Virus record (IMG/VR): IMGVR_UViG_2563366874_000012 | Length of the DNA: 50,800 bases | Source of the DNA: a virus | Taxonomy: Duplodnaviria; Heunggongvirae; Uroviricota; Caudoviricetes | Strand: one strand, 5' to 3' | Shown: positions 1 to 50,800 of the stretch, one piece after another | Numbering within the stretch: position 1 is the first letter of the stretch | How the letters are laid out: every line of letters begins with the position of its first letter | The notes under the pieces: model-generated | Told to the model about the DNA's origin: nothing | What the model saw: only the letters and a program-made list of their open reading frames with translations | Databases searched by the model: none | Position numbers and translations under genes: made by a program

Positions 1-1236
1 CTACGATAACCGCGCATTCAACATGGCTATCTGTTCGTCGTTCATGTCATCAATCCACATACCGTAAATTTCATACACCATCTGCGCAGTTTCATGCCCC
101 ATTTGGCTGGCTATAAATGCCGGGTTCGCTCCTGCCGTCAACAGCCAGCAGGCAAAAGTATGCCGCGTATGGTACGGATTACGGCGGCGAATACCAGCAC
201 GTTTTACTGCTGCATTCCACCTTGCCCCCAAACTGCTTACCGAGTAATAAGGTTTTTGTTTTCCGTTACACACCCTGGGCATGAAAACAAAATGCAGTTT
301 TTGCTTTTCGGTTCTGCCGTACTCCCGATGATAAAAGGTGATTTCGCTTTTGCGATGATGCCCGGTCAGTTTGTATTGCTCCTTCAGTGCTTCAAGAGCA
401 GGCTGCAGTAGTGTTACTGTTCGGATCCCGGCATTTGTTTTTGGGGGACCGAACATATCAAGTATCGTCAGGTTTCTTCTGACATTCACTATTCCCTTTT
501 CGAGATCCACATCCTCCCACGCCAGAGCTGCCAGTTCCCCGTGACGAAGTCCTGAGTAAACGGCAAATTTCCACAAGTTCTGGCTCTGTCCTTTTTCACT
601 TTCCATTAATGCATTGAATTCTGTTTTAGATAACGGATCAGGCTTTATTCTGTTTCGCTGTAATTTTTTTACTCCTTCAAATGGTTTGGTTGATATAAAT
701 CCCGACTGATACGCAAAACGCAACAGCGAACAGAGCAGGGCGATATAGTTATCAACTGTGCGCACGGTTCTTCCTTTTTTGTTGGATCTTGGATTATCCA
801 GGTAAAGCGTTTCTCCATGCAGCAGTTCATTCCGGTAGTTTAAGATATCGCTATAACGAATATGTGATATCGGGGTACTTTCACAAATTATTATTCTGAG
901 TGTTTTTAATTGTGATTTCGTTTTCTTCATTGTGTTTGTTGTTAACTCTGTCTCTTTAATTTTTGTCCAGATATCACAAAGCTCTCCGAACGTTTTTATG
1001 ACTCTCGTTGTCACCATTTTTGCCCCAGTGCTGGACTGGGGAAAACGTCTTAAATACTCAAATTCACCGGAGTTTATTTCATGAACTATCAGCGCTCTTA
1101 AATTTCCGGCCTTTTTAATATTACTGTTTGTAATCTCCCAGCCTTTTAATGTTTCCCGACATCGTTTTCCTCGAAACATGAACCAGATGCGAATGTATCT
1201 ACCTCTAATCTCGACACCTGTTGGTAATTTAGACAT
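1..1236 (-). CDS. intR: Prophage integrase, tyrosine recombinase (Rac IntR-like), full length
   Basis: 412-codon ORF whose stop codon is window bases 1-3; N-terminus MSKLPTGVEIRGRYIRIWF; C-terminal region typical of lambda-family integrases; excisionase-like gene directly upstream. Confidence 0.9.
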   Translation of the reverse strand: MSKLPTGVEIRGRYIRIWFMFRGKRCRETLKGWEITNSNIKKAGNLRALIVHEINSGEFEYLRRFPQSSTGAKMVTTRVIKTFGELCDIWTKIKETELTTNTMKKTKSQLKTLRIIICESTPISHIRYSDILNYRNELLHGETLYLDNPRSNKKGRTVRTVDNYIALLCSLLRFAYQSGFISTKPFEGVKKLQRNRIKPDPLSKTEFNALMESEKGQSQNLWKFAVYSGLRHGELAALAWEDVDLEKGIVNVRRNLTILDMFGPPKTNAGIRTVTLLQPALEALKEQYKLTGHHRKSEITFYHREYGRTEKQKLHFVFMPRVCNGKQKPYYSVSSLGARWNAAVKRAGIRRRNPYHTRHTFACWLLTAGANPAFIASQMGHETAQMVYEIYGMWIDDMNDEQIAMLNARLS

Positions 1237-1237
1237 A

Positions 1238-1453
1238 TCATGAGTCTTTGATAAACTGATTTATCTTTGGATAGTTGTACCAGATAATCCCTCGTTTGCT
1301 GTCTGGCTTACCTAAAGGAGATACTCGTTTGAAGTGGAAGCCCTCCACCCAACAGTTCTGGCGGTATGCTTCAATTTGTCTGGCCCCCAGACCAGTGCGA
1401 AGCATCAGGCCGTATTCAACCATCCACTCTTCATTAAAGATTACTTGTGCCAT
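1238..1453 (-). CDS. ydaQ: Excisionase-like small DNA-binding protein (YdaQ/Xis-like)
   Basis: 71-aa [33 protein letters not shown]... placed immediately upstream of int, the canonical xis position. Confidence 0.7.
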
Positions 1454-1531
1454 CGCATCACCTCTGGCAGGCGCCAATGTTAGACTGAAATTGACGCCCG
1501 ATGTTGATTATTAATAATCAGCTATGAAGTT

Positions 1532-1741
1532 TTAATTTGAATACAATGCAATTCTCGAGGACTGAAGTTTCTCGCAATTAAAATTTATCAGTTTTACTTT
1601 CTGCTCTCTGGAAACGCCTGCTTCTTTTTTACCTGAGAGCATTTTTTCGCATTCTGATTTCGTTAGTTTAGATTTTGAATATCTTGTCCAGTTAGTAGGA
1701 GTGCCACCTTCCTTTTCAATAGTGGCGGTAATTTTATACAT
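1532..1741 (-). CDS. ydaC: Small Rac protein YdaC-like
   Basis: 69-aa ORF MYKITATIEKEGGTPTNW...; GGAGGTG Shine-Dalgarno 6 nt upstream of the chosen ATG; overlaps ralR stop. Confidence 0.6.
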   Translation of the reverse strand: MYKITATIEKEGGTPTNWTRYSKSKLTKSECEKMLSGKKEAGVSREQKVKLINFNCEKLQSSRIALYSN

Positions 1742-1928
1742 GAACACCTCCATTATTATTTCCAGTGGTTCGTTTATTCCATCTTTCGAGTGCTTCTTTT
1801 TCACTTCCACCATAACCGGTTCGGGATTCGCATCCGTTACACTTCGCTCGGTAATATCCTGAAATGGCTTTCACCGTTACTGATGGACAACCACAAAATG
1901 GACATGGTTTAACATTGTCATATCTCAT
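1734..1928 (-). CDS. ralR: Restriction alleviation protein Lar/RalR
   Basis: 64-aa ORF MRYDNVKPCPFCGCPSVTVKAISGYYRAKCNGCESRTGYGG with Cys-rich motif; position upstream of recT as in Rac. Confidence 0.8.
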   Translation of the reverse strand: MRYDNVKPCPFCGCPSVTVKAISGYYRAKCNGCESRTGYGGSEKEALERWNKRTTGNNNGGVHV

Positions 1929-1984
1929 AATTTTTCTCATAAAAAATATTTCAAGTTGGCGGTGCATTACACCGCCAGGCTGAA

Positions 1985-2794
1985 TTATTCCTCTGAATTA
2001 TCGATTACACTGTATTCCCCGGTTAATACAGAGGAATCTGCAGGATCGATTGTCAGTGGTTCCTTTTCATCCATTGATACTGCACGCTGGATCTCAATTG
2101 ATACGGGCAGATATTTGAACAGGCGACGAATAGCCGTTTTCTTTGCCATTTCTTCCCAGTGAGTTACCCACGGCCCGTTATTACCAGCTTTACTCAGGCT
2201 GCGCACCAGCTCAATCTGTTTGCGCGTCATAACTTCAAACTGAGTACCTCCGTCTTTCAGTCTTGCGACAGCATAGACGTGGGTAACCGGGGCATCTTCG
2301 TTTTCTCCCGGGCGGTGTATTAACTTTTCATCAAGGCCAAATTCGAAGCTAAACTCGTCACCTTCACGGACAACACGGGCTGACAGGCTGGCGATTTGAC
2401 CAGAACGGCGAGCCAGATCAATCATGCCGCGATAGCCAATGATTAGCTGAACGTTCTTTTTACCGCTCTTTTCGTTTTTATTACCAAAAGGCAGTAAATA
2501 TGCATGACCGAGGGCGCTACCTGGCTCAAGTCCGAGCTGTGAACACTGTACGATCGCACTGACAAAACTCATAGTGTCACAGTTTCCTAACGCCGGAACT
2601 TTACGAATTTCTGTAGTGGCGATACGGATCATACGTTCAGCCGTCATATGGCGTGGAAGAGCTGCTGCCAGTTGCTCTTTCATTGATGGCTGGTTAATAA
2701 AACTAATCACGTCGCTATTTTTAACTGCTGCTGGTGCACGGTTTCCCTGAGTTTTTTGCAGATCGGCTTTTGCGATTGGTGGTTGCTTAGTCAT
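1985..2794 (-). CDS. recT: RecT single-strand annealing recombinase
   Basis: 269-aa product [24 protein letters not shown]...; immediately downstream of recE on the same strand. Confidence 0.9.
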
Positions 2795-5387
2795 TTGCAT
2801 ATTCCTTAGCCCAGCGGGGCAGTGATAATGTCTTAATAGCTGGCCATTCATCGGTATTCAGGCAGTCAGACAGGGTTCGCAGATTGCGGTGATATTCCTG
2901 TTGACCTGCCAGTTTTGCTTCTTCGCCCATCATGAAAATTTCAACCGGATAACGTCCGCATTCAATAGTTGTGCTGGCAACCAGAAAAACGAAAGTTGGC
3001 TGCACTCCAAACAGTGCTTCATAACCGTCACTGTAGAATGCATCCTGAACGTGATAGCGGTAGTCGTAATAAGCGGTTTTGAATCGTTGAATATCCGCCG
3101 TAGTTTTCACGTCCATGATCCAGTGAAATTCAGGGATAATTTTGTCCGGACGGCACCGACACAAAATTCCTGTTTCAGGATCTTCCCAGTAAATTGATGA
3201 TTCAGCGTGTCCGGCGCTTTCAACAAGCCATTGCCCCAGCGGCAAAGCCATAACGCTTTGATACATGAGTTCAATTTTCCGGCCTTCTTCCGCAGTGATA
3301 ACCGTTTTTCCTGTGCTTGCGCATTCCATCAGAAACGCTTTCTCTTCTTCTTTTCCGGCGTTTGTACGGCGGTTAAATTCAGGTGCTACGATAAAGCGGT
3401 TACTGAATTCTTCCGGTTCAAGTACCCGGCAGTGGAAAGCAGTTCCTAAATCGAGCGTTTTTGTCTTTGTGGTGTCCACGGGGGCATTTTTACGCCACAA
3501 ATATAGTGCCGGAGTATCAGCAATGTCATCGAGCTGAGACTTACTGATACCGGGACCCGCGTGGTAATTCTCATTCGAAATTCCGTAATAAATACCTGGC
3601 TCTATGTCTTCTACGATTACGGGATCTGCGACTTCGCCAGTTTCATCACTGCAATCGTGATGCGGATCGCTGCCAGCATTCTCATTGTGCGGATGTTCAG
3701 CGCCTTCCATTTCCTCCGGATCATTTTCCTTAGCTTCAACCTGACTCTCTTCATCGAATGTTTCCTGGTATGTTGCGTCGCCCATCACCGCACCACAGTC
3801 AGGGCAGTTATCCCCGCCAGTCTGGCCGCAGGCATTGCAGGCTATTTCCGGTTCCTGTTGCACTACTGGCTCAGGTTGATTCATATCTGGGCTGGTTTTT
3901 TCCGTTTCTGGCTGGTTCTGGTACACACAATCGCGAGTCTGGATCCCCTTTACCCATTTCGGATCGTTCGGGTCGCTAATTCCGTCAACAAATTCACCAC
4001 GTGATGCAGCAAGCAATTTATCGGCATCGACAGGATTTTTTGATGGAATGTTTTTCCGGGCTTCATGGAGTTCTGCCCGCAGTTCCTGATATTTCGCATC
4101 AACAGAATTTACCTGTGACTGAGCATCCAGCGGCTGCGTGTCCTGATGATGTTCAGTTGCGTCCGGTTCCATTGTTTCAGCCTCTCCCTGTTCAACTGCC
4201 GTTGTTCCAGATGGTTGCGGTTTTTCTTCATCATCCTGTTTTCCTTCTTCTGTTACTCGCTGCGGCATCGGGGCAGAGGAGCGACTGCAGGCAATATCCA
4301 CGATTTCCGGATCAGGGTTGGCATGATCGGTTTCAGTCAGTACTTTGTTCAGATATTCAGTGACGTGCGCGGGGATGACCTCGATCCCAATTGGTGCTTC
4401 TTTTACGGACGCAACCACGATGGCGCGGGAATAATCCAGCCCGCCAGGCATGGTGATGAATTTGTCGCGGAAAACAGAAAAGGGCGGTTTATTTTCAGCG
4501 ATAATTTCCTCAATGCGTTTAGCGTGTGCCGGATGAAGGTTATAGATGTCCAGATCCATTGAACGGGCCAGTACGCCAGTGGCTACGTCGCGCGCCAGTG
4601 ACGTCAGATCGTGTACGAAACCTTCGCCGCGATCGGTGAGGTTTCCGCCGCCAGCATTAGCACCGGAAGCCGTGCGAGTGATGTGTGAAACACGATTACC
4701 CTTCATCCACTCTTTTGTCAGCAGTCCTCGATCGGTGTAGTCAGCGTTCAGGTATGCTTCGAAAAAAGCAGTTATCAGTCCCAGGTTTGAATTACCAGGA
4801 TTAGGGAAAACTTTGTCAGTGTCACGAACCAGTTTGTGGAGTTCGCGAATTTCCAGCGGGTCGAGCAGGCTGGTTTTGTGGGAAACAGCCAGGGCAGTAA
4901 CAGCCGGTAGTTCTTCAGCCCGAGCAATGTGTAATGCCTGGAGTCCGTCGCGTGAAACGTGCGTTACCGGTTTTTCGCTGCCGTGTTGAGCAAGCCAACG
5001 AATGGGCAGTTCCTGGCCAGAAATTGGGAGTAGCATATTCTCCTCAATCTCAGTCATGTCTTCGCCGTTGACGTTGGTATTGCCTTGATAATGAGCGTTG
5101 TCTGGTGCTGCTCCCGGTTTTAGTTCCCATGTCATGGAGTCTTTGCTGAGTTGATAGCGTTCACTCCAGGTAAAATCGATCTCACCTTCAGCGGGCAGGT
5201 CATTAACGACAGGAAAATTCGTGGCAACAGCTTTAAAATAGCTGCTCAGTTTTTTACCTGACTTAACGATCAGGTAGTCCAGAGTGGCACAGGTCGATTC
5301 AAAATCGTTGCTTGCCCACAGGACGACGTCAGGTTCACCGGATGATTTTTTCGCTTTCCGTAACAGGAAGAGTGGTTTTGTGCTCAT
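2787..5387 (-). CDS. recE: RecE exodeoxyribonuclease VIII
   Basis: 866-aa ORF, same length as Rac RecE; acidic central region and C-terminal nuclease domain; recE-recT operon arrangement. Confidence 0.9.
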
Positions 5388-5488
5388 TGTTTTTTAACCT
5401 CAACTCAGATTAAAATTCGTTTTGTTCAGTGAATGATCTTGCCGGATACACACTGTTCATAGCCTGCGCCATACGCAGGCTATTTCTT

Positions 5489-5764
5489 TCAGATTTCACC
5501 TTTTAATTTCATTGCAATTAGAGTTGCCAGAAATTCGGCTTTTTTTTCTGCGGGCAGATTCTTTCCGATATGCACCAGGCACATTTTTTTGACACCTTCA
5601 TCAAGTGTTTTTACGTTGCCTGATGGACCATCGATATCAACCACAGTGAATGGGGTTTCTTTATTTTCTGTTTTAATTACGTAGCCAATGCGCTTTCCTT
5701 CCAGATTCACCTCGTGAACAATGTCATCGGTAGTTACAACAGTGGCTTCATAATTGGTAATCAT
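5489..5764 (-). CDS. racC: RacC small protein
   Basis: 91-aa product MITNYEATVVTTDDIVHEVNLEGKRIGYVIK...; AAGGAG SD 7 nt upstream of ATG. Confidence 0.75.
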   Translation of the reverse strand: MITNYEATVVTTDDIVHEVNLEGKRIGYVIKTENKETPFTVVDIDGPSGNVKTLDEGVKKMCLVHIGKNLPAEKKAEFLATLIAMKLKGEI

Positions 5765-5838
5765 GTTTTTCTCCTTAATTAAGGTTGAGCGAATACCTGC
5801 CATTTCTGGCATAAATTCAGTTTCGAATAGTCAATTAA

Positions 5839-6009
5839 TTAAAGTTCATGTGCCATCTGGTCTTTTTCGGCACAAGCTTCACTGCAATATTTTCTCGGTT
5901 CGTCTTTTGATAAAATCCCGTGCATGAAGTGAAGCATTCTTTCAATAGCTTTGCTTTCTTCAACGTCTTTTTTGCAAAGGTGGTAAGCACATTTTATTTT
6001 CTTAGTCAT
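5839..6009 (-). CDS. ydaE: Small Cys/His-rich (zinc-binding type) protein YdaE-like
   Basis: 56-aa [59 protein letters not shown]; start overlaps kilR stop by 1 nt (TGATG). Confidence 0.6.
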   Translation of the reverse strand: MTKKIKCAYHLCKKDVEESKAIERMLHFMHGILSKDEPRKYCSEACAEKDQMAHEL

Positions 6010-6230
6010 CACCATGACTCCGCCTTTACAGGTAAACCATCACAACCGAGGAAGACTTTAATCATGCGGTCAGTAATGCATGTTTTTGTGGTCAGGTTAC
6101 GAATATATAGTTTTCGCTTTTTAATATTGTTTGCCGAGGCAATATATGTCCGGCCTTCATGAAGAACATAATCGCCAGGAGTCACACACTGACGTGGTAT
6201 TTCATCAGTTCCGAAGTGATGTGCAATCAT
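6009..6230 (-). CDS. kilR: KilR cell-division inhibitor (FtsZ-targeting kil protein)
   Basis: 73-aa [52 protein letters not shown]...; Rac gene order. Confidence 0.75.
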
Positions 6231-6671
6231 AATTATCTCCATTTTTACAAATGAATTTTGTTGATGCGGTGCCTGGTGCCTCCAGGTGACTGCAACCAGT
6301 TAACAATTACAGTCGGCTTTCCCACCCAAACCAATAAGGACTAACATGACTTTTAACTGTGCCACGTGCGCTTAGCCGCATTCACCGCATCACAAAATTC
6401 ACTTTAAAAAGGGCGGACATCAGCCGAACTTCAAGAAAAAAACTGATGCCGCCAGGACTACACACAGCAATGTCGTTATTTACAACCGGAGGCGCACTCC
6501 CACCATTTAAATTTAACAGACAAGACCGACTCTTTATGGATATCGGAAATGCGCCTTCGTGTTGTGCCCGGTTTTATTTCACCACCTCCGGGCTTCGGTG
6601 GTCTCGGCTATACCCCTACAGCGAGAGCTTGTGTTAACATTTCAATACCCTTACAGTTGAGAGTTATTGAT

Positions 6672-7160
6672 ATGTTGGATGTATTTACTCCATTGTTGAA
6701 ACTTTTTGCTAACGAGCCACTCGAAAGACTTATGTATACGATTATCATTTTTGGTCTCACTCTCTGGCTGATACCGAAAGAGTTTGCTGTCGCATTCAAT
6801 GCTTATACTGAAATACCCTGGCTCTTTCAGATTATCGTTTTTGCCTTTTCTTTCGTGGTCGCTATTTCCTTCTCAAGATTGCGAGCACATATTCAAAAGC
6901 ATTATTCATTGCTACCAGAGCAACGAGTATTGCTTCGTTTATCTGAGAAAGAAATCGCTGTATTTAAAGATTTCCTTAAAACAGGAAATCTTATTATCAC
7001 TTCTCCTTGCCGTAACCCGGTTATGAAAAAATTAGAACGGAAGGGCATCATTCAACATCAGAGTGATAGCGCAAACTGTTCTTATTATCTCGTCACCGAA
7101 AAATACTCCCACTTTATGAAGTTATTCTGGAACAGCAGGAGCAGGCGTTTTAATCGTTAG
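6672..7160 (+). CDS. sieB: Superinfection exclusion protein SieB
   Basis: 162-aa membrane protein MLDVFTPLLKLFANEPLERLMYTIIIFGLTLWLIPKEF...; located between kil and the immunity region. Confidence 0.8.
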   Translation: MLDVFTPLLKLFANEPLERLMYTIIIFGLTLWLIPKEFAVAFNAYTEIPWLFQIIVFAFSFVVAISFSRLRAHIQKHYSLLPEQRVLLRLSEKEIAVFKDFLKTGNLIITSPCRNPVMKKLERKGIIQHQSDSANCSYYLVTEKYSHFMKLFWNSRSRRFNR

Positions 7161-7312
7161 CTTACTGTGTGCTTCTCCAACCATCGTCGTGCGCCAGCTT
7201 CGGTTTTAAACGTTTTGCTTTTGGTATACGTCATGGCAGTGAACGTTCCATCCTGGTTGGGGAACACGCCGCACACCAGGGATTCGTTATTGCCGAGGTC
7301 GATTTTTTGCAT
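7158..7312 (-). pseudogene. ydaF: ydaF-like small ORF split across two frames by a 1-nt length change in a homopolymer run
   Basis: From ATG 7312(-): MQKIDLGNNESLVCGVF, then the frame ends after 9 more codons; the -1 frame continues NQDGTFTAMTYTKSKTFKTEAGARRWLEKHTVS*. Break maps to GGG at 7260-7262 (+ strand). Confidence 0.45.
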
Positions 7313-7322
7313 TTTTCGCACC

Positions 7323-7457
7323 TCACATCTTGTTGTTGCGGATAGAGGCTTCTGCCTGCCAGAGATCCCAGTCGTTGCTGCGTAGAGCCTGTACAGCCTG
7401 GCTGTAAGTGATATCGCAACAATCCATCAAATACTGAACTACTTCGTAATGCACCAT
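7323..7457 (-). CDS. ydaG: Small Rac protein YdaG-like
   Basis: 44-aa ORF MVHYEVVQYLMDCCDITYSQAVQALRSNDWDLWQAEASIRNNKM. Confidence 0.6.
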   Translation of the reverse strand: MVHYEVVQYLMDCCDITYSQAVQALRSNDWDLWQAEASIRNNKM

Positions 7458-7624
7458 CTTATCTCTCCCCTTAACGCCGGGTGGCGGAACTGAAACCTGC
7501 TGCACTGCAAAATCTGAACCCTGCCGTCATGTTCATACGCCTCGGGCTGGCTACTTAACCCCTGACCACTGCCTGGTAACTCGAAGTATTGCCCTGCGTT
7601 CTGTGGGGCGGGGTGGGTTGGTAG

Positions 7625-7690
7625 GTATATGATGTACTTTGTGTTCATTGATGTAAAGTACTTTAAGTACATTTTGTGTGTAAAAAAATG
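7625..7690. promoter_or_regulatory. Operator-like repeat cluster downstream of racR (OL-type region)
   Basis: Repeated GTACTTT / AAGTACA motifs (gatgtactttgtg ... aaagtactttaagtacatttt) resembling the ATGTACT motifs on the other side of racR. Confidence 0.35.
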
Positions 7691-7747
7691 AGATGGGATA
7701 AAGTGAAGCACAAACCCGGAGGGGGGAGCTACCGGATTTATGCTGGT

Positions 7748-8167
7748 TTAAGAGGCTTTTTGTTTTTTCTTTCGTGCTAACTCTTCGTAAATTGCATTGT
7801 ACTTCTGTTTTTTCTCCTCAAGAGTTTTTAAAAGTTCATCTGTCTCACTGTCAGGGAGCTCGTCCAGAAGGTCAATGATGATTTTTTGTCTTGGATTTAA
7901 CTCCTGATAGAAACGTACCTGTCCACTTTCTTCTGTATCCTCTCCCAAAAGATAGGTTGGTGTTGTTCCAATGAGTGTTGCTAATTCCCTTAATTTCTCT
8001 CGGCGAGGAATTGTTTCGCCATTAAACCATTTGCTAACCGCTTTTGGTGTTAATTTCATTCGACGGGCAATTTCTGCCTGCCTTCCATGTTGTTCATAAC
8101 CAGCGTTTTCACAGGCTAGCGCAAGCCTACTGGCGAACTCTTTACGCGCTTTATCTTCATGAACCAT
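7748..8167 (-). CDS. racR: Prophage repressor RacR (CI-like, HTH)
   Basis: 139-aa ORF with N-terminal HTH (ASRLALACENAGYEQHGRQAEIARRMKLTPKAVSKW); divergent from cro-like ydaS. Confidence 0.8.
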   Translation of the reverse strand: MVHEDKARKEFASRLALACENAGYEQHGRQAEIARRMKLTPKAVSKWFNGETIPRREKLRELATLIGTTPTYLLGEDTEESGQVRFYQELNPRQKIIIDLLDELPDSETDELLKTLEEKKQKYNAIYEELARKKKQKAS

Positions 8168-8246
8168 AAGTTCAATGATATTCGCTCTTGAATGTACTGT
8201 CAGTTCTGTTATAGCATGTACTCAAAGTTCACATTGTGAGGGTGAT
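8168..8246. promoter_or_regulatory. Divergent racR/ydaS promoter-operator region
   Basis: 79-bp spacer containing two ATGTACT copies (8192-8198, 8216-8222) and the palindrome TCACATTGTGA (8229-8239) just upstream of the ydaS SD. Confidence 0.5.
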
Positions 8247-8501
8247 ATGAACCAGAAAACACTTGAAGATGTAATCAAAACTGTTCGCGTTTCTGTTGTG
8301 GCCGACGTTTGTGGTGTCAGCCAAAGAGCAATCTACAAATGGATGGATAACGGAAAATTGCCTCGCACAGAATATACCGGCGAAACAAATTACGCTGAAA
8401 AAATCGCTCATGCATCAAACGGATTATTTTCTGCCGATGTAATTTTAACTATTGGCAGAAATAAAACTACTACGAAAAAGCTGATGGGAGTTGATTCATG
8501 A
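8247..8501 (+). CDS. ydaS: Cro-like DNA-binding protein YdaS
   Basis: 84-aa ORF MNQKTLEDVIKTVRVSVVADVCGVSQRAIYKWMDNGKLPR (HTH); GAGGG SD; divergent from repressor. Confidence 0.75.
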   Translation: MNQKTLEDVIKTVRVSVVADVCGVSQRAIYKWMDNGKLPRTEYTGETNYAEKIAHASNGLFSADVILTIGRNKTTTKKLMGVDS

Positions 8502-8920
8502 AAATCAAGCATGAGCACATCGAGTCAGTGTTGTTAGCCCTGGCAGCCGAAAAAGGGCAGGCATGGGTAGCCAATGCCATTACTGAAGAATATCTGCGCC
8601 AGGGGGGCGGCGAATTGCCCCTGGTACCAGGCAAGGACTGGAATAATCAGCAGAACATCTATCACCGTTGGTTAAAAGGTGAAACGGAAGCGCAAAGGGA
8701 AAAAATTCAGAAACTGATCCCTGCAATTCTGGCAATCCTTCCGCGCGAGCTGCGTCACCGACTCTGCATCTTCGATACCCTGGAACGCCGTGCATTACTG
8801 GCGGCGCAGGAAGCGTTAAGTACGGCAATTGATGCGCATGATGATGCAGTCCAGGCCGTTTACCGGAAAGCGCATTTCAGCGGCGGCGGGTCTTCCGACG
8901 ATTCTGTCATTGTTCATTAA
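8498..8920 (+). CDS. ydaT: YdaT-like protein (CII-position, toxic-when-derepressed partner of YdaS)
   Basis: 140-aa ORF MKIKHEHIESVLLALAAEKGQAWVANAITEEYLRQ...; start overlaps ydaS stop (ATGA). Confidence 0.7.
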   Translation: MKIKHEHIESVLLALAAEKGQAWVANAITEEYLRQGGGELPLVPGKDWNNQQNIYHRWLKGETEAQREKIQKLIPAILAILPRELRHRLCIFDTLERRALLAAQEALSTAIDAHDDAVQAVYRKAHFSGGGSSDDSVIVH

Positions 8921-8983
8921 GCAAAAGTTTCCATGCTGTTTGTGCTTATTCTAAGCAACCGGGCAGCATCATACGGGGCAATT

Positions 8984-9790
8984 ATGGCCGCATTACCATA
9001 CATGCAACTGTACATAGCTGATTACCTGGCTGACACCATGCATTTGTCAGCAGAGGAGCATGGTGCGTATTTGTTGCTGATGTTCAATTACTGGCAAACA
9101 GGAAAGCCAATACCTAAAAACAGGCTGGCAAAAATTGCCCGTCTGACTAACGAGCGATGGGCTGATGTTGAACCATCCTTGCAGGAGTTTTTTTGCGATA
9201 ACGGCGAGGAATGGGTGCATCTTCGGATTGAGGAAGATCTGGCATCAGTCAGGGAAAAATTAACCAAAAAATCAGCCGCAGGAAAAGCATCTGTTCAGGC
9301 CAGAAGAAGCAGAAAGGAAGCAGATGTTCAAACAAAACAAGAGAGAAATTTAACAGGTGTTCAAACAGATGTTGAAGTGGTGTTTGAACATGATGTCAAC
9401 ACAAAGGCAACTAATAAAGATACAGATAAAGATCTAAAAACAGATCCCCCCCTAAATCCCCCCCGGGGGAATCGAGGTGTCAAAAAGTTTGACCCTCTGG
9501 ATATTGCTTTGCCGAACTGGATTTCTGTCTCGCTTTGGCGTGAGTGGGTTGAATTTCGCCAGGCATTGCGAAAACCGATTCGAACGGAGCAGGGCGCTAA
9601 CGGGGCGATACGGGAGCTGGAAAAATTCCGCCAGCAGGGTTTTTCACCTGAGCAGGTGATTCGACACAGCATCGCCAATGAATACCAGGGCTTGTTCGCG
9701 CCGAAAGGTGTTCGACCTGAGACGTTACTCCGACAGGTTAACACCGTCTCGTTACCGGATAGTGCGATCCCGCCAGGCTTCAGGGGGTAA
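8984..9790 (+). CDS. ydaU: Replication initiation-type protein YdaU (O-protein position)
   Basis: ORF MAALPYMQLYIADYLADTMHLSAEEHGAYLLLMFNYWQTGKPIP...; the frame is open from 8933, so the start is uncertain; precedes DnaC-like gene. Confidence 0.65.
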   Translation: MAALPYMQLYIADYLADTMHLSAEEHGAYLLLMFNYWQTGKPIPKNRLAKIARLTNERWADVEPSLQEFFCDNGEEWVHLRIEEDLASVREKLTKKSAAGKASVQARRSRKEADVQTKQERNLTGVQTDVEVVFEHDVNTKATNKDTDKDLKTDPPLNPPRGNRGVKKFDPLDIALPNWISVSLWREWVEFRQALRKPIRTEQGANGAIRELEKFRQQGFSPEQVIRHSIANEYQGLFAPKGVRPETLLRQVNTVSLPDSAIPPGFRG

Positions 9791-9796
9791 CTGACC

Positions 9797-10543
9797 ATGA
9801 AAAATATTGCGACAGGCGATGTTCTTGAACGTATCCGCAGACTGGCCCCGTCACATGTAACCGCGCCATTCAAGACGGTAGCGGAGTGGCGCGAGTGGCA
9901 ACTTTCCGAAGGCCAGAAACGTTGTGAGGAGATCAACCGTCAGAATCGTCAGTTGCGGGTGGAAAAAATTCTGAATCGCTCTGGCATCCAGCCATTGCAC
10001 CGCAAATGCTCGTTTTCGAATTACCAGGTGCAGAACGAAGGGCAGCGATACGCGTTGAGTCAGGCGAAATCCATCGCTGATGAACTGATGACCGGGTGTA
10101 CAAATTTTGCGTTCAGCGGAAAACCTGGTACCGGGAAGAACCACTTAGCGGCAGCTATCGGGAATCGCCTGCTGAAAGACGGTCAGACAGTGATTGTGGT
10201 TACCGTGGCTGATGTTATGAGTGCCCTGCACGCCAGCTATGACGATGGGCAGTCAGGCGAAAAATTTTTGCGGGAACTGTGCGAAGTGGATCTGCTGGTT
10301 CTTGATGAAATTGGCATTCAGCGCGAGACGAAAAACGAGCAGGTGGTACTGCACCAGATTGTTGATCGCCGGACAGCGTCGATGCGCAGCGTGGGGATGC
10401 TGACAAACCTGAACTATGAGGCCATGAAAACATTGCTCGGCGAGCGGATTATGGATCGCATGACCATGAACGGCGGGCGATGGGTGAATTTTAACTGGGA
10501 GAGCTGGCGTCCGAATGTCGTCCAGCCAGGAATTGCGAAGTAA
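9797..10543 (+). CDS. ydaV: DnaC-like helicase loader / replication ATPase YdaV
   Basis: 248-aa ORF with Walker [16 protein letters not shown] and Walker [10 protein letters not shown]. Confidence 0.85.
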
Positions 10544-10565
10544 TTTTTACCGGGAGAAAAATTTA

Positions 10566-11327
10566 ATGGAGACTGTTTTTGACGCACTGAAAGCAATGGG
10601 AAAAGCCACATCCATAGAACTTGCTGCGCGACTTGATATCAGTCGTGAAGAAGTGCTGAACGAACTATGGGAACTGAAAAAGGCTGGTTTTGTTGATAAA
10701 AGCGCGTACACCTGGCGTGTGGCTGATAACAACGTTCAGCAGGAACAGCCAGCGCAGGCAGAACTGCCGGAAGAAATCACCACAGCAACAGTAGCGAAAA
10801 TCTCAGAGTGCGATTTAACCGCGACGATTGAACAACGAGGACCACAAACGGCTGATGAGCTGGCTACATTGTTTGGTACCACATCACGCAAAGTGGCTTC
10901 AACGCTGGCAATGGCAATCAGCAAAGGTCGTCTGATTCGCGTAAATCAGGGCGGTAAATTTCGTTACTGCATACCGGGCGATAATTTACCAGCAGAGCCG
11001 AAAGCAGCATCGGTAGCGGAAACTGATGGTAAGGCCTTTCCTCAGACCGCAGGTGTTGCGTTACCAGTACAGGAGGCTGCAACACAGGAAGATATTAAAA
11101 CAGAAACTGTGGCGGACATTGTGCAGTCGCTGCCATCGTTTACTGAAACGCGAGCGGATGACCTGGTTTTACCATCACTGCATATGGCAAACCGCGAACT
11201 GCGTCGGGCGAAAAATCATGTCCAGAAGTGGGAGCGTGTCTGCGCCGCGCTGCGTGAGTTGAACAAGCACAGGGATATTGTACGACAGATTACTGATTCT
11301 TCCCGCCATGTTGCATCGGAAAAGTGA
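10566..11327 (+). CDS. Hypothetical protein, N-terminal winged-helix-like region (possibly YdaW-related)
   Basis: 253-aa [47 protein letters not shown]...; the frame is open from 10515. Confidence 0.5.
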
Positions 11328-11342
11328 TTGCCGGAGGCACCT

Positions 11343-11765
11343 ATGGCAAAAGTATTTACACCAGAAGAGCGAGAAAAAATTAAAGGACAGGTTGTTGAAC
11401 TTGTACCTCTGAGCGGTCGCGAGACGTTACGGCAACTGGAAGCCAAGACAGGTGAGACAAGATATCTGATGAGTGTTCTCGCCAGTGAGCTGGTTGCCAG
11501 TGGCGATGTATACAACTCTGGTTACGGGTTATTCCCGTCTGAACAGGCGCGTAAAGACTGGCAAAACGCCCGCAAAAAACTATCGAGGGCAAAGGTGAAG
11601 AAACCTGCTGTAGTTGATCCGGACCTTATCTGGTCATTACCAGACGGAGAAATACGCCGCTATGACAGGCGTCTGAATATAATCTGTCGCGAGTGCCGGA
11701 AGAGCGAAGTCATGCAGCGTGTACTGGCGTTCTATCAGGGTAATTTTCAGGATGTGCTGTTGTGA
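11343..11765 (+). CDS. Hypothetical nin-region protein
   Basis: 141-aa ORF MAKVFTPEEREKIKGQVVELVPLSGRETLRQLEAKTGETRYL...; GGAGG SD 7 nt upstream. Confidence 0.5.
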   Translation: MAKVFTPEEREKIKGQVVELVPLSGRETLRQLEAKTGETRYLMSVLASELVASGDVYNSGYGLFPSEQARKDWQNARKKLSRAKVKKPAVVDPDLIWSLPDGEIRRYDRRLNIICRECRKSEVMQRVLAFYQGNFQDVLL

Positions 11766-11927
11766 GCCAAATTAACAATCAGGGAACTGCGTGAACTGAA
11801 AGAGAAATCATAATCCAAATCTGAATAATTAAATTTAGCACTGTAAATAAAATTTAATCCTTAACCGGAGGGGGGGGGCTGCACCCTCAAAATATTAGGA
11901 GGCGGCCCGAAAGGGCGGTAATGAAAA

Positions 11928-12431
11928 ATGACTGAATTAACCAAAAAGCAATTAATCGAAGAAGCTAAATTAAAAATAGCGATTGAGAAATGCCACCCCA
12001 ATTCAGGGATGGCACGGGTAGAGGGCGAATTATTCAAAATTGCTCTGGCATCGCTGGAAGCAGAGCCAGTTGGTGATTTTTATGAATACAAACCGGATGA
12101 CTGGTATCAGCGTTCGGCTGGAGATAAAGCGCCAAAATGGACGCCACCCTATGCCGTTTTTCCAGCGCCCGTAGTGCCGGAAGAAATGGATTTGCTTACA
12201 TGCCATCTCGATGGTGTAACTGAAACATATGCTGAGGGATGGAACGCTTGCCGCGCTGCCCTGCTTCAGGGCAAAGGGGAGCCCGGGAAACAAGTTCGCG
12301 AATTGACAATGCTGGTTAAACAATTGGTTAGTCAACTGAAGAAACCGAAACCGGGCTGCAAATTGCCGGATAAAGTGATGGACTACCTGGAGCGAAGCGG
12401 ACTTATAAGCGTGGAGGATGTTTTACGATGA
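11928..12431 (+). CDS. Hypothetical protein
   Basis: 167-aa ORF MTELTKKQLIEEAKLKIAIEKCHPNSGMARVEGELFKIAL...; unusual leader with AGGAGG, a GNRA hairpin and a G9 tract upstream. Confidence 0.5.
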   Translation: MTELTKKQLIEEAKLKIAIEKCHPNSGMARVEGELFKIALASLEAEPVGDFYEYKPDDWYQRSAGDKAPKWTPPYAVFPAPVVPEEMDLLTCHLDGVTETYAEGWNACRAALLQGKGEPGKQVRELTMLVKQLVSQLKKPKPGCKLPDKVMDYLERSGLISVEDVLR

Positions 12432-12511
12432 CCTGGCCTGAAGCATTCACAACGGTAGGAATTGCGATGGCGGTGGCGCTGGTGGTGTATTCGATTTGCC
12501 GCTGGGGTTGA
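12428..12511 (+). CDS. Possible 27-aa hydrophobic micro-protein
   Basis: ATG overlaps the upstream stop (ATGA); MTWPEAFTTVGIAMAVALVVYSICRWG, a single predicted TM helix; below the ORF-track size cut-off. Confidence 0.25.
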   Translation: MTWPEAFTTVGIAMAVALVVYSICRWG

Positions 12512-12524
12512 TAATACTAAATAA

Positions 12525-12543
12525 CCAGCCCTTATGGGGCTGG
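12525..12543. terminator. Hairpin between convergent genes (likely terminator for the KilA-N gene)
   Basis: CCAGCCC-ttatg-GGGCTGG stem-loop; U-rich on the minus-strand side (ttatttagtattat). Confidence 0.45.
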
Positions 12544-12551
12544 CTAATCAT

Positions 12552-13325
12552 TTAGAACTGTTCATTGCCATCGAGGTTAGGTAGCATAATTTTTTCAATC
12601 AAGGCGAGAGCCTTTTTGTCCCGGTCAGCGAAGTATTTCGGGGCATATTGCGGCAACCAAATATTGTTAAAATGTTCTTTGAAATCTGCTAAATATTCAT
12701 TTGGGTACAGCCTTGCAGGGTATACGCGACCATCGGGATATTCATGGTCATAGGTAGGGAATGTTTTGGGTTCTACGTTTCTATTATCTCTTAACCATTG
12801 TGAAAATACTCTTCCTTGTGAAATGTCAGGAACCATTTTTTCTGGGAGTGTGTACCCTGCTTGTTCAAGAGGTGCAACCAAGTTGAATGTCAGTTCATTA
12901 AGAATAGAAAAGTGCGTGTGAGGAATTCTACTACGATTAACCATGTACCGTTTTAAATGTACAGGCATTTCTGCTGTAGTTCTTTCCCCTGACATCCATT
13001 CACGAACCCATCTTGAAACCTGGACTGCAAATTTGGGCGATAGCCACTGCGCTAGATTAATAGCGATGTCAGGATGCACCCATGTCCCTTGGTTTTCAGG
13101 TCTTCCACCTTTAAATGATTGAATTAACTCCGATATGGGAATTCCCATATCGCGTGATAATTCGTCAAAAAACTCTTGAGTAGTTTTGAGTCTAGTGTAA
13201 TCAGAGAGCAGTTTGCCCGCAGTTCTACACATTGATGTGGCGTTTATGTAACCATCTTTGGCACGTAAATGTATTATTTCGCCGTCAATTTCACGAGAAA
13301 TCAAAGATAATTGAAAGGATGTCAT
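12552..13325 (-). CDS. KilA-N domain protein (antirepressor-like DNA-binding N-terminus)
   Basis: 257-aa ORF MTSFQLSLISREIDGEIIHLRAKDGYINATSMCRTAGKLLSDYTRLKTTQEFFDEL, typical KilA-N N-terminus. Confidence 0.65.
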   Translation of the reverse strand: MTSFQLSLISREIDGEIIHLRAKDGYINATSMCRTAGKLLSDYTRLKTTQEFFDELSRDMGIPISELIQSFKGGRPENQGTWVHPDIAINLAQWLSPKFAVQVSRWVREWMSGERTTAEMPVHLKRYMVNRSRIPHTHFSILNELTFNLVAPLEQAGYTLPEKMVPDISQGRVFSQWLRDNRNVEPKTFPTYDHEYPDGRVYPARLYPNEYLADFKEHFNNIWLPQYAPKYFADRDKKALALIEKIMLPNLDGNEQF

Positions 13326-13847
13326 TGAAAATTCCTCAAGTTGGAGAGTTCTGGAACATTAAGGCGAGGTGGCAGTAATGCACCATCTGTAATCTTTTGA
13401 TACTGACGTAATCGGGCCTGATGTGCAACGCCTTGCAAGTATGTAACTCATTGAAAACGATCATTTTTATCTATTGACATCAAATGGCAAACTGTCATTG
13501 TGCGGCTATGGCAAGTGGCAAATGCTTATAAATCATATGGATATAAATAGTACAGAAAGAGTTGTTTTCTCTAGGATATGAGTATACGCCCAATGCTGAT
13601 TGGTTGAATTTTGTTCTTGTTTTAAAGGGTAAGAGTTTAAAGTGTTGGCAGTGATGTATTGGATAGTTAGAATTGCTGTGGGTGCTTGAGGCTATCTGCC
13701 TCGGGCATGAACACCAAAGGTAGATAGAGAAAAGCCCCAGTTAACATTACGCGTCCTGCAAGACGTTTAACATTAATCTGAGGCCATATCTATGCGACAC
13801 ATAGAGATTAGCCTCTTGCGGACCGAAAGGTCAAGGAGAAGCAGGCT

Positions 13848-13973
13848 ATGAAGCAGCAAAAGGCGATGTTAATCGCCCTGATCGTCATCTGTTTAACCGT
13901 CATAGTGACGGCACTGGTAACGAGGAAAGACCTCTGCGAGGTACGAATCCGAACTGGCAGACGGAGGCTCTGA
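13848..13973 (+). CDS. Hok/Gef-family type I toxin homologue with divergent, short C-terminus (possibly inactive)
   Basis: 41-aa ORF MKQQKAMLIALIVICLTVIVTALVTRKDLCEVRIRTGRRRL*; matches recalled HokD/Gef through ...CEVRIRTG then diverges and stops about 10 codons early; 19-codon upstream ORF ends overlapping the ATG. Confidence 0.55.
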   Translation: MKQQKAMLIALIVICLTVIVTALVTRKDLCEVRIRTGRRRL

Positions 13974-14055
13974 TTCGTAGACTACTAATCTGAGTAAAAG
14001 ACCCAGCGGGGAAAGAACCACGCCGGGACTAGTTAATAAGATATTTATAGCGTGG

Positions 14056-14397
14056 CTATTCTTTTTTTGCGGTATAGACTTTTTCGCCTGAGAAGTCTGG
14101 AGCTACCCAAAAGTTAATATTAAACTGAGCATCATCGCTTAGTTCAACACGGTGCCAGTATTGTGGTGGGCTTGTTGCAAAAGCGCCAGCATTAATGACT
14201 ACTTTTATCTCCGGTTCAGTAGCATTCTCATCAGCAAAACCATAATATGTTACAGTACCTTCCATCACGCATAACTGTCCAAAAACACCTGCTGCTGTAT
14301 TATGATGTGTTAATAACGCTGAAGGTACGTTCTCTTTTGTGAAGAACGGAGTTGAGCGTTTGATTACCCAGTCTTTAGGAATTCTCTTGTGTGTCAT
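14056..14397 (-). CDS. YeaR-like DUF1971 (cupin-type) protein
   Basis: 113-aa ORF MTHKRIPKDWVIKRSTPFFTKENVPSALLTHHNTAAGVFGQLCVMEGTVTYYGFADE... aligns by eye with E. coli YeaR (RSTPFW...LSVMHG.V.Y.GYADE...FNIDFFVAPE); GGAGGTGG SD. Confidence 0.6.
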   Translation of the reverse strand: MTHKRIPKDWVIKRSTPFFTKENVPSALLTHHNTAAGVFGQLCVMEGTVTYYGFADENATEPEIKVVINAGAFATSPPQYWHRVELSDDAQFNINFWVAPDFSGEKVYTAKKE

Positions 14398-14765
14398 AAC
14401 CACCTCCCATAAAACATGCATTATAAATGCACCTTTTTGAGGGTTATGTCAAGCTGTTATGAAACACATAATTGATATGTTGATTAGAGGAGAAGATAGA
14501 ATCAATATGGTTGTTTTTCGTATAACTATTTGTTTTACTTTTAGTTTGTGCATTCTGTGTGTTAGGAATAACTTATTAAAGTTTAACTAAAAAATCTCGA
14601 TATAGTCCGCATAGATTACTGTTACTGAATCTTATTGTGTGCATTAGTTGTGTTCTGAAATTTCAATTTAATTACTTATGATATATTTTTAACGATAAAT
14701 GTTTTCCGGGTGAAAGACAGTGGGGGATGAGATAAGCAATATATCATTAATCTTGATTATTTCCA

Positions 14766-14825
14766 GGATGCCTTTACTGTGCATATAAATAAATCATATA
14801 CGCATCAAATAATGTAAAGGCATCC
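14766..14825. repeat. Long inverted repeat (12-bp perfect arms, 36-nt spacer) in AT-rich non-coding island
   Basis: GGATGCCTTTAC (14766-14777) and GTAAAGGCATCC (14814-14825). Confidence 0.6.
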
Positions 14826-15046
14826 TTTTAGATATATCTTATCAAATGTTAATGATTTGAGTGGGAAACATGATTCCAGAAACTAATCATGCGGCTACTT
14901 TATAAAAATAATGCCCATATAAAACAGCCAGCGAAAAGGATTACGGATAAAAAAGGAGCGAGATGTGCATAGTTGTTATTTTCCATGTTTAACCACCTTA
15001 AATAATTGATGATGACGGGATGTGCATCTGTAATGCTTTTGTTGAA

Positions 15047-15081
15047 ATGTTATGATAAAAAAGAACTTTTTCATAACATTA
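15047..15081. repeat. Near-perfect palindrome in AT-rich non-coding island
   Basis: AATGTTATGA-taaaaaagaacttt-TCATAACATT; second GATGTGCAT direct-repeat pair at about 14961 and 15020. Confidence 0.5.
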
Positions 15082-15264
15082 AAATGTAATTTATCTAATC
15101 GTTTTTAATAATAAGTGTTGTATTTCTATCCTTGTATCAGCTATTTGATATGTAGTGTTTGTTCATGTTATGTGGAGCTTTACACCATAGCCAGTTTATT
15201 TATACTTTATTCGTCAGCCTGAACAACTGGCATCTGCTGCACTGCGCCATCGAGAGATTGAGAA

Positions 15265-15864
15265 ATGGCGCATATACAACTGGTCAAACAAACCTCTTCT
15301 GGACTACTTCTCCCGGCGACGCCGGAGAGTTGCGATTTTTTGCATCAAATCAAAATAGGCGAGTGGATACACGCAGACTTTAAGCGTGTGCGTAACTACG
15401 CATTCCACAAGCGTTTTTTCAAACTCCTGCAACTGGGATTCGATTACTGGACTCCGGTCGGTGGGGCGATCACGCCTCGCGAACGAAAGCTGGTTTCAGG
15501 ATTCGTTGATTACCTATGTGAATCAGTAGGCCGGGAACATACGCCAGCTCTGAGCGAAGCCGCAGAGCAATATCTGAATACAGTTGCGACACGCAGAACC
15601 CGGGATACGGCATTGCTAAAGTCGTTTGAGGCTTTCCGCGAGTGGGTAACCATTCAGGCCGGATTTTACACCGAGCATCTTTATCCTGATGGTAGCCATG
15701 GGCGTCGGGCGAAATCCATCGCTTTTGCGAATATGGACGAAACCGAGTTTCAGCAGGTTTATAAATCTGTTCTGAATGTGCTGTGGAACTGGATTCTGTT
15801 CCGTAAATTTTCCTCTCCGGAACAAGTCGAAAATGTGACCGCGCAGCTGCTGGAGTTTGCGTAA
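15265..15864 (+). CDS. Hypothetical nin-region protein (possibly DUF1367-type)
   Basis: 199-aa ORF MAHIQLVKQTSSGLLLPATPESCDFLHQIKIGEWIHADFKRVRNYAFHKRFFKLL...; first gene after the AT-rich island, translationally coupled to the next gene (TAATG). Confidence 0.5.
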   Translation: MAHIQLVKQTSSGLLLPATPESCDFLHQIKIGEWIHADFKRVRNYAFHKRFFKLLQLGFDYWTPVGGAITPRERKLVSGFVDYLCESVGREHTPALSEAAEQYLNTVATRRTRDTALLKSFEAFREWVTIQAGFYTEHLYPDGSHGRRAKSIAFANMDETEFQQVYKSVLNVLWNWILFRKFSSPEQVENVTAQLLEFA

Positions 15865-16154
15865 TGGTGGATTTACGTAAAGCGGCGCGGGGGCAGATGT
15901 GCACCGTCAGAATTCCTGGCTACTGCAATCACGATCCGGAAACGTCTGTGCTGGCGCATTACCGACTGGCGGGAACGTGCGGAACAGCGACAAAACCACA
16001 CGATATGCAGGCGGCGATTGCCTGTAGCTCATGCCACGATCTAATCGACGGGCGGGTAAAAACCAGCGATTACACCAAAGAAGAATTACGCCTGATGCAT
16101 GCAGAAGGTGTTTTTCGCACACAAGAAATCTGGAGAAAGGAGGGATATTTGTGA
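15864..16154 (+). CDS. YbcO-like DUF1364 protein (Cys/His metal-binding, putative nuclease)
   Basis: 96-aa ORF MVDLRKAARGQMCTVRIPGYCNHDPETSVLAHYRLAGTCGTATKPHDMQAAIACSSCHD, resembling recalled DLP12 YbcO. Confidence 0.6.
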   Translation: MVDLRKAARGQMCTVRIPGYCNHDPETSVLAHYRLAGTCGTATKPHDMQAAIACSSCHDLIDGRVKTSDYTKEELRLMHAEGVFRTQEIWRKEGYL

Positions 16155-16693
16155 TTTACCCAACGAATACAGGAAAAAGCGGAGAACACCTTCGTCTCGC
16201 CACGCTGGAAAGTGTCTGGATTCAGGGCAAACTGCGTATGTGGGGGCGCTGGTCGTATATTGGCGGTGGCAGGTCAGGAAATATGTTCAATCAGTTGTTG
16301 GCATCCAAAAAATTGACGAAAACAGCCATCAATGAAGCCCTGCGCAGAATGAAAAAAGCGGGAATAGAGAAAGCTGAGCTGGAAGCGTTTTTGCGAGAGA
16401 TGATCAACGGCAAGCAAAAGAGCTGGCTGGCGCATTGTACTGATGCAGAGGCGTTATGTATTGATCGAGTCATAAGTGAGGTGCTGGCAGAGCATCCTGG
16501 ATTGATTAGTGTCCTCCGGCAACGGTATGAAGGACGGGGGATGACTAAGCGCAAAATGGCTGAATTGCTAAATGATGCACATCCTGAGTGGTGTTTTAGC
16601 ACATGCGAAAAGCGAATTGCTAATTGGTTGGCTGTTGCTGAGTATGCCCTATATATTCCCATGCGAGAATCATTTGCTCAAAAAATAGCTTGA
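16151..16693 (+). CDS. Late-gene antiterminator Q-like protein
   Basis: 180-aa ORF from GTG overlapping the upstream stop (GTGA); Cys/His-containing; followed by promoter-like element and short-transcript terminator (PR'/tR' architecture); call is largely positional. Confidence 0.55.
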   Translation: MIYPTNTGKSGEHLRLATLESVWIQGKLRMWGRWSYIGGGRSGNMFNQLLASKKLTKTAINEALRRMKKAGIEKAELEAFLREMINGKQKSWLAHCTDAEALCIDRVISEVLAEHPGLISVLRQRYEGRGMTKRKMAELLNDAHPEWCFSTCEKRIANWLAVAEYALYIPMRESFAQKIA

Positions 16694-16718
16694 TTTTTTA
16701 CGCATAAACTGCTTCAAT
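16690..16718 (+). promoter_or_regulatory. Candidate late promoter PR' (with qut region)
   Basis: TTGATT (16690-16695), 17-nt spacer, TTCAAT (16713-16718), about 60 nt upstream of the tR'-like terminator. Confidence 0.4.
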
Positions 16719-16778
16719 TCCGGTATGCTTCGCAAAGCTGTATCGCGAGGCGAACCAAGCGCATGAACTTTACCAGAA

Positions 16779-16805
16779 CCCGCCATTGAGCGGGTTTTGT
16801 TGTTT
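16779..16805 (+). terminator. Intrinsic terminator (tR'-like)
   Basis: CCCGC-cattga-GCGGG hairpin followed by TTTTGTTGTTT. Confidence 0.55.
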
Positions 16806-16914
16806 CTGGTACTGGTGAACCTGATGTTTCATTTCTGGAGCGCGATTCCTGGCGGAATACCTAGAATCGAGACATTCTGGTAAAATTGTTTTCAGTACAG
16901 GATGTGGAGGTGAG

Positions 16915-17484
16915 ATGAGAGAACTACCTAAAGATTATTTTTTAGGAGTAGATGATGAGCTCGTCGATTATCTTGAAAAACAAGGGGAAGAGACGATACG
17001 AGAGATTCATCTTTCTAACAAAACCAATGTTGAGAATGGATACAAACTTCTGAACATTCAGATTGTTGGAATTGGTTCATCTTTTTTATTGCTGACACAG
17101 AAAACTAATTTCGATTTTCTCACCGCCGGAATTACCTCATTTACATTACTATGGACATGGTGCGCCATTTACTTGGTATGTACTGGTTTATCTGTGAAGG
17201 TTAGGGGCCTGATCAATGCCCCTCCTGATCATATATATCATGAAAAATATAAGGATATGGAGCCCTCGAGCTTTAAAATATTCGCTGATGCAGGATATTT
17301 AGGACCTGATAAGTTATTGCCGCTTATACGAAGGTATCGCCTTGTTGACTTGAGTGATACAGCAAGAGAGTTACTGTTGGAAAATGAGAAAATCCGCACG
17401 AGTCTCGATAAAGCAAGGATGTATACCATCCTTGCTCCGGTAGCGGCGATGTTTATCTCGGCTGTTTTTTTATATGTTCAATGA
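16915..17484 (+). CDS. Uncharacterised membrane protein (moron between Q and lysis genes)
   Basis: 189-aa ORF, GGAGGTGAG SD; hydrophobic segments LLNIQIVGIGSSFLLL, FLTAGITSFTLLWTWCAIYLVCTGL and C-terminal MYTILAPVAAMFISAVFLYVQ; visibly AT-rich. Confidence 0.5.
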   Translation: MRELPKDYFLGVDDELVDYLEKQGEETIREIHLSNKTNVENGYKLLNIQIVGIGSSFLLLTQKTNFDFLTAGITSFTLLWTWCAIYLVCTGLSVKVRGLINAPPDHIYHEKYKDMEPSSFKIFADAGYLGPDKLLPLIRRYRLVDLSDTARELLLENEKIRTSLDKARMYTILAPVAAMFISAVFLYVQ

Positions 17485-17614
17485 CTGAGTCGGCAGAATC
17501 TCCAACAAAAACACGACGTGTAGCAAAGTCTGTAGTACTTTGTGTTGGAGTTGGTTTTGGTGCCACGGGTTGCTGAGGTTTATTTTCACCTTGTGGTTTG
17601 TTTTTTTCAGACAT
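17453..17614 (-). CDS. Possible 53-aa hydrophilic small protein convergent with the moron gene
   Basis: MSEKNKPQGENKPQQPVAPKPTPTQSTTDFATRRVFVGDSADSVIEHIKKQPR; AAGAGG SD 8 nt upstream; 3' end overlaps the moron 3' end by 32 nt. Confidence 0.3.
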   Translation of the reverse strand: MSEKNKPQGENKPQQPVAPKPTPTQSTTDFATRRVFVGDSADSVIEHIKKQPR

Positions 17615-17708
17615 AAAAATCCTCTTTGTTTGAATTGTTACTTTTGGCGATTTAACGATATCAAACACGAGTATATACCGCCAGAAGCTTAATCTGGCAC
17701 TCCATCTG

Positions 17709-17733
17709 GCCCCGGCATGTCCCGGGGCTTTTT
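17709..17733 (+). terminator. Intrinsic terminator upstream of the holin gene
   Basis: GCCCCGG-catgtc-CCGGGGC hairpin followed by TTTTT. Confidence 0.55.
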
Positions 17734-18054
17734 CGTTGTTAGGCTCTGGAAACATCCTCGACTTCTTGTTAGCAAGCCTGAGAGCCTGAATCTTACACTT
17801 AGCACCATCCGAACTCTCGGAGGTGAGGCTTATGAAAATGCACAATGCCCCTCATTCCTGGCCTGACTTACTGGAACTCTTACAAAGTTGGTGGCGTGGA
17901 GATACGCCGCTGGGTGCAGTGGTTATGTCAATTATTATGGCTGGTTTGCGCATTGCCTATTTTGGCGGTGGCGGCGGCTGGAAACGAAAAACGCTTGAGA
18001 TTCTGCTTTGTGGTGCTCTGACGCTGACCTTTGCATCCGCGCTTGGATTTGCCC

Positions 18055-18960
18055 CTATATTTCCAGACATCTGTTATCACTTAACCCATTACAAGCCCGC
18101 TGCCGCAGATATTCCCGTGGCGAGCGATAACCCAGCGCACTATGCGGATGCCATTCGTTATAATGCTCGAACGCCTCTGCAAGGTTCTTTGCTGCCGTTA
18201 ACCCGTCTGGTTTGGGCATGATACTGATGTAGTCACGCTTTATCGTTTTCACGAAGCTCTCTGCTATTCCGTTACTCTCCGGACTCCGCACCGCCGTGTT
18301 CTTCGGTTCAAGTCCCAACATCCGGGCGAACTGGCGTGTTTCATTAGCCCGGTAGCATGAACCATTATCCGTCAGCCACTCCACTGGAGACGACGGAAGA
18401 TCGTTGCCGAAGCGGCGTTCCACCGCTCCCAGCATGACGTCCTGTACTGTTTCACTGTTGAAGCCGCCGGTAGTGACCGCCCAGTGCAGTGCCTCACGAT
18501 CACAGCAGTCCAGCGCGAACGTGACACGCAGTCTCTCTCCGTTATCACAGCAGAACTCGAACCCGTCAGAGCACCATCGCTGATTGCTTTCTTTCACGGC
18601 CACTCTGCCTGTATGTGCCCGTTTCGATGGCGGTACAGCAGGTTTTCGCTCAAGCAACAGCGCATTCTGGCGCATGATCCGGTAAACACGTTTGGCATTG
18701 ATCGCAGGCATACCATCAAGTTCTGCCTGTCTGCGAAGCAGCGCCCATACCCGACGATAACCATACGTTGGCAGCTCTCCGATAACATGGTGTATACGGA
18801 GAAGCACATCCGTATCATCAGTGTGACGACTGCGGCGGCCATCCATCCAGTCATCGGTTCGTCTGAGAATGACGTGCAACTGCGCACGCGACACCCGGAG
18901 ACAACGGCTGACTAAGCTTACTCCCCATCCCCGGGCAATAAGGGCGCGTGCGCTATCCAC
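18055..18960 (-). CDS. insD: IS2 transposase OrfB (InsD)
   Basis: 301-aa [49 protein letters not shown]... with DDE integrase-type core. Confidence 0.9.
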
Positions 18961-19283
18961 TTTTTTGCCCGTCCATATTCAACGGCTTCTTTGAGGAGTT
19001 CATTTTCCATCGTTTTCTTGCCGAGCAGGCGCTGGAGTTCTTTAATCTGCTTCATGGCGGCAGCAAGTTCAGAGGCAGGAACAACCTGTTCTCCGGCGGC
19101 GACAGCAGTAAGACTTCCTTCCTGGTATTGCTTACGCCAGAGAAATAACTGGCTGGCTGCTACACCATGTTGCCGGGCAACGAGGGAGACCGTCATCCCC
19201 GGTTCAAAGCTCTGCTGAACAATTGCGATCTTTTCCTGTGTGGTACGCCGTCTGCGTTTCTCCGGCCCTAAGACATCAATCAT
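18918..19283 (-). CDS. insC: IS2 OrfA (InsC) HTH protein
   Basis: 121-aa [59 protein letters not shown]... Confidence 0.9.
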
Positions 19284-19512
19284 CTGTTCTCCAATGACTA
19301 GTCTAAAAACTAGTATTAAGACTATCACTTATTTAAGTGATATTGGTTGTCTGGAGATTCAGGGGGCCAGTCTAGCGCTTGAGTATGTCGGATGGCCTAA
19401 ATCACTTTCTGTTGCCATTGGTGGTGGGGTGGGGCTGATTGGTGTTGATGCTATTCGTGGTGCGGCAATGAGGGTCATCGGTAACAAGTTCGGTGCCCAT
19501 AAGGAGTAATTA

Positions 19513-19989
19513 ATGCAGACACTTAATTCCCAGCGTAAAGCTTTCCTTGATATGGTGGCATGGTCAGAAGGAACAGATAACGGACGGCAGAAAACCAGAA
19601 ATCACGGTTATGATGTTATTGTCGGTGGCGAACTGTTCACTGATTACTCCGATCACCCCCGCAAACTTGTCACGCTAAATCCGAAACTCAAATCAACAGC
19701 CGCTGGACGTTACCAGCTTCTTTCACGCTGGTGGGATGCCTACCGCAAGCAACTTGGCCTGAAAGATTTTTCTCCAGAAAGTCAGGATGCTGTAGCGCTG
19801 CAGCAGATTAAAGAGCGTGGCGCTTTGCCGATGATTGATCGCGGTGATATCCGTCAGGCTATCGACCGTTGCAGCAATATATGGGCTTCACTGCCGGGCG
19901 CTGGTTATGGTCAGTTCGAGCATAAGGCTGACAGTCTGATTGCAAAATTCAAAGAAGCTGGCGGAACGGTCAGAGAGATTGAGGTATGA
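19513..19989 (+). CDS. Endolysin, lambda R-type lytic transglycosylase
   Basis: 158-aa [56 protein letters not shown]..., near-identical by eye to lambda R; AAGGAG SD. Confidence 0.9.
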
Positions 19990-20450
19990 GCAGAGTAACC
20001 GCGATTATCTCCGCTCTGGTTATCTGCATCGTCGTCTGCCTGTCATGGGGTGTTAATCATTACCGTGATAACGCCATCGCCTACAAAGAACAGCGCGACA
20101 AAAATGCCAGAGAACTGAAGCTGGCGAACGCGGCAATTACTGACATGCAGATGCGTCAGCGTGATGTTGCTGCGCTCGATGCAAAATACACGAAGGAGTT
20201 AGCTGATGCGAAAGCTGAAAATGATGCTCTGCGTGATGATGTTGCCGCTGGTCGTCGTCGGTTGCACATCAAAGCAGTCTGTCAGTCAGTGCGTGAAGCC
20301 ACCACCGCCTCCGGCGTGGATAATGCAGCCTCCCCCCGACTGGCAGACACCGCTGAACGGGATTATTTCACCCTCCGGGAACGACTGGTAATGATGCAGG
20401 CCCAACTTGAAGGTGCTCAGCAATACATAACCGAGCAGTGTTTAAAGTAA
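19986..20450 (+). CDS. Rz inner-membrane spanin
   Basis: 154-aa [48 protein letters not shown]...; start overlaps R stop (ATGA). Confidence 0.85.
20206..20391 (+). CDS. Rz1 outer-membrane lipoprotein spanin, embedded in Rz in the +1 frame
   Basis: 61-aa [64 protein letters not shown] with lipobox LVVVGC and Pro-rich core. Confidence 0.8.
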
Positions 20451-20587
20451 AATCTTAACTACAATATGATTCATTTTGATGATTGTTTCATAAGGAACAG
20501 TGAAGTAAGATCTAAGAGGAGTTAAATTTTATACAGTATAATCATAATATTGCAGCAAGGTGGTTATAATTGAAAGAATATTTAGAT

Positions 20588-22045
20588 ATGAATACATCTC
20601 ATGTAAGAGTTGTTACTCATATGTGTGGGTTCCTGGTTTGGCTCTATAGTCTTTCAATGTTGCCACCAATGGTTGTAGCATTGTTTTATAAAGAAAAAAG
20701 CCTGTTCGTTTTCTTTATAACTTTCGTTATATTTTTTTGCATTGGTGGCGGAGCGTGGTATACAACTAAGAAATCTGGCATTCAATTACGTACCCGTGAT
20801 GGGTTTATTATAATTGTAATGTTTTGGATTTTGTTTTCTGTTATTAGTGCATTCCCTTTATGGATTGACTCAGAACTTAATTTAACGTTCATTGATGCTC
20901 TGTTTGAAGGGGTTTCTGGAATAACAACAACAGGAGCAACTGTAATTGATGATGTTAGTTCATTACCTCGGGCATATTTGTACTATCGGTCACAGTTAAA
21001 TTTTATAGGTGGTTTAGGAGTTATTGTTCTGGCGGTTGCTGTATTGCCATTATTGGGTATTGGTGGTGCAAAGCTTTATCAGTCAGAAATGCCGGGGCCA
21101 TTTAAGGATGACAAACTCACTCCCCGCCTGGCCGATACGTCACGGACACTGTGGATAACTTATTCTTTATTAGGTATTGCTTGTATTGTCTGTTATAGAC
21201 TTGCAGGAATGCCTTTGTTTGATGCTATTTGTCACGGGATTTCCACAGTTTCGCTTGGTGGTTTCTCAACTCATAGCGAGAGTATCGGATATTTTAATAA
21301 CTATTTGGTTGAGCTGGTGGCTGGTTCTTTTTCCCTGCTATCGGCTTTCAACTTCACTCTTTGGTATATTGTTATTAGCAGGAAAACGATAAAACCTTTA
21401 ATCAGAGATATTGAACTTCGTTTCTTTCTGTTAATAGCCTTAGGGGTGATCATTGTTACCTCTTTCCAGGTCTGGCATATAGGTATGTATGACTTGCATG
21501 GAAGTTTTATTCATTCGTTTTTTCTTGCCAGCTCCATGCTCACTGATAATGGTTTAGCTACGCAGGATTATGCAAGTTGGCCCACGCACACGATAGTGTT
21601 TTTGCTGTTGTCAAGTTTCTTTGGGGGATGTATAGGTTCAACTTGTGGTGGAATTAAGTCACTTCGATTTCTTATACTTTTCAAACAAAGCAAACACGAG
21701 ATAAATCAGCTTTCTCATCCCAGAGCGTTGTTGAGTGTAAATGTAGGAGGGAAGATAGTTACAGATCGTGTAATGAGGTCTGTATGGAGTTTCTTTTTTC
21801 TTTATACTCTCTTCACGGTGTTTTTTATACTGGTGTTAAATGGTATGGGATATGATTTTCTTACATCATTTGCAACAGTGGCTGCATGTATTAATAATAT
21901 GGGATTAGGTTTTGGGGCTACTGCATCGTCATTCGGAGTGCTTAATGACATTGCAAAATGTTTAATGTGCATAGCTATGATTCTTGGTCGCCTTGAAATT
22001 TATCCTGTTATTATATTGTTTTCAGGTTTTTTTTGGCGCTCCTAA
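20588..22045 (+). CDS. trkG: TrkG potassium uptake membrane protein (Rac-encoded TrkH paralogue)
   Basis: 485-aa polytopic membrane protein MNTSHVRVVTHMCGFLVWLYSLSMLPPMVVALFYKEKS... with repeated TrkH-type pore segments; AT-rich; TATAAT at 20537-20542 upstream. Confidence 0.9.
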   Translation: MNTSHVRVVTHMCGFLVWLYSLSMLPPMVVALFYKEKSLFVFFITFVIFFCIGGGAWYTTKKSGIQLRTRDGFIIIVMFWILFSVISAFPLWIDSELNLTFIDALFEGVSGITTTGATVIDDVSSLPRAYLYYRSQLNFIGGLGVIVLAVAVLPLLGIGGAKLYQSEMPGPFKDDKLTPRLADTSRTLWITYSLLGIACIVCYRLAGMPLFDAICHGISTVSLGGFSTHSESIGYFNNYLVELVAGSFSLLSAFNFTLWYIVISRKTIKPLIRDIELRFFLLIALGVIIVTSFQVWHIGMYDLHGSFIHSFFLASSMLTDNGLATQDYASWPTHTIVFLLLSSFFGGCIGSTCGGIKSLRFLILFKQSKHEINQLSHPRALLSVNVGGKIVTDRVMRSVWSFFFLYTLFTVFFILVLNGMGYDFLTSFATVAACINNMGLGFGATASSFGVLNDIAKCLMCIAMILGRLEIYPVIILFSGFFWRS

Positions 22046-22182
22046 TATATGGCTGATTTATAATTGTGAGTTTAATATTATGTTGACTCACTCATTGATC
22101 CAATACCTAACTTTACCAGCAACACCTCCGTCCCCAGTAGCACTGGCTGCTGGGGTGCGTTTTATTCATAAAGCAAGGCTGT

Positions 22183-22974
22183 ATGAGCGAGAAATTAAAG
22201 ATAGTCTATCGCCCATTACAAGAATTGTCACCGTATGCGCACAACGCCAGGACGCACAGTACTGAGCAGGTGGCACAACTGGTAGAAAGTATTAAGCAAT
22301 TCGGCTGGACTAATCCGGTGCTGATTGACGAAAAGGGCGAAATTATTGCGGGTCACGGTCGTGTTATGGCGGCTGAAATGCTCAAAATGGATTCTGTTCC
22401 GGTCATTGTTCTGTCTGGCCTGACGGATGAGCAGAAAAAGGCGTACCGCCTGGCAGATAATCGCCTGCCGATGAATGCTGGCTGGGATGAAGATCTGTTG
22501 CGGATGGAGCTGTCGGACCTAATCAATGCTGATTTTGATGTCTCCCTGACAGGCTTCATCCCGACAGAAATTGATGAACTGTTGACGGATGTTTTGCCCG
22601 GTACAGGAAATGAGGAGGAGCCGTATACGACGAAAATTGATACGCCTGTTTATGAGCCGTCGGGCGGTAAACCGGATATCAGTGAACTGTACGACGATAC
22701 GAAAACTCAGGAGCTGATCAGCCGGATACGTTCGGCGTCCCTTGAGCCTGATATTGAGAAATTCCTCCTGTGTGCGGCAGAACGTCACACGGTGTTTAAT
22801 TTCAGCAGAATTGCGGACTATTACGCTCACGCCCCCTCTGAAATTCAGTGTTTTTTCGAGGAGTCGGCGCTGGTGATCATTGATTATCAGCAGGCTATTG
22901 AAAATGGATTTGTCCGGATGACGCAGCGCATGGTGGAGATCATGCATGGTGGTGAGGAGGAGGAATATGCGTGA
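22183..22974 (+). CDS. ynaK: ParB-like nuclease domain protein (YnaK-like)
   Basis: 263-aa ORF MSEKLKIVYRPLQELSPYAHNARTHSTEQVAQLVESIKQFGWTNPVLIDEKGEIIAGHGRVMAA (ParB N-terminal type motif); follows trkG as in Rac. Confidence 0.7.
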   Translation: MSEKLKIVYRPLQELSPYAHNARTHSTEQVAQLVESIKQFGWTNPVLIDEKGEIIAGHGRVMAAEMLKMDSVPVIVLSGLTDEQKKAYRLADNRLPMNAGWDEDLLRMELSDLINADFDVSLTGFIPTEIDELLTDVLPGTGNEEEPYTTKIDTPVYEPSGGKPDISELYDDTKTQELISRIRSASLEPDIEKFLLCAAERHTVFNFSRIADYYAHAPSEIQCFFEESALVIIDYQQAIENGFVRMTQRMVEIMHGGEEEEYA

Positions 22975-23899
22975 TGATTTTTGCGCCTTTATTCTGACTC
23001 ACGGGCGACCGGACAAAGTTCTGACTTACCGGACGTTGCGTCGTGCTGGCTATACCGGGAAAATTTTTATCGTTGTTGATGATGAAGATAAGACACGGCA
23101 TCAGTACATGGCTGAATTTGGTGAACAGGTGCTGGTGTTTTCCAAAGCCGATATCGCCAGTCGTTTTGACGAAGCCGATAATTTCTGTGACCGCCGCTCA
23201 ATTTTTTACGCCCGTAATGCCTGTTTCGACCTGGCAAAACTGGTCGGGTGTAAATACTTCATTCAGCTCGATGATGATTATCACGAGTTCCAGTTTCGGG
23301 TGGATCGCAACTATGACCAGGCCTATTTTCCGATAAGGAAACTGGATGCGATCCTTTCTGAAATGCTGGCGTACTACGAATCAATACCTGCTCTTTCCAT
23401 CGCTATGTCGCAGGGCGGGGATTTTCTTGGTGACAATGGCGGCCATGCTTCGTGGGTGAAACGCAAGGCAATGAACAGCTTTATCTGTTCGGTTGATCGA
23501 CCGTTCTCATTCATGGGGCGCATTAACGAGGATGTGAATACGTACACGAATCTCGGTCGCTGTGGTGAATTGTTTATGACGATCGGTGCTGTCCAGTTAG
23601 GGCAGAAACAGACGCAGAAAAACAGCGGCGGAATGACCGAGCTGTATCTGGATTCCGGAACCTACGTTAAAAGTTTTTACTCCGTCATGTATGCGCCGTC
23701 GTGCGTAAAAATCTCACTGATGGGTGCCAGCCATAAACGCATTCACCATCAGGTCACCTGGAACAACGCTGCAGTAAAAATCCTTCACGAAAAATACAGG
23801 AAGAAGACACCCTGCATATCAATGGGGGTGACAAATGATTCCGTATTCGAAAGTCGAGTCTCTGGCAGCGTGCCGGATGACTGCACAACAAATCGCTGA
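22967..23899 (+). CDS. Hypothetical protein with glycosyltransferase-A-like features (YdaY-like)
   Basis: 310-aa ORF MRDDFCAFILTHGRPDKVLTYRTLRRAGYTGKIFIVVDDEDK...YFIQLDDDYHEF (DxD-like motifs); GAGGAGG SD; overlaps ynaK end by 8 nt; fold assignment is a guess. Confidence 0.5.
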   Translation: MRDDFCAFILTHGRPDKVLTYRTLRRAGYTGKIFIVVDDEDKTRHQYMAEFGEQVLVFSKADIASRFDEADNFCDRRSIFYARNACFDLAKLVGCKYFIQLDDDYHEFQFRVDRNYDQAYFPIRKLDAILSEMLAYYESIPALSIAMSQGGDFLGDNGGHASWVKRKAMNSFICSVDRPFSFMGRINEDVNTYTNLGRCGELFMTIGAVQLGQKQTQKNSGGMTELYLDSGTYVKSFYSVMYAPSCVKISLMGASHKRIHHQVTWNNAAVKILHEKYRKKTPCISMGVTNDSVFESRVSGSVPDDCTTNR

Positions 23900-24086
23900 C
23901 GTTCTGGATGTTGATCTGAACCGACTGAAAGAAAATCGGGAAGCAATGACAGATTTTTATGCGGCCATCCGTAAGGGCAGAGCGAAAGGTGAAGCCGAGT
24001 TACGAGCGGCATTGTTTAAGCTTGCCAGAAAAGGGGATGCCTTTGCTCTGCGCGAACTACTCAGGGTGGATAAAAATCAGGACTAA
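23835..24086 (+). CDS. Small putative DNA-binding protein upstream of the terminase genes
   Basis: 83-aa ORF MIPYSKVESLAACRMTAQQIADVLDVDLNRLKENREAMTDFYAAIRKGRAKGEAELRAALFKLARKGD; GGGGGTG SD; overlaps upstream gene by 65 nt, so start is uncertain. Confidence 0.4.
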   Translation: MIPYSKVESLAACRMTAQQIADVLDVDLNRLKENREAMTDFYAAIRKGRAKGEAELRAALFKLARKGDAFALRELLRVDKNQD

Positions 24087-24089
24087 CTG

Positions 24090-25184
24090 ATGAGCAGACC
24101 GGACTGGGGGGCGTTGCAGCAGGAGTATATTGCTGAATACACCCGCTCCGGTATATCTCCGGTGGCATGGTGTGAAGCAAGGGGACTGAATTACGCAACA
24201 GCCCGTCGTTACATCAAAAAAACTCCGAAAAATGCGCAGACAGAAATGTGCAAAACTGCGCAAAAAAGTGCGCAGAAAAAATCTGCGCAGACTGCACAAA
24301 AGCGGAACGAAAAATCTCAGGAAAAAAAGCCAGTATTCGATGCGGGCCTGAATGAGGGCGACGCGGAGGAATTTTCGTTCTGTCCCGATGAATTCGGCAT
24401 TTCTGACCAGCAGGCTAAGTTTGCGATGCTTGTTGCTCAGGGTAAAAAGCCGACAGAGGCGTACCGACTAGCCGGTTATGAGGGGCAAGGTGCGACAGCT
24501 AATAGCAACGCCAGTCGTATGCTTAGAAATGCCAGGGTTTTTCGCGCTATCAGCTACTTCCGCAATCAGTACCAGAAACGCTATACCGCAGACCTGGATT
24601 TACTAGTGAGTCAGTTGATGGCCATTGTCCTGGCCGACCCCAATCAGCTTGCACAATTTCGCCGTGTTAACTGCCGTTATTGCTGGGGCGAGAATCATCT
24701 CTACCAGTGGCGCGATATAGCAGAATTCGACAAGGCAGCGGCGCAGGCTTCCAGAGATGGCAAACCCGAACCGGAATATGGAGGCCTCGGCTTTGTTGAT
24801 AACGCCATACCCAATCCGGACTGCCCGAAGTGCTGCGGTGAGGGAACGGGACAGCTTTATATGGCTGATACCACTCTGCTTGATGGGGATGCGCGGCAAT
24901 TATATGCAGGGGCAAAATTCGGAAAATTCGGCGTTGAGATCCTGCTGGAGGATAAGGCTGCCGCCCGGCGTGAATTGTTGCGTTTGCTTTCTGCTGGCGG
25001 GGCTTTATGTGCAGATAAGCGGCTACAGGAACTGGAAATTGAACGGCGCAGAATGGAAAACCAGAAGCTGCGCAAAGAGATCGAAACGGTGGAAGATAAT
25101 GAACATCCCCAGCCTGTGGCGATCAATATTAATGTGGTTGATGCCAGAGTAAGGAGTGATGAAGATGATCTCTCCGACGCTTAA
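24090..25184 (+). CDS. Terminase small subunit
   Basis: 364-aa ORF directly upstream of terminase large subunit; segment QQAKFAMLVAQGKKPTEAYRLAGYEGQGATANSNASRMLRN typical of small-terminase HTH. Confidence 0.65.
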   Translation: MSRPDWGALQQEYIAEYTRSGISPVAWCEARGLNYATARRYIKKTPKNAQTEMCKTAQKSAQKKSAQTAQKRNEKSQEKKPVFDAGLNEGDAEEFSFCPDEFGISDQQAKFAMLVAQGKKPTEAYRLAGYEGQGATANSNASRMLRNARVFRAISYFRNQYQKRYTADLDLLVSQLMAIVLADPNQLAQFRRVNCRYCWGENHLYQWRDIAEFDKAAAQASRDGKPEPEYGGLGFVDNAIPNPDCPKCCGEGTGQLYMADTTLLDGDARQLYAGAKFGKFGVEILLEDKAAARRELLRLLSAGGALCADKRLQELEIERRRMENQKLRKEIETVEDNEHPQPVAININVVDARVRSDEDDLSDA

Positions 25185-26466
25185 TGTGCCTCAGGCGCGA
25201 TTTCTTTCAATGCCCCATAAATTTAAAGCCTATATTGCTGGTTTTGGCTCGGGCAAAACATGGGTTGGGTGTGGCGGCATATGCAAGGGGATTTGGGAGC
25301 ATCCAGGTATAAATCAGGGATATTTTGCGCCAACGTATCCCCAAATTCGCGATATTTTTTACCCTACAGTGGAAGAAGTTGCTGATGACTGGGGATTGAA
25401 CGTAAAAATTAATGAGGGAAATAAAGAGGTTCACTTTTATTACGGACGCCAGTATCGGGGAACCACTATCTGCAGATCGATGGAGAAGCCACAAACGATC
25501 GTCGGTTTCAAAATTGGTAATGCGTTGGTGGATGAACTGGACATTTTGCCGAAGGAAAAAGCCAGAACGGCGTGGCGCAAGATAATTGCACGTATGCGTT
25601 ATAAGATTGATGGACTTCGCAACGGTATTGACGTTACAACCACGCCGGAAGGATTCAAATTTGTCTACGAGCAGTTTGTTAAAGCCGTGCGTGAAAAAAC
25701 AGAGCTGGCCTCACTGTATGGTCTGGTGCAGGCATCTACTTTCGATAATGAAAAGAACCTGCCAGCAGATTACATTCCTTCGCTTCTTGAATCATACCCT
25801 CCAGAGCTGATTAAAGCCTATCTTCGAGGACAGTTTACTAACCTGACAAGTGGTACTGTTTACCATCAGTTTGACCGGAAACTGAATAATTGCGAAGAAG
25901 TGGAGCAGCCAGGGGAGCCGATTTATATTGGGATGGATTTTAACGTTGGAAAGATGGCGGGAATCGTCCATGTGCTGCGTTTGGGGCTTCCATGTGCGGT
26001 AACTGAAATCATCAATGCCTACGATACGCCGGATATGATCCGCATCATTAAAGAACGCTTCTGGCTGTATGATGGGAATGATTACCGGAAAGTGAGGGAA
26101 ATTTATATTTATCCAGATGCTTCCGGGGATTCCAGAAAATCAAGTAACGCAAGTACGACGGATATAGCCCAGCTTAAGCAGGCTGGTTTTAACGTTGTGG
26201 TGAACAGCTCGAACCCGCCAGTAAAAGATCGCGTTAACTCAATGAATGCAATGTTCTGCAATGCCAATGGTGAGCGTCGCTATAAAGTTAATGTGAAGCG
26301 TTGCCCGTTATATGCCGAATCTCTGGAGCAACAGGTCTGGGATGAGAAGGGGGAGCCTGATAAAAAATCTGGCAATGATCACCCGAATGATGCCGGAGGT
26401 TATTTCATCGTTAAGCAATTCCCTATTGTCAAACCGACCGGAAGAGTCACATCACTTCGGATTTAA
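25156..26466 (+). CDS. Terminase large subunit (ATPase/nuclease)
   Basis: 436-aa ORF with Walker A YIAGFGSGKTW and Walker B-like VDELD; start may be a few codons downstream. Confidence 0.85.
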   Translation: MMKMISPTLNVPQARFLSMPHKFKAYIAGFGSGKTWVGCGGICKGIWEHPGINQGYFAPTYPQIRDIFYPTVEEVADDWGLNVKINEGNKEVHFYYGRQYRGTTICRSMEKPQTIVGFKIGNALVDELDILPKEKARTAWRKIIARMRYKIDGLRNGIDVTTTPEGFKFVYEQFVKAVREKTELASLYGLVQASTFDNEKNLPADYIPSLLESYPPELIKAYLRGQFTNLTSGTVYHQFDRKLNNCEEVEQPGEPIYIGMDFNVGKMAGIVHVLRLGLPCAVTEIINAYDTPDMIRIIKERFWLYDGNDYRKVREIYIYPDASGDSRKSSNASTTDIAQLKQAGFNVVVNSSNPPVKDRVNSMNAMFCNANGERRYKVNVKRCPLYAESLEQQVWDEKGEPDKKSGNDHPNDAGGYFIVKQFPIVKPTGRVTSLRI

Positions 26467-26468
26467 TT

Positions 26469-27875
26469 ATGGCTGATATATCAACACCCAACCTCGACTA
26501 TAACGATATGCTGGAGGCGTGGGATATTAACGACGCACTGATGGGCGGTACGCTTGAAATGCGCAGGCAGGGGGAAAATTATCTCCCAAAATGGCCTAAC
26601 GAAGATGAAGACGCTTATAAAAAACGCCTGTCTGTGGCTACGCTACTTCCTGTGTATGAAGAAAGCATCAAGCAAAATATTGGGCGCATATTTGCAGAGC
26701 CGACAGTATTGAGTGAGGAAACGCCGGCAAAAATCAGGGAATATGCAGAAAATATCGACATGGAGGGGAGCCGACTGGATGTGTGGGCGCAGCAATTTTT
26801 CAGCCTCGCATTTCAGTATGGTGTGGCACATGCGCTGGTGGACTATCCACGAACGGATATGAAAGAGATTCGGACAAAAGCCGATGAAAACGCGGCCGGT
26901 GGTCGTCCGTACGTTACGATGCTGAATCCACGCCAGGTTATTGGATGGAAATCGAAAGTTGAAAAAGGGAAAGTTGTTCTCACTGATTTGCGTATAAAAG
27001 AGGTCATCATTATTGATGGTGATGATTTCGGGCAGAAGAAGGTGGAGCAGATCCGCCATATTATGCCCCGTCGAGTTGAAATTTATCGACGTAGCGAAGG
27101 CACTAATGGCGAATCTGTCTGGACGCTTCATGAGTCATGGAATACCAGCCGTGATGATATTCCTCTGGTAACACTGTACACGAAGAAAACAGGATTTATG
27201 CGTGGTACACCGCCATTGCTTAATCTTGGCTTGCTGAATATCAAGCACTGGCAAAGCCAGAGCGAGCAGGACAATATTCTTCATGTTGCCCGCGTTCCAT
27301 TGCTGGTGGCCTACGGGCTGGACAGGAATGAAGAACTGACGGTTGGTGCATCCACCGCTACGATTTTTGAGGACAGAACAAAAAATGGCCTCGAATATGT
27401 TGAACATAGTGGCGCAGCGATAGAATCTGGCGAAACATCACTTGAGAAGCTGGAAAATCAGATGCGTCATGCCGGCGCTAAACTTCTGCGTGCTGAAAAT
27501 ACATCCACCAAATCTGTTGATCAGACTAATGAAGAGCGAATGCAGGAAAACTCGCCGCTTTATACAATGGCGAACTCCCTCGAAGATGCCCTCGATAATA
27601 TTCTCCAGATAATGGCGGAATGGATCGGAGAGAGTTGCGGTGGCAATGTGGATGTGCGCACTGAACTGGATGTATCTGCCCAGGTGTTTGACTCATCCTC
27701 CGCGCTGGCTGTTCAGTCATTGCGTCAGGGCGGTGATATACGTCAGATTGATGCGGTTCGGGTGTTGCAGGCGTTGAAATTTATCGATCAGGATTCCCGT
27801 CCAGAGGAAGTGATCGATGAATTAAAAAATCAGAGTGTAATGCTGATGGAAATCAATGATGCAAACCGTGAATGA
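26469..27875 (+). CDS. Portal protein
   Basis: 468-aa ORF immediately after terminase large subunit; size and position typical of a portal. Confidence 0.75.
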   Translation: MADISTPNLDYNDMLEAWDINDALMGGTLEMRRQGENYLPKWPNEDEDAYKKRLSVATLLPVYEESIKQNIGRIFAEPTVLSEETPAKIREYAENIDMEGSRLDVWAQQFFSLAFQYGVAHALVDYPRTDMKEIRTKADENAAGGRPYVTMLNPRQVIGWKSKVEKGKVVLTDLRIKEVIIIDGDDFGQKKVEQIRHIMPRRVEIYRRSEGTNGESVWTLHESWNTSRDDIPLVTLYTKKTGFMRGTPPLLNLGLLNIKHWQSQSEQDNILHVARVPLLVAYGLDRNEELTVGASTATIFEDRTKNGLEYVEHSGAAIESGETSLEKLENQMRHAGAKLLRAENTSTKSVDQTNEERMQENSPLYTMANSLEDALDNILQIMAEWIGESCGGNVDVRTELDVSAQVFDSSSALAVQSLRQGGDIRQIDAVRVLQALKFIDQDSRPEEVIDELKNQSVMLMEINDANRE

Positions 27876-28971
27876 ACGGCTGCGTGATGAATCAATTGCT
27901 CATGCAGTCTGGATATCCCGCTATAGCACTGGCGTGGCTGCCGGAATGGTGAAAATACTGAATGACAGCGATGCGGAACTTACTGCTCGCCTGCTGATAG
28001 CACTGGACAGCCTCGATCCAGGTAGTTTTACCGTTAAGCGCCTGGAGTCACTTCTGGCGAGCGTCAGAGAGGTTAACCGCACTGCTATTAACAGCATGTT
28101 TACCAGTCTCTCCGGAGAGCTGAACGAGCTGGCAATTTATGAGGCTGGTTATCAGTTAAGTCTGTTTGATTCTATGCTACCTGATTTTGTTGCTGATGTT
28201 CACCCTCTGGTTGGTATCTCTCCTGATGCACTTTATGCCGCTGCAATGGCGCGACCATTCCAGGGACGACTGCTCAGTGAGTGGGCCTCAGATCTTGAAG
28301 CGGATCGGCTCAGACGCATAACAAATACAGTGCGTCAGGGTTTTTTGCTGGGGGATACCAATGAGCAGATCGCAAGAAAAATTCGGGGACATGTCAGTAA
28401 GGGATTTCAGGATGGTGCATTGCAGATGAGCCGGGCTAATGCGGCCAGCATTGCAAAAACAGCGGTTGGACATCTTGCTGCTACTGCCCGTGAGAGTTTT
28501 GCCAGCGCGAATAATGATTTGATTAAGGGTAAGCAATGGTTATCAACGCTTGATAATCGTACTACGCCACAATGTCGAATCAGGGATCGCCTCAAATATA
28601 CGCTGAATAATAAACCTGTAGGTCACAGCGTGCCTTATTTGCAGGGGCCGGGAAAAATTCATTTCTGCTGCCGCTCAACGGAAACGTTCATTCTGAAATC
28701 AGCGAAGGAACTGGGTATTGATGTTCGCGATATTTCCCCGGCTGAGCGGGCCAGCATGGATGGCGTGGTGGCCGGAGATACAACCTACAGGGAATGGTTT
28801 TTGCGTCAGCCTTACACCAGACAAAAACAGATTGTGGGGGAAACCCGAGCAAAGCTGATTCGGGATGGTGGTATGTCGCCAGATGAATTTTACACCGATA
28901 AAGGCGAATGGCTGACGCTGAAGCAGCTCCGTGAGCGTGATGCACAGGTATTCAGAAAAGCAGGGATTTAA
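27856..28971 (+). CDS. Head morphogenesis protein (Mu F / SPP1 gp7-like)
   Basis: 371-aa ORF following the portal gene; assignment from position and recalled family features. Confidence 0.6.
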   Translation: MMQTVNERLRDESIAHAVWISRYSTGVAAGMVKILNDSDAELTARLLIALDSLDPGSFTVKRLESLLASVREVNRTAINSMFTSLSGELNELAIYEAGYQLSLFDSMLPDFVADVHPLVGISPDALYAAAMARPFQGRLLSEWASDLEADRLRRITNTVRQGFLLGDTNEQIARKIRGHVSKGFQDGALQMSRANAASIAKTAVGHLAATARESFASANNDLIKGKQWLSTLDNRTTPQCRIRDRLKYTLNNKPVGHSVPYLQGPGKIHFCCRSTETFILKSAKELGIDVRDISPAERASMDGVVAGDTTYREWFLRQPYTRQKQIVGETRAKLIRDGGMSPDEFYTDKGEWLTLKQLRERDAQVFRKAGI

Positions 28972-28990
28972 ATAAATCATTTATTACAAC

Positions 28991-29016
28991 AGGCTACCTT
29001 CGGGTGGCCTTTTTTA
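28991..29016 (+). terminator. Intrinsic terminator-like hairpin (UUCG loop)
   Basis: AGGCTACC-ttcg-GGTGGCCT followed by TTTTTT. Confidence 0.5.
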
Positions 29017-29075
29017 TTGCTGCGATCCGGATGGTGAGCAGCGTAACTGTCGGAAGACTTAAACCAGGTACTAAT

Positions 29076-29840
29076 ATGAAACTGAAAACGGTCGAGATTA
29101 ACGGAAAACAATACGCAGAAATTGATACTGCTGGCCTGCCAGTTTATGTGCACGACGATGGTAAAGAAATTGGCTTCGATGCACCGCTGGCGACAAAAAA
29201 AATTACAGAGCTTAATGGCGAGGCAAAAAATCATCGCCTGGCTAAAGAAGCTGCAGAGGAAAAACTGGCTAAGTTTGCCGCTATCGAAGACCCGAAGAAG
29301 GCGATCGAGGCACTGGAAATGCTGTCAAAAATCGACCAGAAAAAGCTGCTCGATGCGGGACAGGTTGACCAGGTTAAGGCAGAAATTACGAAAAATTTTC
29401 AGCAGCAATTAGATGAAGAAAAGCAACGCTCTCAGATGCTGGAGAAGCAGCTTTACGATTCTATGATTGGCGGTAGTTTTGCGGGTTCAAAATATATTGC
29501 CGATAAAATTGCGATCCCGGCAGATTTATTACAAGCCCGCTTCGGGCAGGCATTCAAAGTGGAAGAAGGGAGGATCGTTGCTTATGACGCTTCCGGCAAC
29601 AAAATTTATTCCCGCGCGAAGCCTGGCGAACTGGCGCAGTTTGATGAGGCGCTGGAGTTCCTTGTCGAAAATTACCCTCAGAAAGACTACATCCTGAAAG
29701 CCAGTGGCAACAATGGCGGCGGCTCCCGTCCGACACAGCATGATATTGGTCAGAAAACGATGAAACGCTCTGCTTTTGATGCACTGGATGTTGCAGGTAA
29801 GCAAAACGCATTGAAAGACGGTATCACAATCGTTGATTAA
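29076..29840 (+). CDS. Scaffolding protein (putative)
   Basis: 254-aa hydrophilic, charged ORF MKLKTVEINGKQYAEIDTAGLPVYVHDDGKEIGF... directly upstream of the major capsid gene; the frame opens further upstream, so the start is uncertain. Confidence 0.55.
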   Translation: MKLKTVEINGKQYAEIDTAGLPVYVHDDGKEIGFDAPLATKKITELNGEAKNHRLAKEAAEEKLAKFAAIEDPKKAIEALEMLSKIDQKKLLDAGQVDQVKAEITKNFQQQLDEEKQRSQMLEKQLYDSMIGGSFAGSKYIADKIAIPADLLQARFGQAFKVEEGRIVAYDASGNKIYSRAKPGELAQFDEALEFLVENYPQKDYILKASGNNGGGSRPTQHDIGQKTMKRSAFDALDVAGKQNALKDGITIVD

Positions 29841-29938
29841 CACATTTGTCAGCTTCCGGATGGGAGCTGGTGTCAGGGCTGGATAGCTCATTACTCCATC
29901 TATTCACAATTACGCAAATTTTTAAGGAATATTTAATT

Positions 29939-31078
29939 ATGGCTGGAAATACCCTGACCGGGTTGATCCCGACTATTTATACCGCCCTGGATGTTGTATC
30001 CCGTGAGCAGGTAGGTTTTATCCCTGCGGTAGCAAAAAACGCAAAAGCTGACGCCGCAGCAAAAGATCAGACGGTAACCGCGCCAGTTGCGCCTGAGGCG
30101 AAAACCGAAGATATCGTACCGGGGCCGTCAGCTCCGAATACCGGTGATCAAAATATTGGCACTGTTGATGTAAAAATTACTAAATCCAAAATGGCACCGG
30201 TTAAATGGAATGGTGAAGAACAACTGGCTCTTGGCCCTTCAGGGACTTACAACACCATTCTGGCTGATCAGTTCAAGCAGGCTTTTCGCGCCCTTGCAAA
30301 CGAGGTTGAGGCTGATCTTGGTGCGTTGTATTTCGGTGCTTCCCGCGCCGTGGGAACCGCAGGGACAACGCCGTTTGGTGTTAAAGATGATCTTTCTGAT
30401 GCTGCTCTGGCTCGTCAGGTTCTGGAGGATAACGGCGCACCGACAACCGATCTGCAGATGGTGCTTGGCTCCACTGCCATTGCTAATTTGCGCGGAAAAC
30501 AGTCTGTATTGTTTAAAGTGAATGAATCCGGCACTGAACAGCTACTGCGTGAGGGCGTGTTGGGGCGTCTGGAGGGATTCAATATTCACAGTTCGGCAGG
30601 TGTGAAACGAGCGCCAAAGGTTGCTGCAACTGGTTATCTCGTGAATGGAGAGAAAAAAGAAGGCGATGTTCTTATTTCCATTGATACTGGTTCGGGGAGT
30701 ATTTCTGCAGGTCAGATTGTTACGTTCGCTGGTGATCCGAATCAGTATGTTGTGGCAGCAGCGACCAGCAATCTGATTACTCTTGCAGCGCCCGGACTGC
30801 GTCAGGATCTGGCCGATGATACTGCCATCACAGTTGTTGGGGCCTTTACTGCAAATATGGCGTTTGATCGCAACGCGTTTCTGCTGGCATCCCGTACTCC
30901 GGCAATGCCGGAAGGTGGCGATAATGCTGATGATGTAATGAATGTTACGGACCCGATTTCAGGGATTACGTTCCAGATTGCACTGTATCGTCAGTATCGC
31001 CAGGTGCGCTATGAAGTTGGACTGGCATGGGGTGTTTCATCAGTGAAGCCGGCACATGGTTGTCTGATTCTTGGTTAA
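29939..31078 (+). CDS. Major capsid protein
   Basis: 379-aa ORF MAGNTLTGLIPTIYTALDVVSREQVGFIPAVAKNAK...; AAGGAAT SD; followed by terminator hairpin. Confidence 0.8.
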   Translation: MAGNTLTGLIPTIYTALDVVSREQVGFIPAVAKNAKADAAAKDQTVTAPVAPEAKTEDIVPGPSAPNTGDQNIGTVDVKITKSKMAPVKWNGEEQLALGPSGTYNTILADQFKQAFRALANEVEADLGALYFGASRAVGTAGTTPFGVKDDLSDAALARQVLEDNGAPTTDLQMVLGSTAIANLRGKQSVLFKVNESGTEQLLREGVLGRLEGFNIHSSAGVKRAPKVAATGYLVNGEKKEGDVLISIDTGSGSISAGQIVTFAGDPNQYVVAAATSNLITLAAPGLRQDLADDTAITVVGAFTANMAFDRNAFLLASRTPAMPEGGDNADDVMNVTDPISGITFQIALYRQYRQVRYEVGLAWGVSSVKPAHGCLILG

Positions 31079-31088
31079 ACATTCAAAC

Positions 31089-31108
31089 GGGGCTTCGGCC
31101 CCATTTTT
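31089..31108 (+). terminator. Intrinsic terminator after capsid gene
   Basis: GGGGC-ttcg-GCCCC followed by ATTTTT. Confidence 0.55.
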
Positions 31109-31120
31109 AATGGGGGGCAT

Positions 31121-31297
31121 ATGGCCGGATTAACTAAAGAGCAAAGAGCACAGCGTGAAGCCGCACAAAAAACGCAAATTGAGTTAGTGGTTATGGTGAC
31201 CGATTATCAGATGTTTCCCGGCGCACCAACTATCGCTAATGTTCATCCTGATGAAGTTGACAACTGGAAGGCTATGGGCTGGAAAACTCAGGAGTAA
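31121..31297 (+). CDS. Possible 58-aa small protein between capsid and connector genes
   Basis: MAGLTKEQRAQREAAQKTQIELVVMVTDYQMFPGAPTIANVHPDEVDNWKAMGWKTQE; below ORF-track size cut-off. Confidence 0.3.
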   Translation: MAGLTKEQRAQREAAQKTQIELVVMVTDYQMFPGAPTIANVHPDEVDNWKAMGWKTQE

Positions 31298-31300
31298 CAC

Positions 31301-31696
31301 ATGATCACTTACGTGACCTGTGATGACGTTGATAATGCGTTTGGGAACGCCTGGACGAGTGAGAACGCTAAAAATAAAGCTGTTTTAATGGCTAATGCCT
31401 GGCTTAATGGCTTCAACCTGAAAATTAACCCATCCCGTATTCCGGAAGAGGTAAAACTTGCGGGAGCATATGCAGCCAGAATTGCCTCATTCGGTAAGTT
31501 GTTTCAGCAGAAAAATGATTCTGGCGTTGTTATCAGTAAAGCCGTGTCGGCTGACGGGGTCAGTGTATCGAAATCATTTTCTGAGTTGCCAGCAAACAGC
31601 ACTGCATTGCTTGAACCCGATTTACAGCTTGCGATAGCACTGCTGAAACAGTACGGACTTAGTCGCTCACAAGTCAGGGTTGTGAGGGGGGGATAA
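31301..31696 (+). CDS. Head-tail connector / head completion protein
   Basis: 131-aa ORF, first of four small co-directional, mostly overlapping-stop/start genes between capsid and major tail genes. Confidence 0.55.
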   Translation: MITYVTCDDVDNAFGNAWTSENAKNKAVLMANAWLNGFNLKINPSRIPEEVKLAGAYAARIASFGKLFQQKNDSGVVISKAVSADGVSVSKSFSELPANSTALLEPDLQLAIALLKQYGLSRSQVRVVRGG

Positions 31697-32079
31697 TGGG
31701 GCTTCGTGACGAGATTCAGTCAGAGGTTGCCGCTGCTTTTGATGAGGATTTAGCGGACGCCGTGAGTGATTTTTCTGGTTCTTACGTTACGCACCGGCAC
31801 TGGGATCCTGTGACGGAAACTGGCGGCGAATCCACCGCAATCTATACCGGGCGAGGCGTGTTGACACGTTATAAGCTGGGCAGAATTGATGGGATTAATA
31901 TTTTGCATGGTGACCTTAAATTAACCGCTCTGGTATGCGAGGTTACGGATAAACCAGCTGTCGACCATATTATTGAGATTTATGATCCTGTATCAAGGCA
32001 GTTACAACGATACGAGGTAATTACAGCAAGTGTAGATCCTTCCGCATCAGTTTACTCTATCCAGTTAAGGAGAGCGTAA
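31696..32079 (+). CDS. Head-tail joining protein
   Basis: 127-aa ORF, TAATG coupling to upstream gene. Confidence 0.5.
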   Translation: MGLRDEIQSEVAAAFDEDLADAVSDFSGSYVTHRHWDPVTETGGESTAIYTGRGVLTRYKLGRIDGINILHGDLKLTALVCEVTDKPAVDHIIEIYDPVSRQLQRYEVITASVDPSASVYSIQLRRA

Positions 32080-32460
32080 ATGGCAAAGGCATGGGATATA
32101 GAACCGTCAATATTTGCCGGGATGATTGAGGAAGATGTAGGGCTGAAGATTCGCTACATCGCTATTCAGATTCTTACTGCTATTGATATTGCTGCTCCGG
32201 TTGATACCGGACGTTTCAGAAATAACAACCTGGTGTCGTTACAGCATCCCGATTTTGGTATATCTGATAACGTGGATCCGAACGGTACGATTGCTGTTCA
32301 GCGTGGGATCGGGGTTATTTCGAAAGCTGCAAATTACGGGGTTATTTATATCCAGAATAACCTTCCTTATGCAGAGGCTCTTGAAAACGGTCATTCACAA
32401 CAAGCGCCAACTGGCGTGTATGCCAACGCTTTTCATGGTGTTTTACAGGCTTACAAATGA
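32080..32460 (+). CDS. Tail completion / head-tail adaptor protein
   Basis: 126-aa ORF in the head-tail joining cluster. Confidence 0.5.
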   Translation: MAKAWDIEPSIFAGMIEEDVGLKIRYIAIQILTAIDIAAPVDTGRFRNNNLVSLQHPDFGISDNVDPNGTIAVQRGIGVISKAANYGVIYIQNNLPYAEALENGHSQQAPTGVYANAFHGVLQAYK

Positions 32461-32849
32461 AGTTTACTGAAATCAGAAATACGGTTATTTCCAGAATGAC
32501 GGCACAGACGATTATTGATGGAAAAGACGTATTGTATCCGAACGGGCCAACGTTCGATCCTTCCGGTAAGTTAATCTGGGCGCGGTTAAGTAATATTCCC
32601 GGGCAAGCTGGAGTTAATGAAATTGGCGCGGGGCCGGTTGTTTATCGCACGGGGATAATCATTATTCAGTTATTTGTCCCCGCAGGTTCTGGTTCAAAAC
32701 TCATTACTGAGACAGCCGATAAATTGCGGGAACTGTTTGAGTTTCAGGATGACGATCGTCTCAGTTACCAGGCTGTTTCCTCAATAGCCGTCGGCGAAAA
32801 GAATGGCTGGTTCCAGCTTAATCTTCAAATTCCATATCGCGCGCTCTAG
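32457..32849 (+). CDS. Tail terminator-type protein
   Basis: 130-aa ORF, ATGA overlap with upstream gene, immediately before the major tail gene. Confidence 0.5.
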   Translation: MKFTEIRNTVISRMTAQTIIDGKDVLYPNGPTFDPSGKLIWARLSNIPGQAGVNEIGAGPVVYRTGIIIIQLFVPAGSGSKLITETADKLRELFEFQDDDRLSYQAVSSIAVGEKNGWFQLNLQIPYRAL

Positions 32850-32875
32850 CGCAATTAATGACATAGGAGGCTCCT

Positions 32876-33838
32876 GTGAGTTCAGGTGCAAAGGTTATCT
32901 CGGCATTTATCCGGGAGACAGTTGCAGGCACTACGCCAGCAAGTGGTGACTGGAGTTTATTAAAACGCACAAGCTGGGGAGTAAAACCCACCCAGAATAA
33001 AGGCGAAAATAATGAGATTGGTGGCTCCCGGATGGCTCAGGGGGCGACGCCTGGCACTGTGGATGTCGGCGGTGATGTTGGTACCAAATTTCGCTGGGGT
33101 CAACATGATGATTTTCTTGCATCCTGTTTCGGCGCGGAATGGTCAGGCGATTCTCTGACAATGGGGAATGAGCGAATAACATTTTCTCTGGCGACCTATG
33201 CGTCCGATGTCGGAATTGCCTCTGTCGTCAGAGGAGCGCAGGTTGGCTCATGGAAAATGCAGATCCCTAACGACGGCGATATTACAGCGACCGTAACCTT
33301 TGCCGGGCTGGGCTGGGAATCAAAGGCCGATGATACGAATTTTATCAAAGGCGAACCTGTGGATAGTGCAGGAAAGTTACGCTATTCGTTTAAGGCGGTT
33401 TCAGCAGTAAGCCTGAATGGTGTTGCCGGAGGTAACGGTTTTTGTATCGACAGTTTTGATATTCAGTTCGATAACAAACTCCAGACACAGCGTTGTATCG
33501 GGACTGGCTCGCCTTATGCAGGAGCAAATATTCCGACTACTTTTACACCGTCCGGTACGGTGACGCTTTCATGGTCTAAAGCCGCGTGGGAAATCTGGAG
33601 TAAAACACTGACTGGAGAAACAGTTCCGTTCAGCTTCACGCTTTCGAATGGAGAGGGGGCATACACTTTCAGTTTCCCGAAGGTTCAGGTGTCAGGTGAA
33701 TGGCCTGATGGGGGTAATACTGACATTATCCAGGTTCAATTGAGCATTACCGCAGCAGATGAAGCACCTACGATAACCAGAAAAAAATGCTCCCCGACTG
33801 CCGTGATCGCAAAAGCCAGTGCTGATGCGATTAGTTGA
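32876..33838 (+). CDS. Major tail (tube) protein
   Basis: 320-aa Gly/Thr/Ser-rich ORF MSSGAKVISAFIRETVAGTTPASGDWSLLKRTSWG... upstream of the tail chaperone G/GT pair. Confidence 0.65.
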   Translation: MSSGAKVISAFIRETVAGTTPASGDWSLLKRTSWGVKPTQNKGENNEIGGSRMAQGATPGTVDVGGDVGTKFRWGQHDDFLASCFGAEWSGDSLTMGNERITFSLATYASDVGIASVVRGAQVGSWKMQIPNDGDITATVTFAGLGWESKADDTNFIKGEPVDSAGKLRYSFKAVSAVSLNGVAGGNGFCIDSFDIQFDNKLQTQRCIGTGSPYAGANIPTTFTPSGTVTLSWSKAAWEIWSKTLTGETVPFSFTLSNGEGAYTFSFPKVQVSGEWPDGGNTDIIQVQLSITAADEAPTITRKKCSPTAVIAKASADAIS

Positions 33839-33850
33839 TTTTCCGTTATT

Positions 33851-33877
33851 CCCCCTGTGGTACTGCACTACAGGGGG
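33851..33877 (+). repeat. Hairpin-forming inverted repeat after major tail gene
   Basis: CCCCCTGT-ggtactgcact-ACAGGGGG; no U-run, possibly an RNA stability element. Confidence 0.4.
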
Positions 33878-33898
33878 ACGCATTGAATGAGGTTATGG

Positions 33899-34348
33899 AT
33901 GTTTATTCTTAATCAGAAAATTATCATCGGTGGAGAACGCTGGTTTACGCCAATGAAGGACTTAAAACCTATAGACGGGTTAAAACTGTTGGTGGCAAGC
34001 AGCGATAACGATCAGTATCGCTCCCGTAATGCATTAATCCGTCGTCACATTGAGAAAATGGATGCCAGTTTGCACGTCGGAACGAAGGAGTTTGATATTT
34101 CAAAGGTTTCCGAGGTAGATTCTGTTGATGATTTACTCATTGATAATGCTGCTCGTTATCTGCTGAAAGACTGGAAAGGGGTTGGTGAACTGGTTAATGG
34201 TGCTGAGGTTGCACTGGAATATACGCCAGAACGAGGGATCGCGCTGCTTAAGCAGAATCCAGAGTTGTACTGGCAGATCCTTGCAGAAGCAGCCAGCATC
34301 GCCCAGGGTAAAGAGCAGCAGAAGCAGGATACGATAAAAAAGCCATAG
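33899..34348 (+). CDS. Tail assembly chaperone G
   Basis: About 150-aa ORF ending ...QQKQDTIKKP*; GAGG upstream of ATG 33899 (frame opens at 33887); slippery heptamer near its 3' end. Confidence 0.6.
   Translation: MFILNQKIIIGGERWFTPMKDLKPIDGLKLLVASSDNDQYRSRNALIRRHIEKMDASLHVGTKEFDISKVSEVDSVDDLLIDNAARYLLKDWKGVGELVNGAEVALEYTPERGIALLKQNPELYWQILAEAASIAQGKEQQKQDTIKKP
34336..34342 (+). other. Programmed -1 ribosomal frameshift slippery site A_AAA_AAG (G to GT)
   Basis: In the G frame the codons are AAA (34337-34339) and AAG (34340-34342), preceded by A34336; the -1 frame is open from 34312 through 34656. Confidence 0.6.
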
Positions 34349-34656
34349 CCGCCCAGCGGTGGTTATCGGAGTTCGGGGGAGAAAGGGGGGAAAAGGCAAG
34401 ATGGAAGCGAGAAAAACTCAGGTTGCCACCGATACCGGAACCAGAAATAGACCCGGTGCTTAAGGAATTGTTGTACGCCTATTCGGTAATATCCCGTGCC
34501 CGACGTTATGCTGGAATGACCGGGGTGCCTTTGCCTTTATCTCTGACAGAGATAAATGAATATTTAGCCACTCATCCGGTATTGATTGAGCGCGATGAGT
34601 TTGAAGCAGTGATCTTTGCACTGGATGACCAGTATTTTCAGGAGCAGTGTGTGTAG
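34342..34656 (+). CDS. T-extension of tail assembly chaperone (expressed as G-T fusion by -1 frameshift)
   Basis: -1 frame ORF ...PPIPEPEIDPVLKELLYAYSVISRARRYAGMTGVPLPLSLTEINEYLATHPVLIERDEF... lacking an independent ATG and SD. Confidence 0.55.
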   Translation, partial: AIAAQRWLSEFGGERGEKARWKREKLRLPPIPEPEIDPVLKELLYAYSVISRARRYAGMTGVPLPLSLTEINEYLATHPVLIERDEFEAVIFALDDQYFQEQCV

Positions 34657-34779
34657 TTGTTAATTACGTACACTCTGTTACAGAGATGTGATGGTGTCTT
34701 TAATTAAATCGATGATGCTCCTGGAGAAAAGCATTGCGTGGCCTCGTAATCGCTATATCTACTATTATGTCGCCTGAAA

Positions 34780-34799
34780 CCCACTTCGGTGGGCTTTTT
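34780..34799 (+). terminator. Terminator-like hairpin upstream of tape measure gene
   Basis: CCCAC-ttcg-GTGGG followed by CTTTTTGTTGT. Confidence 0.45.
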
Positions 34800-34819
34800 G
34801 TTGTCTGGAGTTTTAATAA

Positions 34820-37800
34820 ATGGCAGAGCAAACCTCGCGTCTCGCAATAATTATTGATAGCACTGGAGCAAAAAATAATGCTGACAATCTGACCTCCTCA
34901 TTAGTCAAAATGACGCAGGCCGGGGAAACTGCTGCAAATAGCGCAGGGAAAGTGACTAAGGCAACAGAAGATGAGAAGAACGCGCTCGCAAAATTAAAAG
35001 CAGCTATTGATCCAGTTGGTGCCGCAATTGATACTGTCGGTCGACGCTATTCTGAATTAAAGAAATTTTTCGATAAAGGGCTTATTGATAAAGAAGAATA
35101 TGAATTTCTTGTCCGTAAACTTAATGAAACCACAGAGGAATTGAGCGGGGTTGCGCAAGCGCAGAGAGAAGCCGAGAAGGCCGGAAAACTTGCTGCCGCC
35201 CAGCAGGAAGCGCAGACTCAGGCCTTTCAAAGAATGCTGGACAAGATCGACCCTCTGGCTGCGGCGCTAAGAAATCTTGAACAACAGCAGGATGAACTTA
35301 ATGCTGCGTTTGCATCCGGGAAAATAAATGGTTCTCAGTTTGAGAATTATAGCCGAAAAATACAGGAAACACGGCGAGAGCTTACCGGAGAGGCTCAGGC
35401 AGAGCGAGAAGCAGCAAAAGCGCATGATGAACAGGTTGCTGCTTTGCAACGTCTGATTGCTCAACTTGACCCTGTCGGAACTGCTTTTAATCGTCTGGTA
35501 GAACAACAGAAACAGCTCAATGAAGCAAAAGCTAAGGGGATGCTCTCTCCTGAAATGTATGAGGAACTTTCTGGAAAACTTCGTGCTATGCGGAGTGAGC
35601 TTGAGGTTACTCAATCTCAATTAAGCAAAACCGGAATGTCGGCAAAACAAACGGCTTTTGCTATGCGCATGTTGCCTGCACAAATGACGGATATTGTTGT
35701 TGGGTTGTCCACTGGTCAGTCGCCTTTTATGGTGTTAATGCAGCAGGGCGGCCAGCTAAAAGATATGTTCGGTGGGATTGGCCCGGCGATCAAAGGTGTT
35801 GGTTCTTATGTGCTGGGATTAATTAATCCTTTTACCCTGGCCGCAGCAGCCGTTGGCGTCTTAGGGCTGGCTTACTATAAAGGCTCTCAGGAGCAGGACG
35901 AATTTAATAAGTCTCTTATTCTTACCGGAAATCAGTTGGGGACAACCAGCGGGCAATTGGCCGATATAGTTCAACGTGCCGGGAATGCGGCTGATTCGAC
36001 AACTGGCGCTGCGGCGGCAGTATTAAACCAGCTTGTGCGTTCGGGAAAGGTAGCGAGCAGTTCGCTGGAGCAAGTGACGACAGCGATAGTAAAAACGAGC
36101 GAAGTAACAGGAATATCAACCGAACAACTGGTTAATGACTTCAATGAAATTGCAAAGGATCCTGTCAGTGCCATATCAAAACTTAATGATCAGTACCATT
36201 TTCTGACAATTGCGACTTATAACCAGATTAAGGCGCTACAGGATGAAGGGAACCAGCAGGAGGCCGCCCGCATTGCGACAGAAGCATACTCATCCTCAAT
36301 GATCCAGCGCACCAACCAGATTAAAGAAAATCTTGGTTATCTTGAGACTGCATGGAAAGCTGTCGCAGACTCCGCAAAATGGGCATGGGATTCCATGCTG
36401 GATATTGGCCGTGAGGCCTCCCTTGATCAAAAAATCTCAGATGTTCTCCGTCAAATTGATGAAATAGAAAAAAATACCCGACCCGGAGTTTTCGGGTTAG
36501 GTGGCATTGGAGATGGCGGAGCTCAAAATAAAAGGCTGGCACGATTAAAGCAGCAATTGGGCGTACTTCAAGCAGAAAAAATTGCTCAGGACGTACTAAA
36601 TTCATCAATAAACGATTACAACAAGCGACAACAGGAAGGAATTGAACTCAGACAGAGAGCAGATGCCTTTTCAAAACAATATCAGACCCGGGAGCAGCAG
36701 AGAGCTAGTGAACTTGCAAAACTGGAAAAACTAAAGAGTCAGTATTCAAAGGAAGAATATAATAATCTTATCGCTCAAATAAATGAGCGTTATAAAGATC
36801 CAAAGCAACCAAAGGCGAAAGGTTATTCGGATGATGCTGCCCAACGAATGATTGATCATCTGAATCAACAGAATGCGTTACTAAGTTCACAAACTGAATT
36901 AACCGTTAAATTAAGTTCCTCTGAACAGGAACTGGTTAAGTGGCGTCAGCAGATTGCCGACCTGGAGTCACGACCGTCATCGAAATTAACCAAGGATCAG
37001 AAATCGCTTCTCTTACACCGGGAAGAAATAACCGCGTTGATGGAGAAAAATGTTGCGATTGAAAAAAATAACAGGCTAATCAAGGAATCCGCCGAAATAG
37101 CTGCATGGCGTGATTCATTGCAGGCTTCGATTGATAATCGTCAACAGGGGTATGATATTCAGATTGCTGGTTATGGGGTTGGCGATAAAAATCAGCAACG
37201 CCAGCAGGAATTACTGCGGATTGAACGTGAATATAACAATCAGCGTCTGCAACTTGAACGTGACTATGCAGATAAATCCCGTGGGATGTCAAATCATGTT
37301 TTTCAGGAGAAAATGCAGGCTCTGAATGATGCTCTGGAACGAGAAAAAGAAATTGTCAGACAGAAAAACGAGCAGCTCGATATTCAGGCAGGAGACTGGG
37401 TTAGTGGTGCCTCCCAGGGATTCAATAACTGGCTGGATGACACTAAGGATATCAGTGAGCAGATAAAATCAACCACGACTCAGATGTTTGATGGAATGAC
37501 CGATGCGCTGGGTGATTTTGTCACGACAGGCAAAGCAAATTTTCGTTCTTTCGCTACTTCCGTGATTTCGGATCTTAGTCGAATAGCATTAAAGGCTTCA
37601 ATTACTGGGATTTTCGACAGCATTAGTAACAGTTCTTCTGGGGGGATTTTAGGAACTATCGGGAGTGCTATTAGTAAATTTATTCCGAATGCAAAGGGCG
37701 GTGTTTATGAGTCTCCGTCATTGAACACGTATTCGAACGGTATTTATGATTCCCCGCAATTTTTTGCTTTTGCAAGAGGGGCTGGTGTTTTTGGTGAGGC

Positions 37801-38053
37801 TGGTCCGGAAGCCATTATGCCATTAACACGAACTTCCGATGGTTCTCTTGGTGTCAGAGCTGTTAATAGTAAAAGTGGTAATGGAGGCGGAGATATTACC
37901 TATGCCCCTGTATACCAAATCACTATTCAAAATGACGGCCAGAATGGAGAGATTGGCCCTCAGGCAATAAAAGCACTTATGGGGATGGTTGATCAGCGGG
38001 TGCAGGGCAATCTGTTAAATATGCGACGTGATGGGGGAATGTTAAGTGGCTAA
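34820..38053 (+). CDS. Tail tape measure protein
   Basis: 1077-aa ORF, N-terminal coiled-coil-rich region, following G/GT; corresponds to Rac tmpR position. Confidence 0.85.
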
Positions 38054-38384
38054 TACGGAAGAATTTCACTGGTTACCAGAGGATGGAATGAAAACAGAAA
38101 ATAAACCATCGATAAAAACTGTAAGATTTGGCGATGGTTATGAGCAACGAAGTCCAAATGGACTTAATCATTCTCTGCGCGTTTTCACCTGTGATTTCAA
38201 AGTTGAGGCGAATGAACGTGATTCATTTGAAAAATTTTTAGCCCGGCATGAAGGCTATAAATCTTTTTTTTGGCGCCCGCCGGGTATTAACAGAAAAATC
38301 AGAGTGGTGTGTCGAACGTGGTCAGCGACAGAACATATCACCTATACCGATTTTTCGTGTCAGTTTGACGAAGTGGTGATCTGA
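38046..38384 (+). CDS. Minor tail protein M
   Basis: 112-aa ORF (GTG start) ...[35 protein letters not shown]... aligning by eye with lambda gpM. Confidence 0.75.
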
Positions 38385-39082
38385 TGCAGGACATACAACA
38401 GGAAACGCTGAATGAATGCATTCGTGCGGAGCAGTCGGCCAGCGTGGTGCTCTGGGAAATCGACCTGACCGAGGTAGGCGGGGATCGCTACTTTTTCTGT
38501 AATGAGCAGAACGAAAAAGGTGAGTCTGTCACCTGGCAGAGTCGGCAGTATCAGGCCTATCCCATTCAGGGGAGTGGATTTGAGATGAACGGCAAGGGCA
38601 GTGCTGCCCGTCCGACACTGGCGGTCTCTAACCTGCACGGCATGATCACCGGGATGGCGGAAGATCTGCAGAGTCTGGTCGGCGGAACGGTGGTCCGGCG
38701 TAAGGTTTACGCCCGCTTTCTGGATGCGGTGAACTTCGTCAACGGAAACAGCGAAGCCGATCCGGAGCAGGAGGTGATCAGCCGCTGGCGCATCGAGCAG
38801 TGCAGCGAACTGAGCGCGGTCAGTGCCTCTTTTGTACTGTCCACGCCGACTGAAACGGATGGCGCTGTTTTTCCGGGACGTATCATGCTGGCCAACACCT
38901 GCACCTGGACCTATCGCGGCGATGAGTGCGGTTATAGCGGTCCGGCGGTCGCGGATGAATATGACCAGCCGACGTCCGATATCACGAAGGATAAATGCAG
39001 CAAATGCCTGAGTGGCTGTAAGTTTCGCAATAATGTCGGCAACTTTGGCAGCTTCCTTTCCATTAACAAACTTTCGCAGTAA
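38384..39082 (+). CDS. Minor tail protein L
   Basis: 232-aa ORF with C-terminal Cys cluster (CTWTYRGDECGYSG...CSKCLSGCKF) as in lambda gpL. Confidence 0.8.
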   Translation: MQDIQQETLNECIRAEQSASVVLWEIDLTEVGGDRYFFCNEQNEKGESVTWQSRQYQAYPIQGSGFEMNGKGSAARPTLAVSNLHGMITGMAEDLQSLVGGTVVRRKVYARFLDAVNFVNGNSEADPEQEVISRWRIEQCSELSAVSASFVLSTPTETDGAVFPGRIMLANTCTWTYRGDECGYSGPAVADEYDQPTSDITKDKCSKCLSGCKFRNNVGNFGSFLSINKLSQ

Positions 39083-39087
39083 ATCCC

Positions 39088-39831
39088 ATGACAGAGACAG
39101 AATCAGCGATTCTGGCGCACGCCCGGCGATGTGCGCCAGCGGAGTCGTGCGGCTTCGTGGTGAGAACGCCGGAGGAGGAAAGATATTTTCCCTGCGTGAA
39201 TATCTCCGGTGAGCCGGAGGAGTATTTCCGGATGTCGCCGGAGGACTGGCTGAGTGCAGAAATGCAGGGAGAGATTGTGGCGCTGGTCCACAGCCACCCC
39301 GGTGGTCTGCCCTGGCTGAGTGAGGCCGACCGGCGGCTGCAGGTACAGAGTGATTTGCCGTGGTGGCTGGTCTGCCGGGGGGCGATTCATAAATTCCGCT
39401 GTGTGCCGCATCTCACCGGGCGGCGCTTTGAGCACGGGGTAACGGACTGTTACACGCTGTTCCGGGACGCTTACCATCTGGCGGGAATTGAGATGCCGGA
39501 TTTTCATCGCGGGGATGACTGGTGGCGTAACGGTCAGAATCTCTATCTGGATAATCTGGAGGCCACAGGGCTGTATCAGGTGCCGTTGTCAGCGGCGCAG
39601 CCGGGCGATGTGCTGCTGTGCTGTTTTGGTTCATCGGTGCCGAATCATGCCGCCATTTACTGTGGTGACAGCGAGCTGCTGCACCATATTCCTGAACAAC
39701 TGAGCAAACGAGAGAGGTACACCGACAAATGGCAGCGACGCACACACTCCCTCTGGCGTCACCGGGCATGGCACGCATCTGCCTTTACGGGGATTTACAA
39801 CGATTTGGCCGCCGCATCGACCTTCGAGTGA
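39088..39831 (+). CDS. Tail assembly protein K (MPN/JAB plus NlpC/P60-type)
   Basis: 247-aa ORF with HSHPGG motif; lambda gpK-like; 3' end overlaps I by about 100 nt. Confidence 0.8.
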   Translation: MTETESAILAHARRCAPAESCGFVVRTPEEERYFPCVNISGEPEEYFRMSPEDWLSAEMQGEIVALVHSHPGGLPWLSEADRRLQVQSDLPWWLVCRGAIHKFRCVPHLTGRRFEHGVTDCYTLFRDAYHLAGIEMPDFHRGDDWWRNGQNLYLDNLEATGLYQVPLSAAQPGDVLLCCFGSSVPNHAAIYCGDSELLHHIPEQLSKRERYTDKWQRRTHSLWRHRAWHASAFTGIYNDLAAASTFE

Positions 39832-40370
39832 AAACGGGGTCCGAAGCCATCCGGGCGCTGGCCATGCAGATCCCGGCATTTCGTCAGAAACTGAGCGACG
39901 GCTGGTACCAGGTACGCATTGCCGGGCGTGATGCAGGTGAAACCGAATTGTCTGCCCGTCTTAATGAGCCGCTGGAAAATGGTGCCGTGATCCATATCGT
40001 GCCGCGTCTGGCAGGAGCCAAAAGTGGCGGTGTGTTTCAGGCTGTGCTGGGGGCGGCTGTTATGGCGGTTGCTATATGGATGCCGGGGGTAGGAATTATG
40101 GCGAGTAATCTGCTGTTTTCTCTCGGTGCCAGTATGACGCTTGGCGGTGTTGCACAGATGCTGGCCCCTAAACCCAAAACCCCCCGCACACAGACAACGG
40201 ATAACGGCAAACAGAACACCTATTTTTCTTCACTGGATAACATGGTTGCCCAGGGCAATGTTCTGCCGGTTCTGTACGGTGAAATGCGCGTGGGGTCACG
40301 CGTGGTTTCTCAGGAGATCAGCACGGCAGACGAAGGGGATGGTGGTCAGGTTGTGGTGATTGGTCGCTGA
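39729..40370 (+). CDS. Tail assembly protein I
   Basis: 213-aa ORF MAATHTLPLASPGMARICLYGDLQRFGRRIDLRVKTG... matching recalled lambda gpI N- and C-termini. Confidence 0.75.
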   Translation: MAATHTLPLASPGMARICLYGDLQRFGRRIDLRVKTGSEAIRALAMQIPAFRQKLSDGWYQVRIAGRDAGETELSARLNEPLENGAVIHIVPRLAGAKSGGVFQAVLGAAVMAVAIWMPGVGIMASNLLFSLGASMTLGGVAQMLAPKPKTPRTQTTDNGKQNTYFSSLDNMVAQGNVLPVLYGEMRVGSRVVSQEISTADEGDGGQVVVIGR

Positions 40371-40390
40371 TGCAAAATGTTTTATGTGAA

Positions 40391-40409
40391 ACCGCCTCCG
40401 GGCGGTTTT
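40391..40409 (+). terminator. Terminator-like hairpin between I and J
   Basis: ACCGCC-tccg-GGCGGT followed by TTTATCGTTT. Confidence 0.45.
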
Positions 40410-40430
40410 ATCGTTTATGGAGCATGACGA

Positions 40431-43400
40431 ATGGGTAAAGGCAGCAGTAAGGGGCATACCCCGCGCGAAGCGAAGGACAACCTGAAGTCCACGCAGCTGC
40501 TGAGTGTGATCGATGCCATCAGCGAAGGGCCGGTTGAAGGTCCGGTGGATGGATTAAAAAGCGTGCTGCTGAACAGTACGCCGGTGCTGGACAGTGAGGG
40601 GAATACCAATATATCCGGCGTCACGGTGGTGTTCCGGGCCGGTGAGCAGGAGCAGACACCGCCGGAGGGATTTGAATCCTCCGGCTCCGAGACGGTGCTG
40701 GGTACGGAAGTGAAGTACGACACGCCGATTACCCGGACCATCACGTCGGCAAACATCGACCGTCTGCGCTTTACCTTCGGTGTGCAGGCACTGGTGGAAA
40801 CCACCTCAAAGGGGGACCGGAATCCGTCGGAAGTCCGCCTGCTGGTTCAGATACAGCGTAATGGTGGCTGGGTGACGGAAAAAGACATCACCATTAAAGG
40901 CAAAACCACCTCACAGTATCTAACATCGGTGGTGGTGGGTGACCTGCCGCCGCGCCCGTTCAATATCCGGATGCGCAGGATGACGCCGGACAGCACCACA
41001 GACCAGCTGCAGAACAAAACGCTCTGGTCGTCATACACCGAAATCATCGATGTGAAACAGTGCTACCCGAACACGGCACTGGTCGGCGTACAGGTGGATT
41101 CGGAGCAGTTCGGCAGCCAGCAGGTGAGCCGTAATTATCATCTGCGCGGGCGTATTCTGCAGGTGCCGTCGAACTATAACCCGCAGACTCGGCAATACAG
41201 CGGTATCTGGGACGGAACGTTTAAGCCAGCATACAGCAATAACATGGCCTGGTGTCTGTGGGATATGCTGACCCATCCACGCTACGGCATGGGGAAACGT
41301 CTTGGTGCGGCGGATGTGGACAAATGGGCGCTGTATGTCATCGGCCAGTACTGCGACCAGTCAGTGCCGGACGGCTTTGGCGGCACGGAGCCGCGCATCA
41401 CCTGTAATGCGTACCTGACCACACAGCGCAAGGCGTGGGATGTGCTCAGTGATTTCTGCTCGGCGATGCGCTGTATGCCGGTATGGAACGGGCAGACGCT
41501 GACGTTCGTGCAGGACCGACCGTCGGATAAGGTGTGGACCTATAACCGCAGTAATGTGGTGATGCCGGATGATGGCGCGCCGTTCCGCTACAGCTTCAGC
41601 GCCCTGAAGGACCGCCATAATGCCGTTGAGGTGAACTGGATTGACCCGGATAACGGCTGGGAGACGGCGACAGAGCTTGTTGAAGATACGCAGGCCATTG
41701 CCCGTTACGGTCGTAACGTCACGAAGATGGATGCCTTTGGCTGTACCAGCCGGGGGCAGGCACACCGCGCCGGGCTGTGGCTGATTAAAACGGAGCTGCT
41801 GGAAACGCAGACCGTGGACTTCAGCGTGGGCGCAGAAGGGCTTCGCCATGTACCGGGCGATGTCATTGAAATCTGTGATGATGACTATGCGGGTATCAGC
41901 ATCGGCGGGCGCGTGCTGGCGGTGAACAGCCAGACGCGGACGCTGACGCTCGACCGTGAAATCACGCTGCCATCCTCCGGCATCACGCTGATAAGCCTGG
42001 TTGACGGACAGGGGAATCCGGTCAGCGTGGAGGTTCAGTCCGTCACCGACGGCGTGAAGGTAAAAGTGAGCCGTGTTCCTGGCGGTGTTGCTGAATACAG
42101 CGTATGGGGGCTGAAGCTGCCGACGCTGCGCCAGCGACTGTTCCGCTGCGTGAGTATCCGTGAGAACGACGACGGCACGTATGCCATCACCGCCGTGCAG
42201 CATGTGCCGGAGAAAGAGGCCATCGTGGATAACGGGGCGCACTTTGACGGCGACCAGAGCGGCACGGTGAATGGTGTCACGCCGCCAGCGGTGCAGCACC
42301 TGACCGCCGAAGTCACCGCAGACAGCGGGGAATATCAGGTGCTGGCGCGATGGGACACGCCGAAGGTGGTGAAGGGCGTGAGCTTTATGCTTCGTCTGAC
42401 CGTGGCAGCGGATGACGGCAGTGAGCGGCTGGTCAGCACGGCCAGGACGACGGAAACCACATACCGCTTCACGCAACTGGCGCTGGGAAACTACAGGCTG
42501 ACAGTCCGGGCGGCAAATGCCTGGGGGCAGCAGGGCGATCCGGCATCGGTATCGTTCCGGATTGCCGCACCGGCAGCGCCGTCGCGGATTGAGCTGACGC
42601 CGGGCTATTTTCAGATAACCGCCACGCCGTATCTTGCCGTTTATGATCCGACGGTACAGTTTGAGTTCTGGTTCTCGGAAAAGCGGATTGCGGATATCAG
42701 GCAGGTTGAAACCACAGCCCGCTATCTTGGCACGGCGCTGTACTGGATAGCTGCCAGTATCAATATCAAGCCGGGCCATGATTATTATTTTTACATCCGC
42801 AGTGTGAACACCGTTGGCAAATCGGCATTCGTGGAGGCTGTTGGCCAGCCGAGTGATGATGCATCCGGCTATCTGGATTTTTTCAAAGGAGAGATAGGGA
42901 AAACCCATCTGGCTCAGGAGTTGTGGACGCAGATTGATAACGGTCAGCTTGCGCCTGACCTGGCTGAAATCAGGACGTCCATTACGGATGTCAGTAATGA
43001 AATCACGCAGACCGTCAATAAGAAACTGGAAGACCAGAGTGCAGCGATCTAGCAGATACAGAAGGTTCAGGTTGATACAAATAATAACCTGAACAGCATG
43101 TAGGCTGTGAAGCTGCAGCAGATGCAGGACGGACGCCTTTATATCGCGGGTATTGGTGCCGGTATTGAGAACACCCCTGACGGCATGCAGAGTCAGGTGC
43201 TGCTGGCGGCAGACAGGATTGCGATGGTTAATCCTGCGAATGGCAACACAAAGCCGATGTTTGTTGGTCAGGGCGATCAGATATTCATGAACGAAGTGTT
43301 CCTGAAATATCTGACGGCTCCCACCATTACCAGCGGCGGTAATCCTCCGGCATTTTCCCTGACACCGGACGGGCGGCTGACGGCGAAAAATGCCGATATC

Positions 43401-43910
43401 AGCGGTAGCGTGAATGCGAACTCCGGGACGCTCAACAACGTCACGATTAACGAGAACTGTCGGGTTCTGGGAAAACTGTCCGCGAACCAGATTGAAGGCG
43501 ATCTCGTTAAAACAGTGGGCAAAGCTTTCCCCCGGGACTCCCGTGCACCGGAGCGGTGGCCATCAGGGACCATTACCGTCAGGATTTATGACGATCAGCC
43601 GTTTGACCGGCAGATTGTTATTCCAGCGGTGGCATTCAGCGGTGCCAGACATGAACGGGAGAATAGCGATACTTATTCGTCATGCCGCCTGATAGTGAAG
43701 AAAAACGGGGCTGAAATTTATAACCGAACGGCGCTGGATAATACGCTGATTTACAGTGGCGTTATTGATATGCCTGCCGGTCACGGTCACATGACGCTGG
43801 AGTTTTCGGTGTCAGCATGGCTGGTAAATGACTGGTATCCCACAGCAAGTATCAGCGATTTGCTGGTTGTGGTGATGAAGAAAGCCACCGCAGGCATCAG
43901 TATCAGCTGA
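40431..43910 (+). pseudogene. Host specificity / central tail fibre protein J interrupted by two in-frame TAG codons
   Basis: One reading frame: 873 codons, TAG (43050-43052), 16 sense codons (QIQKVQVDTNNNLNSM), TAG (43101-43103), then 269 further codons [23 protein letters not shown]...; the track's downstream ORF starts at GTG 43107 with no SD. Confidence 0.8.
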
Positions 43911-43929
43911 ATTTTATAACCCCAATACG

Positions 43930-43953
43930 GGCGTCAGAAATGACGCCTTTTTT
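43930..43953 (+). terminator. Intrinsic terminator after J
   Basis: GGCGTCA-gaaa-TGACGCC followed by TTTTTT. Confidence 0.55.
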
Positions 43954-43977
43954 ATTGCAGAAAAGCGAGAGGTAATT

Positions 43978-44577
43978 ATGCGTAAATTATGTGCTGTTAT
44001 TCTGTCCGCAGTAGTCTGGCTGGTTGCCGCTGGTACGCCAGCGAGCGCAGCAGAGCATCAGTCCACACTAAGCGCCGGGTATCTTCAGACCCATACTGAT
44101 ATGCCCGGCAACGATGACCTGAAGGGCATTAACGTGAAATACCGTTATGAATTTACGGACACGCTGGGGCTGGTGACGTCATTCAGTTATGCCAATGCCA
44201 AAGATGAGCAAAAAACGCATTACAGCGATACCCGCTGGCATGAAGATTCAGTGCGTAACCGCTGGTTCAGCATGATGGCGGGGCCGTCTGTACGCGTGAA
44301 TGAATGGTTCAGTGCTTATGCGATGGCAGGTGTGGCTTACAGCCGTGTTTCAACGTTCTCCGGGGATTATCTCCGCGTAACTGACAGCAAGGGGAAAACG
44401 CACGATGTGCTGACCGGAAGTGATGACGGTCGCCACAGCAACACGTCTCTGGCGTGGGGGGCTGGCGTGCAGTTTAACCCGACCGAATCCGTGGCCATTG
44501 ATATTGCTTATGAAGGCTCCGGCAGTGGTGACTGGCGCACTGACGGTTTCATCGTGGGTGTCGGTTATAAATTCTGA
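43978..44577 (+). CDS. lom: Lom-like outer membrane protein (Ail/Lom family), intact
   Basis: 199-aa ORF with signal peptide MRKLCAVILSAVVWLVAAGTPASA and C-terminal beta-barrel signature ...GFIVGVGYKF; flanked by terminators on both sides. Confidence 0.8.
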   Translation: MRKLCAVILSAVVWLVAAGTPASAAEHQSTLSAGYLQTHTDMPGNDDLKGINVKYRYEFTDTLGLVTSFSYANAKDEQKTHYSDTRWHEDSVRNRWFSMMAGPSVRVNEWFSAYAMAGVAYSRVSTFSGDYLRVTDSKGKTHDVLTGSDDGRHSNTSLAWGAGVQFNPTESVAIDIAYEGSGSGDWRTDGFIVGVGYKF

Positions 44578-44604
44578 TTAGCCAGGTAACACAGTGTTAT
44601 GACA

Positions 44605-44630
44605 GCCCGCCGGTTCAGGCGGGCTTTTTT
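44605..44630 (+). terminator. Intrinsic terminator after lom
   Basis: GCCCGCC-ggttca-GGCGGGC followed by TTTTTT. Confidence 0.55.
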
Positions 44631-44999
44631 GTGGAGTGGATATGGCAGCAGTAAAAATCTCAGGTGTGCTGAAAGATGGTGCGGGAAAACCAATACAGAA
44701 CTGCACTATTCAACTGAAGGCAAAGCGTAACAGCACCACGGTACTGGTGAACACGGTGGCCTCTGAAAATCCGGATGAAGCCGGGCGTTACAGCATGGAT
44801 GTTGAGCATGGCCAGTACAGCGTCATCCTGCTGGTTGAAGGTTTTCCGCCTTCACATGCCGGGACCATTACCGTCTATGAAGGCTCCAGACCAGGTACGC
44901 TGAATGATTTTCTCGGTGCCATGACGGAAGATGATGTCATGCCGGAGGCATTGCGTCGTTTTGAGGCAATGGTGGAAGAAGTGGCACGCAACGCCGAAG

Positions 45000-45650
45000 C
45001 CGCCTCTCAGAGCGCAGCGGCGGCAAAGAAATCCGAAACTGCAGCGGCATCATCGAAGAACGCGGCGAAAACCTCAGAAACGAATGCAGCTAATAGTGCA
45101 CAGGCGGCAGCGACCTCAAAGACTGCATCGGCAAACTCCGCGACAGCAGCCAAAAAATCAGAAACCAACGCGAAAAACAGTGAGACAGCCGCAAAGACGA
45201 GCGAAACCAACGCAAAGTCCAGCCAGACGGCAGCGAAAACCAGCGAAACGAATGCTAAAGCCAGTGAAACTGCGGCAAAAAACAGCCAGGCTGCAGCAGC
45301 TGAAAGCGAGAGCGCGGCAGCCGGTTCTGCGACTTCAGCAGCTGGATCAGCAACTGCTGCGGCTAACAGCCAGAAAGCTGCGAAGACGAGTGAAACTAAC
45401 GCAAAGTCCAGCCAGACGGCAGCGAAGACCAGCGAAACGAATGCCAAAGCCAGTGAAACTGCGGCGAAAAGCAGTCAGGATGCAGCGGCCCAAAGCGAGA
45501 GTGCCGCAGCCAGTTCTGCAAGCGCGGCGGCTGCTTCTGCCACTGCATCAGCTAACAGTCAAAAAGCAGCAAAAACCAGTGAAACCAACGCAAAGGTGAG
45601 CGAAACAGCGGCTGCGAACTCAGCGAAAGCATCGGCAGCAAGCCAGACGG
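45000..45650 (+). repeat. In-frame tandem repeat region within the tail fibre gene
   Basis: Reiterated AAKTSETNAK(S/A)S(E/Q)TAAK units; about 120-bp near-identical DNA segments around 45213-45330 and 45393-45510. Confidence 0.6.
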
Positions 45651-46763
45651 CAGCTAAAGCAAGCGAAGATGCAGCCAGAGAGTACGCAAGCCAGGCTGCG
45701 GAGCCGTATAAATATGTCTTACAGCCGCTGCCTGATGTGTGGATACCATTTAACGATTCGCTGGATATGATTACGGGCTTTTCGCCATCATATAAAAAAA
45801 TTGTTATTGGTGACGATGAAATAACGATGCCTGGCGACAAGATTGTTAAGTTTAAACGTGCATCGAAAGCAACCTATATTAACAAATCTGGTGTGCTGAC
45901 AGAGGCTGCCATTGACGAGCCACGATTTGAACGTGATGGCCTGCTTATTGAGGGGCAAAGAACAAACTACATGCTCAATTCGGAAAGCCCTGCCAGTTGG
46001 GGGCGATCGTCAAATATGGATGTGCCCGAAACAGGGACGGATAATTTTGGTTTTACCTATGGAAAGTTTGTCTGCAACGATTCTCTGATTGGGCAAACCT
46101 CAGCCATTAATATGGCATCAATTGCTGCAACAAAGTCAGTTGATGTCTCAGGCGATAATAAACACGTGACAACCTCATGTCGTTTTAAAACAGAACTGCA
46201 GGTAAGGTTGCGTATCCGGTTTGATAAATATGACGGTAGCGCAACAACTTTTCTTGGTGATGCGTATATTGATACACAAACGCTTGAAATTAATATGACA
46301 GGCGGTGCTGCCTCAAGGATTACAGCGAGAGTCAGAAAGGACGAAGCTACCGGATGGATTTTTGCAGAGGCAACAATTCAGGCAATTGATGGGGAGTTAA
46401 AAATAGGCTCTCAGATACAGTATTCTCCTAAGCAGAGCGGGGCAACCGTATCTGGTGACTATATTTATCTGGCCACCCCACAAGTAGAAGATGGGCCTTG
46501 TGTATCATCTTTTATTATATCAGGAGCGACGGCGGCGACCCGCGCAAGCGATATAGTTACAGTTCCAATTAAGAATAATCTTTATAATCTTCCTTTTACG
46601 GTTCTTTGTGAGGTACATAAGAACTGGTATAAAACGCCAAATGCAGCGCCACGTGTTTTTGATACCGGCGGTCATCAAACCGGAGCGGCTATTATTCTTG
46701 GCTTCGGTCGTTCAACAGATTACGACGGATTTCCTTATTGCGATATTGGGTAATGACTCCAAC

Positions 46764-47267
46764 TTATTGATAGTGTTTTATGTTCAGATAATGCCCGATG
46801 ACTTTGTCATGCAGCTCCACCGATTTTGAGAACGACAGCGACTTCCGTCCCAGCCGTGCCAGGTGCTGCCTCAGATTCAGGTTATGCCGCTCAATTCGCT
46901 GCGTATATCGCTTGCTGATTACGTGCAGCTTTCCCTTCAGGCGTGATTCATACAGCGGCCAGCCATCCGTCATCCATATCACCACGTCAAAGGGTGACAG
47001 CAGGCTCATAAGACGCCCCAGCGTCGCCATAGTGCGTTCACCGAATACGTGCGCAACAACCGTCTTCCGGAGCCTGTCATACGCGTAAAACAGCCAGCGC
47101 TGGCGCGATTTAGCCCCGACATAGCCCCACTGTTCGCCCATTTCCGCGCAGACGATGACGTCACTGCCCGGCTGTATGCGCGAGGTTACCGACTGCGGCC
47201 TGAGTTTTTTAAGTGACGTAAAATCGTGTTGAGGCCAACGCCCATAATGCGGGCAGTTGCCCGGCAT
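46764..47267 (-). CDS. insB: IS1 InsB transposase ORF
   Basis: 167-aa ORF ...[43 protein letters not shown]... Confidence 0.9.
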
Positions 47268-47461
47268 CCAACGCCATTCATGGCCATATCAATGATTTTC
47301 TGGTGCGTACCGGGTTGAGAAGCGGTGTAAGTGAACTGCAGTTGCCATGTTTTACGGCAGTGAGAGCAGAGATAGCGCTGATGTCCGGCGGTGCTTTTGC
47401 CGTTACGCACCACTCCGTCAGTAGCTGAACAGGAGGGACAGCTGATAGAAACAGAAGCCAC
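47186..47461 (-). CDS. insA: IS1 InsA
   Basis: 91-aa [94 protein letters not shown]. Confidence 0.9.
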
Positions 47462-47792
47462 TGGAGCACCTCAAAAAAACCATCATACGCTAAATCAGTA
47501 AGTTGGCAGCATCACCCGATATTGGAGGAGCTAACAGACGGGTAAACGAAAACGCATCGCTTGAAAAAATGGTTATGGGGATGCGTGTAAAGTCAGAGCA
47601 GTCTACGTGCTCAGTAAGTAACGGGCATATATCCAGCGAAACAAAAACCACATGGTCCTGTATTCAGAACACCGCAATTATCCGTATTGGAGGCCAGACT
47701 ACAGCCGGGTTACGTCATTTATTTGGTCATGTCAGGAATTTCAGAATATGGCACAAGGCATTGACTGATGCTCAGGTGGGGGAGTCAATCTA

Positions 47793-48074
47793 ATGAAAGA
47801 TTTAACACTCAAATTTGCCGACAGGGCCGACTTTTCGGCCTTTATGGAGAGTATTGGCTATTATGATGACGAGTCGATGCAGGATGATATTCTTATTGAC
47901 GTGATAGGTAACGTGTACAAAGAAACCGGAGAACTGACTGAAGATGGCGAACCGGTATGTGTTAAGGAAGACGGATATTTTGTAAACGTGCGCATCATTA
48001 ATGATTCGCAAATATCGTCATTATTCGATGAATACGTGGTTGCTGTTGAGCATCAACTTCGTGGCTGGATGTGA
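47793..48074 (+). CDS. Hypothetical acidic small protein coupled to the tail fibre genes
   Basis: 93-aa ORF MKDLTLKFADRADFSAFMESIGYYDDESMQDDILIDVIGNVYKETGELTEDGEP...; ATG overlaps stf stop (TAATG). Confidence 0.45.
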   Translation: MKDLTLKFADRADFSAFMESIGYYDDESMQDDILIDVIGNVYKETGELTEDGEPVCVKEDGYFVNVRIINDSQISSLFDEYVVAVEHQLRGWM

Positions 48075-48083
48075 GGAAGAAAA

Positions 48084-49124
48084 ATGGCTACATCGACAGT
48101 AATTCCTGATGACATCAAAACGCTAAAATCCGACGTTAGCAAATTAAAAAACGATCAAGGAAGCTACGCAACAAAATTATATGTAGACAGCAAAGATGAA
48201 ATCGTTGGTGACTGGTCTGCTTCATGGTATCAGCAGGTATTGCCAACTAGCGGAGCTATATTTGGGAGAAAACTCCGCTCAACTCACAGGACGGCAGGTG
48301 TTGAGGATGCGTATTGCGAACTATACCTCAAAAAATGGATAGACAGTCCAGGTAACGCAATGGCGCGCCTTAACCTGAACGATAACGGGACAAACATTTG
48401 CTGGGACTTTACCAACCTTTATGGCGGTACGATGATTTTTCCCGGTGACAGCGGATACCTCAAAATGGGTAACTGCCTTATGTCATACAGCAAGCGTGGA
48501 AGTAACGCGCTTATTAAATTTGATTACACCGACACATTACAGATCAAATATGCCAATCATGGGTCAACCATGACATTAAACACACAGGGAACCGCTTATG
48601 CTGGTGTTACTGCTCAATTGTGGGGCAACTCCAGCCGTCCTGTTGTTTATGAAGTCGGTGTTGATGGTGGCGCTTATATGTTCTATGCGCAGAAAAATAC
48701 CGATAACACCTATATGTTAAGCGTTAATGGTGCATGTCATGCCACCGCATTTAACCAGCATTCCGACCGGGATCTGAAAGACAACATTCAGGTGATCGAT
48801 AATGCAACCGACCGCATCCGTAAAATGAACGGCTATACATACACGCTTAAAGAAAACGGTATGCCCTATGCTGGTGTCATTGCACAGGAAGCTCTGGAAG
48901 CAATCCCAGAAGCTGTAGGTTCCGCAATGAAATATCAGGACGGTGCAAGCGGATCGGAAGGTGAAGAAGGTGAACGTTATTACACAGTAGATTATTCTGG
49001 TGTTACTGGCTTGCTTGTTCAGGTAGCCAGAGAGTCAGACGACAGAATAACAGCACTGGAAGAAGAAAATGCAGAATTAAAACAAAGATTATCTGCAATT
49101 GAGGCGACGCTTGCGTCTAAATAA
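48084..49124 (+). CDS. Tail fibre / tailspike-type protein with C-terminal intramolecular chaperone domain (peptidase S74-like)
   Basis: 346-aa ORF; C-terminus ...SDRDLKDNIQVIDNATDRIRKMNGYTYTLKENGMPYAGVIAQEALEAIPEAV...YTVDYSGVTGLLVQVARESDDRITALEEENAELKQRL resembles the autoproteolytic chaperone of phage fibres. Confidence 0.6.
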   Translation: MATSTVIPDDIKTLKSDVSKLKNDQGSYATKLYVDSKDEIVGDWSASWYQQVLPTSGAIFGRKLRSTHRTAGVEDAYCELYLKKWIDSPGNAMARLNLNDNGTNICWDFTNLYGGTMIFPGDSGYLKMGNCLMSYSKRGSNALIKFDYTDTLQIKYANHGSTMTLNTQGTAYAGVTAQLWGNSSRPVVYEVGVDGGAYMFYAQKNTDNTYMLSVNGACHATAFNQHSDRDLKDNIQVIDNATDRIRKMNGYTYTLKENGMPYAGVIAQEALEAIPEAVGSAMKYQDGASGSEGEEGERYYTVDYSGVTGLLVQVARESDDRITALEEENAELKQRLSAIEATLASK

Positions 49125-49130
49125 TATTAA

Positions 49131-49153
49131 GGGGCCGAGCGCCCCGTTTTATT
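49131..49153 (+). terminator. Intrinsic terminator after second fibre gene
   Basis: GGGGC-cgagc-GCCCC followed by GTTTTATT. Confidence 0.5.
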
Positions 49154-49166
49154 GGGTAGGATGAAA

Positions 49167-49460
49167 ATGGATATAACACCTTTCCTTCATGCACTTTGTG
49201 CTGTGGCTGCGCAGGTACTGGTTGGTCTTTTTACCGGAAACTGGGCTTACGGGGCGATAGCCGGTTGTACGTTCTTCATTGCTCGTGAACATACCCAGGC
49301 AGAATATCGCTGGATTGAAATGTTCGGGCATGGCAAGCGTATGAATATGCCGTGGTGGGGTGGTTTTGATCCGCGCGTGTGGGATGTGGCAAGCCTGATG
49401 GATTTTTCTGTGCCGGTGGTGGCTTGTCTGCTGGTCTGGCTGTTGGTTAATCGTGGGTGA
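49167..49460 (+). CDS. Hypothetical small membrane protein
   Basis: 97-aa ORF MDITPFLHALCAVAAQVLVGLFTGNWAYGAIAGCTFFIAREHTQAEYRW...SVPVVACLLVWLLVNRG with two hydrophobic segments; AGGATGA SD-like upstream. Confidence 0.4.
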   Translation: MDITPFLHALCAVAAQVLVGLFTGNWAYGAIAGCTFFIAREHTQAEYRWIEMFGHGKRMNMPWWGGFDPRVWDVASLMDFSVPVVACLLVWLLVNRG

Positions 49461-49923
49461 AAAAGGGAGTTGTAAACGCAACACAGGAAGAGGTGCCGCT
49501 TCAGGTTGCTGGGAATAAGCGCCGGGGTCTGTTAAATCATGCCAATACGCTAATCGAGCCAGATATTGAGTAGCCTGCAGTCCGTCATGGCGTAATCGTT
49601 TTGTGATATGCTGCACGCCGTATGCAAGGAGCATGATTGCGCTCGGCTGGCGAGCGCTCGATAGTGCTACTATTGAATGATTGCTAGTCTAGGCGGATTG
49701 TACTTAAGTAATATGACGGTTCAAGGCGTTTAATCTGAAACCAGCCACATATTAGCCTTTTCAAACATTTCCTGAACACTCAGGCTTACCTGCTCTTTCT
49801 CGTGCTTGCTGGCATTTGTGTTGAGCGCCGGTGAATACTCTTACTCAACACTCCCAGAATTATATCTGTTGCATCAGGCAGACCATCAAAATTCTTTTGT
49901 CATAAACGAGTTCCACGAATAAT

Positions 49924-49942
49924 GTGCCCTATGGTAGGGCAC
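49924..49942. repeat. Perfect palindrome GTGCCCTA-tgg-TAGGGCAC in non-coding region
   Basis: 8-bp arms with 3-nt centre; 64 nt downstream of the stop of the minus-strand gene at 50006; no U-run, so operator-like rather than terminator-like. Confidence 0.5.
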
Positions 49943-50005
49943 TATTGATATGAATGAGTAGCTAAAAAGATTTTTCGTTATGTATTAATGTATCTGTCAC
50001 TTATT

Positions 50006-50800
50006 TTATAGTAAAGATGATATGCCAGCAAGAAATGGAGTAAATACTGTAATGTGTGCAGATACATTATTAATAAAGTCCTTATATGCTTCTTTAAAAC
50101 AGCCGCTTTGGTGACTGGCTGCCAGTGCCTGTACATTATCTATAAGGTGTGATTCTGTCGCGCCATCAAAGTTTTTCGATTTTATTGCCTCAATCATTTC
50201 ATTAAATATTGTGGGCTCATTATAATTTGTCGTAGTAGTTGCCGTAGCACCTGAAGAATGTATATTGATACTAGAACCGGAAATTCCACTGACATGAATA
50301 TTAGCTTCTTGTTTCATAAGAGGTAAACCATTCTCCATCTTGTATAGGTCACTATCTTGTAGCATCTGCAATGTGATACGTACTGCTGCTAATAGTTGTT
50401 CTTGCTTTTTGAATAAGGAACACATCTGTTCTACAGACCAAAGCTGAACTGCATTTTCTTCGCATGTTTTTTTAGCTATATTTGGCACTTCCGAATCATA
50501 ATTACCATAAACCCAAGTGTCCTTGAATCTTTCGATAATAGCTGTCAACGTTGGAAATTTACTGAAATCACTATTAATGGATAGTAACTCATCAGACATA
50601 TAAAGTGCCATATCTCTGCCTTCCGCATATACTGCTTCCACTTTATTCCGTGTTGCAAATGGTATTCTTGAAATAAAACGAAAATCCTCTTCATTTTTTA
50701 AATGGACCCAGTCTTTATCAAAACGGCTAAATTCGTACCCTATCGATAACAGTCTACTTATATATTGGGCTACTGATTCCAAATCTTTTCTTATGTCCAA
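50006..50800 (-). CDS. AT-rich hypothetical protein, 5'-truncated by window edge
   Basis: ORF open to the window end (at least 264 codons); C-terminal hydrophobic tail HITVFTPFLAGISSLL; composition much more AT-rich than the phage structural genes. Confidence 0.45.
   Translation of the reverse strand: MDIRKDLESVAQYISRLLSIGYEFSRFDKDWVHLKNEEDFRFISRIPFATRNKVEAVYAEGRDMALYMSDELLSINSDFSKFPTLTAIIERFKDTWVYGNYDSEVPNIAKKTCEENAVQLWSVEQMCSLFKKQEQLLAAVRITLQMLQDSDLYKMENGLPLMKQEANIHVSGISGSSINIHSSGATATTTTNYNEPTIFNEMIEAIKSKNFDGATESHLIDNVQALAASHQSGCFKEAYKDFINNVSAHITVFTPFLAGISSLL

Follow-up and report, generated by a model that had tools for sequence, protein, structure and literature searches.

Judged from its sequence, the window (the whole 50,800-nt stretch of DNA analysed here) is a full-length Rac-type lambdoid prophage from a clinical E. 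coli isolate. We consider it probable that decay of this prophage set in very recently, in a lineage with active IS elements, that the intactness of its other genes reflects youth, and that the targets hit are compatible with chance and gene size. An earlier sequence-only reading had seen a selective pattern, with lysis and adsorption disabled while exclusion, recombination and cargo genes were kept, and had taken this for domestication. Its premise of a disabled prophage largely stands: the element should be unable to lyse its host or to form infectious particles alone, and full-length genes remain for excision, recombination, replication, packaging, head and tail shaft. The selective pattern is not supported, as the lesions are recent, the category was drawn up post hoc, lesions in the wider family lie elsewhere and the ambers do not look like a double hit on a single gene. 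The evidence is that of ordinary early prophage decay and does not show that the host selected the targets.

In this element the left arm of K-12 Rac (99.4% DNA identity over window positions 1-7623) is combined with an immunity allele other than that of K-12, a head of the P22 type and a tail of the lambda type; the element also carries trkG and lom. An IntR/XisR module together with recET, kilR, sieB and ralR/RalA places it among the Rac-type lambdoid prophages. In the related strain MS 69-1, intR is directly abutted on its left by ttcA; attL and attR of the window fall outside its edges, and beyond its right edge the source scaffold continues with sitDCBA and then uspF-ompN. The features are as follows (identities are to the K-12 proteins):

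1-1236 and 1238-1453, minus: intR and xisR, integrase and excisionase, 100% identical
1532-1928, minus: rcbA and ralR, 100% identical
1557-1735, plus: RalA antitoxin sRNA (Rfam match, 225 bits)
1985-2794, minus: recT, full length, 100% identical
2787-5387, minus: recE, full length, 99.5% identical
6009-6230, minus: kilR, by translation compared with K-12
6672-7160, plus: sieB, by translation compared with K-12
7157-7312, minus: ydaF, intact, 51 aa
7323-7457, minus: ydaG-like gene, by translation compared with K-12
7748-8167, minus: HTH repressor-like gene of the immunity region (PHROG match)
8247-8501, plus: Cro-like HTH gene of the immunity region (PHROG match)
8498-8920, plus: ydaT / CII-like gene (PHROG match), 97.9% identical
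8933-10543, plus: ydaU (O-like/primosomal) and ydaV (DnaC-like loader) (PHROG), 99.3% and 100% identical
11343-11765, plus: Ren-like gene, in an exclusion/defence cargo block (11343-13325)
within 11343-13325: hypothetical protein of 167 aa, same block
12552-13325, minus: BstA-like KilA-N protein (Pfam KilA-N and BstA_C)
13680-13850, plus: sok RNA (Rfam, 99 bits)
13848-13973, plus: hok, frameshift-truncated, 41 aa (Pfam HOK_GEF positions 1-34 of 42)
15265-16693, plus: ninB-like, YbcO/HNH-like and Q-like antiterminator (Q at 16151-16693) genes (PHROG 319, 131 and 753)
17832-19509, plus: lambda-family holin split by IS2 (nt 1-212 at 17832-18043, nt 213-342 at 19380-19509)
18044-19374, minus: IS2 (insC/insD), 1331 bp
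19513-20450, plus: lambda R-like endolysin (PHROG 90) and Rz (Pfam Phage_lysis)
20588-22045, plus: trkG potassium transporter, cargo, 100% identical
22183-23899, plus: ParB-like 'ynaK' (263 aa) and TAGT/GREB1-like glycosyltransferase (310 aa) (Pfam, PHROG)
24090-31078, plus: terS, terL, portal (DUF4055), Mu-F-like minor head, scaffold-like and P22-type major capsid genes (Pfam)
31121-40370, plus: head-tail connectors, tail terminator, tube, G/GT chaperone, tape measure, M, L, K and I
40431-43910, plus: J, tail-tip / host-specificity gene, with TAG at codons 874 and 891
43978-44577, plus: lom outer-membrane protein, cargo, 199 aa, intact
44642-47793, plus: side tail fibre (stf) split by IS1 (N part 44642-46748; C part resumes after 47516)
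46749-47516, minus: IS1, 768 bp
47793-49460, plus: distal fibre genes of 93, 346 (Peptidase_S74 chaperone domain, Pfam) and 97 aa, identical to MS 69-1
49730-49916, minus: dinI-like pseudogene, frameshifted, sequence identical in relatives
50006-50800, minus: hypothetical protein of 264 aa

The genes previously listed as intact (int/xis, recET, sieB, ydaT, ydaU/V, terminase, portal, capsid, tail genes, lom and trkG) are indeed full length. The labels 'racR' and 'ydaS' do not apply, since these two genes are not orthologues of the K-12 ones (over about 30 aa, the identities are 36% and 33%); the HTH genes at 7748-8501 form an immunity allele different from K-12 racR/ydaS. All head and tail genes from 24090 to 40370 are full length with 0-1 aa different from MS 69-1, and in the G/GT chaperone the slip site AAAAAAG at 34336 is intact and the frameshift frame open. 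The ninB-like, YbcO/HNH-like and Q-like genes are identical to those of relatives, Q being intact; 'ynaK' and the glycosyltransferase are kept at full length in eight relatives, and the exclusion/defence block matches PHROG 142 and PHROG 6287.

The insertion of IS2 into the holin, reported earlier, was confirmed. The element is bordered by the duplicated target GCGCT (18039-43 and 19375-79) and entered after nt 212 of the 342-nt gene, that is, after codon 70. Its length, terminal repeats, 5-bp duplication and ORFs (121/136 and 301 aa, with HTH_Tnp_1 and rve domains) are those of IS2, and it matches annotated IS2 copies in the genome collection. The holin-IS2 fusion product or ORF was found in three independent contigs. 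In relatives the unbroken holin has 113 aa and matches Pfam Phage_holin_3_1 over positions 2-99 of 99 (E = 2e-27); the reconstructed gene starts with MKM and has an R-like endolysin gene and Rz downstream, as expected of a lambda S-type (class I) holin. The endolysin has a hydrophilic N-terminus and no signal-anchor. As a target, the holin makes up 0.7% of the element.

The IS1 insertion in the side tail fibre is equally well founded. With a length of 768 bp, the 8/9-bp target duplication CGATATTG(G) and the Pfam domains InsA and DDE_Tnp_IS1, the insert matches annotated IS1A/IS1B copies. It cuts stf at about codon 705 of 793, leaving an N part with a 703-aa product. In MS 69-1 the ORF is unbroken (793 aa; Pfam phage_tail_N), and the same stf::IS1 junction is present in the complete genome CP164482.1 (L022).

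J, the largest gene of the element (stf is the fourth largest), was recognised by its domains FNIII-A_GpJ, Phage-tail_3, Ig_J, Phage_Tail_Tip and Ig_GpJ_C and by its position downstream of M-L-K-I. Both ambers noted before are present, at 43050-52 (CAG>TAG, codon 874) and 43101-03 (TGG>TAG, codon 891), and both precede the last two domains, Phage_Tail_Tip and Ig_GpJ_C. They do not, however, look like two independent lesions of one gene: CP164482.1 has each on a separate J paralogue, and a single nucleotide separates each of these paralogues from a natural allele that is widespread. The two paralogues differ at exactly 60 sites, and the window's J region 42965-43943 is a mosaic of the two alleles, with 29 differences from one and 31 from the other; as these add up to the 60, the window has no private site there. 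Its J 3' end would thus result either from gene conversion or from a short-read consensus that is chimeric, and by one of these routes the second amber was most likely imported from the co-resident paralogue.

Both ambers in cis were seen in this draft assembly alone, and it is quite possible that the double-amber J is an assembly chimera in which short reads mixed two paralogues, each truly carrying one amber. The sequence comes from an Illumina draft assembly, as scaffold KB732322.1 of GCA_000350785.1, and in CP164482.1 the two copies, with one amber each, are identical from 38470 to 42965; such a 4.5-kb stretch (L-K-I-J) shared by two prophages is beyond the resolution of short reads. A chimera would also fit the perfect mosaic of about 12-15 switches in 1.7 kb with zero private sites, the finding that no natural J allele comes within 22 mismatches per 1020 nt, and the confinement of the exact J-N and J-C products to one assembly, whereas holin::IS2 occurs in three. 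However, some switches are just 1-12 nt apart and the ambers 52 nt apart, and a large-k graph assembler could not create switches so close unless the reads held such molecules. The window sequence contains no N and no obvious break, and the natural J alleles of complete genomes are themselves patchworks of these two types, which makes real gene conversion credible. A chimera would moreover touch the phasing of the ambers alone, because each amber, IS2 and IS1 are independently corroborated.

The remaining lesions of the earlier list are old or unreal. ydaF, said to be frameshifted, is an undamaged ORF of 51 aa; its product differs from K-12 YdaF by one substitution and does not differ from the protein that is annotated as intact in relatives. 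hok, suspected of damage, is indeed frameshift-truncated to 41 aa, presumably, by comparison with HokD, through a 1-nt deletion after codon 37; the lesion is not one of this lineage and must be old, because the same protein occurs in all four relatives examined. With sok present and Hok at 41 aa against about 50 aa at full length, the locus is a decayed copy of a hok/sok type I toxin-antitoxin system. An overlooked lesion, the dinI-like pseudogene, is annotated as frameshifted in three relatives (MS 69-1, GN02461 and TUM14771) and is thus old as well.

The holin, stf and J lesions, by contrast with these shared ones, are private to the lineage and recent. MS 69-1, GN02461, TUM14771 and 50579417 are collinear with the window at 99.5-100% identity over about 48.7 kb, and all four have an uninterrupted holin, J and stf; for the prophage of MS 69-1 and of 50579417 the identity is 99.9-100%. 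The structural differences from the four are IS2, IS1 and those strains' own IS5, nothing else: MS 69-1, GN02461 and TUM14771 have an intergenic IS5 at window position 12517-12520. The right end of 50579417 is of the Qin type. Neither IS junction and neither amber was found in any of the 5,426 complete E. coli genomes searched. Outside J, the window has six private SNPs; the other genes are intact because the lesions are too young for decay to have followed, and the integrity of untouched genes therefore says nothing about selection.

Nor does the choice of targets require selection. The late operon, which holds all three target genes, accounts for 56% of the element, and under a length-based null three of three lesions fall there with P = 0.18. 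For the narrow category of lysis plus host recognition (18% of the element) the value is about 0.006, for a category defined after the fact. Compared with 50579417, dN/dS was 0.31 for late, 0.13 for early (Fisher P = 0.036) and 0.10 for cargo genes, values that rest on 37 substitutions at a very low divergence, which inflates the ratio, and that pre-date the lesions. The higher late-gene value would be expected if constraint on the virion genes were relaxed. In a systematic but small survey of the family, whose head module occurs in roughly 720 genomes, other strains had lesions in terL, terS, Q, tube, TMP, L, M, endolysin, recE, int and sieB, and several of them keep J, stf and holin intact. 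Inactivation was thus not specific to one function across independent lineages in this sample, and the family as a whole follows neither a rule of 'lysis and adsorption first' nor one of 'exclusion and recombination spared'.

'Grounded' or domesticated prophages are an established idea (PMC6379469). Selective domestication of this one, with the host removing lysis and adsorption and keeping sieB, ren, bstA, recET, trkG, lom and sit, could draw on the fact that all private disabling lesions lie in holin, J and stf, on the P value of the narrow category, on the truncation of both J paralogues of the lineage at nearly one point and on the low dN/dS of early and cargo genes. We nevertheless regard it as unlikely: besides the recency of the lesions and the post hoc category, other lineages have lost sieB, recE, int or the whole early region and kept J, stf and holin. 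Lambda biology also speaks against it. J and stf are late genes that are not expressed in the lysogen; loss of the holin does not save an induced cell, here with kilR and replication still present, and a side-tail-fibre defect is not disabling, lambda PaPa being without Stf.

By chance, the two J paralogues of the lineage would each have an amber within 52 nt of the other with a probability of about 0.03, which hints at non-randomness. It is nonetheless very unlikely, in our view, that ambers 17 codons apart in both paralogues, together with the lost stf end, are the outcome of selection, acting in the lysogen, against tail proteins that bind receptors (directed, for instance, against self-adsorption or against a defence system that they trigger), or that the ambers are silent in a suppressor background. 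Most improbable of all is a conditional J, read through by an amber suppressor of the lineage (a glutamine-inserting one would restore the wild-type Gln at codon 874) or split into 873/890 aa plus the 262-aa ORF at 43122-43910 that gene callers report separately for the Phage_Tail_Tip and Ig_GpJ_C module just behind the truncations: the window yielded no tRNA in our search, the 43122 start has no convincing ribosome-binding site upstream, neither amber is present in about 7,000 other J copies, and TAG tells little, being the sole stop one change from CAG and one of two reached by a single transition from TGG.

On the preferred reading, recent and ordinary decay, IS2 would have transposed into a class I holin and removed its third transmembrane segment, IS1 into the distal part of the side-tail-fibre gene, and J would have lost its receptor-binding end through a premature TAG. 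By analogy with lambda, an induced prophage would still be expected to excise, replicate, express its late genes and fill heads, with Q-modified transcription reading through the IS elements. The cell would not lyse, because the cytoplasmic R-type endolysin needs a holin to cross the membrane, and no infectious particles would form, because the tails would lack a functional J. Packaging or transfer of the element upon complementation is plausible; mobilisation could then extend to trkG and lom, to several anti-phage genes and possibly to the neighbouring sit iron/manganese transporter, as is known to happen.

The phenomenon is already known and the window adds one more case, in which the first steps of prophage inactivation are seen a few mutations away from the intact state. 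It calls for caution in two respects: when lesions are this young, the integrity of the remaining genes is no evidence of selection, and short-read draft assemblies may assign stops to the wrong paralogue where phage tail genes are present in several copies.

The individual defects have counterparts in lambda. S-defective lambda (Sam7) piles up particles without lysis, J amber mutants (Jam) make no infectious tails, and lambda PaPa still plates with a frameshifted stf; these are laboratory alleles, whereas the lesions of the window are natural and two were caused by IS elements. A comparable element by gene content, as described, is Sp10, a lambdoid prophage that occupies the Rac attachment site of E. 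coli O157 Sakai and has ExoVIII-type recombination, a DnaC-type loader and a non-lambda head region (PMC2669165); it differs in having no reported holin or J lesion. Sp10 and its host strain offer the precedent for transfer upon complementation: in O157 Sakai, prophages damaged by IS elements and mutations were still induced, packaged and transferred through co-resident complementation and recombination (PMC2669165). The closest comparison is K-12 Rac, which has intR, xisR, rcbA, ralR/RalA, recT, recE, racC, ydaE, kilR, sieB, ydaF and ydaG in matching positions and ydaT/U/V and trkG proteins that are 97.9-100% identical. It differs in its own immunity allele (racR/ydaS), in lomR::IS5 and in a different stf/tfa/pin end. 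K-12 Rac otherwise corresponds to the window's element minus three deletions (window 11016-20005, 22437-33996 and 35755-44219), which left K-12 without Q, holin and endolysin, without any of the head module and without the majority of the tail genes. The window, full length and with point-like lesions only, shows the form of this cryptic prophage before its three large deletions.

Searching 5,426 complete E. coli genomes by megablast, we found the window to be collinear at 99.5–100% identity with the ttcA-adjoining prophage of MS 69-1, GN02461, TUM14771 and other strains, and at ~99% identity with the prophage of strain 50579417. The left 7.6 kb follows the cryptic K-12 prophage Rac position for position (99.4% identity), and the K-12 proteins IntR, XisR, RecT, RalR and TrkG are 100% identical in the window. 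Since K-12 Rac corresponds to the window element minus three deletions (window 11016–20005, 22437–33996 and 35755–44219), differing also in its immunity allele, the window is the full-length form of Rac. Its features are:

left arm: int/xis, recET, kilR, sieB
immunity region: a repressor/Cro-like pair and ydaT
replication genes: ydaU/ydaV
exclusion genes: Ren-like and BstA-like
hok/sok locus, NinB and a Q-like antiterminator
lysis cassette: holin–endolysin–Rz, then trkG
ParB-like gene and TAGT-like gene
head and packaging: terS, terL, portal, Mu-F-like protein, scaffold-like protein, P22-type capsid protein
lambda-type tail: tube, G/GT, tape measure, M, L, K, I and J, then lom and fibre genes

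An exact-protein look-up places the window on scaffold KB732322.1 of GCA_000350785.1, a clinical draft genome, so E. coli B or another laboratory strain was rejected as the source. To the right of the window, this scaffold continues with sitDCBA and then uspF–ompN. The sitABCD iron/manganese transporter, which lies between the prophage fibre end and uspF (L025, local coordinates 16632–20081; L011–L014), looks like cargo at the prophage right end. An IS5 separates the BstA-like gene from a 167-aa gene (window 12517–12520) in all three of the closest relatives, MS 69-1, GN02461 and TUM14771; it is missing from the window, whose lineage therefore branched off before that insertion. A search of a phage collection for an isolated virion returned strain-and-region-numbered records (e.g. 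689R7) and a single Salmonella phage entry whose origin is not given; numbering of this sort points to computationally predicted prophages, not to phages purified from plaques, and is no proof of viability.

Base-level alignment to MS 69-1 revealed two blocks present in the window but not in that strain. The first (18044–19374) is a 1331-bp IS2, flanked on both sides by a GCGCT duplication and inserted after nucleotide 212 of the 342-nt lambda-family holin gene. The second (46749–47516) is a 768-bp IS1 with a duplicated CGATATTG(G), at approximately codon 705 of the side-tail-fibre (stf) ORF, which runs continuously for 793 codons in MS 69-1. Both insertions bear out the sequence-only reading, which had the holin and stf disabled by these elements. 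The tail-tip gene J (40431–43910) carries TAG at codon 874, where relatives have CAG, and at codon 891, where they have TGG. The intact relatives, whose prophages are collinear at 99.5–100% identity, have an uninterrupted holin, J and stf. The frameshift claimed for ydaF is absent, as the gene is a complete 51-codon ORF with one substitution relative to K-12 YdaF. The suspicion about hok was half right: the gene is truncated to 41 codons, spanning Pfam model positions 1–34 of 42, with the upstream sok RNA intact, but the lesion is old, because the identical truncated Hok is annotated in all four relatives. A dinI-like pseudogene (49730–49916) is likewise common to the window, MS 69-1, GN02461 and TUM14771. 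All other genes listed as intact are indeed full length and 0–3 residues away from MS 69-1, although the supposed racR and ydaS are positional analogues from a different immunity type and not K-12 orthologues.

Three further apparent lesions could be set aside as annotation effects. In the relatives, PGAP annotates the 793-codon stf ORF as two items, a 'partial' N-terminal fragment and a 'head spike fiber' (window 44642–45008; comparison locus L002, 22636–25017), near an alanine/serine-rich repeat region that may be the cause; because the ORF is continuous over 793 aa, the pseudogene flag is not a real lesion, and we rejected the idea that stf was already broken in the relatives. The tail assembly chaperone (window 34336–34656) could be taken as broken into ydaY and a 66-aa ORF across a gap; instead, a canonical −1 slip site (AAAAAAG) is present, the −1 frame is open, and the 66-aa ORF is the T part of the G-T fusion product. 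Finally, 'ynaK' (window 22183–22974) is no pseudogene: PGAP annotates no more than its opening 258 nt, flagged as a partial pseudogene, seemingly because the K-12 gene is deletion-truncated (K-12 junction at window 22436), whereas the full-length 263-aa ParB-N-like ORF is kept in eight relatives at 98–100% identity over its whole length. Overlapping the ynaK stop, with terS directly downstream, is a 310-aa TET-associated-glycosyltransferase-like ('GREB1-related') gene (22967–23899; PF20691, E = 3e-35; PHROG 842), for which the window holds no TET/JBP partner. The interval from the Ren-like gene to ninB, compared at window 11343–14397 and in three comparison loci (L030 10261–13654; L032 11338–13407; L031 6078–9336), acts as a variable cargo/defence hot spot. 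It holds a BstA-like KilA-N gene, hok/sok and a TehB-like gene in the window, IteA/IteS in strain 3059, a Sll1717-type ATPase in PRO_A-1422, and DUF262/DUF1524 and TPR genes in F1267.

Both IS lesions are real rather than artefacts. In addition to the target-site duplications, the holin–IS2 fusion ORF recurs in three contigs of separate assemblies, one of them >1 Mb long, and the stf::IS1 junction is present in the related complete genome CP164482.1 (99.94% identity over 5 kb). Among the 5,426 complete genomes of the collection, none contained the holin/IS2 junction, the stf/IS1 junction or either amber. Over the 181 nt around the ambers, the closest of 6,959 J copies has exactly two mismatches, and a metagenome scan with the double-amber 66-mer gave no match. 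Outside J, the window has six private substitutions relative to three close relatives and one outgroup. With so few private changes, and with lesions unseen in the complete genomes of the collection, the disabling events are lineage-private and only a few mutations old.

A likely origin of the two ambers in J emerges from CP164482.1, which carries two prophages ~218 kb apart with a common tail-tip module. The first (L022) has a lambda-type head and a J with the codon-874 amber only, followed by stf::IS1; the second (L023) has a Rac-type head, a J with the codon-891 amber only, and a Qin-type right end that strain 50579417 has in identical form. Across window 38470–42965 there is no difference between the two copies, and the final 980 nt of J hold 60 differing sites; in this stretch each copy departs from a widespread natural allele by a single nucleotide, namely its own amber (C4 type for L022, MS 69-1 type for L023). 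The window J matches one copy or the other at all 60 sites, with no private site there; it differs from one at 29 sites and from the other at 31, and switches between them ~12–15 times, in some cases within 1–12 nt. No natural J allele is closer to it than 22 mismatches per 1020 nt, and the exact J-N and J-C products are known from the window's assembly only. Most parsimoniously, each amber would have arisen once, on a separate J paralogue, and the double-amber J would derive from both.

This derivation could reflect patchy gene conversion in vivo, in keeping with the mosaic structure of natural J alleles. Alternatively, the pairing of the ambers in cis may be a mixed consensus of two paralogues inseparable by short reads, as the site-by-site mix without private sites would suggest; we regard such an artefact as a serious possibility, if somewhat short of probable. 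Each amber is nevertheless seen alone in CP164482.1. Under conversion and artefact alike, the two TAGs are not two independent hits on the window J, contrary to the earlier count. An origin by UV or another mutagen, suggested by GG>AA at 40922–3 together with two G:C>A:T ambers, was rejected: natural alleles lie within one mismatch over a 121-nt stretch there, which is most likely an imported patch, and the mixed spectrum of the six private SNPs outside J also counts against it.

That one lineage has two J paralogues with private ambers 52 nt apart (window 43050 and 43101; L022/L023), both just ahead of the receptor-binding domains, has P ~0.03 by chance; chance, selection or a suppressor background may lie behind it. 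In 50579417 (L009 47220–49985) and CP164482.1 (L023 16001–20603), a Qin-type right end (pinQ-ydfK-ynfT-ydfJ) follows the Rac left arm and head. The stf::IS1 right arm is on the lambda-head prophage ~218 kb away in CP164482.1, where L022 ends before sit, and is sit-linked in the window scaffold. These arrangements would fit a large inversion between the Rac-site and Qin-site prophages via common tail genes.

The proposal that decay is selective, removing lysis and adsorption while sparing exclusion, recombination and cargo genes, was not borne out. The ~60 other intact genes are uninformative on selection because they are equally intact in lesion-free relatives. All target genes lie within the late operon, which makes up 56% of the element once IS elements are removed (three of three hits, P = 0.18); a category of 'lysis plus host recognition' (18% of the element) yields P = 0.006, but was set after seeing the data. 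Within the element, J ranks first and stf fourth in gene size; the holin (342 nt, 0.7%) is the sole truly small target.

The head module is found in 1,217 of the 5,426 genomes, and is at least 80% covered in 720 of these. A small systematic sample of them, supplemented by searches centred on conserved tail proteins, gave a different pattern in each lineage. In NT1F31, endolysin, terL and tail tube carry IS elements, L is frameshifted and sieB is truncated; in strain 3059 the tape measure contains an internal stop and sieB is missing. F1267 has lost most of its early region behind an IS3 in recE; in addition, its Q contains an IS, its terS is frameshifted and an IS1 adjoins M. In CP148498.1, the tape-measure end, M and L are replaced by two IS3-family copies. 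J is shattered in one genome and carries an IS3-family element in MS 196-1 and two others, while in another genome recE is split, int is truncated and an IS1 has mediated a deletion. Several genomes in the sample are fully intact. Family-wide, lesions are thus spread throughout the genome, most often in the largest genes, and exclusion and recombination genes are not spared. Relative to strain 50579417, early genes have a dN/dS of 0.13 against 0.31 in the late set (Fisher P = 0.036), a contrast weakly consistent with relaxed constraint on virion genes, the late value resting on 37 substitutions at dS = 0.004, where dN/dS is inflated.

By analogy with lambda, an induced cell would not lyse, because the endolysin, whose hydrophilic, lambda R-like N-terminus is without a signal-anchor, would need the holin to reach the wall from the cytoplasm. 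The same N-terminus led us to reject a SAR endolysin bypassing the holin. Q and the G/GT slip site are intact, and Q-modified transcription should read through both IS elements, so that expression of the terminase, head and tail genes should persist. J, cut at codon 873, is without its Phage_Tail_Tip and Ig_GpJ_C domains, for which reason particles would be non-infectious; an Stf lacking its distal 88 residues would do no more than slow adsorption. Holin loss would bring no obvious benefit to the induced cell, since kilR and the replication genes remain. The picture of a domesticated prophage holds insofar as the element is newly defective and keeps its packaging and morphogenesis genes intact, but no evidence shows selection to have chosen the pattern. 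Of the lesions first reported, those in holin, stf and J are real, that in ydaF is mistaken and that in hok is old.

Nothing relevant came of a literature search covering Rac, IS, holin and tail fibre. Both the phenomenon and the element are of known kinds. The favouring of 'grounded' prophages has already been proposed (PMC6379469). Activity could return through complementation or recombination with co-resident prophages, as in the O157 Sakai prophage pool, which includes the Rac-site prophage Sp10 and in which activity was restored in this way (PMC2669165).

What the first reader, a model, noticed from the sequence alone, without database searches (positions are those of the whole stretch)
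7600..8260. Immunity switch with repeated ATGTACT/GTACTTT operator-like motifs on both sides of racR
racR is divergent from the cro-like ydaS and ydaT pair. The 79-bp divergent region carries two ATGTACT copies 24 bp apart and the palindrome TCACATTGTGA. A second cluster of GTACTTT and AAGTACA motifs lies about 60-120 bp beyond the racR 3' end (7625-7690). This resembles an OR plus OL layout. In established Rac biology the repressor is essential because derepressed ydaS and ydaT are toxic, so this switch is probably functional.
Basis: partly seen in the sequence, partly recalled or inferred. Interest (0 to 1): 0.4.

Follow-up and report, generated by a model that had tools for sequence, protein, structure and literature searches.

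The report
HK022-type immunity switch in Rac prophage
The repeated motifs are real repressor-binding sites of a phage on/off switch, but they are the well-known phage HK022 type of switch swapped into a Rac prophage, not the RacR/YdaS switch of E. coli K-12, so this is an ordinary though mislabelled feature.

Summary
The naming does not hold. The window is a Rac prophage 99% identical to K-12 Rac on both sides, but an 868-bp cassette (7624-8491) has been exchanged. It encodes a 139-aa repressor whose DNA-binding domain is 47% identical to phage HK022 CI, and an 84-aa Cro 59% identical to HK022 Cro. Neither is RacR or YdaS. "ATGTACT" and "GTACTTT" are half-sites of the 15-bp HK022 operator TGWAC-N5-GTWCA. 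Spacings (33/24 and 24 bp) and PR/PL hexamers match the annotated HK022 record. K-12 carries its own TAGGC-N3-GCCTA sites at the same OR and OL positions; the window has none. Half-sites are nearly invariant across 50 haplotypes while operator centres vary. TCACATTGTGA is not conserved. The repressor lacks the LexA-like cleavage domain. The identical protein serves live phage Tritos, which was not reported as ciprofloxacin-induced. No binding was tested here. New member of a known kind; low-moderate interest.

The parts
7629..7634 (-). PL -10 hexamer (CATCAT on the minus strand); predicted transcript start near 7622
   Evidence: Promoter scan. The hexamer is identical to the 'pL -10 region' annotated in HK022 record X16093. 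Function is inferred.
7633..7647 (.). OL1 operator TGTACTTTGTGTTCA; lies in the PL spacer and overlaps the -10
   Evidence: 0 mismatches to TGWAC-N5-GTWCA; 14.9 bits. Aligns with the annotated HK022 oL site. Half-sites are nearly invariant in 50 haplotypes and positions 9-10 are variable.
7652..7657 (-). PL -35 hexamer (TTTACA on the minus strand)
   Evidence: Identical to the annotated HK022 pL -35. Invariant in the family alignment.
7657..7671 (.). OL2 operator AGTACTTTAAGTACA, 24 bp from OL1; abuts the PL -35
   Evidence: 18.4 bits. Aligns with the second annotated HK022 oL site. Positions 6-10 are polymorphic and the half-sites are conserved.
7748..8167 (-). 139-aa CI-type repressor: HK022-like HTH domain plus a short helical C-terminal domain, with no S24 peptidase domain
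   Evidence: ORF. Pfam HTH_3 only. 47% identical to HK022 CI residues 3-99, E 6e-32. 100% identical to the Tritos 'CI repressor'. AlphaFold2 model, pLDDT 83. 12 synonymous against 1 nonsynonymous variant in 50 haplotypes.
8160..8174 (.). OR3 operator TGAACCATAAGTTCA; covers the repressor start codon (8165-8167) and the predicted PRM start
   Evidence: Identical in sequence to the annotated HK022 oR site at 3000-3014, which overlaps the cI start. Best matrix score in the window, 21.3 bits. Invariant in 50 haplotypes.
8175..8203 (-). Predicted PRM: -35 CTGACA (8203-8198), 17-nt spacer, -10 TATCAT (8180-8175). The start falls at or next to the A of the ATG, implying a leaderless repressor mRNA.
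   Evidence: Promoter scan, 10/12 matches. No Shine-Dalgarno sequence upstream of the ATG. Same geometry in HK022. Leaderless cI and paaR2 are precedents (PMC8630535). Inferred.
8188..8215 (+). Predicted PR: -35 TTGAAT (8188-8193), 16-nt spacer, extended -10 TGtTATAGC (8207-8215)
   Evidence: Aligns column for column with the annotated HK022 pR -35 and -10. The -10 lacks the final T, so the scan did not call it. Inferred.
8193..8207 (.). OR2 operator TGTACTGTCAGTTCT, in the PR spacer and overlapping the PRM -35
   Evidence: 16.9 bits. Aligns with the HK022 oR site at 3033-3047. It is 33 bp from OR3 and 24 bp from OR1, as in HK022. Invariant in 50 haplotypes.
8217..8231 (.). OR1 operator TGTACTCAAAGTTCA, just downstream of the PR -10, over the PR start
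   Evidence: 18.4 bits. Aligns with the HK022 oR site at 3057-3071.
8247..8501 (+). 84-aa HK022-type Cro (not YdaS)
   Evidence: 59% identical to HK022 Cro. No YdaS_toxin Pfam match, whereas K-12 YdaS scores 2.6e-31. Only 6/18 residues shared with YdaS.
8491..8508 (.). YdaT box TTGATTCATGAAAATCAA over the ydaT start codon; its first base is the right junction of the exchanged cassette
   Evidence: The only perfect match in the window to TTGATT-N6-AATCAA. The K-12 box ATGATTCATGAAAATCAA was footprinted (PMC11879457). Junction.
8498..8920 (+). ydaT, the CII-analogue regulator, shared with K-12 Rac
   Evidence: Pfam YdaT_toxin. PHROG 'CII-like transcriptional activator'. Lies in the block 99.3% identical to K-12.

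Best explanation
The region is the immunity module of a lambdoid prophage of HK022 immunity type, sitting in a Rac backbone.

An 868-bp cassette (7624-8491) carries the following, in order:
- OL2 and OL1, overlapping the leftward promoter PL
- a 139-aa CI-type repressor gene
- OR3, OR2 and OR1, overlapping the divergent promoters PRM and PR
- an HK022-type cro

Proposed mechanism. Steps are inferred unless marked otherwise.
- Repressor dimers bind the 15-bp inverted repeats TGWAC-N5-GTWCA.
- Occupancy of OR1 and OR2 blocks PR, silencing cro, ydaT and the replication genes.
- Occupancy of OL1 and OL2 blocks PL, silencing ydaG, ydaF, kilR, racC, recET and xis/int.
- OR3, centred on the repressor ATG and the predicted leaderless PRM start, gives negative autoregulation at high repressor level.
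- Cro is expected to use the same sites with a different order of preference.
- YdaT acts at its box at the cassette's right edge as the CII-like establishment factor, as shown for K-12.
- The repressor has a short helical C-terminal domain instead of the LexA-like S24 domain. It should therefore not be cleaved with RecA help, so release must come by another, unidentified route.

Shown here: sequence homology, site positions, conservation, and co-variation of the sites with the repressor allele. Not shown here: binding, promoter activity, and essentiality.
For: 1. Homology. The repressor N-terminal domain is 47% identical to HK022 CI (E 6e-32), with a near-identical recognition helix, TPKAVSKWFNGE against TPKAISKWFNGE. 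Cro is 59% identical to HK022 Cro.

2. Sites. The five sites match the operator and promoter features annotated in HK022 record X16093 in sequence, spacing (33/24 bp at OR, 24 bp at OL) and relation to the -35 and -10 hexamers.

3. Independent detection. A matrix trained on relatives alone recovers exactly these five sites as the top five in 50.8 kb. Clustering has P about 3e-9.

4. Natural swap experiment. The flanks are 99.0% and 99.3% identical to K-12 Rac and the cassette is unrelated. K-12 has RacR-type TAGGC-N3-GCCTA sites at both the OR and OL positions and no HK022-type site in its cassette. The window has the reverse.

5. Conservation among close relatives. In 50 haplotypes only 1 of 50 half-site columns has two or more minor haplotypes, against 39 of 187 other columns (Fisher P 4e-4). 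The repressor gene shows 12 synonymous against 1 nonsynonymous variant.

6. Conservation among distant relatives. Relatives at 89%, 65% and 62% identity, and relatives that carry an S24 domain, keep the same OR triplet. The short-repressor relatives at 89%, 65% and 62% identity also keep the OL pair.

7. A live phage uses it. The identical repressor belongs to Tritos, which makes virions and plaques. Its repressor gene is transcribed 24-fold over background in the lysogen. The authors did not report induction by ciprofloxacin, and trimethoprim slightly lowered virion production (PMC9928086).

8. K-12 precedent for the leftward operon. Loss of RacR in K-12 de-represses both ydaST and the leftward ydaG-kilR-recET genes (PMC11014345 and bioRxiv 10.64898/2026.09.06.749655).
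Against: - No binding, transcription or phenotype data exist for this locus. HK022 operator function is taken from a GenBank annotation and a secondary citation (PMC8053113); the primary HK022 papers were not available.
- The PR -10 is poor (TATAGC) and polymorphic among haplotypes.
- OR2 is centred at about -33 of the predicted PRM. That position does not fit lambda-style activation, so autoregulation logic is uncertain.
- HK022's OL3 and far-right operator have no counterpart here; the best score in those positions is 3.1 bits.
- How a 139-aa protein achieves the cooperativity or looping of full-length CI is unknown.
- No LexA box or antirepressor was found in the window, so the induction route is open.
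Confidence: 0.85

Rival explanations
1. One reading: this is the K-12-type RacR/YdaS switch, and ATGTACT/GTACTTT are RacR operators.
For: The gene order and Rac backbone are the same as K-12, and ydaT and its box are shared.
Against: The repressor and cro are unrelated to RacR and YdaS beyond a generic HTH. Published RacR operators are TTAGGC-n3-GCCTAA (PMC9638921, PMC5700373) and none occurs in the window. Similarity to K-12 stops exactly at 7623 and resumes at 8492.
Confidence: 0.02
2. The sites are genuine HK022-type operators, but in this strain the switch is a relic. The prophage is grounded, and the repressor is no longer needed or no longer controls anything of consequence.
For: K-12 Rac is defective. 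The PR -10 is weak and polymorphic. No function was measured for this strain.
Against: The repressor, cro and ydaT reading frames are intact. There is strong purifying selection on the repressor (12 synonymous against 1 nonsynonymous variant) and on the operator half-sites. The cassette is present in 1049 of 5426 complete genomes at mostly 95-100% identity. Live phage Tritos uses the same cassette, including the TATAGC -10.
Confidence: 0.1
3. The motif clusters are chance features of AT-rich promoter DNA and have no operator role.
For: Counts of the 7-mers alone over the whole window are not enriched.
Against: Clustering statistics. The matrix trained on other loci ranks these sites as the top five. 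Position, spacing and half-sites are conserved across 62-89% identical relatives and HK022, while the spacers drift.
Confidence: 0.01

Closest known systems
Immunity region of coliphage HK022 (cI, cro, OR1-3, OL, PR, PL; GenBank X16093)
   Same: The 15-bp operator TGWAC-N5-GTWCA is the same, and OR3 is identical in sequence and overlaps the repressor ATG. OR spacing is 33/24 bp and OL spacing 24 bp. PL is TTTACA-17-CATCAT, and the PR -35 and -10 are in the same register. The repressor HTH domain is 47% identical and Cro 59% identical.
   Different: The repressor is 139 aa, with a short helical C-terminal domain in place of the S24 autocleavage and oligomerisation domain. There is no OL3 and no far-right operator. 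The flanking genes are Rac-type (ydaG/kilR/recET to the left; ydaT as the CII analogue to the right), not nun/cII.
RacR-YdaS-YdaT switch of E. coli K-12 Rac
   Same: Same prophage backbone and integration site (ttcA). Same overall layout: OL/PL, repressor, OR, cro-like gene, ydaT. An operator lies over the repressor ATG. ydaT and the YdaT box are shared, as is the leftward kilR-recET operon.
   Different: The repressor, the cro and the operator sequence (TAGGC-N3-GCCTA) are all different. The intergenic region is 123 bp in K-12 and 79 bp here.
PaaR2/YdaS/YdaT switch of prophage CP-933P (E. coli O157:H7)
   Same: A short non-S24 repressor, a leaderless repressor mRNA, OR and OL operator sets, and YdaT as the CII analogue with a TTGATT-N6-AATCAA box.
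   Different: The CP-933P operators are GTTTAGTAA-type 18-bp palindromes, four at OR. A paaA2-parE2 toxin-antitoxin pair follows that repressor. Sequence relation of the two repressors was not tested here.
Gifsy-type non-cleavable repressors controlled by antirepressors (Salmonella; PMC3121763)
   Same: A small repressor (about 136-150 aa) without the Ala-Gly/Ser-Lys cleavage apparatus in a lambdoid prophage. The related phage Tritos was not reported as induced by SOS-inducing drugs.
   Different: No antirepressor gene and no LexA box were found in the window. Homology to GfoR/GtgR was not tested.

Membership tests
HK022-type lambdoid immunity region | Repressor DNA-binding domain homologous to HK022 CI | tested here: met
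   BLASTP 47/99 identical, E 6e-32. Recognition helix differs at one conservative position.
HK022-type lambdoid immunity region | Cro homologous to HK022 Cro | tested here: met
   59% identity over the full length.
HK022-type lambdoid immunity region | Three OR operators of type TGWAC-N5-GTWCA, spaced 33 and 24 bp, with OR3 over the cI start codon | tested here: met
   Sites start at 8160, 8193 and 8217, against HK022 3000, 3033 and 3057.
HK022-type lambdoid immunity region | Two OL operators 24 bp apart bracketing PL (TTTACA / CATCAT) | tested here: met
   Sites start at 7633 and 7657, against HK022 2201 and 2225, with identical hexamers.
HK022-type lambdoid immunity region | LexA-like S24 C-terminal domain (RecA-stimulated autocleavage, cooperativity) | tested here: not met
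   No Peptidase_S24 hit. The protein is 139 aa. The model shows only helices after residue 90. Relatives with S24 exist, P0021 and P0034.
HK022-type lambdoid immunity region | Extra operators OL3 and the far-right operator (OFR) | tested here: not met
   Best matrix score in 7672-7760 and 8232-9100 is 3.1 bits, against 9.2 and 18.2 bits for the HK022 candidates.
HK022-type lambdoid immunity region | Repressor and Cro actually bind these sites and repress PR and PL | not testable with these tools
   Needs EMSA or footprinting and reporter fusions.
K-12 Rac RacR/YdaS switch | Repressor orthologous to RacR | tested here: not met
   12/33 identities, in the HTH only. No DNA similarity between 7624 and 8491.
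K-12 Rac RacR/YdaS switch | Operators (T/A)TAGGC-n3-GCCTA(T/A) | tested here: not met
   0 sites with up to 1 mismatch in 50.8 kb. K-12 has 6 sites, with up to 2 mismatches allowed.
K-12 Rac RacR/YdaS switch | Cro-like protein of the YdaS family (PF15943) | tested here: not met
   No hit for the window protein. K-12 YdaS scores 2.6e-31.
K-12 Rac RacR/YdaS switch | YdaT with a YdaT box over its start codon; Rac backbone at ttcA | tested here: met
   Box at 8491-8508. Flanks 99% identical to K-12. ttcA-intR context.
Gifsy-type repressor/antirepressor induction | Short repressor lacking the autocleavage domain | tested here: met
Gifsy-type repressor/antirepressor induction | LexA-controlled antirepressor gene in the prophage | tested here: inconclusive
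   No CTGT-N8-ACAG site and no near-consensus LexA box in the window. The 24 CTG-N10-CAG hits are GC-rich and not LexA-like. Antirepressor genes cannot be recognised by sequence alone.

The most novel reading that the evidence does not exclude
The 139-aa protein is an SOS-blind repressor with HK022 operator specificity.

By domain swap it keeps the HK022-type recognition helix but has lost the cleavage domain. Roughly one in five E. coli genomes would then carry a permanent lock with two roles. It would hold down toxic Rac genes (kilR and ydaT). It would also confer cross-immunity against superinfecting HK022-family phages whose own repressors are cleavable. Release would come only through an as yet unidentified antirepressor or by stochastic escape.
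Probability: 0.3. Interest if true: 0.45.

Novelty: new member of a known kind. Interest (0 to 1): 0.25.

Why it matters
It corrects an easy annotation error. Position in a Rac prophage does not make a gene racR or ydaS. About 19% of complete E. coli genomes (1049 of 5426) carry this HK022-type cassette, and RefSeq labels its genes only as 'helix-turn-helix' proteins. A similar share (1089 of 5426) carry the K-12 RacR type.

RacR findings from K-12 therefore should not be carried over to these strains. This covers operator sequence, cross-talk with C proteins, and the 'toxin-repressor' model. The ydaT and kilR parts may carry over.

The locus is also a clean natural example of modular exchange. 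The junctions fall at the PL transcript start and at the first base of the YdaT box. It also shows a CI DNA-binding domain re-used with a non-cleavable tail.

Tried and rejected
- **Rfam search.** Searched the whole window at gathering threshold and 7300-8600 at E up to 1. Nothing was found in the switch; only RalA and sok turned up elsewhere.
- **Fold of the PL leader (7458-7625, minus strand).** It is no more stable than shuffled sequence, z +1.6, so no put-like RNA is supported.
- **LexA boxes.** None found. The CTG-N10-CAG hits are not LexA-like.
- **HK022 OL3 and OFR equivalents.** None found.
- **TCACATTGTGA as an operator or CRP-like site.** Rejected. It is absent from HK022 and from the Salmonella and Raoultella relatives, and it is broken in some close haplotypes. 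It arises from the end of OR1 running into the cro ribosome-binding site.
- **C-terminal domain alone against phage genomes.** Only Tritos and three vB_EcoS phages matched, which gives no functional clue.
- **PDB sequence search and Foldseek on the model.** Only generic XRE-type HTH matches, with P22 C2 best by sequence (E 0.006). The tail gave no informative match.
- **Primary HK022 operator paper (PMC206910).** Not held. HK022 site function therefore rests on the GenBank annotation and on PMC8053113.
- **Terminator between the repressor gene and OL.** The scan called none. How PRM transcripts are kept out of the PL operon is unexplained.

Full report
**What is in the sequence**

- ATGTACT lies at 8192-8198 and 8216-8222, 24 bp apart.
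- TCACATTGTGA lies at 8229-8239.
- A 79-bp gap (8168-8246) separates a minus-strand 139-aa ORF (7748-8167) from a plus-strand 84-aa ORF (8247-8501). The latter overlaps ydaT (8498-8920).
- A second GTAC-rich cluster lies at 7632-7672, which is 77-115 bp past the repressor stop.

Repeat finding showed that the 7-mers are the left ends of longer, partly palindromic 15-mers. Whole-window counts of the 7-mers are unremarkable. Their placement is not: four of six ATGTACT copies lie within 600 bp (P about 9e-5).

**Identity of the locus**

The window is a Rac prophage at ttcA, with intR, xisR, ralR, recT, recE, racC, kilR, sieB and ydaF to the left and ydaT, ydaU and ydaV to the right. It is 100% identical over the region to E. 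coli TUM14771.

Against K-12 Rac it is 99.0% identical over 3440-7623 and 99.3% identical over 8492-11015. There is no detectable similarity in between. The exchanged 868 bp contain exactly the second motif cluster, the repressor gene, the divergent region and the cro-like gene.

The repressor shares only 12/33 residues with RacR, in the HTH. The cro-like protein has no YdaS-family signature. The names racR and ydaS are therefore positional, not orthologous.

**What the cassette is**

The repressor is 100% identical to the 'CI repressor' of phage Tritos. Its first ~100 residues are 47% identical to HK022 CI (E 6e-32), with recognition helix TPKAVSKWFNGE against TPKAISKWFNGE. The cro-like protein is 59% identical to HK022 Cro.

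The HK022 GenBank record X16093 annotates these features:
- Two oL sites, TGTACTTAAAGTTCA and AGTACCAATAGTACA, 24 bp apart.
- Three oR sites, TGAACCATAAGTTCA, TGTACTATCAGTTCC and TGAACCATAAGTTCA, spaced 33 and 24 bp, the first over the cI start.
- The pL and pR hexamers.

The window has the same layout:

| Site | Coordinates | Sequence | Note |
|---|---|---|---|
| OR2 | 8193-8207 | TGTACTGTCAGTTCT | |
| OR1 | 8217-8231 | TGTACTCAAAGTTCA | |
| OL1 | 7633-7647 | TGTACTTTGTGTTCA | |
| OL2 | 7657-7671 | AGTACTTTAAGTACA | |

The spacings are the same as in HK022. PL has the same hexamers, TTTACA-17-CATCAT. PR is in the same register, TTGAAT-16-TGtTATAGC.

**Is it more than chance?**

- TGWAC-N5-GTWCA with at most one mismatch gives 12 hits against 4.5 expected, and no shuffle out of 100 reached 12.
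- Five of those hits lie within 600 bp (Poisson P about 3e-9; scan simulation 7e-5).
- A matrix built only from sites in HK022 and four other loci, without the window, ranks the five window sites first to fifth in 50.8 kb, at 14.9-21.3 bits against 11.0 for the next best.

**Comparative tests**

*Reciprocal swap.* K-12's cassette has RacR-type TAGGC-N3-GCCTA sites in its intergenic region. It also has two more, 25 bp apart, downstream of racR around a leftward TTGACA-17-TATAGT promoter. It has no HK022-type site in the cassette. The window has five HK022-type sites and no RacR-type site. Operator type at both OR and OL therefore follows the repressor allele in an otherwise 99% identical backbone.

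*Close relatives.* 79 IMG/VR loci gave 50 haplotypes.
- Half-site columns are almost invariant: 1 of 50 has two or more minor haplotypes.
- Operator centres vary (8 of 25 columns), as does other non-coding DNA (31 of 162). Fisher P is 4e-4.
- The repressor gene shows 12 synonymous against 1 nonsynonymous variant.

*Distant relatives.* Repressors at 89%, 65% and 62% identity, and Raoultella and other relatives that carry an S24 domain, all keep the OR triplet at 24/33-bp spacing with the ATG inside OR3. The short-repressor relatives at 89%, 65% and 62% identity also keep an OL pair 24 bp apart.

The TCACATTGTGA palindrome is not kept in HK022 or in the Salmonella and Raoultella relatives, and it is broken in some close haplotypes.

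**How it most likely works (inferred)**

- Repressor dimers on OR1 and OR2 occlude PR. OR2 fills the spacer and OR1 covers the start.
- Dimers on OL1 and OL2 occlude PL. OL1 overlaps the -10 and OL2 abuts the -35.
- The best minus-strand promoter is CTGACA-17-TATCAT, 10/12 matches. It places the repressor transcript start at or next to the A of the ATG, with no Shine-Dalgarno sequence. That implies a leaderless mRNA, as shown for lambda cI and paaR2 (PMC8630535).
- OR3 is centred on that start and would shut PRM at high repressor level.
- OR2 is centred near -33 of this promoter. That does not fit lambda-style activation, so positive autoregulation is undecided.
- The right junction of the cassette is the first base of a perfect YdaT box, TTGATTCATGAAAATCAA at 8491-8508, over the ydaT ATG. 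In K-12 this box is footprinted and drives YdaT-dependent repressor expression (PMC11879457).
- In K-12, loss of RacR turns on both ydaST and the leftward ydaG-kilR-recET-xis-int genes. This fits a repressor-controlled PL at this position.

**The repressor's tail**

The protein has no Peptidase_S24 domain. An AlphaFold2 model (pLDDT 83) shows a five-helix HTH domain, a weakly predicted linker (about residues 76-90), then helices 92-103 and 106-138. Similarity to S24-type relatives ends near residue 102, just before their cleavage-site region.

At BLAST level the tail is found only in Tritos and three vB_EcoS phages. Structure search gave only generic XRE matches.

Tritos is a live prophage of strain LF82. 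It forms virions and plaques, and its repressor is transcribed 24-fold over background in the lysogen. The authors name only two other LF82 prophages as ciprofloxacin-induced, and trimethoprim slightly lowered Tritos virion production (PMC9928086). This fits a non-cleavable repressor.

No LexA box was found in the window. A Gifsy-like, LexA-controlled antirepressor (PMC3121763) therefore remains only an analogy.

**Differences from HK022**

- There is no S24 domain.
- There are no counterparts of HK022's OL3 or of the operator about 300 bp right of OR (PMC8053113).
- The flanking genes are Rac-type rather than nun/cII.

**Verdict**

The OR-plus-OL reading is right, but the RacR/YdaS identification and the direct transfer of K-12 'essential repressor' biology are not. 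The feature is a new member of a known kind: an HK022-type immunity module with a short non-cleavable repressor, inserted in Rac. It occurs in 1049 of 5426 complete E. coli genomes, about as often as the K-12 RacR type at 1089, and it is generically annotated there. No binding or expression was measured here. EMSA or footprinting, reporter fusions and cross-immunity tests would settle it.

Noticed in passing
L002 4188-4229 (K-12 Rac, downstream of racR): Two RacR-type sites lie 25 bp apart and bracket a near-consensus leftward promoter, TTGACA-17-TATAGT. The sites are TAGGTAATGCCTA at 4192-4204 and TAGGCTATGCCTA at 4217-4229. This would be an OL/PL for K-12 Rac. The RacR papers read here describe only the racR-ydaS intergenic operators.
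   Followed up: partly
window 7458-7623: The untranslated leader between PL and ydaG is conserved in 3780 of 5426 complete E. coli genomes, far more than carry either immunity cassette, and is mostly unannotated. It is not more structured than shuffled sequence and has no Rfam match.
   Followed up: partly
window 7623/7624 and 8491/8492: The junctions of the exchanged cassette fall at the predicted PL transcript start and at the first base of the YdaT box. That base is T here, giving the perfect TTGATT-N6-AATCAA, and A in K-12.
   Followed up: yes
window 8210-8216: The PR -10 (TATAGC) lacks the usual final T. It holds the most polymorphic columns of the OR region among close relatives (TATGGC, TATAGT, TATAAC). 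It has an upstream TG, which would make it an extended -10.
   Followed up: partly
window 7672-7747: No terminator-like hairpin was called between the repressor stop codon and OL2. How PRM transcripts are stopped before entering the PL operon, which runs in the same direction, is unexplained.
   Followed up: no
L087 2053-2720; L088 2088-2755: In Salmonella relatives (62-65% identical repressors), a HigB-type toxin gene and an HTH gene sit between the repressor gene and the OL pair, in the position of lambda rexAB. The annotated start of P0015 lies upstream of the ATG inside OR3 and is probably too long.
   Followed up: no
window, whole; e.g. 45270-45558: CTG-N10-CAG occurs 24 times against 10.9 expected, and no shuffle out of 100 reached 24. 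None looks like a LexA box. Four copies lie in a 290-bp stretch at 45270-45558, which suggests a coding repeat.
   Followed up: no
window 1557-1735 and 13680-13850: Rfam matches above gathering score to the RalA antitoxin sRNA and to the sok antisense RNA. The sok match fits the Hok/Gef family gene annotated at the corresponding place in the TUM14771 record.
   Followed up: no

Follow-up and report, generated by a model that had tools for sequence, protein, structure and literature searches.

A broken hok/sok copy in a Rac-like Escherichia coli prophage, with a degenerate toxin gene beside a nearly unchanged Sok region

The small Hok/Gef-type frame found in the window (the whole stretch of 50,800 nucleotides analysed here, IMG/VR record IMGVR_UViG_2563366874_000012) raises the question of whether a hok gene that stops at residue 41 encodes a toxin of unusual form or marks a toxin that has decayed. 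The initial annotation had noted that the frame resembles HokD/Gef and then reads RRRL before a stop, and had left the choice between a decayed toxin and a divergent allele. The comparisons described here, with features placed along the sequence in Table 1, identify the locus as a real but broken hok/sok copy in a Rac-like prophage of E. coli, in which, very probably, the toxin is dead and Sok has survived.

Table 1. Features of the truncated hok/sok locus and its right flank, in window coordinates
Feature	Positions	Strand	Basis and details
hok mRNA promoter, TTGGCA-17 nt-TAGAAT	13645-13673	+	Consensus scan (10/12); alignment with relatives
hok mRNA leader to the hok AUG	13680-13850	+	Rfam RF01794; tac 5′ element GGGTGCTTGAGGC, stem-loops, Sok target, mok and hok ribosome-binding sites
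Sok antitoxin RNA gene	13730-13798	-	Coordinates transferred by alignment from annotated sokW of 933W
mini-mok, 19 codons	13792-13851	+	MRHIEISLLRTERSRRSRL then stop; its TGA overlaps the hok ATG as ATGA
Sok promoter	13805-13834	-	-35 TTGACC (13829-13834), 18-nt spacer, -10 TAATCT (13805-13810); read from the sequence, reverse complement
Truncated hok ORF, 41 aa	13848-13973	+	Translation, Pfam, and alignment; translates as MKQQKAMLIALIVICLTVIVTALVTRKDLCEVRIRTGRRRL then stop
Remnant of hokW-type C-terminal codons, FVDY-stop-SE-stop	13974-13997	+	Alignment and in-frame translation
Degenerate 3′ stem-loop of hok mRNA	14002-14027	+	Alignment and folding
Recombination junction	14012-14030	.	End of hok-cassette homology (BLAST)
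Convergent DUF1971 (TehB-like) gene	14056-14397	-	Pfam PF09313, E 3.5e-26; RefSeq annotation

The assignment of the frame to the Hok/Gef type stands. Its 41-residue translation matches the Pfam family HOK_GEF (PF01848) with E = 3.2e-16 and 59.1 bits (cut-off 22), and residues 1–37 are identical to those of HokD and HokW, much as the initial annotation had noted. The whole transmembrane helix is present, including Cys15, Thr17, Leu29, Cys30, and Glu31, and the start codon and SD sequence of hok are intact. The Pfam match spans profile positions 1–34 of 42 only. A frameshift at codon 38 leads into RRRL and a TGA stop, so that the form of about 50 residues with a periplasmic tail is not reached; the conserved Glu at 40/41 (E41 in the logo) and the Tyr/Cys site at 47/48 (48 in the logo) are missing from the peptide. 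The neighbouring frame past the frameshift reads QTEALIRRLLI followed by a stop, just as had been described. The NCBIfam Hok models give weak matches below their cut-offs, for the 41-residue peptide and for full-length HokW alike.

The region upstream of the toxin had been expected to hold mok and sok-type elements, and it does. The leader matches Rfam RF01794 (“sok”) over model positions 1–157 of 157, with 99.4 bits (gathering score 59) and E = 1e-22, and the region matches the annotated sokW and mokW of phage 933W. The references for alignment were 933W (hokW, mokW, and sokW annotated), Rac-SA53 (mok and hok annotated), and two chromosomal loci annotated as HokD. The -10 element of the hok promoter and the 5′ end of the transcript align with 933W, Rac-SA53, and the hokD-type cassettes, placing the start of transcription, we infer, at about 13678–13680. 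By segment alignment the leader is 94–99% identical to those of intact relatives; the mok/SD segment is one base off the hokD-type loci, and codons 1–37 of hok carry 1–3 substitutions in 111 nt relative to intact relatives. The strand matched by RF01794 is that of hok, and the model stops on the hok AUG. Thus RF01794 models the hok mRNA leader rather than the antisense Sok RNA, and automated calls of the Sok strand that are based on it are misleading.

The 19-codon frame that terminates on the hok ATG, pointed out earlier, is preceded by GAGG 8 nt upstream of its own ATG. Since the same peptide occurs, without change, in one intact hokD locus, this frame is the normal mini-mok of the hokD-type sub-lineage. 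Its overlap with the hok start predicts a mok leader that is translationally coupled to hok, as in other cassettes; according to published work, mok needs to be translated no farther than the start of hok (PMC9841398).

On the opposite strand the predicted Sok RNA has a single-stranded 5′ recognition tail over the SD sequence and ATG of mok, a long hairpin, and a GGGGCUUUU end. Its predicted fold (-28.7 kcal/mol, z -4.9) has the same shape as SokW, with 5′ tail, long hairpin, and U-run. Over the region compared, 13728–13800, it is one nucleotide off the Sok of intact hokD-type loci, and its recognition tail (13779–13798) is identical to theirs; relative to the hokW type it differs at nine alignment positions (seven substitutions and a 2-nt gap), seven of them in the recognition tail. 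Homology to sokW, the promoter, the hairpin, and the Rfam match all point in silico to a cis-antisense Sok over the mok start. An antisense sok promoter, of the kind whose search was suggested at the outset, can be read on the minus strand. Its -10 element coincides with the -10 of sokW (TAACCT), the site mutated to silence sokW as judged from the mutagenic primer YO-421 (Table 2) and the legend to Fig. 1E of PMC8621323, but it is left unflagged by a strict consensus scan, its -10 matching at 3 of 6 positions only. Position 13818 lies in the spacer of this promoter and also in the stem that surrounds the hok SD sequence; the window reads G there, against A in all the other copies examined (about 100 genomes, one phage record, and the 3 IMG/VR contigs that cover the site). 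This SNP, private to the window, is synonymous in the 19-codon frame (TTA to TTG).

The preserved part of the cassette, its 5′ two-thirds, gives way abruptly to a damaged 3′ third. The hokW-type reference tail ends in GQTEVAVFVDYESEK, and alignment with it reveals four coding lesions, the first of them at 13958. A -1 deletion at the 13958/13959 junction changes GGN-CAG to GGCAG and gives rise to RRRL and the TGA; a -2 deletion with substitutions in codons 41–43 restores the old frame; a GAA-to-TAA change at codon 48 (13986–13988) then interrupts it; and a -3 deletion lies ahead of the old stop. With the -1 deletion alone repaired, the tail would read GQTEALIRRLLI. The remnant preserved in the window, TTCGTAGACTAC (FVDY), is that of the hokW type, and the alignment thus traces the tail to a hokW-type allele (FVDYESEK) and not to a hokD-type one (FTAYEPEE). 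TACGAA (Tyr-Glu) is present in all 34 intact hokW-type DNA alleles compared among the IMG/VR matches listed, and the TACG motif at Tyr47/48 is destroyed in the window. The 38 nt after codon 37 contain 8–13 substitutions and 5 gapped positions, after which homology is lost. Among the intact hokW-type alleles listed, codons 38–49 show 3 synonymous changes against 1 non-synonymous change, a ratio that is suggestive at most, the search pattern having fixed codons 38–40 and 44–47 and left only codons 41–43 and 48–51 free.

None of these changes resembles a conserved variant of the C-terminus. The 51-residue frame is kept in about 115 listed hokW-type alleles as well as in 933W, Rac-SA53, and the two chromosomal hokD loci; since the intact hokD and hokW alleles that were aligned all keep this full frame, the decayed toxin is the correct branch of the earlier alternative. 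By sequence comparison, then, the locus descends from the hokD/hokW group of hok/sok cassettes and belongs to it as a degenerate allele rather than as a conserved short variant. It is filed as a degenerate member because it fails in the full-length tail, in the tac/fbi pairing, and in the 3′ hairpin.

The last two of these features concern the 3′ end of the mRNA. In intact relatives the 3′ stem-loop is a perfect hairpin of 8–9 bp; here the equivalent sequence has 7–8 mismatches and up to 2 gapped positions over 13997–14022 and a weak, imperfect predicted fold, so that the stable stem-loop protecting the processed mRNA is missing. The hairpin of intact hokW-type mRNAs itself varies by paired changes in the 3′ UTRs from IMG/VR, with GCGGGGGAG/CTCCCGC in one form and GCGAGGGAG/CCCTCGC in the other, and this natural covariation supports the stem. 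Homology to the cassette, which begins at 13644 or 13668, extends in BLAST alignments to 14011 and then resumes only at 15200. Its end at about 14012 falls upstream of the position that fbi occupies in relatives, where CCTCAACGCACCCGC is followed by an intrinsic terminator; both elements are absent downstream of the junction. No fbi-like complement of the transcript 5′ end was found in up to 800 nt downstream. A match at 14279 was considered as a substitute for fbi and rejected: it has mismatches at 4 of 14 positions, which is the level of chance, and lies inside the DUF1971 gene. A consensus terminator scan of 13400–14500 found no terminator-like site. An ATAGC/GCTAT stem with a T-run at about 14049–14068 is too weak to be considered a terminator, and the T-run codes for the C-terminus of the DUF1971 protein on the other strand. 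In minimum free energy (MFE) folds of the transcripts, about 395 nt long, of 933W and of a hokD locus, nucleotides 1–14 pair with nucleotides 377–391 to form the tac/fbi interaction. The 5′ end of the window transcript is predicted to pair only locally, with nucleotides 55–62, as in the open active form, and the tac/fbi pairing of the two ends is not found.

From about 14012–14028 onward the sequence is that of a gene module from outside the toxin–antitoxin system. Alignment with related prophages indicates that this DUF1971 module has replaced fbi, the terminator, and rem, and that it defines the truncation; the DUF1971 gene is linked to the truncated hok allele in every case. The replacement measures 1.19 kb (14013–15199). 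Between the DUF1971 and DUF1367 genes lies a stretch of about 850 nt (14422–15264) that is poor in open reading frames.

The damage is concentrated in the last 60 nt at the 3′ side, while the 5′ part is almost perfect, a pattern at odds with uniform neutral decay. It suggests either recombination with a copy that had already decayed or selection against the toxin. In the latter history, selection would have followed removal of fbi by insertion of DUF1971.

The prophage is lambdoid and Rac-like, and the cassette lies in it with the replication genes on one side and the nin/Q region on the other. The gene order runs from integrase through RalR/RalA, RecT, RecE, Kil, SieB, repressor/Cro/cII, and O to a DnaC-like gene; a KilA-N gene (12552–13325, minus strand) is next to the hok cassette, which is followed by the convergent DUF1971 gene and, farther to the right, by DUF1367, YbcO, Q, the lysis genes, and TrkG. 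The window is nearly collinear with Escherichia phage vB_EcoS-666R9. Rac-SA53 and the hokD-carrying prophages have an intact hok cassette in the same slot, followed by rem. [quoted passage not shown] After the lysis genes, a 491-residue open reading frame (20570–22045, plus strand) corresponds to the TrkG potassium-uptake gene annotated in that phage record; host-like cargo of this sort is typical of Rac.

The allele is neither rare nor confined to one phage. Among 5426 complete E. coli genomes, about 102–110 (approximately 104) contain a 461-nt segment with the allele at 99.8% identity, and three phage records and at least five IMG/VR contigs carry it too. The exact 41-residue peptide is encoded on at least 1000 contigs, whose source names include “MULTISPECIES” Enterobacteriaceae and E. 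marmotae. The claim that the gene had been missed by the track of open reading frames holds for the GenBank phage records but not for RefSeq, where PGAP annotates the identical 126-nt coding sequence as WP_001445775.1, “Hok/Gef family protein,” with no pseudogene flag. One IMG/VR contig (IMGVR_UViG_2718218453_000005, reverse strand, aligned to 13668–17000) carries the truncated hok and DUF1971 behind another left flank, which begins exactly at the cassette boundary, 13668, and its leader has six hokD-type differences. The flank and the leader differences imply that the allele has moved by recombination, within the cassette or at its edge. It is therefore present in at least two phage backgrounds and, being widespread as well, has not been rapidly purged.

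Intermediate alleles, having some of the lesions only or an intact hok beside DUF1971, were found neither in the complete E. coli genomes nor among the IMG/VR matches listed. In IMG/VR, intact hokW-type alleles number at least about 115, as against at least 5 of the truncated allele. At least 112 full-length hokW-type copies, representing 34 distinct DNA alleles, include 4 that are inactivated in other ways, two by a frameshifted start region and two by a stop at codon 4; at 4 of the 112 copies listed, decay of hok in prophages is not rare. A recent Hok catalogue (bioRxiv 10.1101/2025.08.07.668861) gives 5.1% of unique coding sequences as shorter than 40 residues, which are treated there as degenerate, and 2.6% as having internal stops; the truncated peptide does not appear in the part of its supplementary text that was searched.

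What the surviving elements would do can be described by reference to better-known relatives. Both RNAs, hok mRNA and Sok, are probably still transcribed. Lacking fbi, the hok transcript would be unable to reach the closed, long-lived, end-paired form and would instead fold directly into the open form, exposed to binding by Sok and destruction by RNase III, and the loss of the 3′ hairpin would leave it unstable at that end also. That no closed form could be stored, and that the mRNA would be open to Sok and RNase III, follows from the model for R1, in which mutations in the 3′ UTR remove active mRNA and the tac and fbi ends pair (PMC9841398). Any translation product would be the 41-residue peptide, with the membrane helix and without the periplasmic tail.

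By analogy with experiments on Gef and R1 Hok, in which the tail is needed for killing, this product should be non-toxic. In the R1 study, 18 of 20 possible premature stops in hok abolish toxicity, and so do Y48N, a lost stop codon, and a FLAG tag at the C-terminus (PMC9841398); loss of toxicity upon a cut at residue 37 is argued by analogy with these truncations. The periplasmic C-terminus of Gef has been proposed as the toxic domain, and its replacement by PhoA is non-toxic, although the membrane helix of HokC also contributes, in that mutations in the transmembrane region can abolish toxicity (PMC8509063). In the Hok catalogue, E41 and Y/C48 are described as conserved, the TACG motif as highly conserved and linked to TadA editing, and full-length HokD as toxic, being named among the toxic controls; its table of tested constructs includes a hokW-type coding sequence, 35_712 (bioRxiv 10.1101/2025.08.07.668861). 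The three additional arginines would lie on the periplasmic side and run against the positive-inside rule. The locus would thus no longer serve as a killer or as a helper of lysis, and at most a donor of Sok RNA would be left.

Other readings of the locus must be weighed against a dead toxin with a surviving Sok. It is very unlikely, in our estimation, that the 41-residue peptide is a functional short Hok, membrane-active and either toxic or a milder depolariser, in a working type I system with simplified regulation. The intact start codon, SD sequence, coupling frame, and transmembrane helix are what such a gene would need, the TM-region mutants of HokC imply that the helix matters, the allele is widespread, and RefSeq has not flagged it as a pseudogene; but four independent lesions, one of them an in-frame nonsense codon after the frame had been restored, are the signature of a pseudogene and not of a newly selected end. 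The loss of the Glu40/41 and Tyr/Cys47/48 sites, the inactivation of R1 Hok by truncations, Y48N, and C-terminal tags, the likely placement of RRR on the wrong side of the membrane, and the absence of fbi and the 3′ hairpin also speak against a short active toxin. Practically no weight can be given to an error of sequencing or assembly as the source of the frameshift, or to the frame being a product of chance. Single-base indels are a common type of error, but the tail has several lesions, not one, and the identical allele recurs in independent assemblies (about 104 complete genomes, 3 phage genomes, at least 5 IMG/VR contigs, and at least 1000 contigs), which excludes an artefact; a chance open frame is excluded by E values of 1e-16 in Pfam and 1e-22 in Rfam. 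A further Rfam match, to the snoRNA ceN48, is noise (E = 0.42).

The remaining readings accept that the toxin is lost and ask whether the remnant has a use. It may have been kept because Sok acts as an orphan antitoxin, providing anti-addiction or immunity against the hokD-type hok mRNAs of co-resident or incoming prophages and plasmids, and this we regard as unlikely. Beside a heavily damaged toxin 3′ part, hardly any change is seen in the sok gene, the sok promoter, or the leader; the recognition tail is that of intact hokD-type loci, with the single difference over the Sok region mentioned above; and the allele survived a recombination that placed it in another background. Potential targets are at hand, in that 30 of 30 carrier genomes among those listed have 2–5 hok-homologous places each, although these co-resident loci would need to be intact and to share the Sok target. 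The copies are almost identical, so that selection on sok is unmeasurable, and a recent recombination that has left no time for decay explains the 5′ conservation equally well. Against hokW-type mRNAs the nine differing positions, most of them in the recognition tail, are a further difficulty. Distinctly unlikely is the related proposal of a deliberately disarmed hok/sok, whose leader and Sok would act in trans as a shield against rival hokD-type killers, or as a tuner of a lysis helper at induction; the toxin half would then have been selected against after the DUF1971 insertion removed fbi and left the mRNA constitutively open.

If a dead toxin with a surviving Sok is the correct reading, as we consider very probable, the label “Hok/Gef family protein” almost certainly marks a dead toxin, and counts of active hok genes are inflated in E. 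coli lineages that carry this Rac-like prophage. RefSeq and UniRef already list this exact sequence under the family name, and inactivation of hok loci is a familiar phenomenon. What goes beyond the initial annotation is the hokW-type origin of the tail, the presence of several lesions, and the replacement of the 3′ regulatory end by a gene module. [quoted passage not shown]

The closest known systems are the hokD-type cassettes of E. coli lambdoid prophages (NZ_CP028589.2 and NZ_CP115324.1; annotated as “type I toxin-antitoxin system toxin HokD”). They share with the window the leader, the Sok region but for its one nucleotide, the 19-codon mini-mok, the hok SD sequence, codons 1–37 (with 1 substitution), and a position in the prophage upstream of the DUF1367, ybcO, and Q genes. 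Features of the hokD-type cassettes that the window lacks are the full 51-residue protein with its tail FTAYEPEE, the perfect 3′ hairpin, an fbi element with its pairing to the 5′ end, and an intrinsic terminator upstream of rem. The hokW-sokW system (with mokW) of the Stx2 phages 933W and Sp5 is about 91% identical over 13668–14011. Its mokW is an in-frame extension of 70 codons, whereas the window has the 19-codon upstream frame, and 933W retains both an intact hokW and the tac/fbi pairing, which the window has lost. In PMC8621323, sokW is established experimentally as an antitoxin, and HokW as a toxin that aids phage release after induction. When hokW-sokW is lost, phage release falls by half.

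The more distant hok/sok system of plasmid R1, whose Hok is about 44% identical to HokW, has the same architecture: a toxin mRNA with a tac 5′ element, a mok frame whose translation is coupled to that of hok, and Sok as a cis-antisense RNA across the start of mok. R1 relies on end-pairing by fbi and on 3′ processing; the window lacks both fbi and the protective hairpin, and its toxin is cut short. The inactivated hok loci of E. coli K-12 provide another parallel, since there too mutation has inactivated hok and spared part of the cassette. Pedersen and Gerdes reportedly found in 1999 that IS elements disrupt hokA, hokC, and hokE of K-12 and that point mutations do so in hokB. K-12 hokD matches the coding and 3′ part only (query positions 235–412), without sok and leader; in the window it is the opposite part that survives. 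The lesions in the window are of another type from those of the K-12 loci, comprising small indels, a nonsense codon, and the exchange of the 3′ end for a gene module.

Follow-up and report, generated by a model that had tools for sequence, protein, structure and literature searches.

A DUF1971 gene of the STM1808 type with a predicted NsrR operator, carried as probable moron cargo by a Rac-type prophage of Escherichia coli

The question raised by this locus is what kind of gene a Rac-type prophage carries between its hok locus and its nin region. At positions 14056..14397 of the window (the whole stretch of DNA that was analysed, 50,800 nucleotides) the minus strand encodes a small DUF1971 protein. 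The initial annotation regarded it as a YeaR-like paralogue carried as prophage cargo and suggested that it serves lysogenic conversion. The reading preferred here, with a probability of roughly 70%, is that the gene is a self-contained prophage moron, controlled by the host regulator NsrR, that provides E. coli lysogens with an additional DUF1971 protein, one of the STM1808 type. By this verdict it is a real gene, an ordinary but well-wired piece of cargo.

In the ORF listing the gene runs from an ATG at 14397 to a stop codon at 14056 and encodes 113 amino acids that form a single-domain cupin. RefSeq places the start at the same position (14397), and the identical gene is deposited as WP_001445776.1, a "DUF1971 domain-containing protein". 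The Shine-Dalgarno sequence read from the DNA, GGGAGGTGG (14400..14408, minus strand), has its GGAGG core 5 nt 5' of this ATG, and in the promoter alignment a GAGG/GGAG motif is found at the equivalent position in orthologues. A 121-aa reading from the in-frame ATG at 14421 is unlikely because that codon lies within the operator and the -10 element described below.

The protein matches Pfam family PF09313 (DUF1971) along the full profile (positions 1-80 of 80), with E=3e-26 and a score of 91.6 bits where the cutoff is 23.1. Among PDB chains it matches 3dl3 (E=2.6e-59, 82% identity) and 3bb6, the YeaR chain (E=4.6e-25). Formal search is therefore significant for the family, and the description of the product as YeaR-like was correct at this level. 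The AlphaFold model is a cupin fold (double-stranded beta-helix) with a pLDDT of 88.9. Residues H32, H82, and E85 are invariant in the aligned homologues, the prophage protein included. The canonical cupin motif-1 histidines are absent, and the metal site, if there is one, is therefore not of the classical cupin type. Purified STM1808 of Salmonella is reportedly a zinc metalloprotein in which zinc binding and NO resistance depend on H32 and H82.

The exact label of YeaR paralogue fared less well than the family assignment. The prophage protein is 42% identical to K-12 YeaR, whereas its identity to a separate and tightly conserved lineage of ~112-aa proteins is 75-83%, with 80% to two Salmonella clusters of 113-aa proteins (P0015 and P0016) and 83% to Kluyvera. 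Chromosomal members of this lineage occur in Kluyvera, Leclercia, Pantoea, Citrobacter, the Klebsiella oxytoca group, Raoultella, and Salmonella, and also in Vibrionaceae, Shewanella, Agarivorans, and Neptunomonas. Orthologues of YeaR proper, with 60-86% identity to it, were found in Citrobacter braakii, Salmonella (including Saintpaul), Yokenella regensburgei, and Buttiauxella noackiae. YeaR and the second lineage co-occur in the same species, and they therefore represent two paralogous lineages that separated long ago. Both have invariant H32 and H82 positions in the alignment, but the H32/H82 numbering itself fits the second lineage and not YeaR, in which the first histidine is H30.

The identity of the Salmonella member follows from its position. 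In Salmonella arizonae and diarizonae the DUF1971 gene comes directly after nhaB and dsbB. The S. Typhimurium locus tags are STM1806 for nhaB and STM1807 for dsbB, and the gene that follows them is therefore almost certainly STM1808, an assignment made through synteny and locus-tag order rather than from the deposited LT2 sequence. Papers citing Karlinsey et al. 2012 (Mol Microbiol 85:1179) list STM1808 as a "putative cytoplasmic protein; NsrR regulon" and state that it supports growth of Salmonella in systemic mouse infection. In K-12 dsbB is followed by umuDC and hlyE, and no DUF1971 gene is found there. The prophage gene does not share the chromosomal synteny of STM1808 downstream of nhaB and dsbB. 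Its location in a prophage, together with the empty K-12 site, indicates a horizontally acquired copy and not a positional orthologue.

Another function is implied by database names such as "tellurite resistance protein TehB" and "TehB family protein", according to which the gene would be a tellurite-resistance determinant that acts like TehB in the detoxification of tellurite or selenite. An alignment with the N-terminal domain of TehB, proposed in the initial annotation, did find a match over ~100 N-terminal residues. However, this match covers only residues 11-106 of the 289-position TehB model and reaches 48 bits, against a cutoff of 303. The prophage protein ends after its DUF1971 domain; the SAM-methyltransferase domain, with which TehB performs catalysis, is absent. 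In addition, a yeaR deletion in UTI89 gave no tellurite phenotype (PMC4959519). A role in tellurite resistance is thus extremely improbable.

The strongest clue to regulation is a predicted NsrR operator at 14413..14435, an 11-1-11 inverted repeat that reads AAGGTGCATTTATAATGCATGTT on the gene strand and spans 16-38 nt 5' of the start codon. It differs from the ytfE NsrR site at 3 positions, and none of 100 shuffles of the window gave any match. The 26 distinct CFT073 sites that Mehta et al. 2015 list in their Table 4 (PMC5320621) were used to prepare a position weight matrix. With this matrix the predicted operator scores 25.97 bits, which would rank it second of 26, behind only ytfE, although the matrix was trained on the published sites themselves. 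No other site in the 50.8-kb window exceeds 13.2 bits, and 2000 shuffles of the AT-rich region never produced a score of 25.97 bits. The link to nitrosative stress, which the initial annotation had taken over from YeaR, is therefore better founded than its author could know, since the prophage gene has a strong predicted NsrR operator of its own.

The promoter and terminator elements were read by eye and from the orthologue alignment; the automatic scan flagged none for this unit. A perfect -10 hexamer, TATAAT (14420..14425, minus strand), occupies the centre of the operator. It lies 22 nt 5' of the ATG, which implies a leader of ~15 nt. Further upstream there is a -35-like TTGACA consensus (14447..14452, minus strand), found in the sequence and in the orthologue promoter alignment. 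Its spacing is 21 nt to TATAAT and 17 nt to a weaker hexamer, CATTTA, that is also within the operator. The consensus scanner made no promoter call because of this spacing. With 21 nt to the good hexamer and a poor hexamer at 17 nt, the basal strength of the promoter is uncertain. In orthologue promoters, aligned across genera, the -35 element is TTTACA or TTGACG and a 17-nt spacer separates it from TATTTT or CATATT inside the operator.

Control by NarL or FNR, as known for yeaR, was considered and rejected. Upstream of the prophage gene (14398-15264) no match to the NarL 7-2-7 site with up to 3 mismatches and no FNR site with up to 2 mismatches was found. A partner equivalent to yoaG was also searched for, and no ORF lies between the DUF1971 stop codon and the convergent hok locus.

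Conservation of the operator was followed in 80 orthologue loci from other species, each 4-8 kb long. In the enterobacterial loci (~55 species) the best-scoring NsrR site of the locus lies, without exception, at -38 to -50. All but one of these sites score 20.7-30.4 bits; the exception is a Leclercia adecarboxylata locus (12.2 bits). Two Salmonella loci are among those with an equivalent site. Most Vibrionaceae loci have no upstream NsrR site, the exceptions being three Photobacterium loci. Three other prophage alleles keep the site with scores of 20.7-25.7 bits.

This distribution recalls an older prediction. The NsrR regulons that Rodionov et al. 2005 predicted for enterobacteria and Photobacterium profundum include a "tehB homolog". 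Following that prediction, Gilberthorpe et al. 2007 (PMC2884951) tested the true tehA and tehB of Salmonella for NsrR control and found none (1.1-fold). That "tehB homolog" may in fact have been STM1808, a DUF1971 gene to which the name TehB is often wrongly given. If so, the negative result of Gilberthorpe et al. would be explained.

A separate observation concerns iron. In some chromosomal orthologues a Fur-box-like element, GATAATGAGATTTATTATC, is present besides the NsrR site, at -83 to -85 and just 5' of the -35 element, with 2-6 mismatches to the 19-bp Fur consensus. It occurs in a clade of Kluyvera, Leclercia, Pantoea, Silvania, Buttiauxella, Pseudescherichia, and Intestinirhabdus, and also in three Photobacterium species. 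The Citrobacter/Klebsiella/Salmonella clade and the prophage copy lack it. Its presence suggests dual control by iron and NO in the species that carry it. Fur control of the prophage copy was rejected, as the best Fur-box match there has 7 mismatches, which is the chance level.

The element that carries the gene is a Rac-type prophage adjoining ttcA, and the window begins at the left end of the prophage. From the left the gene order is intR, xisR, ralR, recT, recE, kilR, sieB, a repressor/cro-like pair, and ydaT. These are followed by replication genes, DUF1627, DUF977, a KilA-N gene, hok/sok, and the DUF1971 gene, and then by DUF1367, DUF1364, DUF1133, lysis genes, trkG, and a complete head and tail module. 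The position between the hok locus and the nin region, as first described, is accurate. On the left there is a hok/sok type I toxin-antitoxin locus (13680..13973, plus strand), convergent with the DUF1971 gene, with a sok RNA at 13680-13850 (Rfam RF01794, 99.4 bits) and an ORF at 13848-13973 annotated in RefSeq as a "Hok/Gef family protein". On the right the DUF1367 gene (15265..15864, plus strand; ORF and annotation of the identical sequence) is divergent from the DUF1971 gene and is the first of a nin-like set made up of DUF1367, DUF1364, and DUF1133. DUF1133 is labelled antitermination protein Q in phage record ON470614.

Several features of the wider prophage deserve mention in their own right. 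Across the whole window (about 1-50800) the prophage appears to be full-length, unlike the defective Rac element of K-12: it has an integrase, an excisionase, recET, an immunity region, replication and lysis genes, trkG, a terminase, a P22-like capsid, and tail genes. The slot between DUF977 and DUF1367 (about 11900-15260 in the window), compared with three other prophage loci, is a hypervariable cargo bay of Rac-type prophages, which in M160133 holds a NACHT-domain protein and hokD. Between the DUF1133 gene and the holin, a classic lambdoid cargo position (occupied, for example, by stx), lies a patch of ~37% GC with an ORF for a 189-aa hypothetical protein with hydrophobic segments (16915-17484, plus strand).

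All three contexts of the DUF1971 gene that were inspected are Rac-type prophages. The gene is divergent from DUF1367 in each of them, and the cargo to its left varies. Strain S21 has a five-gene block with a BCCT transporter, DUF2254, LysR, gamma-glutamylcyclotransferase, and MFS genes, strain AR436 has QueH, and this window has hok/sok and the KilA-N gene.

The boundaries of the inserted DNA were found by comparison with a sister prophage (locus L086). Its backbone homology is limited to positions 13668-14011 and 14899-15400 of the window, and between these it has 91 bp instead of 887 bp. The cargo segment or moron therefore extends over 14012..14898 and consists of the gene, its promoter and operator, and ~440 bp of non-coding DNA. 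Sister Rac-type prophages which lack the 887-bp segment run directly from hokD to DUF1367. The GC content is ~42% in the DUF1971 gene and ~30% upstream of it, against ~50% in the flanking phage genes. Prophage cargo was thus an apt description: 887 bp of lower GC stand where the sister prophage has 91 bp, the gene is on the strand opposite to the flanking phage genes, and the neighbouring cargo is variable. As for the gene being one of lysogenic conversion, the anatomy of the unit is that of a moron, and a phenotype of the lysogen is a prediction made from its relatives.

The AT-rich stretch at 14460-14898 (~440 bp, ~30% GC) contains no convincing ORF, no Rfam family, and no homology outside the module. 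This stretch, in the left half of the spacer, always accompanies the DUF1971 gene. An H-NS target or a degraded gene are among the possibilities for what it is.

Just past the stop codon, at 14000..14030 on the minus strand, RNA folding gives a GC-rich hairpin followed by UCUUUU, a candidate terminator that faces the 3' end of the convergent hok mRNA. It is weak (-26.4 kcal/mol, z=-2.46), and the terminator scanner made no call. The unit as a whole differs from its flanks in strand and GC content, and it has promoter elements with unusual spacing and a weak terminator hairpin.

The arrangement of this end of the unit bears on a possible phage-serving function, in which the NO-triggered leftward transcript, antisense to the early-right operon and entering the 3' end of the hok mRNA, would matter and not the protein, and would couple NO stress to hok/sok or to prophage expression. 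The convergence with hok, the distance of ~45 nt from the DUF1971 stop codon to the end of the hok homology, and the weakness of the terminator would all suit such a regulatory element. On the other hand, strong purifying selection acts on the encoded protein, gene and operator also occur together in chromosomes where neither hok nor a phage is in the vicinity, and other Rac-type prophages have a left neighbour other than hok. Such a role for the RNA is accordingly improbable.

At the other end of the insertion there is an unannotated ORF for a hydrophobic 28-aa peptide, MENNNYAHLAPFLSVILFAGCFIWALFL (14900-14986, minus strand), preceded by a good Shine-Dalgarno sequence, AAGGTGG. Its stop codon is exactly at the right boundary of the DUF1971 insertion. 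Three further alleles and a prophage backbone of 80% nucleotide identity keep the ORF open (MENNKSAHYAPFLSVILFVLCCAWALFL in the backbone), and the backbone segment with it is present in ~1370 E. coli genomes with no annotated feature. No family in NCBIfam or PHROG matches the peptide, which may be a small membrane protein or a toxin.

Of 5426 complete E. coli genomes, 104 contain an identical 1.9-kb module, which three phage records share. These records belong to a survey of phages from carbapenemase-producing clinical E. coli isolates. At 90% identity or above, the DUF1971 gene with its operator is present in 457 of the 5426 genomes (~8%), and yeaR is present in 5420. Prophage alleles differ from one another by 7-8 synonymous and 1-2 non-synonymous changes, so that ~11-12% of synonymous sites differ and dN/dS is 0.04-0.06. 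The protein has therefore been maintained by selection.

These figures have to be weighed against the view that the segment is passenger DNA: an intact relic that rides with Rac-type prophages, is silent (for example through H-NS) or redundant with yeaR, brings the lysogen no measurable benefit, and merely inherited its NsrR site from the donor chromosome. An AT-rich insertion, a non-canonical promoter spacing, a presence in only ~8% of genomes, and a protein tree that singles out no donor all agree with this. Moreover, the NsrR-regulated yeaR is practically universal in E. coli, and an extra prophage gene could therefore be redundant. However, alleles that have diverged this far at synonymous sites differ by only 1-2 amino acids, and they retain the operator, the Shine-Dalgarno sequence, and the start codon. 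Many enterobacterial species also keep both DUF1971 lineages side by side, which argues against simple redundancy. Passenger DNA is therefore considered unlikely, and a functional, NsrR-controlled moron is retained as the preferred reading.

No chromosomal lineage is singled out as the donor of the gene by the protein tree or by dS, which is saturated against every chromosomal orthologue. In the neighbour-joining point estimate the prophage allele is placed beside a Kluyvera-like clade, but only 104 of 300 bootstraps agree with this and 154 of 300 mix in Vibrionaceae. DNA homology that extends through the operator is found in the Kluyvera-like group only.

A mechanism can be proposed from these elements. 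In an unstressed lysogen, NsrR with its iron-sulphur cluster would sit on 14413-14435, and since the operator contains the -10 element this would block RNA polymerase. NO, produced by host iNOS or by nitrate/nitrite respiration, would damage the cluster, and the repressor would depart. Judging from the operator sequence, lysogens would probably switch on the gene upon NO exposure. The transcript would be a monocistronic mRNA with a short leader, running leftward, antisense to the phage early-right operon, and ending near the hairpin that faces hok. By analogy with STM1808, the 113-aa cupin made from it would probably bind zinc via H32 and H82 and would improve growth under nitrosative stress.

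A more ambitious version holds that a temperate phage took up an NO-resistance gene of the Salmonella type along with its NsrR operator, and that Rac lysogens, carbapenemase-producing clinical isolates among them, thereby acquire an NO-inducible defence which the E. coli core does not have and which would measurably raise their fitness in the inflamed gut or urinary tract. This version is tentative, and the odds are against it. As a bolder addition, the NO-triggered leftward transcript might also modulate the convergent hok/sok locus or early transcription of the prophage.

The DUF1971 annotation is already known, and so are the family, its fold, and the link to NsrR, from Salmonella STM1808 and E. 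coli yeaR. In the searchable literature there is no match for the accessions or the PHROG family of the prophage gene, nor were transcriptome or mutant data on it found there. What appears to be undescribed there is that Rac-type prophages supply an STM1808-type gene, missing from the E. coli core, to ~8% of complete genomes, and that it arrived as an 887-bp moron with a retained, near-consensus predicted NsrR operator. If NsrR control is true, this is a clean case of prophage cargo plugged directly into a stress-sensing circuit of the host, and a phage would be spreading a Salmonella-type nitrosative-stress factor among E. coli, including multidrug-resistant clinical lineages. The distribution also provides a natural redundancy test of the two protein types: lysogens have both, and non-lysogens have only YeaR. 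Such a comparison could help to reveal the biochemistry of the DUF1971 family. Should the gene prove silent or redundant, it merely adds one to the list of annotated hypothetical cargo genes.

Among the closest known systems is STM1808. Like the prophage protein it has 113 amino acids, at ~80% identity, with H31, H32, H82, and E85 conserved in both, and like the prophage gene it is a single gene with a high-scoring NsrR operator just upstream. The operator is at -50 in STM1808 and at -38 in the prophage gene. STM1808 is a core chromosomal gene after nhaB and dsbB, whereas the prophage copy is an accessory gene (8% of E. coli genomes) between hok/sok and DUF1367.

E. coli YeaR (b1797, PDB 3bb6) shares the DUF1971 cupin fold, at 42% identity only. 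Its gene also has an upstream NsrR site (23.9 bits, at -89), but it is a core gene with an operon partner, yoaG (DUF1869), and a NarL 7-2-7 activator site, neither of which is seen for the prophage gene. Papers citing the primary work state that NarL activates yeaR via this site, which abuts the -35 element, and a citing paper describes strong induction of yeaR by nitrate and NO. Deletion of yeaR raises the H2O2 sensitivity of UPEC (PMC4959519).

The structural-genomics entry PDB 3dl3, "tellurite resistance protein B", is the product of a chromosomal Vibrionaceae gene, and its TehB name is a misnomer. Its source is Aliivibrio fischeri. In Haemophilus influenzae TehB (PDB 3m70) the corresponding N-terminal domain is fused to a SAM-dependent methyltransferase, whereas in the prophage protein it stands alone.

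Classical morons that arm lysogens against host defences include sodC on Gifsy-2 or Fels-1 and bor and lom of lambda. Like the prophage gene they are small autonomous units between phage modules, with a host-type promoter of their own, an atypical GC content, and a benefit against innate-immune chemistry, which is predicted for the gene described here. The prophage gene differs from them in its predicted wiring, namely to the NO sensor NsrR via a near-consensus operator.

Follow-up and report, generated by a model that had tools for sequence, protein, structure and literature searches.

A probable junction of two mosaic modules in a Rac-like lambdoid Escherichia coli prophage, with a putative gene for a 28-residue hydrophobic peptide

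In phage lambda, terminators (tR2-tR4) stand ahead of the nin genes, on the way from the replication genes to nin and Q, and delayed-early transcription depends on N. The hotspots of P2 and P4 and the moron sites of lambdoid phages hold interchangeable cargo at a fixed place between conserved phage genes, each cargo being ended by a terminator; the lambdoid moron sites have promoters and terminators of their own as bounds. Enterobacterial type I toxins are encoded in intergenic DNA and missed by gene callers. NsrR represses the yeaR-yoaG, ytfE, ygbA and hmp promoters. Its consensus site is an 11-1-11 inverted repeat, AAGATGCATTT-N-AAATGCATCTT (PMC5320621, Table 4), and yeaR of E. coli K-12 carries such a site with TAAAAT at the centre, as described (PMC5320621) and as also read in the sequence. 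The prophage locus studied here shares traits with each of these systems.

The window, a stretch of 50,800 nucleotides, is a Rac-like lambdoid E. coli prophage. Its interval 14422-15264 has a GC content of 31% compared with 47% over the whole window, and the longest ORF lying wholly within it has 43 aa, hence none reaches 60 codons. The interval had been described as AT-rich, horizontally acquired and devoid of ordinary genes, which agrees with our analysis, in which its left 480 bp form part of a cargo insertion. It is not a single island, though, as that description had it, but consists of two independently recombining modules, Part A and Part B, which differ in genome distribution and in flanks. 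The whole interval occurs in 463 genomes (~460 with the DUF1971 cargo), whereas its right 40%, Part B, is carried by 1372 of the 5426 complete genomes of E. coli, about a quarter. With moderate confidence, we propose that two modules of a mosaic prophage meet in the interval: the tail of a cargo, with the control region of the DUF1971 gene and a terminator-like hairpin, and Part B, with a putative gene for a 28-aa peptide and a predicted promoter facing the nin/Q-like genes (Table 1).

Table 1. Features in and around the interval, in coordinates of the window (strand: +, rightward; -, leftward;., none assigned).
Feature	Coordinates	Strand	Basis or remark
Cargo insertion, ~880 bp	14028..14904	.	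terminator, minus-strand DUF1971/YeaR-like gene and Part A (14422-14904)
DUF1971 gene, CDS	14056-14397	-	RefSeq; start codon at 14397
Shine-Dalgarno sequence of the DUF1971 gene, GGAGGTGG	14400..14407	-	sequence reading
Predicted NsrR-type 11-1-11 operator, minus strand AAGGTGCATTTATAATGCATGTT	14413..14435	.	consensus match
Perfect TTGACA hexamer, conserved	14447..14452	-	21 nt upstream of TATAAT
43-aa ORF containing the 27-aa micro-ORF (14507-14590)	14459..14590	+	judged a chance ORF
Hairpin: 13-bp perfect basal stem and inner stem, then TTTT	14765..14831	+	fold and variants
Putative 28-codon gene, MENNNYAHLAPFLSVILFAGCFIWALFL	14900..14986	-	conservation, ribosome-binding site, pN/pS
Part B module, ~335 bp	~14905-15241	.	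conserved across prophages
Candidate weak rightward promoter: TTTCCA, 15-16 nt spacer, xAT(G/A)AT	14980..15007	+	promoter matrix; speculative
Shine-Dalgarno sequence AAGGTGG, 6 nt upstream of the ATG of the 28-codon gene	14993..14999	-	sequence reading
Palindrome/hairpin, outer 8-bp stem ATGTTATG / CATAACAT	15046..15080	.	arms and conservation
Non-coding block with the highest conservation in Part B, CATAACATTAAAAT.TAATTT...TTTTAATAATAAG	15071..15131	.	profile of 65 unique sequences
Predicted sigma-70 promoter: TTTACA, 16-nt spacer, TATACT	15179..15206	+	10/12 consensus positions
DUF1367 5' leader and ribosome-binding site	15215..15264	+	first 26 nt = CAGCCTGAACAACTGGCATCTGCTGC

The cargo has a degenerate hok locus on one side and Part B on the other. 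In an alignment to the hokD locus of CFT073, similarity extends up to ~14027 and is then lost, and similarity to hok-type and IteAS-type loci is back from ~14905. Matches in phage and plasmid collections came from the same E. coli prophages only and did not include an intact gene from which Part A could descend. At the left end of Part A, a perfect TATAAT (14425..14420) forms the centre of the predicted NsrR operator. This operator agrees with the ytfE-type consensus AAGATGCATTTAAAATGCATCTT at 20 of 23 positions and is the sole match in the window, none of 100 shuffled sequences having given any; its variants in other prophages keep 19-21 of the 23 positions. By sequence, it overlaps the putative core promoter, 16-38 nt ahead of the start codon of DUF1971. 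The role of the TTGACA hexamer is uncertain because its distance of 21 nt from TATAAT exceeds that of a standard sigma-70 spacer. If the gene is controlled as yeaR is on the chromosome, the host NO sensor NsrR probably represses DUF1971 until nitrosative or nitrate stress, and 14413-14435 would serve as the NO/nitrate-responsive control site of the gene. The predicted operator may thus link cargo of a prophage to the NO response of its host, which would be relevant to uropathogens. Divergent promoters, as had been anticipated for the interval, do appear at its two ends, facing outward: the putative DUF1971 promoter/operator (14413-14452) and the predicted sigma-70 promoter of Part B.

The remainder of Part A (14453-14904) is an AT-rich spacer that travels with the DUF1971 cargo and has one constrained feature, a long hairpin followed by a T-run. 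The inverted repeat from which it is formed had been noticed before; its 13-nt arms (14765-14777 and 14814-14826) are 100% complementary and enclose a spacer of 36 nt. The RNA fold of -24.7 kcal/mol (z = -4.87) was not reached in stability by any of 200 shuffles and is therefore beyond chance, and the five distinct sequence variants found all give folds between -20 and -25.6 kcal/mol. In the inner stem, one pair follows the path C-G to U.G to U-A, which is tolerated in plus-strand RNA only, so that a compensatory change keeps the hairpin. As an intrinsic terminator it would have a very stable stem, but the U-run is just 4 nt and the stem-loop is unusually long; a terminator consensus scanner gave no call here because the loop exceeds 8 nt. 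Other cargo types likewise end with a plus-strand terminator directly ahead of Part B. The element looks like a rightward terminator at the cargo edge, and most likely the hairpin with its T-run would stop rightward transcription there. A search for a conserved plus-strand promoter upstream of it gave none: the sole promoter-like site (14655-14682) has lost the A of its -10 in relatives, and a 57-bp deletion in relatives removes 14708-14764, between this site and the hairpin.

Part B has been found with about ten upstream and three downstream contexts, in all combinations. The upstream cargo types comprise hokD (hok/sok), IteA/IteS (IteAS), AbiLi-like, SIR2/ThsA-like and PDC-type proteins as well as DUF1971; hok/sok is the neighbour in most prophages. 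Carriers include ST131, CFT073-type UPEC and Shigella, and the 1372 genomes carry the module at 73-77% identity. Among 185,579 species genomes scanned with a degenerate back-translated pattern, Shigella flexneri was found; 38 further matches, in lineages that are unrelated and in many cases uncultured, are apparently due to chance. The diversity of the module amounts to ~4 clades, all within Escherichia and Shigella. In the hokD-rem-ydfU region of K-12 Qin, Part B was not detectable. A Rac-like prophage of O157 with the same immunity region has neither Part B nor its promoter; therefore, either the module is dispensable or that prophage is defective. From its position and contexts, Part B appears to be the right-hand border of a cargo/defence hotspot that is flanked by the replication genes and by the nin/Q-like genes. 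The literature that we searched (on IteAS, hotspots and DUF1367) holds no description of this Rac/Qin-type hotspot or of the locus.

The preliminary description had suggested that a small hydrophobic peptide resembling type I toxins might be encoded here. A gene of this kind does seem to be present, albeit as another ORF, on the opposite strand (14986..14900), which that description did not list. The predicted 28-aa peptide has a polar N-terminus followed by a hydrophobic segment of ~18 residues that runs to the C-terminus, and Cys21 and Trp24 are invariant. In a first sample, the ORF was intact and exactly 28 codons long at all 67 loci. It was likewise intact in 123/123 contiguous loci picked by a pattern that lies outside the ORF, which comprise 17 nucleotide haplotypes and encode 13 variants of the peptide. 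It is the sole ORF of Part B that keeps its length, and it contains no indels whereas several occur in the flanks. In frame, pN/pS is 0.08-0.50, compared with ~1 in the two other frames. There are 12 synonymous against 19 nonsynonymous changes, and a third-codon-position excess has p = 0.08; these selection statistics rest on few events because the module has diversified into so few clades. Variants of the Shine-Dalgarno sequence read AAGGTGA, AAAGTGA and AAAGCGA.

An exact look-up of six peptide variants in a collection of 15 billion proteins found none of them, 40 RefSeq records sampled across the ranking had no annotated feature under the match, Pfam and NCBIfam gave no family match, and a full-text literature search with the core of the peptide returned nothing. 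In the clade of the window, a convincing promoter for the gene was not found, the best minus-strand candidates being unconserved there. In the leader on the minus strand, sequestration of the Shine-Dalgarno sequence and helices between distant segments were considered and set aside as clade-specific and unconserved. A lipoprotein was also discarded: the lipobox-like motif FAGC is unconserved in the variants, and a match to Lp6.6 (E = 0.03) is spurious. Taken from sequence, 14986..14900 appears to be a real, unannotated gene for a single-span hydrophobic peptide, with predicted expression and function. Most likely the prophage would express it as a small protein of the inner membrane; a type-I-like toxin role is possible.

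One alternative takes this possibility further and reads Part B as a type I toxin-antitoxin locus, in which a ~110-nt rightward antisense RNA, running from the 14980-15007 promoter to a hairpin and U-tail at 15100-15131, would pair with the 5' leader of the toxin mRNA and block translation of the 28-aa membrane toxin. The peptide would fit, as its size and hydrophobic C-terminal half resemble toxins of the ShoB, Ibs and DinQ type, as these are generally known, and so would the hok/sok neighbour. The candidate promoter is the second-best plus-strand match to the promoter matrix in all variants other than that of the window (7-8 bits); A2 and T6 of its -10 are invariant, the spacer is just 15 nt in the clade of the window, and conservation of its -35 is confounded because the latter overlaps the start codon of the 28-codon ORF. 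Speculatively, RNA from this promoter would be antisense to the leader of the mini-gene. A previously noticed palindrome lies in the would-be overlap region; its 14-nt arms (15046-15059 and 15067-15080) are 93% complementary. In relatives, the outer 8 bp alone are conserved, the inner part varies by clade while remaining partly self-complementary, and no strand is assigned to it, as some wobble pairs speak for one strand and some for the other. The strongly conserved block at 15071-15131 contains a 5-bp hairpin (15100-15117), ahead of a T-rich tail, whose pair states C-G, U.G and U-A fit plus-strand RNA only; the role of the block may be weak termination on the plus strand, binding of a protein or that of promoter region for the mini-gene. 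Against an antisense RNA, the consensus structure reaches just -5.6 kcal/mol, folds of single sequences do not surpass those of shuffled ones (z = -1.4 and -1.9), and in the clade of the window the terminator stem consists of two wobble and two A-U pairs, next to the short promoter spacer. With the toxin promoter not located, the overlap of the transcripts is putative, the peptide matches no toxin family in Pfam or NCBIfam, and the region matches no Rfam family (two variants searched). We regard a type I toxin-antitoxin locus as doubtful.

To return to the junction of two modules, its right-hand part ends in the predicted sigma-70 promoter, which faces the DUF1367-DUF1364-DUF1133 (nin/Q-like) operon with a start predicted near 15213. 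It is the top plus-strand match to the promoter matrix in every variant. Across 65 unique sequences neither hexamer changes, while bases of the spacer vary at constant length; because a second sequence sample was picked by this promoter motif itself, the independent evidence for hexamer conservation is the first sample together with the genome matches. The first 26 nt of the leader are common to loci with another downstream gene and to O157 prophages without Part B. An attenuator within the 5' end of DUF1367 (15316-15342) was rejected, the fold being not significant. No N gene is annotated in the prophage of the window or in the Part B-carrying prophage of CFT073. In such phages without annotated N, the predicted promoter may restart transcription of the nin/Q-like operon past the terminator-bounded cargo. 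A near-consensus constitutive promoter ahead of a Q-like antiterminator should harm the lysogen if no repressor keeps it in check. A site for such a repressor was not identified, and a scan for YdaT/CII-type repeats remained at chance level.

A wider role for Part B may be imagined, as a new regulatory cassette of N-less (Rac/Qin-type) prophages, in which the peptide, a possible antisense RNA and the promoter form a second switch that gates the Q-like operon downstream of the hotspot. We consider this quite unlikely; if it were true, the peptide/RNA pair would influence late-gene timing or prophage maintenance in roughly a quarter of E. coli strains.

At the other extreme, the interval might be functionless spacer apart from the DUF1971 promoter, with Part B conserved for no other reason than its youth and its spread among prophages by homologous recombination, and the 28-codon ORF a chance survivor. 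The confinement of the module to a handful of clades in Escherichia and Shigella would agree with this, as would the O157 prophage that manages without it and the two loci in which IS2 is inserted in it; boundaries in lambdoid mosaics are, moreover, generally known as recombination joints (see also De Paepe et al. 2014, PMC3945230). Mere spacer would hardly account for flanks that gained several indels at 73-77% identity while the ORF gained none in 123 loci, for a pN/pS of 0.1-0.5 in frame against ~1 out of frame, for a ribosome-binding site that is kept, or for promoter hexamers that are invariant though the spacer bases between them change. Due to these features, absence of function seems to us distinctly improbable.

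All features named in the preliminary description are present where it placed them, some arms being one base longer. Conservation in related prophages divides them: the long hairpin is kept with compensatory changes and the palindrome in its outer 8 bp, whereas the micro-ORF varies in length and the GATGTGCAT direct repeat is not kept. The repeat exists as CGAGATGTGCAT at 14959 and CGGGATGTGCAT at 15016, but a 9-mer pair is expected about once by chance in 840 bp by our own estimate, and the second copy is broken by a 2-bp insertion in close relatives and missing in distant ones. The 27-aa micro-ORF exists within the 43-aa ORF but behaves like a chance ORF. It has no properly spaced Shine-Dalgarno sequence, GAGGAG lying 14 nt upstream; the stop codon of the longer ORF is unconserved (43, 48 or 51 aa in relatives), and its substitutions in relatives are almost all nonsynonymous. 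Among 5.8 billion proteins, it had near-identical matches of varying length only and no distant relatives, and it matched no protein family. Rfam, searched with the region, with the DNA around it and with the variant of CFT073, returned just sok upstream and sub-threshold chance hairpin matches, and a scan for H-NS motifs gave one near-match, within chance level. An H-NS-silenced acquired island, with the micro-ORF or a small RNA from the inverted repeat as its product, is very improbable, since AT-rich DNA of 31% GC, a real hairpin of conserved structure and acquired cargo in Part A are set against a micro-ORF that has no ribosome-binding site, shifts in length, evolves without constraint and has near-identical copies as its only homologues, a promoter-like site that decays and is cut off from the hairpin by deletion in relatives, and the lack of an Rfam match.

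The 28-codon gene would be a conserved gene, present in ~25% of complete E. coli genomes, that is absent from RefSeq annotation and from a catalogue of 15 billion proteins, and thus an example of overlooked prophage genes of less than 30 codons. As a landmark for the fixed right border of Rac/Qin-type defence hotspots, Part B could help to find new defence systems. If the promoter at 15179-15206 drives the Q-like operon, this bears on late gene expression in lambdoid phages without N.

Compared with the known NsrR-repressed promoters of yeaR-yoaG, ytfE, ygbA and hmp, the cargo gene, a DUF1971/YeaR homologue, has a similar 11-1-11 repeat and, as at the yeaR promoter, a -10-like hexamer in the centre of the predicted operator. 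The prophage cassette differs from K-12 yeaR-yoaG in that it has no yoaG partner and in its conserved TTGACA at 21 nt from the -10. With ShoB, IbsA-E, DinQ, TisB, ZorO and Hok, the 28-aa peptide shares a length of less than 30 aa and a polar N-terminus followed by a hydrophobic stretch of membrane-span length; it has no sequence similarity to any of them. Like enterobacterial type I toxins, it is intergenic, was missed by gene callers and lies beside another type I locus (hok/sok), and its gene has a long untranslated leader with a conserved hairpin. It is just as possible that the peptide is a harmless small membrane protein, such as ribosome profiling has brought to light in K-12. The map position between replication and nin/Q genes and the terminators ahead of the nin genes are as in lambda. 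Unlike in the N-dependent delayed-early transcription of lambda, there is here no annotated N and, on reading the sequence, no convincing boxA/boxB, and a near-consensus promoter lies directly ahead of the nin/Q-like operon. The fixed place, the interchangeable cargo and the terminator at the end of each cargo resemble the P2/P4 hotspots and the lambdoid moron sites, whereas the conserved right border is here a functional-looking module, with mini-gene and promoter, and not merely the next phage gene.

The AT-rich interval at 14422-15264 (31% GC vs 47% for the window) was seen in the preliminary description as consistent with a silenced acquired regulatory island, but is the junction of two modules, here called Part A (14422-14904) and Part B (~14905-15241). 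The notable result is a conserved, unannotated 28-codon gene (mini-gene) which together with a predicted promoter forms a module at the fixed border of a defence/cargo hotspot. Roughly one in four E. coli genomes carries this module. Most of the region is ordinary, being made up of an operator with promoter, a stretch of spacer, a hairpin resembling a terminator and one more promoter. All features listed in the preliminary description were found in the sequence. Of its interpretation, outward-facing promoters are retained as predictions, and a candidate gene for a toxin-like micro-peptide is present, but it is not the one proposed.

Features of the region and of the surrounding prophage (window positions)
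Feature	Position	Strand	Remarks
ralR	1788-1937		RefSeq annotation of identical prophage
hok/sok locus	13680-13973, up to ~14027		just upstream of the cassette
Cargo cassette	14028-14904		~880 bp
DUF1971/YeaR-like gene	14056-14397	minus	left neighbour of interval; RefSeq CDS
Predicted NsrR operator	14435..14413	minus	reads AAGGTGCATTTATAATGCATGTT, 11-1-11 inverted repeat
Deletion in one Part A subfamily	14708-14764		57 bp
Long hairpin, arms	14765-14777 / 14814-14826		13 nt each
Mini-gene	14986..14900	minus	encodes MENNNYAHLAPFLSVILFAGCFIWALFL
Weak promoter candidate	14980-15007	plus	overlaps mini-gene start codon
Palindrome	15046-15080		outer 8-bp stem conserved
AT-rich block	15071-15117		highly conserved
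5-bp hairpin and U-rich tail	15100-15131		pair states C-G, U.G, U-A
Predicted sigma-70 promoter	15179-15206	plus	TTTACA, 16-nt spacer, TATACT
DUF1367 gene	15265-15864	plus	right neighbour of interval
GC-rich hairpin, then TTTTTT	15316-15342	plus	~50-80 nt into DUF1367 coding sequence
IS2	18046-19374		1.3 kb; InsC/InsD ORFs on minus strand

The window corresponds to a lambdoid E. coli prophage of Rac-like type, with intR, xisR, ralR, recET, kilR, sieB, a repressor/cro-like pair, ydaT and ydaV, followed by nin/Q-like, lysis and structural genes. Across positions 14000-15400, many chromosomes match at 100% identity, and three deposited E. coli phage records (vB_EcoS-666R9, -673R7 and -613R10) match at 99.9%. 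DUF1367 is the first gene of a tightly packed operon with DUF1364 (YbcO-like) and DUF1133, the latter carrying an antiterminator Q annotation in the phage record. With ralR (RalR/RalA type I toxin) near the integrase end and hok/sok, the prophage holds at least two recognised type I loci, the candidate mini-gene not counted. Set against a prophage in NZ_CP033884, to which it is otherwise 99% identical, the window has IS2 inserted within the lambda-family holin gene; given this insertion, the window's copy is probably lysis-defective.

A sensitive search over 5,426 complete E. coli genomes detected the entire interval in 463 genomes and its right-hand 40% (~14899-15264) in 1372, at 73-77% identity. 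No annotated feature was assigned to this right part in 40 records sampled across the ranking. It comes after hokD and before a different gene set (92-aa protein, DUF968, RusA, Q) in CFT073, and after the IteA/IteS defence genes in strain KMi025. Among 127 Part B loci from IMG/VR and genomes, about ten upstream and three downstream kinds of neighbours occurred in all combinations, the upstream kinds including AbiLi-like, SIR2/ThsA-like and PDC-type defence candidates. Because the hok/sok 3' end and terminator directly precede Part B in most loci, we regard hok/sok followed by Part B as the ancestral order and the site as a cargo hotspot. Cargo immediately upstream of Part B (sampled loci L004, L056, L170, L172/L186 and L194) comprises IteA/IteS, a restriction-endonuclease-like protein, an AbiLi-like ATPase with a 177-aa partner, a 689-aa ATPase matching PADLOC candidate families, and a SIR2/ThsA-like gene whose neighbouring ORFs are deaminase- and NTP-pyrophosphatase-like by eye alone. 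In the window, a cassette of terminator, DUF1971 gene and Part A stands in place of the hok 3' end. The sok RNA gave a strong Rfam match (99 bits), and the hok ORF is frameshifted by a 1-nt deletion to 41 aa vs 51 aa for CFT073 HokD. Truncated and with its native 3' end and terminator swapped for DUF1971 cargo, the hok toxin is, judged from sequence, probably inactive. The Rac-like prophage of E. coli O157:H7 strain 611 (L168/L229, record 1663387-1681502) shares integrase, recET and immunity genes with the window, carries methyltransferase and ATPase cargo where the window has hok, DUF1971 and Part B, and retains only the 49-nt DUF1367 leader of the segment.

The left limit of Part B conservation is essentially the stop codon of the mini-gene, which has a ribosome-binding site, AAGGTGG, 6 nt upstream. 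In a first sample, 67 of 67 loci had it intact, at exactly 28 codons. Since these had been picked by a 15-mer inside the ORF, a second sample was chosen by the promoter pattern, 200 bp away, and here all 123 contiguous loci had the intact ORF (13 peptide variants, 17 nucleotide haplotypes). For the remaining two, the 330 bp that were examined on the upstream side of the promoter did not contain it, since IS2 sits between the promoter and the expected ORF position. Two related prophages, IMG/VR loci L175 and L216, carry IS2 inside Part B, at the equivalent of ~15140, between mini-gene and nin promoter. Pairwise pN/pS was 0.08-0.50 for the ORF's own frame, against about 1.0-1.2 for the two alternative frames; substitutions in the hydrophobic part retain hydrophobic or small residues (A/V, I/V/A, G/L/C/F/S), indels are zero in the mini-gene vs several in adjacent non-coding DNA, and no other Part B ORF is of constant length. 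From these patterns we consider it quite probable that the mini-gene is a genuine, so far unannotated gene encoding a membrane peptide with a single span. Six peptide variants were absent from a collection of 15 billion proteins, and the peptide had no match in Pfam, NCBIfam or a full-text search. Of the species covered by a degenerate scan with one genome each, only S. flexneri had it, and it appears limited to Escherichia and Shigella.

The 27-aa micro-ORF (14507-14590, plus strand) proposed earlier as a peptide gene exists, within a larger 43-aa ORF, but we treat it as a chance ORF: a properly spaced ribosome-binding site is absent, length in relatives is 43, 48 or 51 aa owing to a mutated stop codon, almost every difference among relatives is an amino-acid change, and among 5.8 billion proteins only near-identical copies of differing lengths were found, without any family. 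Likewise, the direct repeat GATGTGCAT is present, but its count is near chance expectation for 840 bases of such AT-rich DNA, and relatives do not conserve it.

Between mini-gene and nin promoter, the reported palindrome was confirmed. Four copies of the motif (A)TGTTATG(A), counting its complement, lie near the DUF1971 promoter (14455-14464), in both palindrome arms (15047-15055, 15069-15078) and upstream of the nin promoter (15164-15172); of these, other clades conserve only the two in the palindrome. Palindrome, AT-rich block, 5-bp hairpin and weak plus-strand promoter candidate could jointly define an RNA of ~110 nt antisense to the mini-gene leader, which would be the layout of a type I toxin-antitoxin pair; however, the folds are no better than shuffles, the clade of the window itself shows the weakest signals, and a promoter-matrix scan of Part B variants did not locate the mini-gene's own promoter. 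Of the defining features, a gene for a small hydrophobic peptide is present, an antisense RNA has candidate signals, and no known toxin or antitoxin family was matched in Pfam, NCBIfam or Rfam; membership in type I toxin-antitoxin systems is not established.

As to the promoter of the border module, TTTACA/TATACT is the best plus-strand match in the region (10/12) and ranks top in the promoter matrix in all variants; the hexamers are invariant and the spacer bases vary. Transcription would start near 15213 and enter the nin/Q-like operon. All downstream types have the initial ~26 nt of the leader in common, and these also occur in the O157 Rac-like prophage, which lacks Part B and promoter. 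Since no N gene is annotated in the window's or the CFT073 prophage, a dedicated promoter after terminator-bounded cargo would make sense. Against this reading, so strong a promoter ahead of a Q-like gene would have to be kept silent in a lysogen. The GC-rich hairpin within DUF1367 is terminator-like by consensus scan, with a fold that is not significant, and is a possible attenuator 3' of the conserved promoter.

Outside its control region, Part A is devoid of coding signal, and the long hairpin is the sole constrained feature there. Described before as a 12-bp inverted repeat, it is real and far above chance; the region folds with -24.7 kcal/mol (z = -4.87), and five sequence variants all reach -20 to -25.6 kcal/mol. 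Inner-stem pairs show compensatory changes, one along a C-G, U.G, U-A path which fits a plus-strand RNA. A TTTT run follows 3' on the plus strand; as a U-run it is short, and upstream of the hairpin a conserved promoter for this strand was not found. Because each of the other cargo types likewise closes with a terminator on the plus strand immediately ahead of Part B, the hairpin seems to be the cargo's right-hand terminator or insulator.

The leftmost ~60 bp of Part A constitute the DUF1971 control region. The predicted operator for NsrR, the host nitric-oxide repressor, agrees at 20/23 positions with the consensus, for which the ytfE site AAGATGCATTTAAAATGCATCTT was used, and its first 14 nt equal the ygbA site exactly (PMC5320621, Table 4). 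The site is unique in the window, absent from 100 shuffles and retained at 19-21/23 positions in prophage variants. A perfect TATAAT lies at the operator centre and a strong ribosome-binding site follows. We infer that NsrR represses this prophage cargo gene, and the arrangement resembles that of the chromosomal homologue yeaR of K-12, where TAAAAT occupies the centre of the site as TATAAT does in the prophage operator.

Follow-up and report, generated by a model that had tools for sequence, protein, structure and literature searches.

A conserved pair of convergent genes between antiterminator Q and the holin of a Rac-like prophage: a candidate phage-defence or toxin-antidote module

We found that the interval between the late-gene antiterminator Q and the holin in a Rac-like lambdoid prophage of E. 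coli is occupied by a conserved cassette of two convergent genes, the larger encoding a predicted inner-membrane protein of 189 aa and the smaller a micro-protein of 53 aa. This cassette is a mobile two-gene accessory unit (moron) of temperate phages and other mobile elements. The window, by which we mean the whole stretch of DNA that was analysed, is 50,800 nucleotides long and corresponds to IMG/VR virus record IMGVR_UViG_2563366874_000012. A sequence-only reading of this DNA had described a single-gene moron in the same place; that description overlooked the conserved small gene, and a single-gene reading of the slot hides the feature that is most likely to explain regulation. The cassette makes a good candidate for a phage-defence or toxin-antidote module of a new kind.

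The upstream edge of the slot is formed by the Q gene (16151-16693, plus strand), which is of the DUF1133 type (Pfam DUF1133, E=1.4e-107; Phage_antitermQ, E=3.4e-6; PHROG 753, 'anti-termination protein Q-like'). On its 3' side, a terminator scan and folding placed a tR'-like intrinsic terminator (16774-16809, plus strand; -16.2 kcal/mol, z=-3.3), and an equivalent terminator lies upstream of the cassette in most related loci. The sole promoter-like site that the scan reported upstream of this terminator is at 16628-16657, within the 3' end of Q, and the scans for terminators and promoters gave site counts no higher than in shuffled sequence. The downstream edge is the 5' part of a lambda-S-type holin gene (17823-18046, plus strand, with a start at 17823 or 17832; Pfam Phage_holin_3_1, E=1.2e-13). 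This gene is split by IS2 at about 18046-19383, the break point being taken from a comparison with the uninterrupted locus L001. These flanks bear out the earlier placement of the cargo between Q/tR' and the holin. A search of 16500-18000 against Rfam returned no RNA family.

The content of the slot varies among Rac-like phages, which supports the sequence-only reading of the gene as cargo. The cassette is present in vB_EcoS-473R12, and other cargo takes its place in vB_EcoS-683R6, whose slot contains tRNA-Thr, tRNA-Gly and two further genes although Q, ybcO and trkG are the same. The product of trkG, itself a piece of neighbouring Rac cargo, is a potassium transporter. In frequency the cassette is ordinary: the interval 16700-17830 is covered to at least 80% in 223 of 5426 complete E. 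coli genomes (about 4%), these being the only ones to reach that coverage among the 1445 that match some part of it. In composition, the large ORF has 38.8% G+C and the whole cassette 40.9%, compared with 47-52% for Q, holin, lysozyme and Rz and 47.4% for the window; the large ORF does deviate from its neighbours, although its earlier description as strongly AT-rich was an overstatement.

The large gene (16915-17484, plus strand) is supported by the ORF list, by a full-length match to PHROG 11870 ('unknown function', E=4.5e-107), by alignment and by a structural model, and a Shine-Dalgarno sequence, GGAGG, can be read at 16906-16910, 4 nt before the ATG, as had been proposed. Since the protein has 104 homologues at E<=1e-3, mostly of exactly 189 aa and sharing 24 invariant columns, it is not the product of a chance ORF. 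A search of 1.84 billion proteins gave 101 clusters at 50% identity. Kyte-Doolittle analysis and AlphaFold2 both confirm the two central hydrophobic helices and the C-terminal helix noted earlier, at about residues 47-62, 68-92 and 168-188, and the AlphaFold2 model (mean pLDDT 82) has helices at 14-62, 68-92 and 134-188. The predicted layout begins with an acidic cytoplasmic N-terminal helix and continues with a transmembrane hairpin (about 47-62 and 68-92), in which the motif IVGIGSSFLLLTQ is invariant. About 75 cytoplasmic residues that include an RRYRL motif then lead to a C-terminal transmembrane helix (168-188). The protein is predicted to be almost entirely cytoplasmic, exposing to the outside just its C-terminus and a loop of about 5 residues. 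The best-conserved residues are polar or small and lie in the hairpin (G52, G54, S55, S56, T61, Q62, W80 and C83), as would be expected of an oligomeric pore or interface.

Profile and structure searches and the literature gave no assignment to a characterised family, in agreement with the sequence-only reading. Neither protein of the window matched a family in Pfam, NCBIfam or PADLOC, and the PHROG families recovered for both are annotated 'unknown function'. For the large protein, no enzymatic domain was found in Pfam, structure searches of BFVD and PDB gave no significant match, and a sequence-profile search of PDB gave nothing below E=0.09. Homology to a characterised lysis accessory or housekeeping protein, which the sequence-only reading had named as a refuting outcome, was not found in Pfam, PHROG, NCBIfam or PADLOC. 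A Pfam scan of 51 divergent members, two consensus sequences and selected members produced matches to 8xMP, DUF6249, Rv2743c, YLATT and PycTM (0.016), all of them sub-threshold and confined to transmembrane helices, and we set these aside as noise. Literature searches turned up no functional paper on either protein, and the phages were named only in one in-silico prophage survey; the literature on morons, the Q slot and defence hotspots likewise yielded nothing on the family.

The small gene (17453-17614, minus strand) runs convergently to the large gene, and the two overlap by 32 nt at their 3' ends (17453-17484). It encodes a micro-protein rich in proline, glutamine and lysine (MSEKNKPQGENKPQQPVAPKPTPTQSTTDFATRRVFVGDSADSVIEHIKKQPR), which belongs to PHROG 14506 ('unknown function', E=6.3e-33), and its Shine-Dalgarno sequence (AAAGAGGA on the minus strand) can be read at 17620-17627. 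Conservation and codon statistics indicate that this ORF is coding and under purifying selection at the amino-acid level, given that changes are in excess at third codon positions, that a core is invariant and that the Shine-Dalgarno sequence and ATG are conserved across loci. By codon position, the changes number 573/495/941 in enterobacterial loci and 183/186/306 in distant loci. The core, IPQPxPxR[RK][ED], is invariant, with third codon positions varying synonymously, and a GGAG-type site before the ATG is kept in all enterobacterial loci. RefSeq annotates the same frame with a longer start, and annotation in general often overlooks this gene or assigns it an incorrect start. The protein forms 76 clusters in the same taxa as the large protein. 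In Pasteurella, the micro-protein has both KPQPTP and IGDSxD motifs and therefore bridges two micro-protein subtypes. AlphaFold2 run on the micro-protein alone gave almost no secondary structure (pTM 0.21), which suggests that this protein, about 30-55 aa long across relatives, is disordered.

A small convergent ORF overlapping the 3' end of the large gene was present in all 19 lineages examined: Escherichia, Leclercia, two of Trabulsiella, three of Serratia, Pantoea, Morganella, Yersinia, phage pPE4, a Pasteurella plasmid, Burkholderia, Sulfuritalea, three metagenomic elements, a Tn7-like element and the prophage that encodes P0130, a relative of the large protein. The cassette also occurs in many prophages of Klebsiella, Citrobacter, Serratia, Yersinia, Salmonella and Providencia. 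A locus search with the alignment of close members recovered 8 loci. The surroundings of the cassette differ between elements: it stands 3' of three unrelated Q families, and toxin-antitoxin genes often adjoin it (BrnT/BrnA, a HicB-like antitoxin gene, and pairs of the Gp49/HTH and RelE/antidote kinds). The Burkholderia relative lies between a Q-like gene and terminase, the P0130 relative lies downstream of cI, and in the Tn7-like element the cassette is the first cargo after tniQ, with no phage genes.

The cassette is closed by an intrinsic terminator (17708-17734, plus strand), in which an 8-bp G+C stem (17708-17729) is followed by TTTTT; this is the GC hairpin with a T5 tract that had been noted from the sequence. 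There is no U-tract on the minus strand. Just 5' of the terminator is a second conserved hairpin, GCCAGA-N7-TCTGGC (17680-17698, plus strand), recovered both in an RNAalifold consensus over 8 loci and in the single-sequence fold, and the two hairpins fold together at -25.5 kcal/mol (z=-3.45). Across the 8 loci, the position of the terminator is conserved, and pairs changed on both sides were seen at 6 of 9 stem pairs of the terminator and at 8 of 15 over both hairpins. The terminator lies 225 nt 3' of the large-gene stop, and the small gene fills the interval. Since the pair is kept in all 19 lineages and the small ORF encodes a protein, what the terminator delimits is a cassette of two genes; the claim that the large ORF has a terminator of its own thus holds for a structurally conserved element, although one that insulates the gene pair rather than a single ORF. 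As established for lambda, polymerase modified by Q would pass both of these terminators, and there is need to conserve a plus-strand terminator only where the cassette is transcribed by unmodified polymerase.

Candidates for the promoter of such transcription are conserved in part of the family. A -10-like box, TGGTAAAAT (16878-16886, plus strand), has the form of an extended -10 in the window only, and in most enterobacterial loci such a box, GGTAAAAT or GGTAAGAT, stands at an equal distance (about 30 nt) upstream of the ATG, as in the window, L002/3, L009-L012 and L031. L013 has a degenerate form of the box, and L005 and L008 lack it; the box has no consensus -35 partner and was not reported by the promoter scan. 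In Pantoea and Morganella, about 30 nt separate tR' from the start of the large gene, and these loci have neither a GGTAAAAT box nor space for a promoter. Just upstream of the small gene, a nine-locus alignment shows a conserved block (17646-17665; TTGATATCGTTAAATCGCC on the minus strand) that is a candidate promoter or operator; it has no convincing sigma-70 consensus and was likewise not reported by the scan. We rejected on inspection a reading of this block as a LexA box or palindromic operator because its halves are not complementary. For neither gene was a sigma-70 -35/-10 pair found that was convincing by eye or by scan.

A possible kinship for the large protein came from P0130, which shares 31% identity with the window protein (E=1e-18) and is accompanied by the same small gene. 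Residues 17-182 of P0130 match the PADLOC PycTM model PDLC02364 (E=1.5e-8, model positions 7-152 of 160), and P0130 also matches the CBASS '2TM effector' model PDLC00700 (E=4e-5, model positions 23-168 of 173). A second relative, P0127, matches another PADLOC PycTM model at E=0.0073. PycTM is reported to disrupt membrane integrity via a membrane-spanning pore, which leads to abortive infection (PMC11224242). The kinship rests on one member and on transitivity, since the PADLOC PycTM and 2TM models gave no match for the window protein, for the consensus of its relatives or for 49 of the 51 members scanned, and a match to Pfam PF18967 scored 16.1 bits against a cut-off of 27.2 and covered one transmembrane helix only. 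The large protein may thus be distantly related to the PycTM/CBASS-2TM class, with hydrophobic bias as an alternative source of the match. Of the functions that the sequence-only reading had offered, an abortive-infection-type membrane effector draws some support from this remote match of one relative. No cyclic-nucleotide-binding domain was detected in the large protein, and a pyrimidine cyclase, CD-NTase or nucleotidyltransferase adjoined the large gene in none of the 19 loci.

We tentatively favor the explanation that the cassette encodes a cyclase-independent membrane effector that is held in check by the micro-protein or by the antisense transcript, and that it serves as an abortive-infection or toxin-antidote module. 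Here, the large protein would be a latent pore-forming or depolarising effector with its bulk facing the cytoplasm, and the small gene would take the place of the activating nucleotide signal on which the protein's Pycsar and CBASS cousins depend. The effector would be kept low or inactive by the micro-protein, by the obligatory antisense pairing and transcriptional collision of the convergent transcripts, or by both. Loss of a labile small partner would then free the effector, after which the membrane potential would collapse and the infection would be aborted. Possible triggers are a superinfecting phage that shuts off the host and, on induction, strong rightward transcription driven by Q. 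The plus-strand terminator would keep cassette transcripts made by unmodified polymerase out of the holin gene, and Q-modified polymerase would pass it. The analysis shows that the genes are real, paired, conserved and mobile, and it establishes the topology, the variability of the slot and the terminator, whereas the toxicity, the antidote role, the trigger and the defence phenotype are inferred. A broader claim, that the pair represents an unrecognised class of two-gene defence or toxin-antidote systems, with a PycTM-like pore effector that no longer depends on a cyclic-nucleotide signal and is governed by a convergently encoded, intrinsically disordered, proline-rich micro-protein, and that lambdoid prophages, plasmids and Tn7-like transposons have carried this class through Gamma- and Betaproteobacteria, is one we put forward as unlikely. 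More speculatively, the invariant core P[VT]IPQPxPxRR[ED] of the micro-protein has what we take to be a resemblance to apidaecin-type ribosome-targeting peptides, and the micro-protein might act in or on the ribosome, where it could sense the state of translation and, by stalling, set the length of the antisense transcript.

Alternatively, the large gene could be a late-function accessory, the first gene in the Q-dependent late transcript, acting in the phage's own lytic cycle. It might set lysis timing by perturbing the membrane potential, a trigger for holins, or impose a late block on superinfection or re-adsorption losses, with the convergent small gene damping the large gene until Q-driven transcription overrides it. 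The cassette lies directly between tR' and the holin in every enterobacterial locus, the Pantoea and Morganella loci leave no promoter room between tR' and the ATG, and Q-modified polymerase would pass both terminators, all of which fit this account. Given that the large gene starts so soon after tR' in Pantoea and Morganella, it may be only a Q-dependent late gene there, and a lytic role fits those loci better than a defence expressed in lysogens. However, the cassette sits 5' of at least three unrelated holin types, which makes a specific antiholin role unlikely, and relatives without lysis genes nearby (loci L017, L024 and L032) lie between a Q-like gene and terminase in Burkholderia, downstream of cI and in Tn7-like cargo. 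These same observations disfavor the lysis modulator that the sequence-only reading had listed. In addition, the large protein has no likeness to holin, antiholin or spanin families in Pfam or PHROG, and a conserved terminator 3' of the cassette would be purposeless for a purely Q-dependent gene. We judge a late function unlikely.

A toxin-antidote (addiction) module with no anti-phage role, in which the large protein is the toxin, the small gene provides the antitoxin as protein, antisense RNA or both, and the pair stabilises its carrier element, seems to us distinctly unlikely, even though several observations agree with it. On phages, a plasmid and a transposon alike, the two genes stay strictly linked and convergent, with overlapping 3' ends, and other toxin-antitoxin genes often lie beside them. 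In Leclercia, two frameshifts break the large gene and the small gene is intact, a single and anecdotal case that is consistent with loss of a toxin. Against this, selection acts on the supposed antitoxin at the protein level, which sets it apart from the antitoxin RNAs of type I systems, the supposed toxin of 189 aa is far larger than type I toxins, and neither protein matches a toxin-antitoxin family in Pfam, NCBIfam or PADLOC. This account overlaps with the membrane-effector explanation that we favor, because addiction and abortive infection are not mutually exclusive, and the neighbouring toxin-antitoxin genes and the Leclercia case count in favor of both.

It is improbable, in our view, that the cassette confers a non-lethal superinfection exclusion, with the large protein, like SieA, Imm, HK97 gp15 or Cor, denying incoming phages the entry of their DNA or the function of a receptor, and the micro-protein serving as cofactor or regulator. 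A prophage inner-membrane protein without an enzymatic domain, carried in accessory slots that include the cI-proximal slot typical of lysogen-expressed exclusion genes, would suit such a role. However, almost the whole of the large protein is predicted to be cytoplasmic, and so it would offer little external surface to meet an incoming tail or ejection apparatus. Similarity to known exclusion families was absent in Pfam and PHROG: for SieA, SieB, Imm, Cor and RexB there was no Pfam, PHROG-annotated, NCBIfam or PADLOC match and no significant structural match in BFVD or PDB. The sole remote similarity found is to lethal pore-type effectors, and cargo genes of Tn7-like elements are usually generic defences. 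Very improbable is a factor of lysogenic conversion that alters host physiology and has no part in phage conflict, for instance a small channel or transport regulator or an envelope-stress factor: the neighbouring Rac cargo gene trkG and weak matches of a few distant members to membrane-stress families such as Rv2743c point that way, but those matches are below cut-off and confined to transmembrane helices, and neither strict pairing with an overlapping antisense micro-protein gene nor carriage on several kinds of mobile element beside toxin-antitoxin genes would be expected of a housekeeping-type function.

Annotation gives both proteins no name beyond 'hypothetical', and PADLOC, the defence catalogue that we searched, contains neither. 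If the cassette is an abortive-infection or toxin-antidote module, it would be a compact addition of about 0.9 kb to the prophage defence repertoire, and it would indicate that pore effectors of the PycTM/2TM type can be wired to non-nucleotide control. It would also offer a clean case of a protein-coding antisense partner, in which the roles of protein and RNA are genetically separable. Should the idea of a ribosome sensor be correct, the health of host translation would be coupled to release of the effector.

Compared with known systems, the large protein resembles the PycTM and CBASS 2TM (SLATT-like) effectors, which are also about 160-190 aa long, share the cytoplasmic helix leading into a transmembrane hairpin and the C-terminal helix, and are also carried on mobile elements; P0130 aligns nearly end to end with both PADLOC models. 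It differs from them in that its C-terminal helix is a third transmembrane helix, in that neither an adjacent cyclase or CD-NTase (19 loci) nor a cyclic-nucleotide-binding domain was detected, and in having a convergent proline-rich micro-protein partner, which those systems lack. The slot is the one used by the Q-to-S morons of lambdoid phages, such as stxAB in Stx phages, nmpC in DLP12 and the csp genes in Qin, and the cassette shares with these and with Hendrix-type morons a variable presence, a G+C content below that of its flanks and its own terminator. Their products are unrelated to those of the cassette, which is not a plain unit of promoter, gene and terminator, since it comprises two genes that converge and overlap, and whose promoter is only a candidate. 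In the SieB-Esc system of P22 and lambda, with its sas antisense RNA, a prophage membrane protein aborts superinfection and self-protection involves an antisense transcript; the proposed pairing of a prophage membrane protein with an antisense partner is alike, and the P0130 relative occupies the position downstream of cI that is held by rexAB in lambda. Neither SieB-Esc nor RexAB has a sequence link to the large protein in Pfam or PHROG, and the antisense partner here, unlike sas, is a separate protein-coding gene at the 3' end. The 3'-overlapping type I systems of B. subtilis, bsrG/SR4 and txpA/RatA, resemble the cassette in their convergent 3' overlap and prophage location, whereas they pair toxins of about 30-60 aa with a non-coding RNA antitoxin and the cassette pairs a protein of 189 aa with an antisense gene that itself encodes a protein.

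In a Rac-like lambdoid prophage of Escherichia coli, we found a two-gene cassette where the sequence-only reading had seen one gene. The reading's placement, between Q/tR' and the holin, holds: the order is DUF1367 gene, ybcO-like gene, Q, cassette, holin, lysozyme, Rz (with Rz1 embedded) and trkG (20570-22045, 37.8% G+C). The cassette's neighbors are a DUF1133/antiterminator-Q-like gene (16151-16693), followed by a tR'-like terminator (16774-16809), and a lambda-S-type holin gene. In a Rac-like phage that shares this Q and trkG, the slot instead holds tRNAs plus two other genes. Several complete E. coli genomes are 100% identical over 15 kb of the prophage, save a ~1.3-kb segment, which is an IS2 within the holin gene (about 18046-19383, with insC/insD on the minus strand); elsewhere among E. 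coli genomes, this prophage retains an intact holin. Because IS2 sits in the holin gene, the window's prophage copy should, from its sequence, be lysis-defective.

Elsewhere in the prophage, upstream of the nin-like genes, there is a Hok/Gef-family toxin ORF (13848-13973). After it come a DUF1971 gene on the minus strand (14056-14421) and a very AT-rich stretch (14500-15250, 28-32% G+C). Inside Rz (19986-20450), a 61-aa proline-rich lipoprotein ORF (20206-20391) represents an Rz1-type o-spanin; Rz1 within Rz is a classical arrangement, and this ORF has no bearing on the cassette. Phage vB_Apl-pPE4 (L031; PP818812.1 13613-20173), deposited as an Actinobacillus pleuropneumoniae phage, is 96% identical in DNA to the Q-end/tR' segment of the window, and its nin/Q/lysis region is E. 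coli-like; the stated host may merit a check.

The large gene (16915-17484, plus strand) encodes 189 aa and has the strong ribosome-binding site originally noted, GGAGG 4 nt ahead of its ATG. Hydropathy and an AlphaFold2 model (mean pLDDT 82, pTM 0.63) agree on the layout and bear out the two central hydrophobic helices and C-terminal helix proposed earlier: a long helix (residues 14-62) ends in the first membrane segment, followed by a 5-residue loop, a second membrane helix (68-92), ~40 lower-confidence residues and a long helix (134-188) ending in the third membrane segment. With 13 Lys+Arg within residues 93-167 and an acidic N-terminal 46 residues, the positive-inside rule makes a topology with the N terminus and central region inside and the C terminus outside likely. 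The ORF has a lower G+C content than its phage neighbors (38.8% versus 47-52%), although "strongly AT-rich" overstates it.

Downstream, the GC hairpin plus T5 reported previously (17708-17734) qualifies as a terminator and folds stably. The claim that it insulates a single-gene moron stands as to the conserved terminator, but a second, small gene lies before it and was missed; the original observation is confirmed, and its interpretation is partly supported once this gene is added. The small gene (17614-17453, minus strand; Shine-Dalgarno sequence at 17620-17627) lies in the 225 nt between the large ORF's stop codon and the terminator, sharing 32 nt with the large gene's 3' end. Its 53-aa product, rich in Pro, Gln and Lys, carries a C-terminal RRVFVGDSAD followed by a basic tail and matches PHROG 14506 (E=6.3e-33); RefSeq annotates this frame with a longer start. 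A further hairpin (17680-17698) lies between small gene and terminator, and both are conserved as structures, with pair-keeping changes on both sides at 8 of 15 pairs across eight loci. Similarity between loci stops directly past the T-tract.

Most enterobacterial loci carry a GGTAAAAT box ~30 nt 5' of the large-gene ATG, usually just past a terminator and with no evident -35 partner. Upstream of the small gene is a strongly conserved minus-strand block, TTGATATCGTTAAATCGCC, which could not be matched to a sigma-70 promoter, and a promoter scan gave none. Because the genes converge and overlap, a full-length transcript of either is necessarily antisense to the other.

Whether the small gene is genuine was checked by presence, substitution pattern and protein family. 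The convergent small ORF was present in every lineage examined (three Serratia, two Trabulsiella, Pantoea, Morganella, Yersinia, Leclercia, phage pPE4, a Pasteurella plasmid, Burkholderia, Sulfuritalea, three metagenomic elements, a Tn7-like element and the prophage encoding P0130, a divergent large protein), with 20-65 nt in common with the large gene, save in the Pasteurella locus, where the two abut. Differences by codon position in the minus-strand frame show a third-position excess in both enterobacterial (573/495/941) and distant loci (183/186/306). The core IPQPxPxR[RK][ED] is invariant among distant micro-proteins while its codons vary synonymously; in six such loci (minus-strand ORFs L024:4449-4544, L026:4437-4532, L028:3093-3206, L017:5479-5598, L019:5473-5595 and L021:5599-5685) it extends to P[VT]IPQPxPxR[RK][ED]. 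This core resembles apidaecin (GNNRPVYIPQPRPPHPRL), a ribosome-targeting peptide of honeybees, a likeness that may be chance in proline-rich sequence. The Pasteurella micro-protein (…KPQPTPSKPQQP…VFIGDSVD…KKK) bridges the two subtypes, since it has motifs of both. A profile built from the micro-proteins retrieved 76 clusters, found in those genera that also have the large protein; every one is labeled "hypothetical", and none has a Pfam domain. AlphaFold2 gives the window's micro-protein nearly no secondary structure (pTM 0.21), which fits a disordered peptide working via short linear motifs.

The large-protein family is small (1.84 billion proteins yielded 101 clusters at 50% identity), and its Enterobacterales members are nearly always exactly 189 aa. 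Among 50,697 deposited phage records only five have it, as do two plasmid records, whereas the cassette is present in 223 of 5426 complete E. coli genomes. The pair has been kept in lineages ranging from Enterobacterales to Betaproteobacteria, on mobile elements of several kinds. Enterobacterial loci always place it between a late antiterminator (DUF1133, Phage_antitermQ or P22 gp23-type Antiterm family) and the lysis genes, with a holin of lambda-S, class-II or another type. Serratia marcescens-type loci (L002/L003/L004:5829-6053) have an extra 74-aa plus-strand gene with its own terminator between cassette terminator and holin, absent from the window. Distant relatives (20-35% identity) occupy other positions: between a Q-like gene and terminase (Burkholderia prophage), beside BrnT/BrnA and a HicB-like antitoxin gene (metagenomic phage), beside Gp49/HTH, or beside RelE/antidote (Pasteurella plasmid). 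A metagenomic Tn7-like transposon (L024:1-4658) has a distant version of the pair as its first cargo, behind two tniQ genes and an AAA_22 (TnsC-like) gene, so the pair travels on non-phage elements too. The P0130 cassette (L032:5001-5567, with L032:5538-5699 on the minus strand) lies downstream of cI, the site of rexAB in lambda, in a lambdoid prophage and outside the Q-to-holin slot. Judged by gene context, all these are accessory or cargo positions, several typical of genes expressed from a resident element.

We tentatively favor an abortive-infection or toxin-antidote module as the likeliest reading. The membrane protein would be a latent pore-forming or depolarizing effector, restrained by the small gene through its micro-protein and/or antisense pairing and polymerase collision, and released when restraint is lost. 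The plus-strand terminator would shield the downstream holin from cassette transcripts of unmodified polymerase, while Q-modified polymerase would pass it. One anecdote is consistent with a toxin: in Leclercia adecarboxylata (L014:6001-6702) the large gene has two frameshifts, and the small gene is intact and 92% identical to the window's. That the cassette acts in the late phase of its own phage is less probable; this reading gains from the Pantoea and Morganella loci, where the ATG lies ~30 nt past a terminator without the GGTAAAAT box, leaving no room for a promoter. The accessory sites are evidence against a function bound to one specific holin, or even to lysis in general, and varied holins and sites outside lysis regions likewise argue against the lysis modulator suggested earlier. 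That the pair serves purely as an addiction module seems somewhat less probable again, and non-lethal superinfection exclusion is unlikely. A host-physiology conversion factor is the least credible.

As the sequence-only reading anticipated, the large protein could not be placed in a characterized family: direct searches (Pfam, NCBIfam, PADLOC, PDB sequence profiles) were empty, and structure searches returned generic long-helix bundles only. Among 51 divergent family members scanned against PADLOC, the sole clear result was P0130, undoubtedly a relative by sequence (31% identity to the window protein over 170 residues, E=1e-18) and likewise paired with a convergent micro-protein gene. It matched the PycTM model PDLC02364 (E=1.5e-8; residues 17-182, model positions 7-152 of 160) and, over a similar span, the CBASS "2TM effector" model (E=4e-5); another divergent member, P0127, gave a weak second PycTM match. 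PycTM is described as the receptor of Pycsar, which disrupts membrane integrity via a membrane-spanning pore and so causes abortive infection (PMC11224242). Kinship is suggestive, not established, because it involves one member, Pfam's own PycTM model gives only 16 bits, scores of hydrophobic proteins are easily inflated, and the cyclase, the defining Pycsar/CBASS operon partner, is absent from every cassette locus. Given the weak link and missing cyclase, the family should not be classed with Pycsar or CBASS; we claim only that it may act as their membrane effectors do. The cassette proteins are absent from the PADLOC defense catalogue, and the cassette, no surprise in itself, is a well-defined, cheap-to-test candidate. 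Probably conflict-related cargo at the lambdoid Q-to-S position is familiar as a kind; the specific unit, in which a protein-coding micro-gene converges on and overlaps the gene of a PycTM-like three-TM protein, has not been described.
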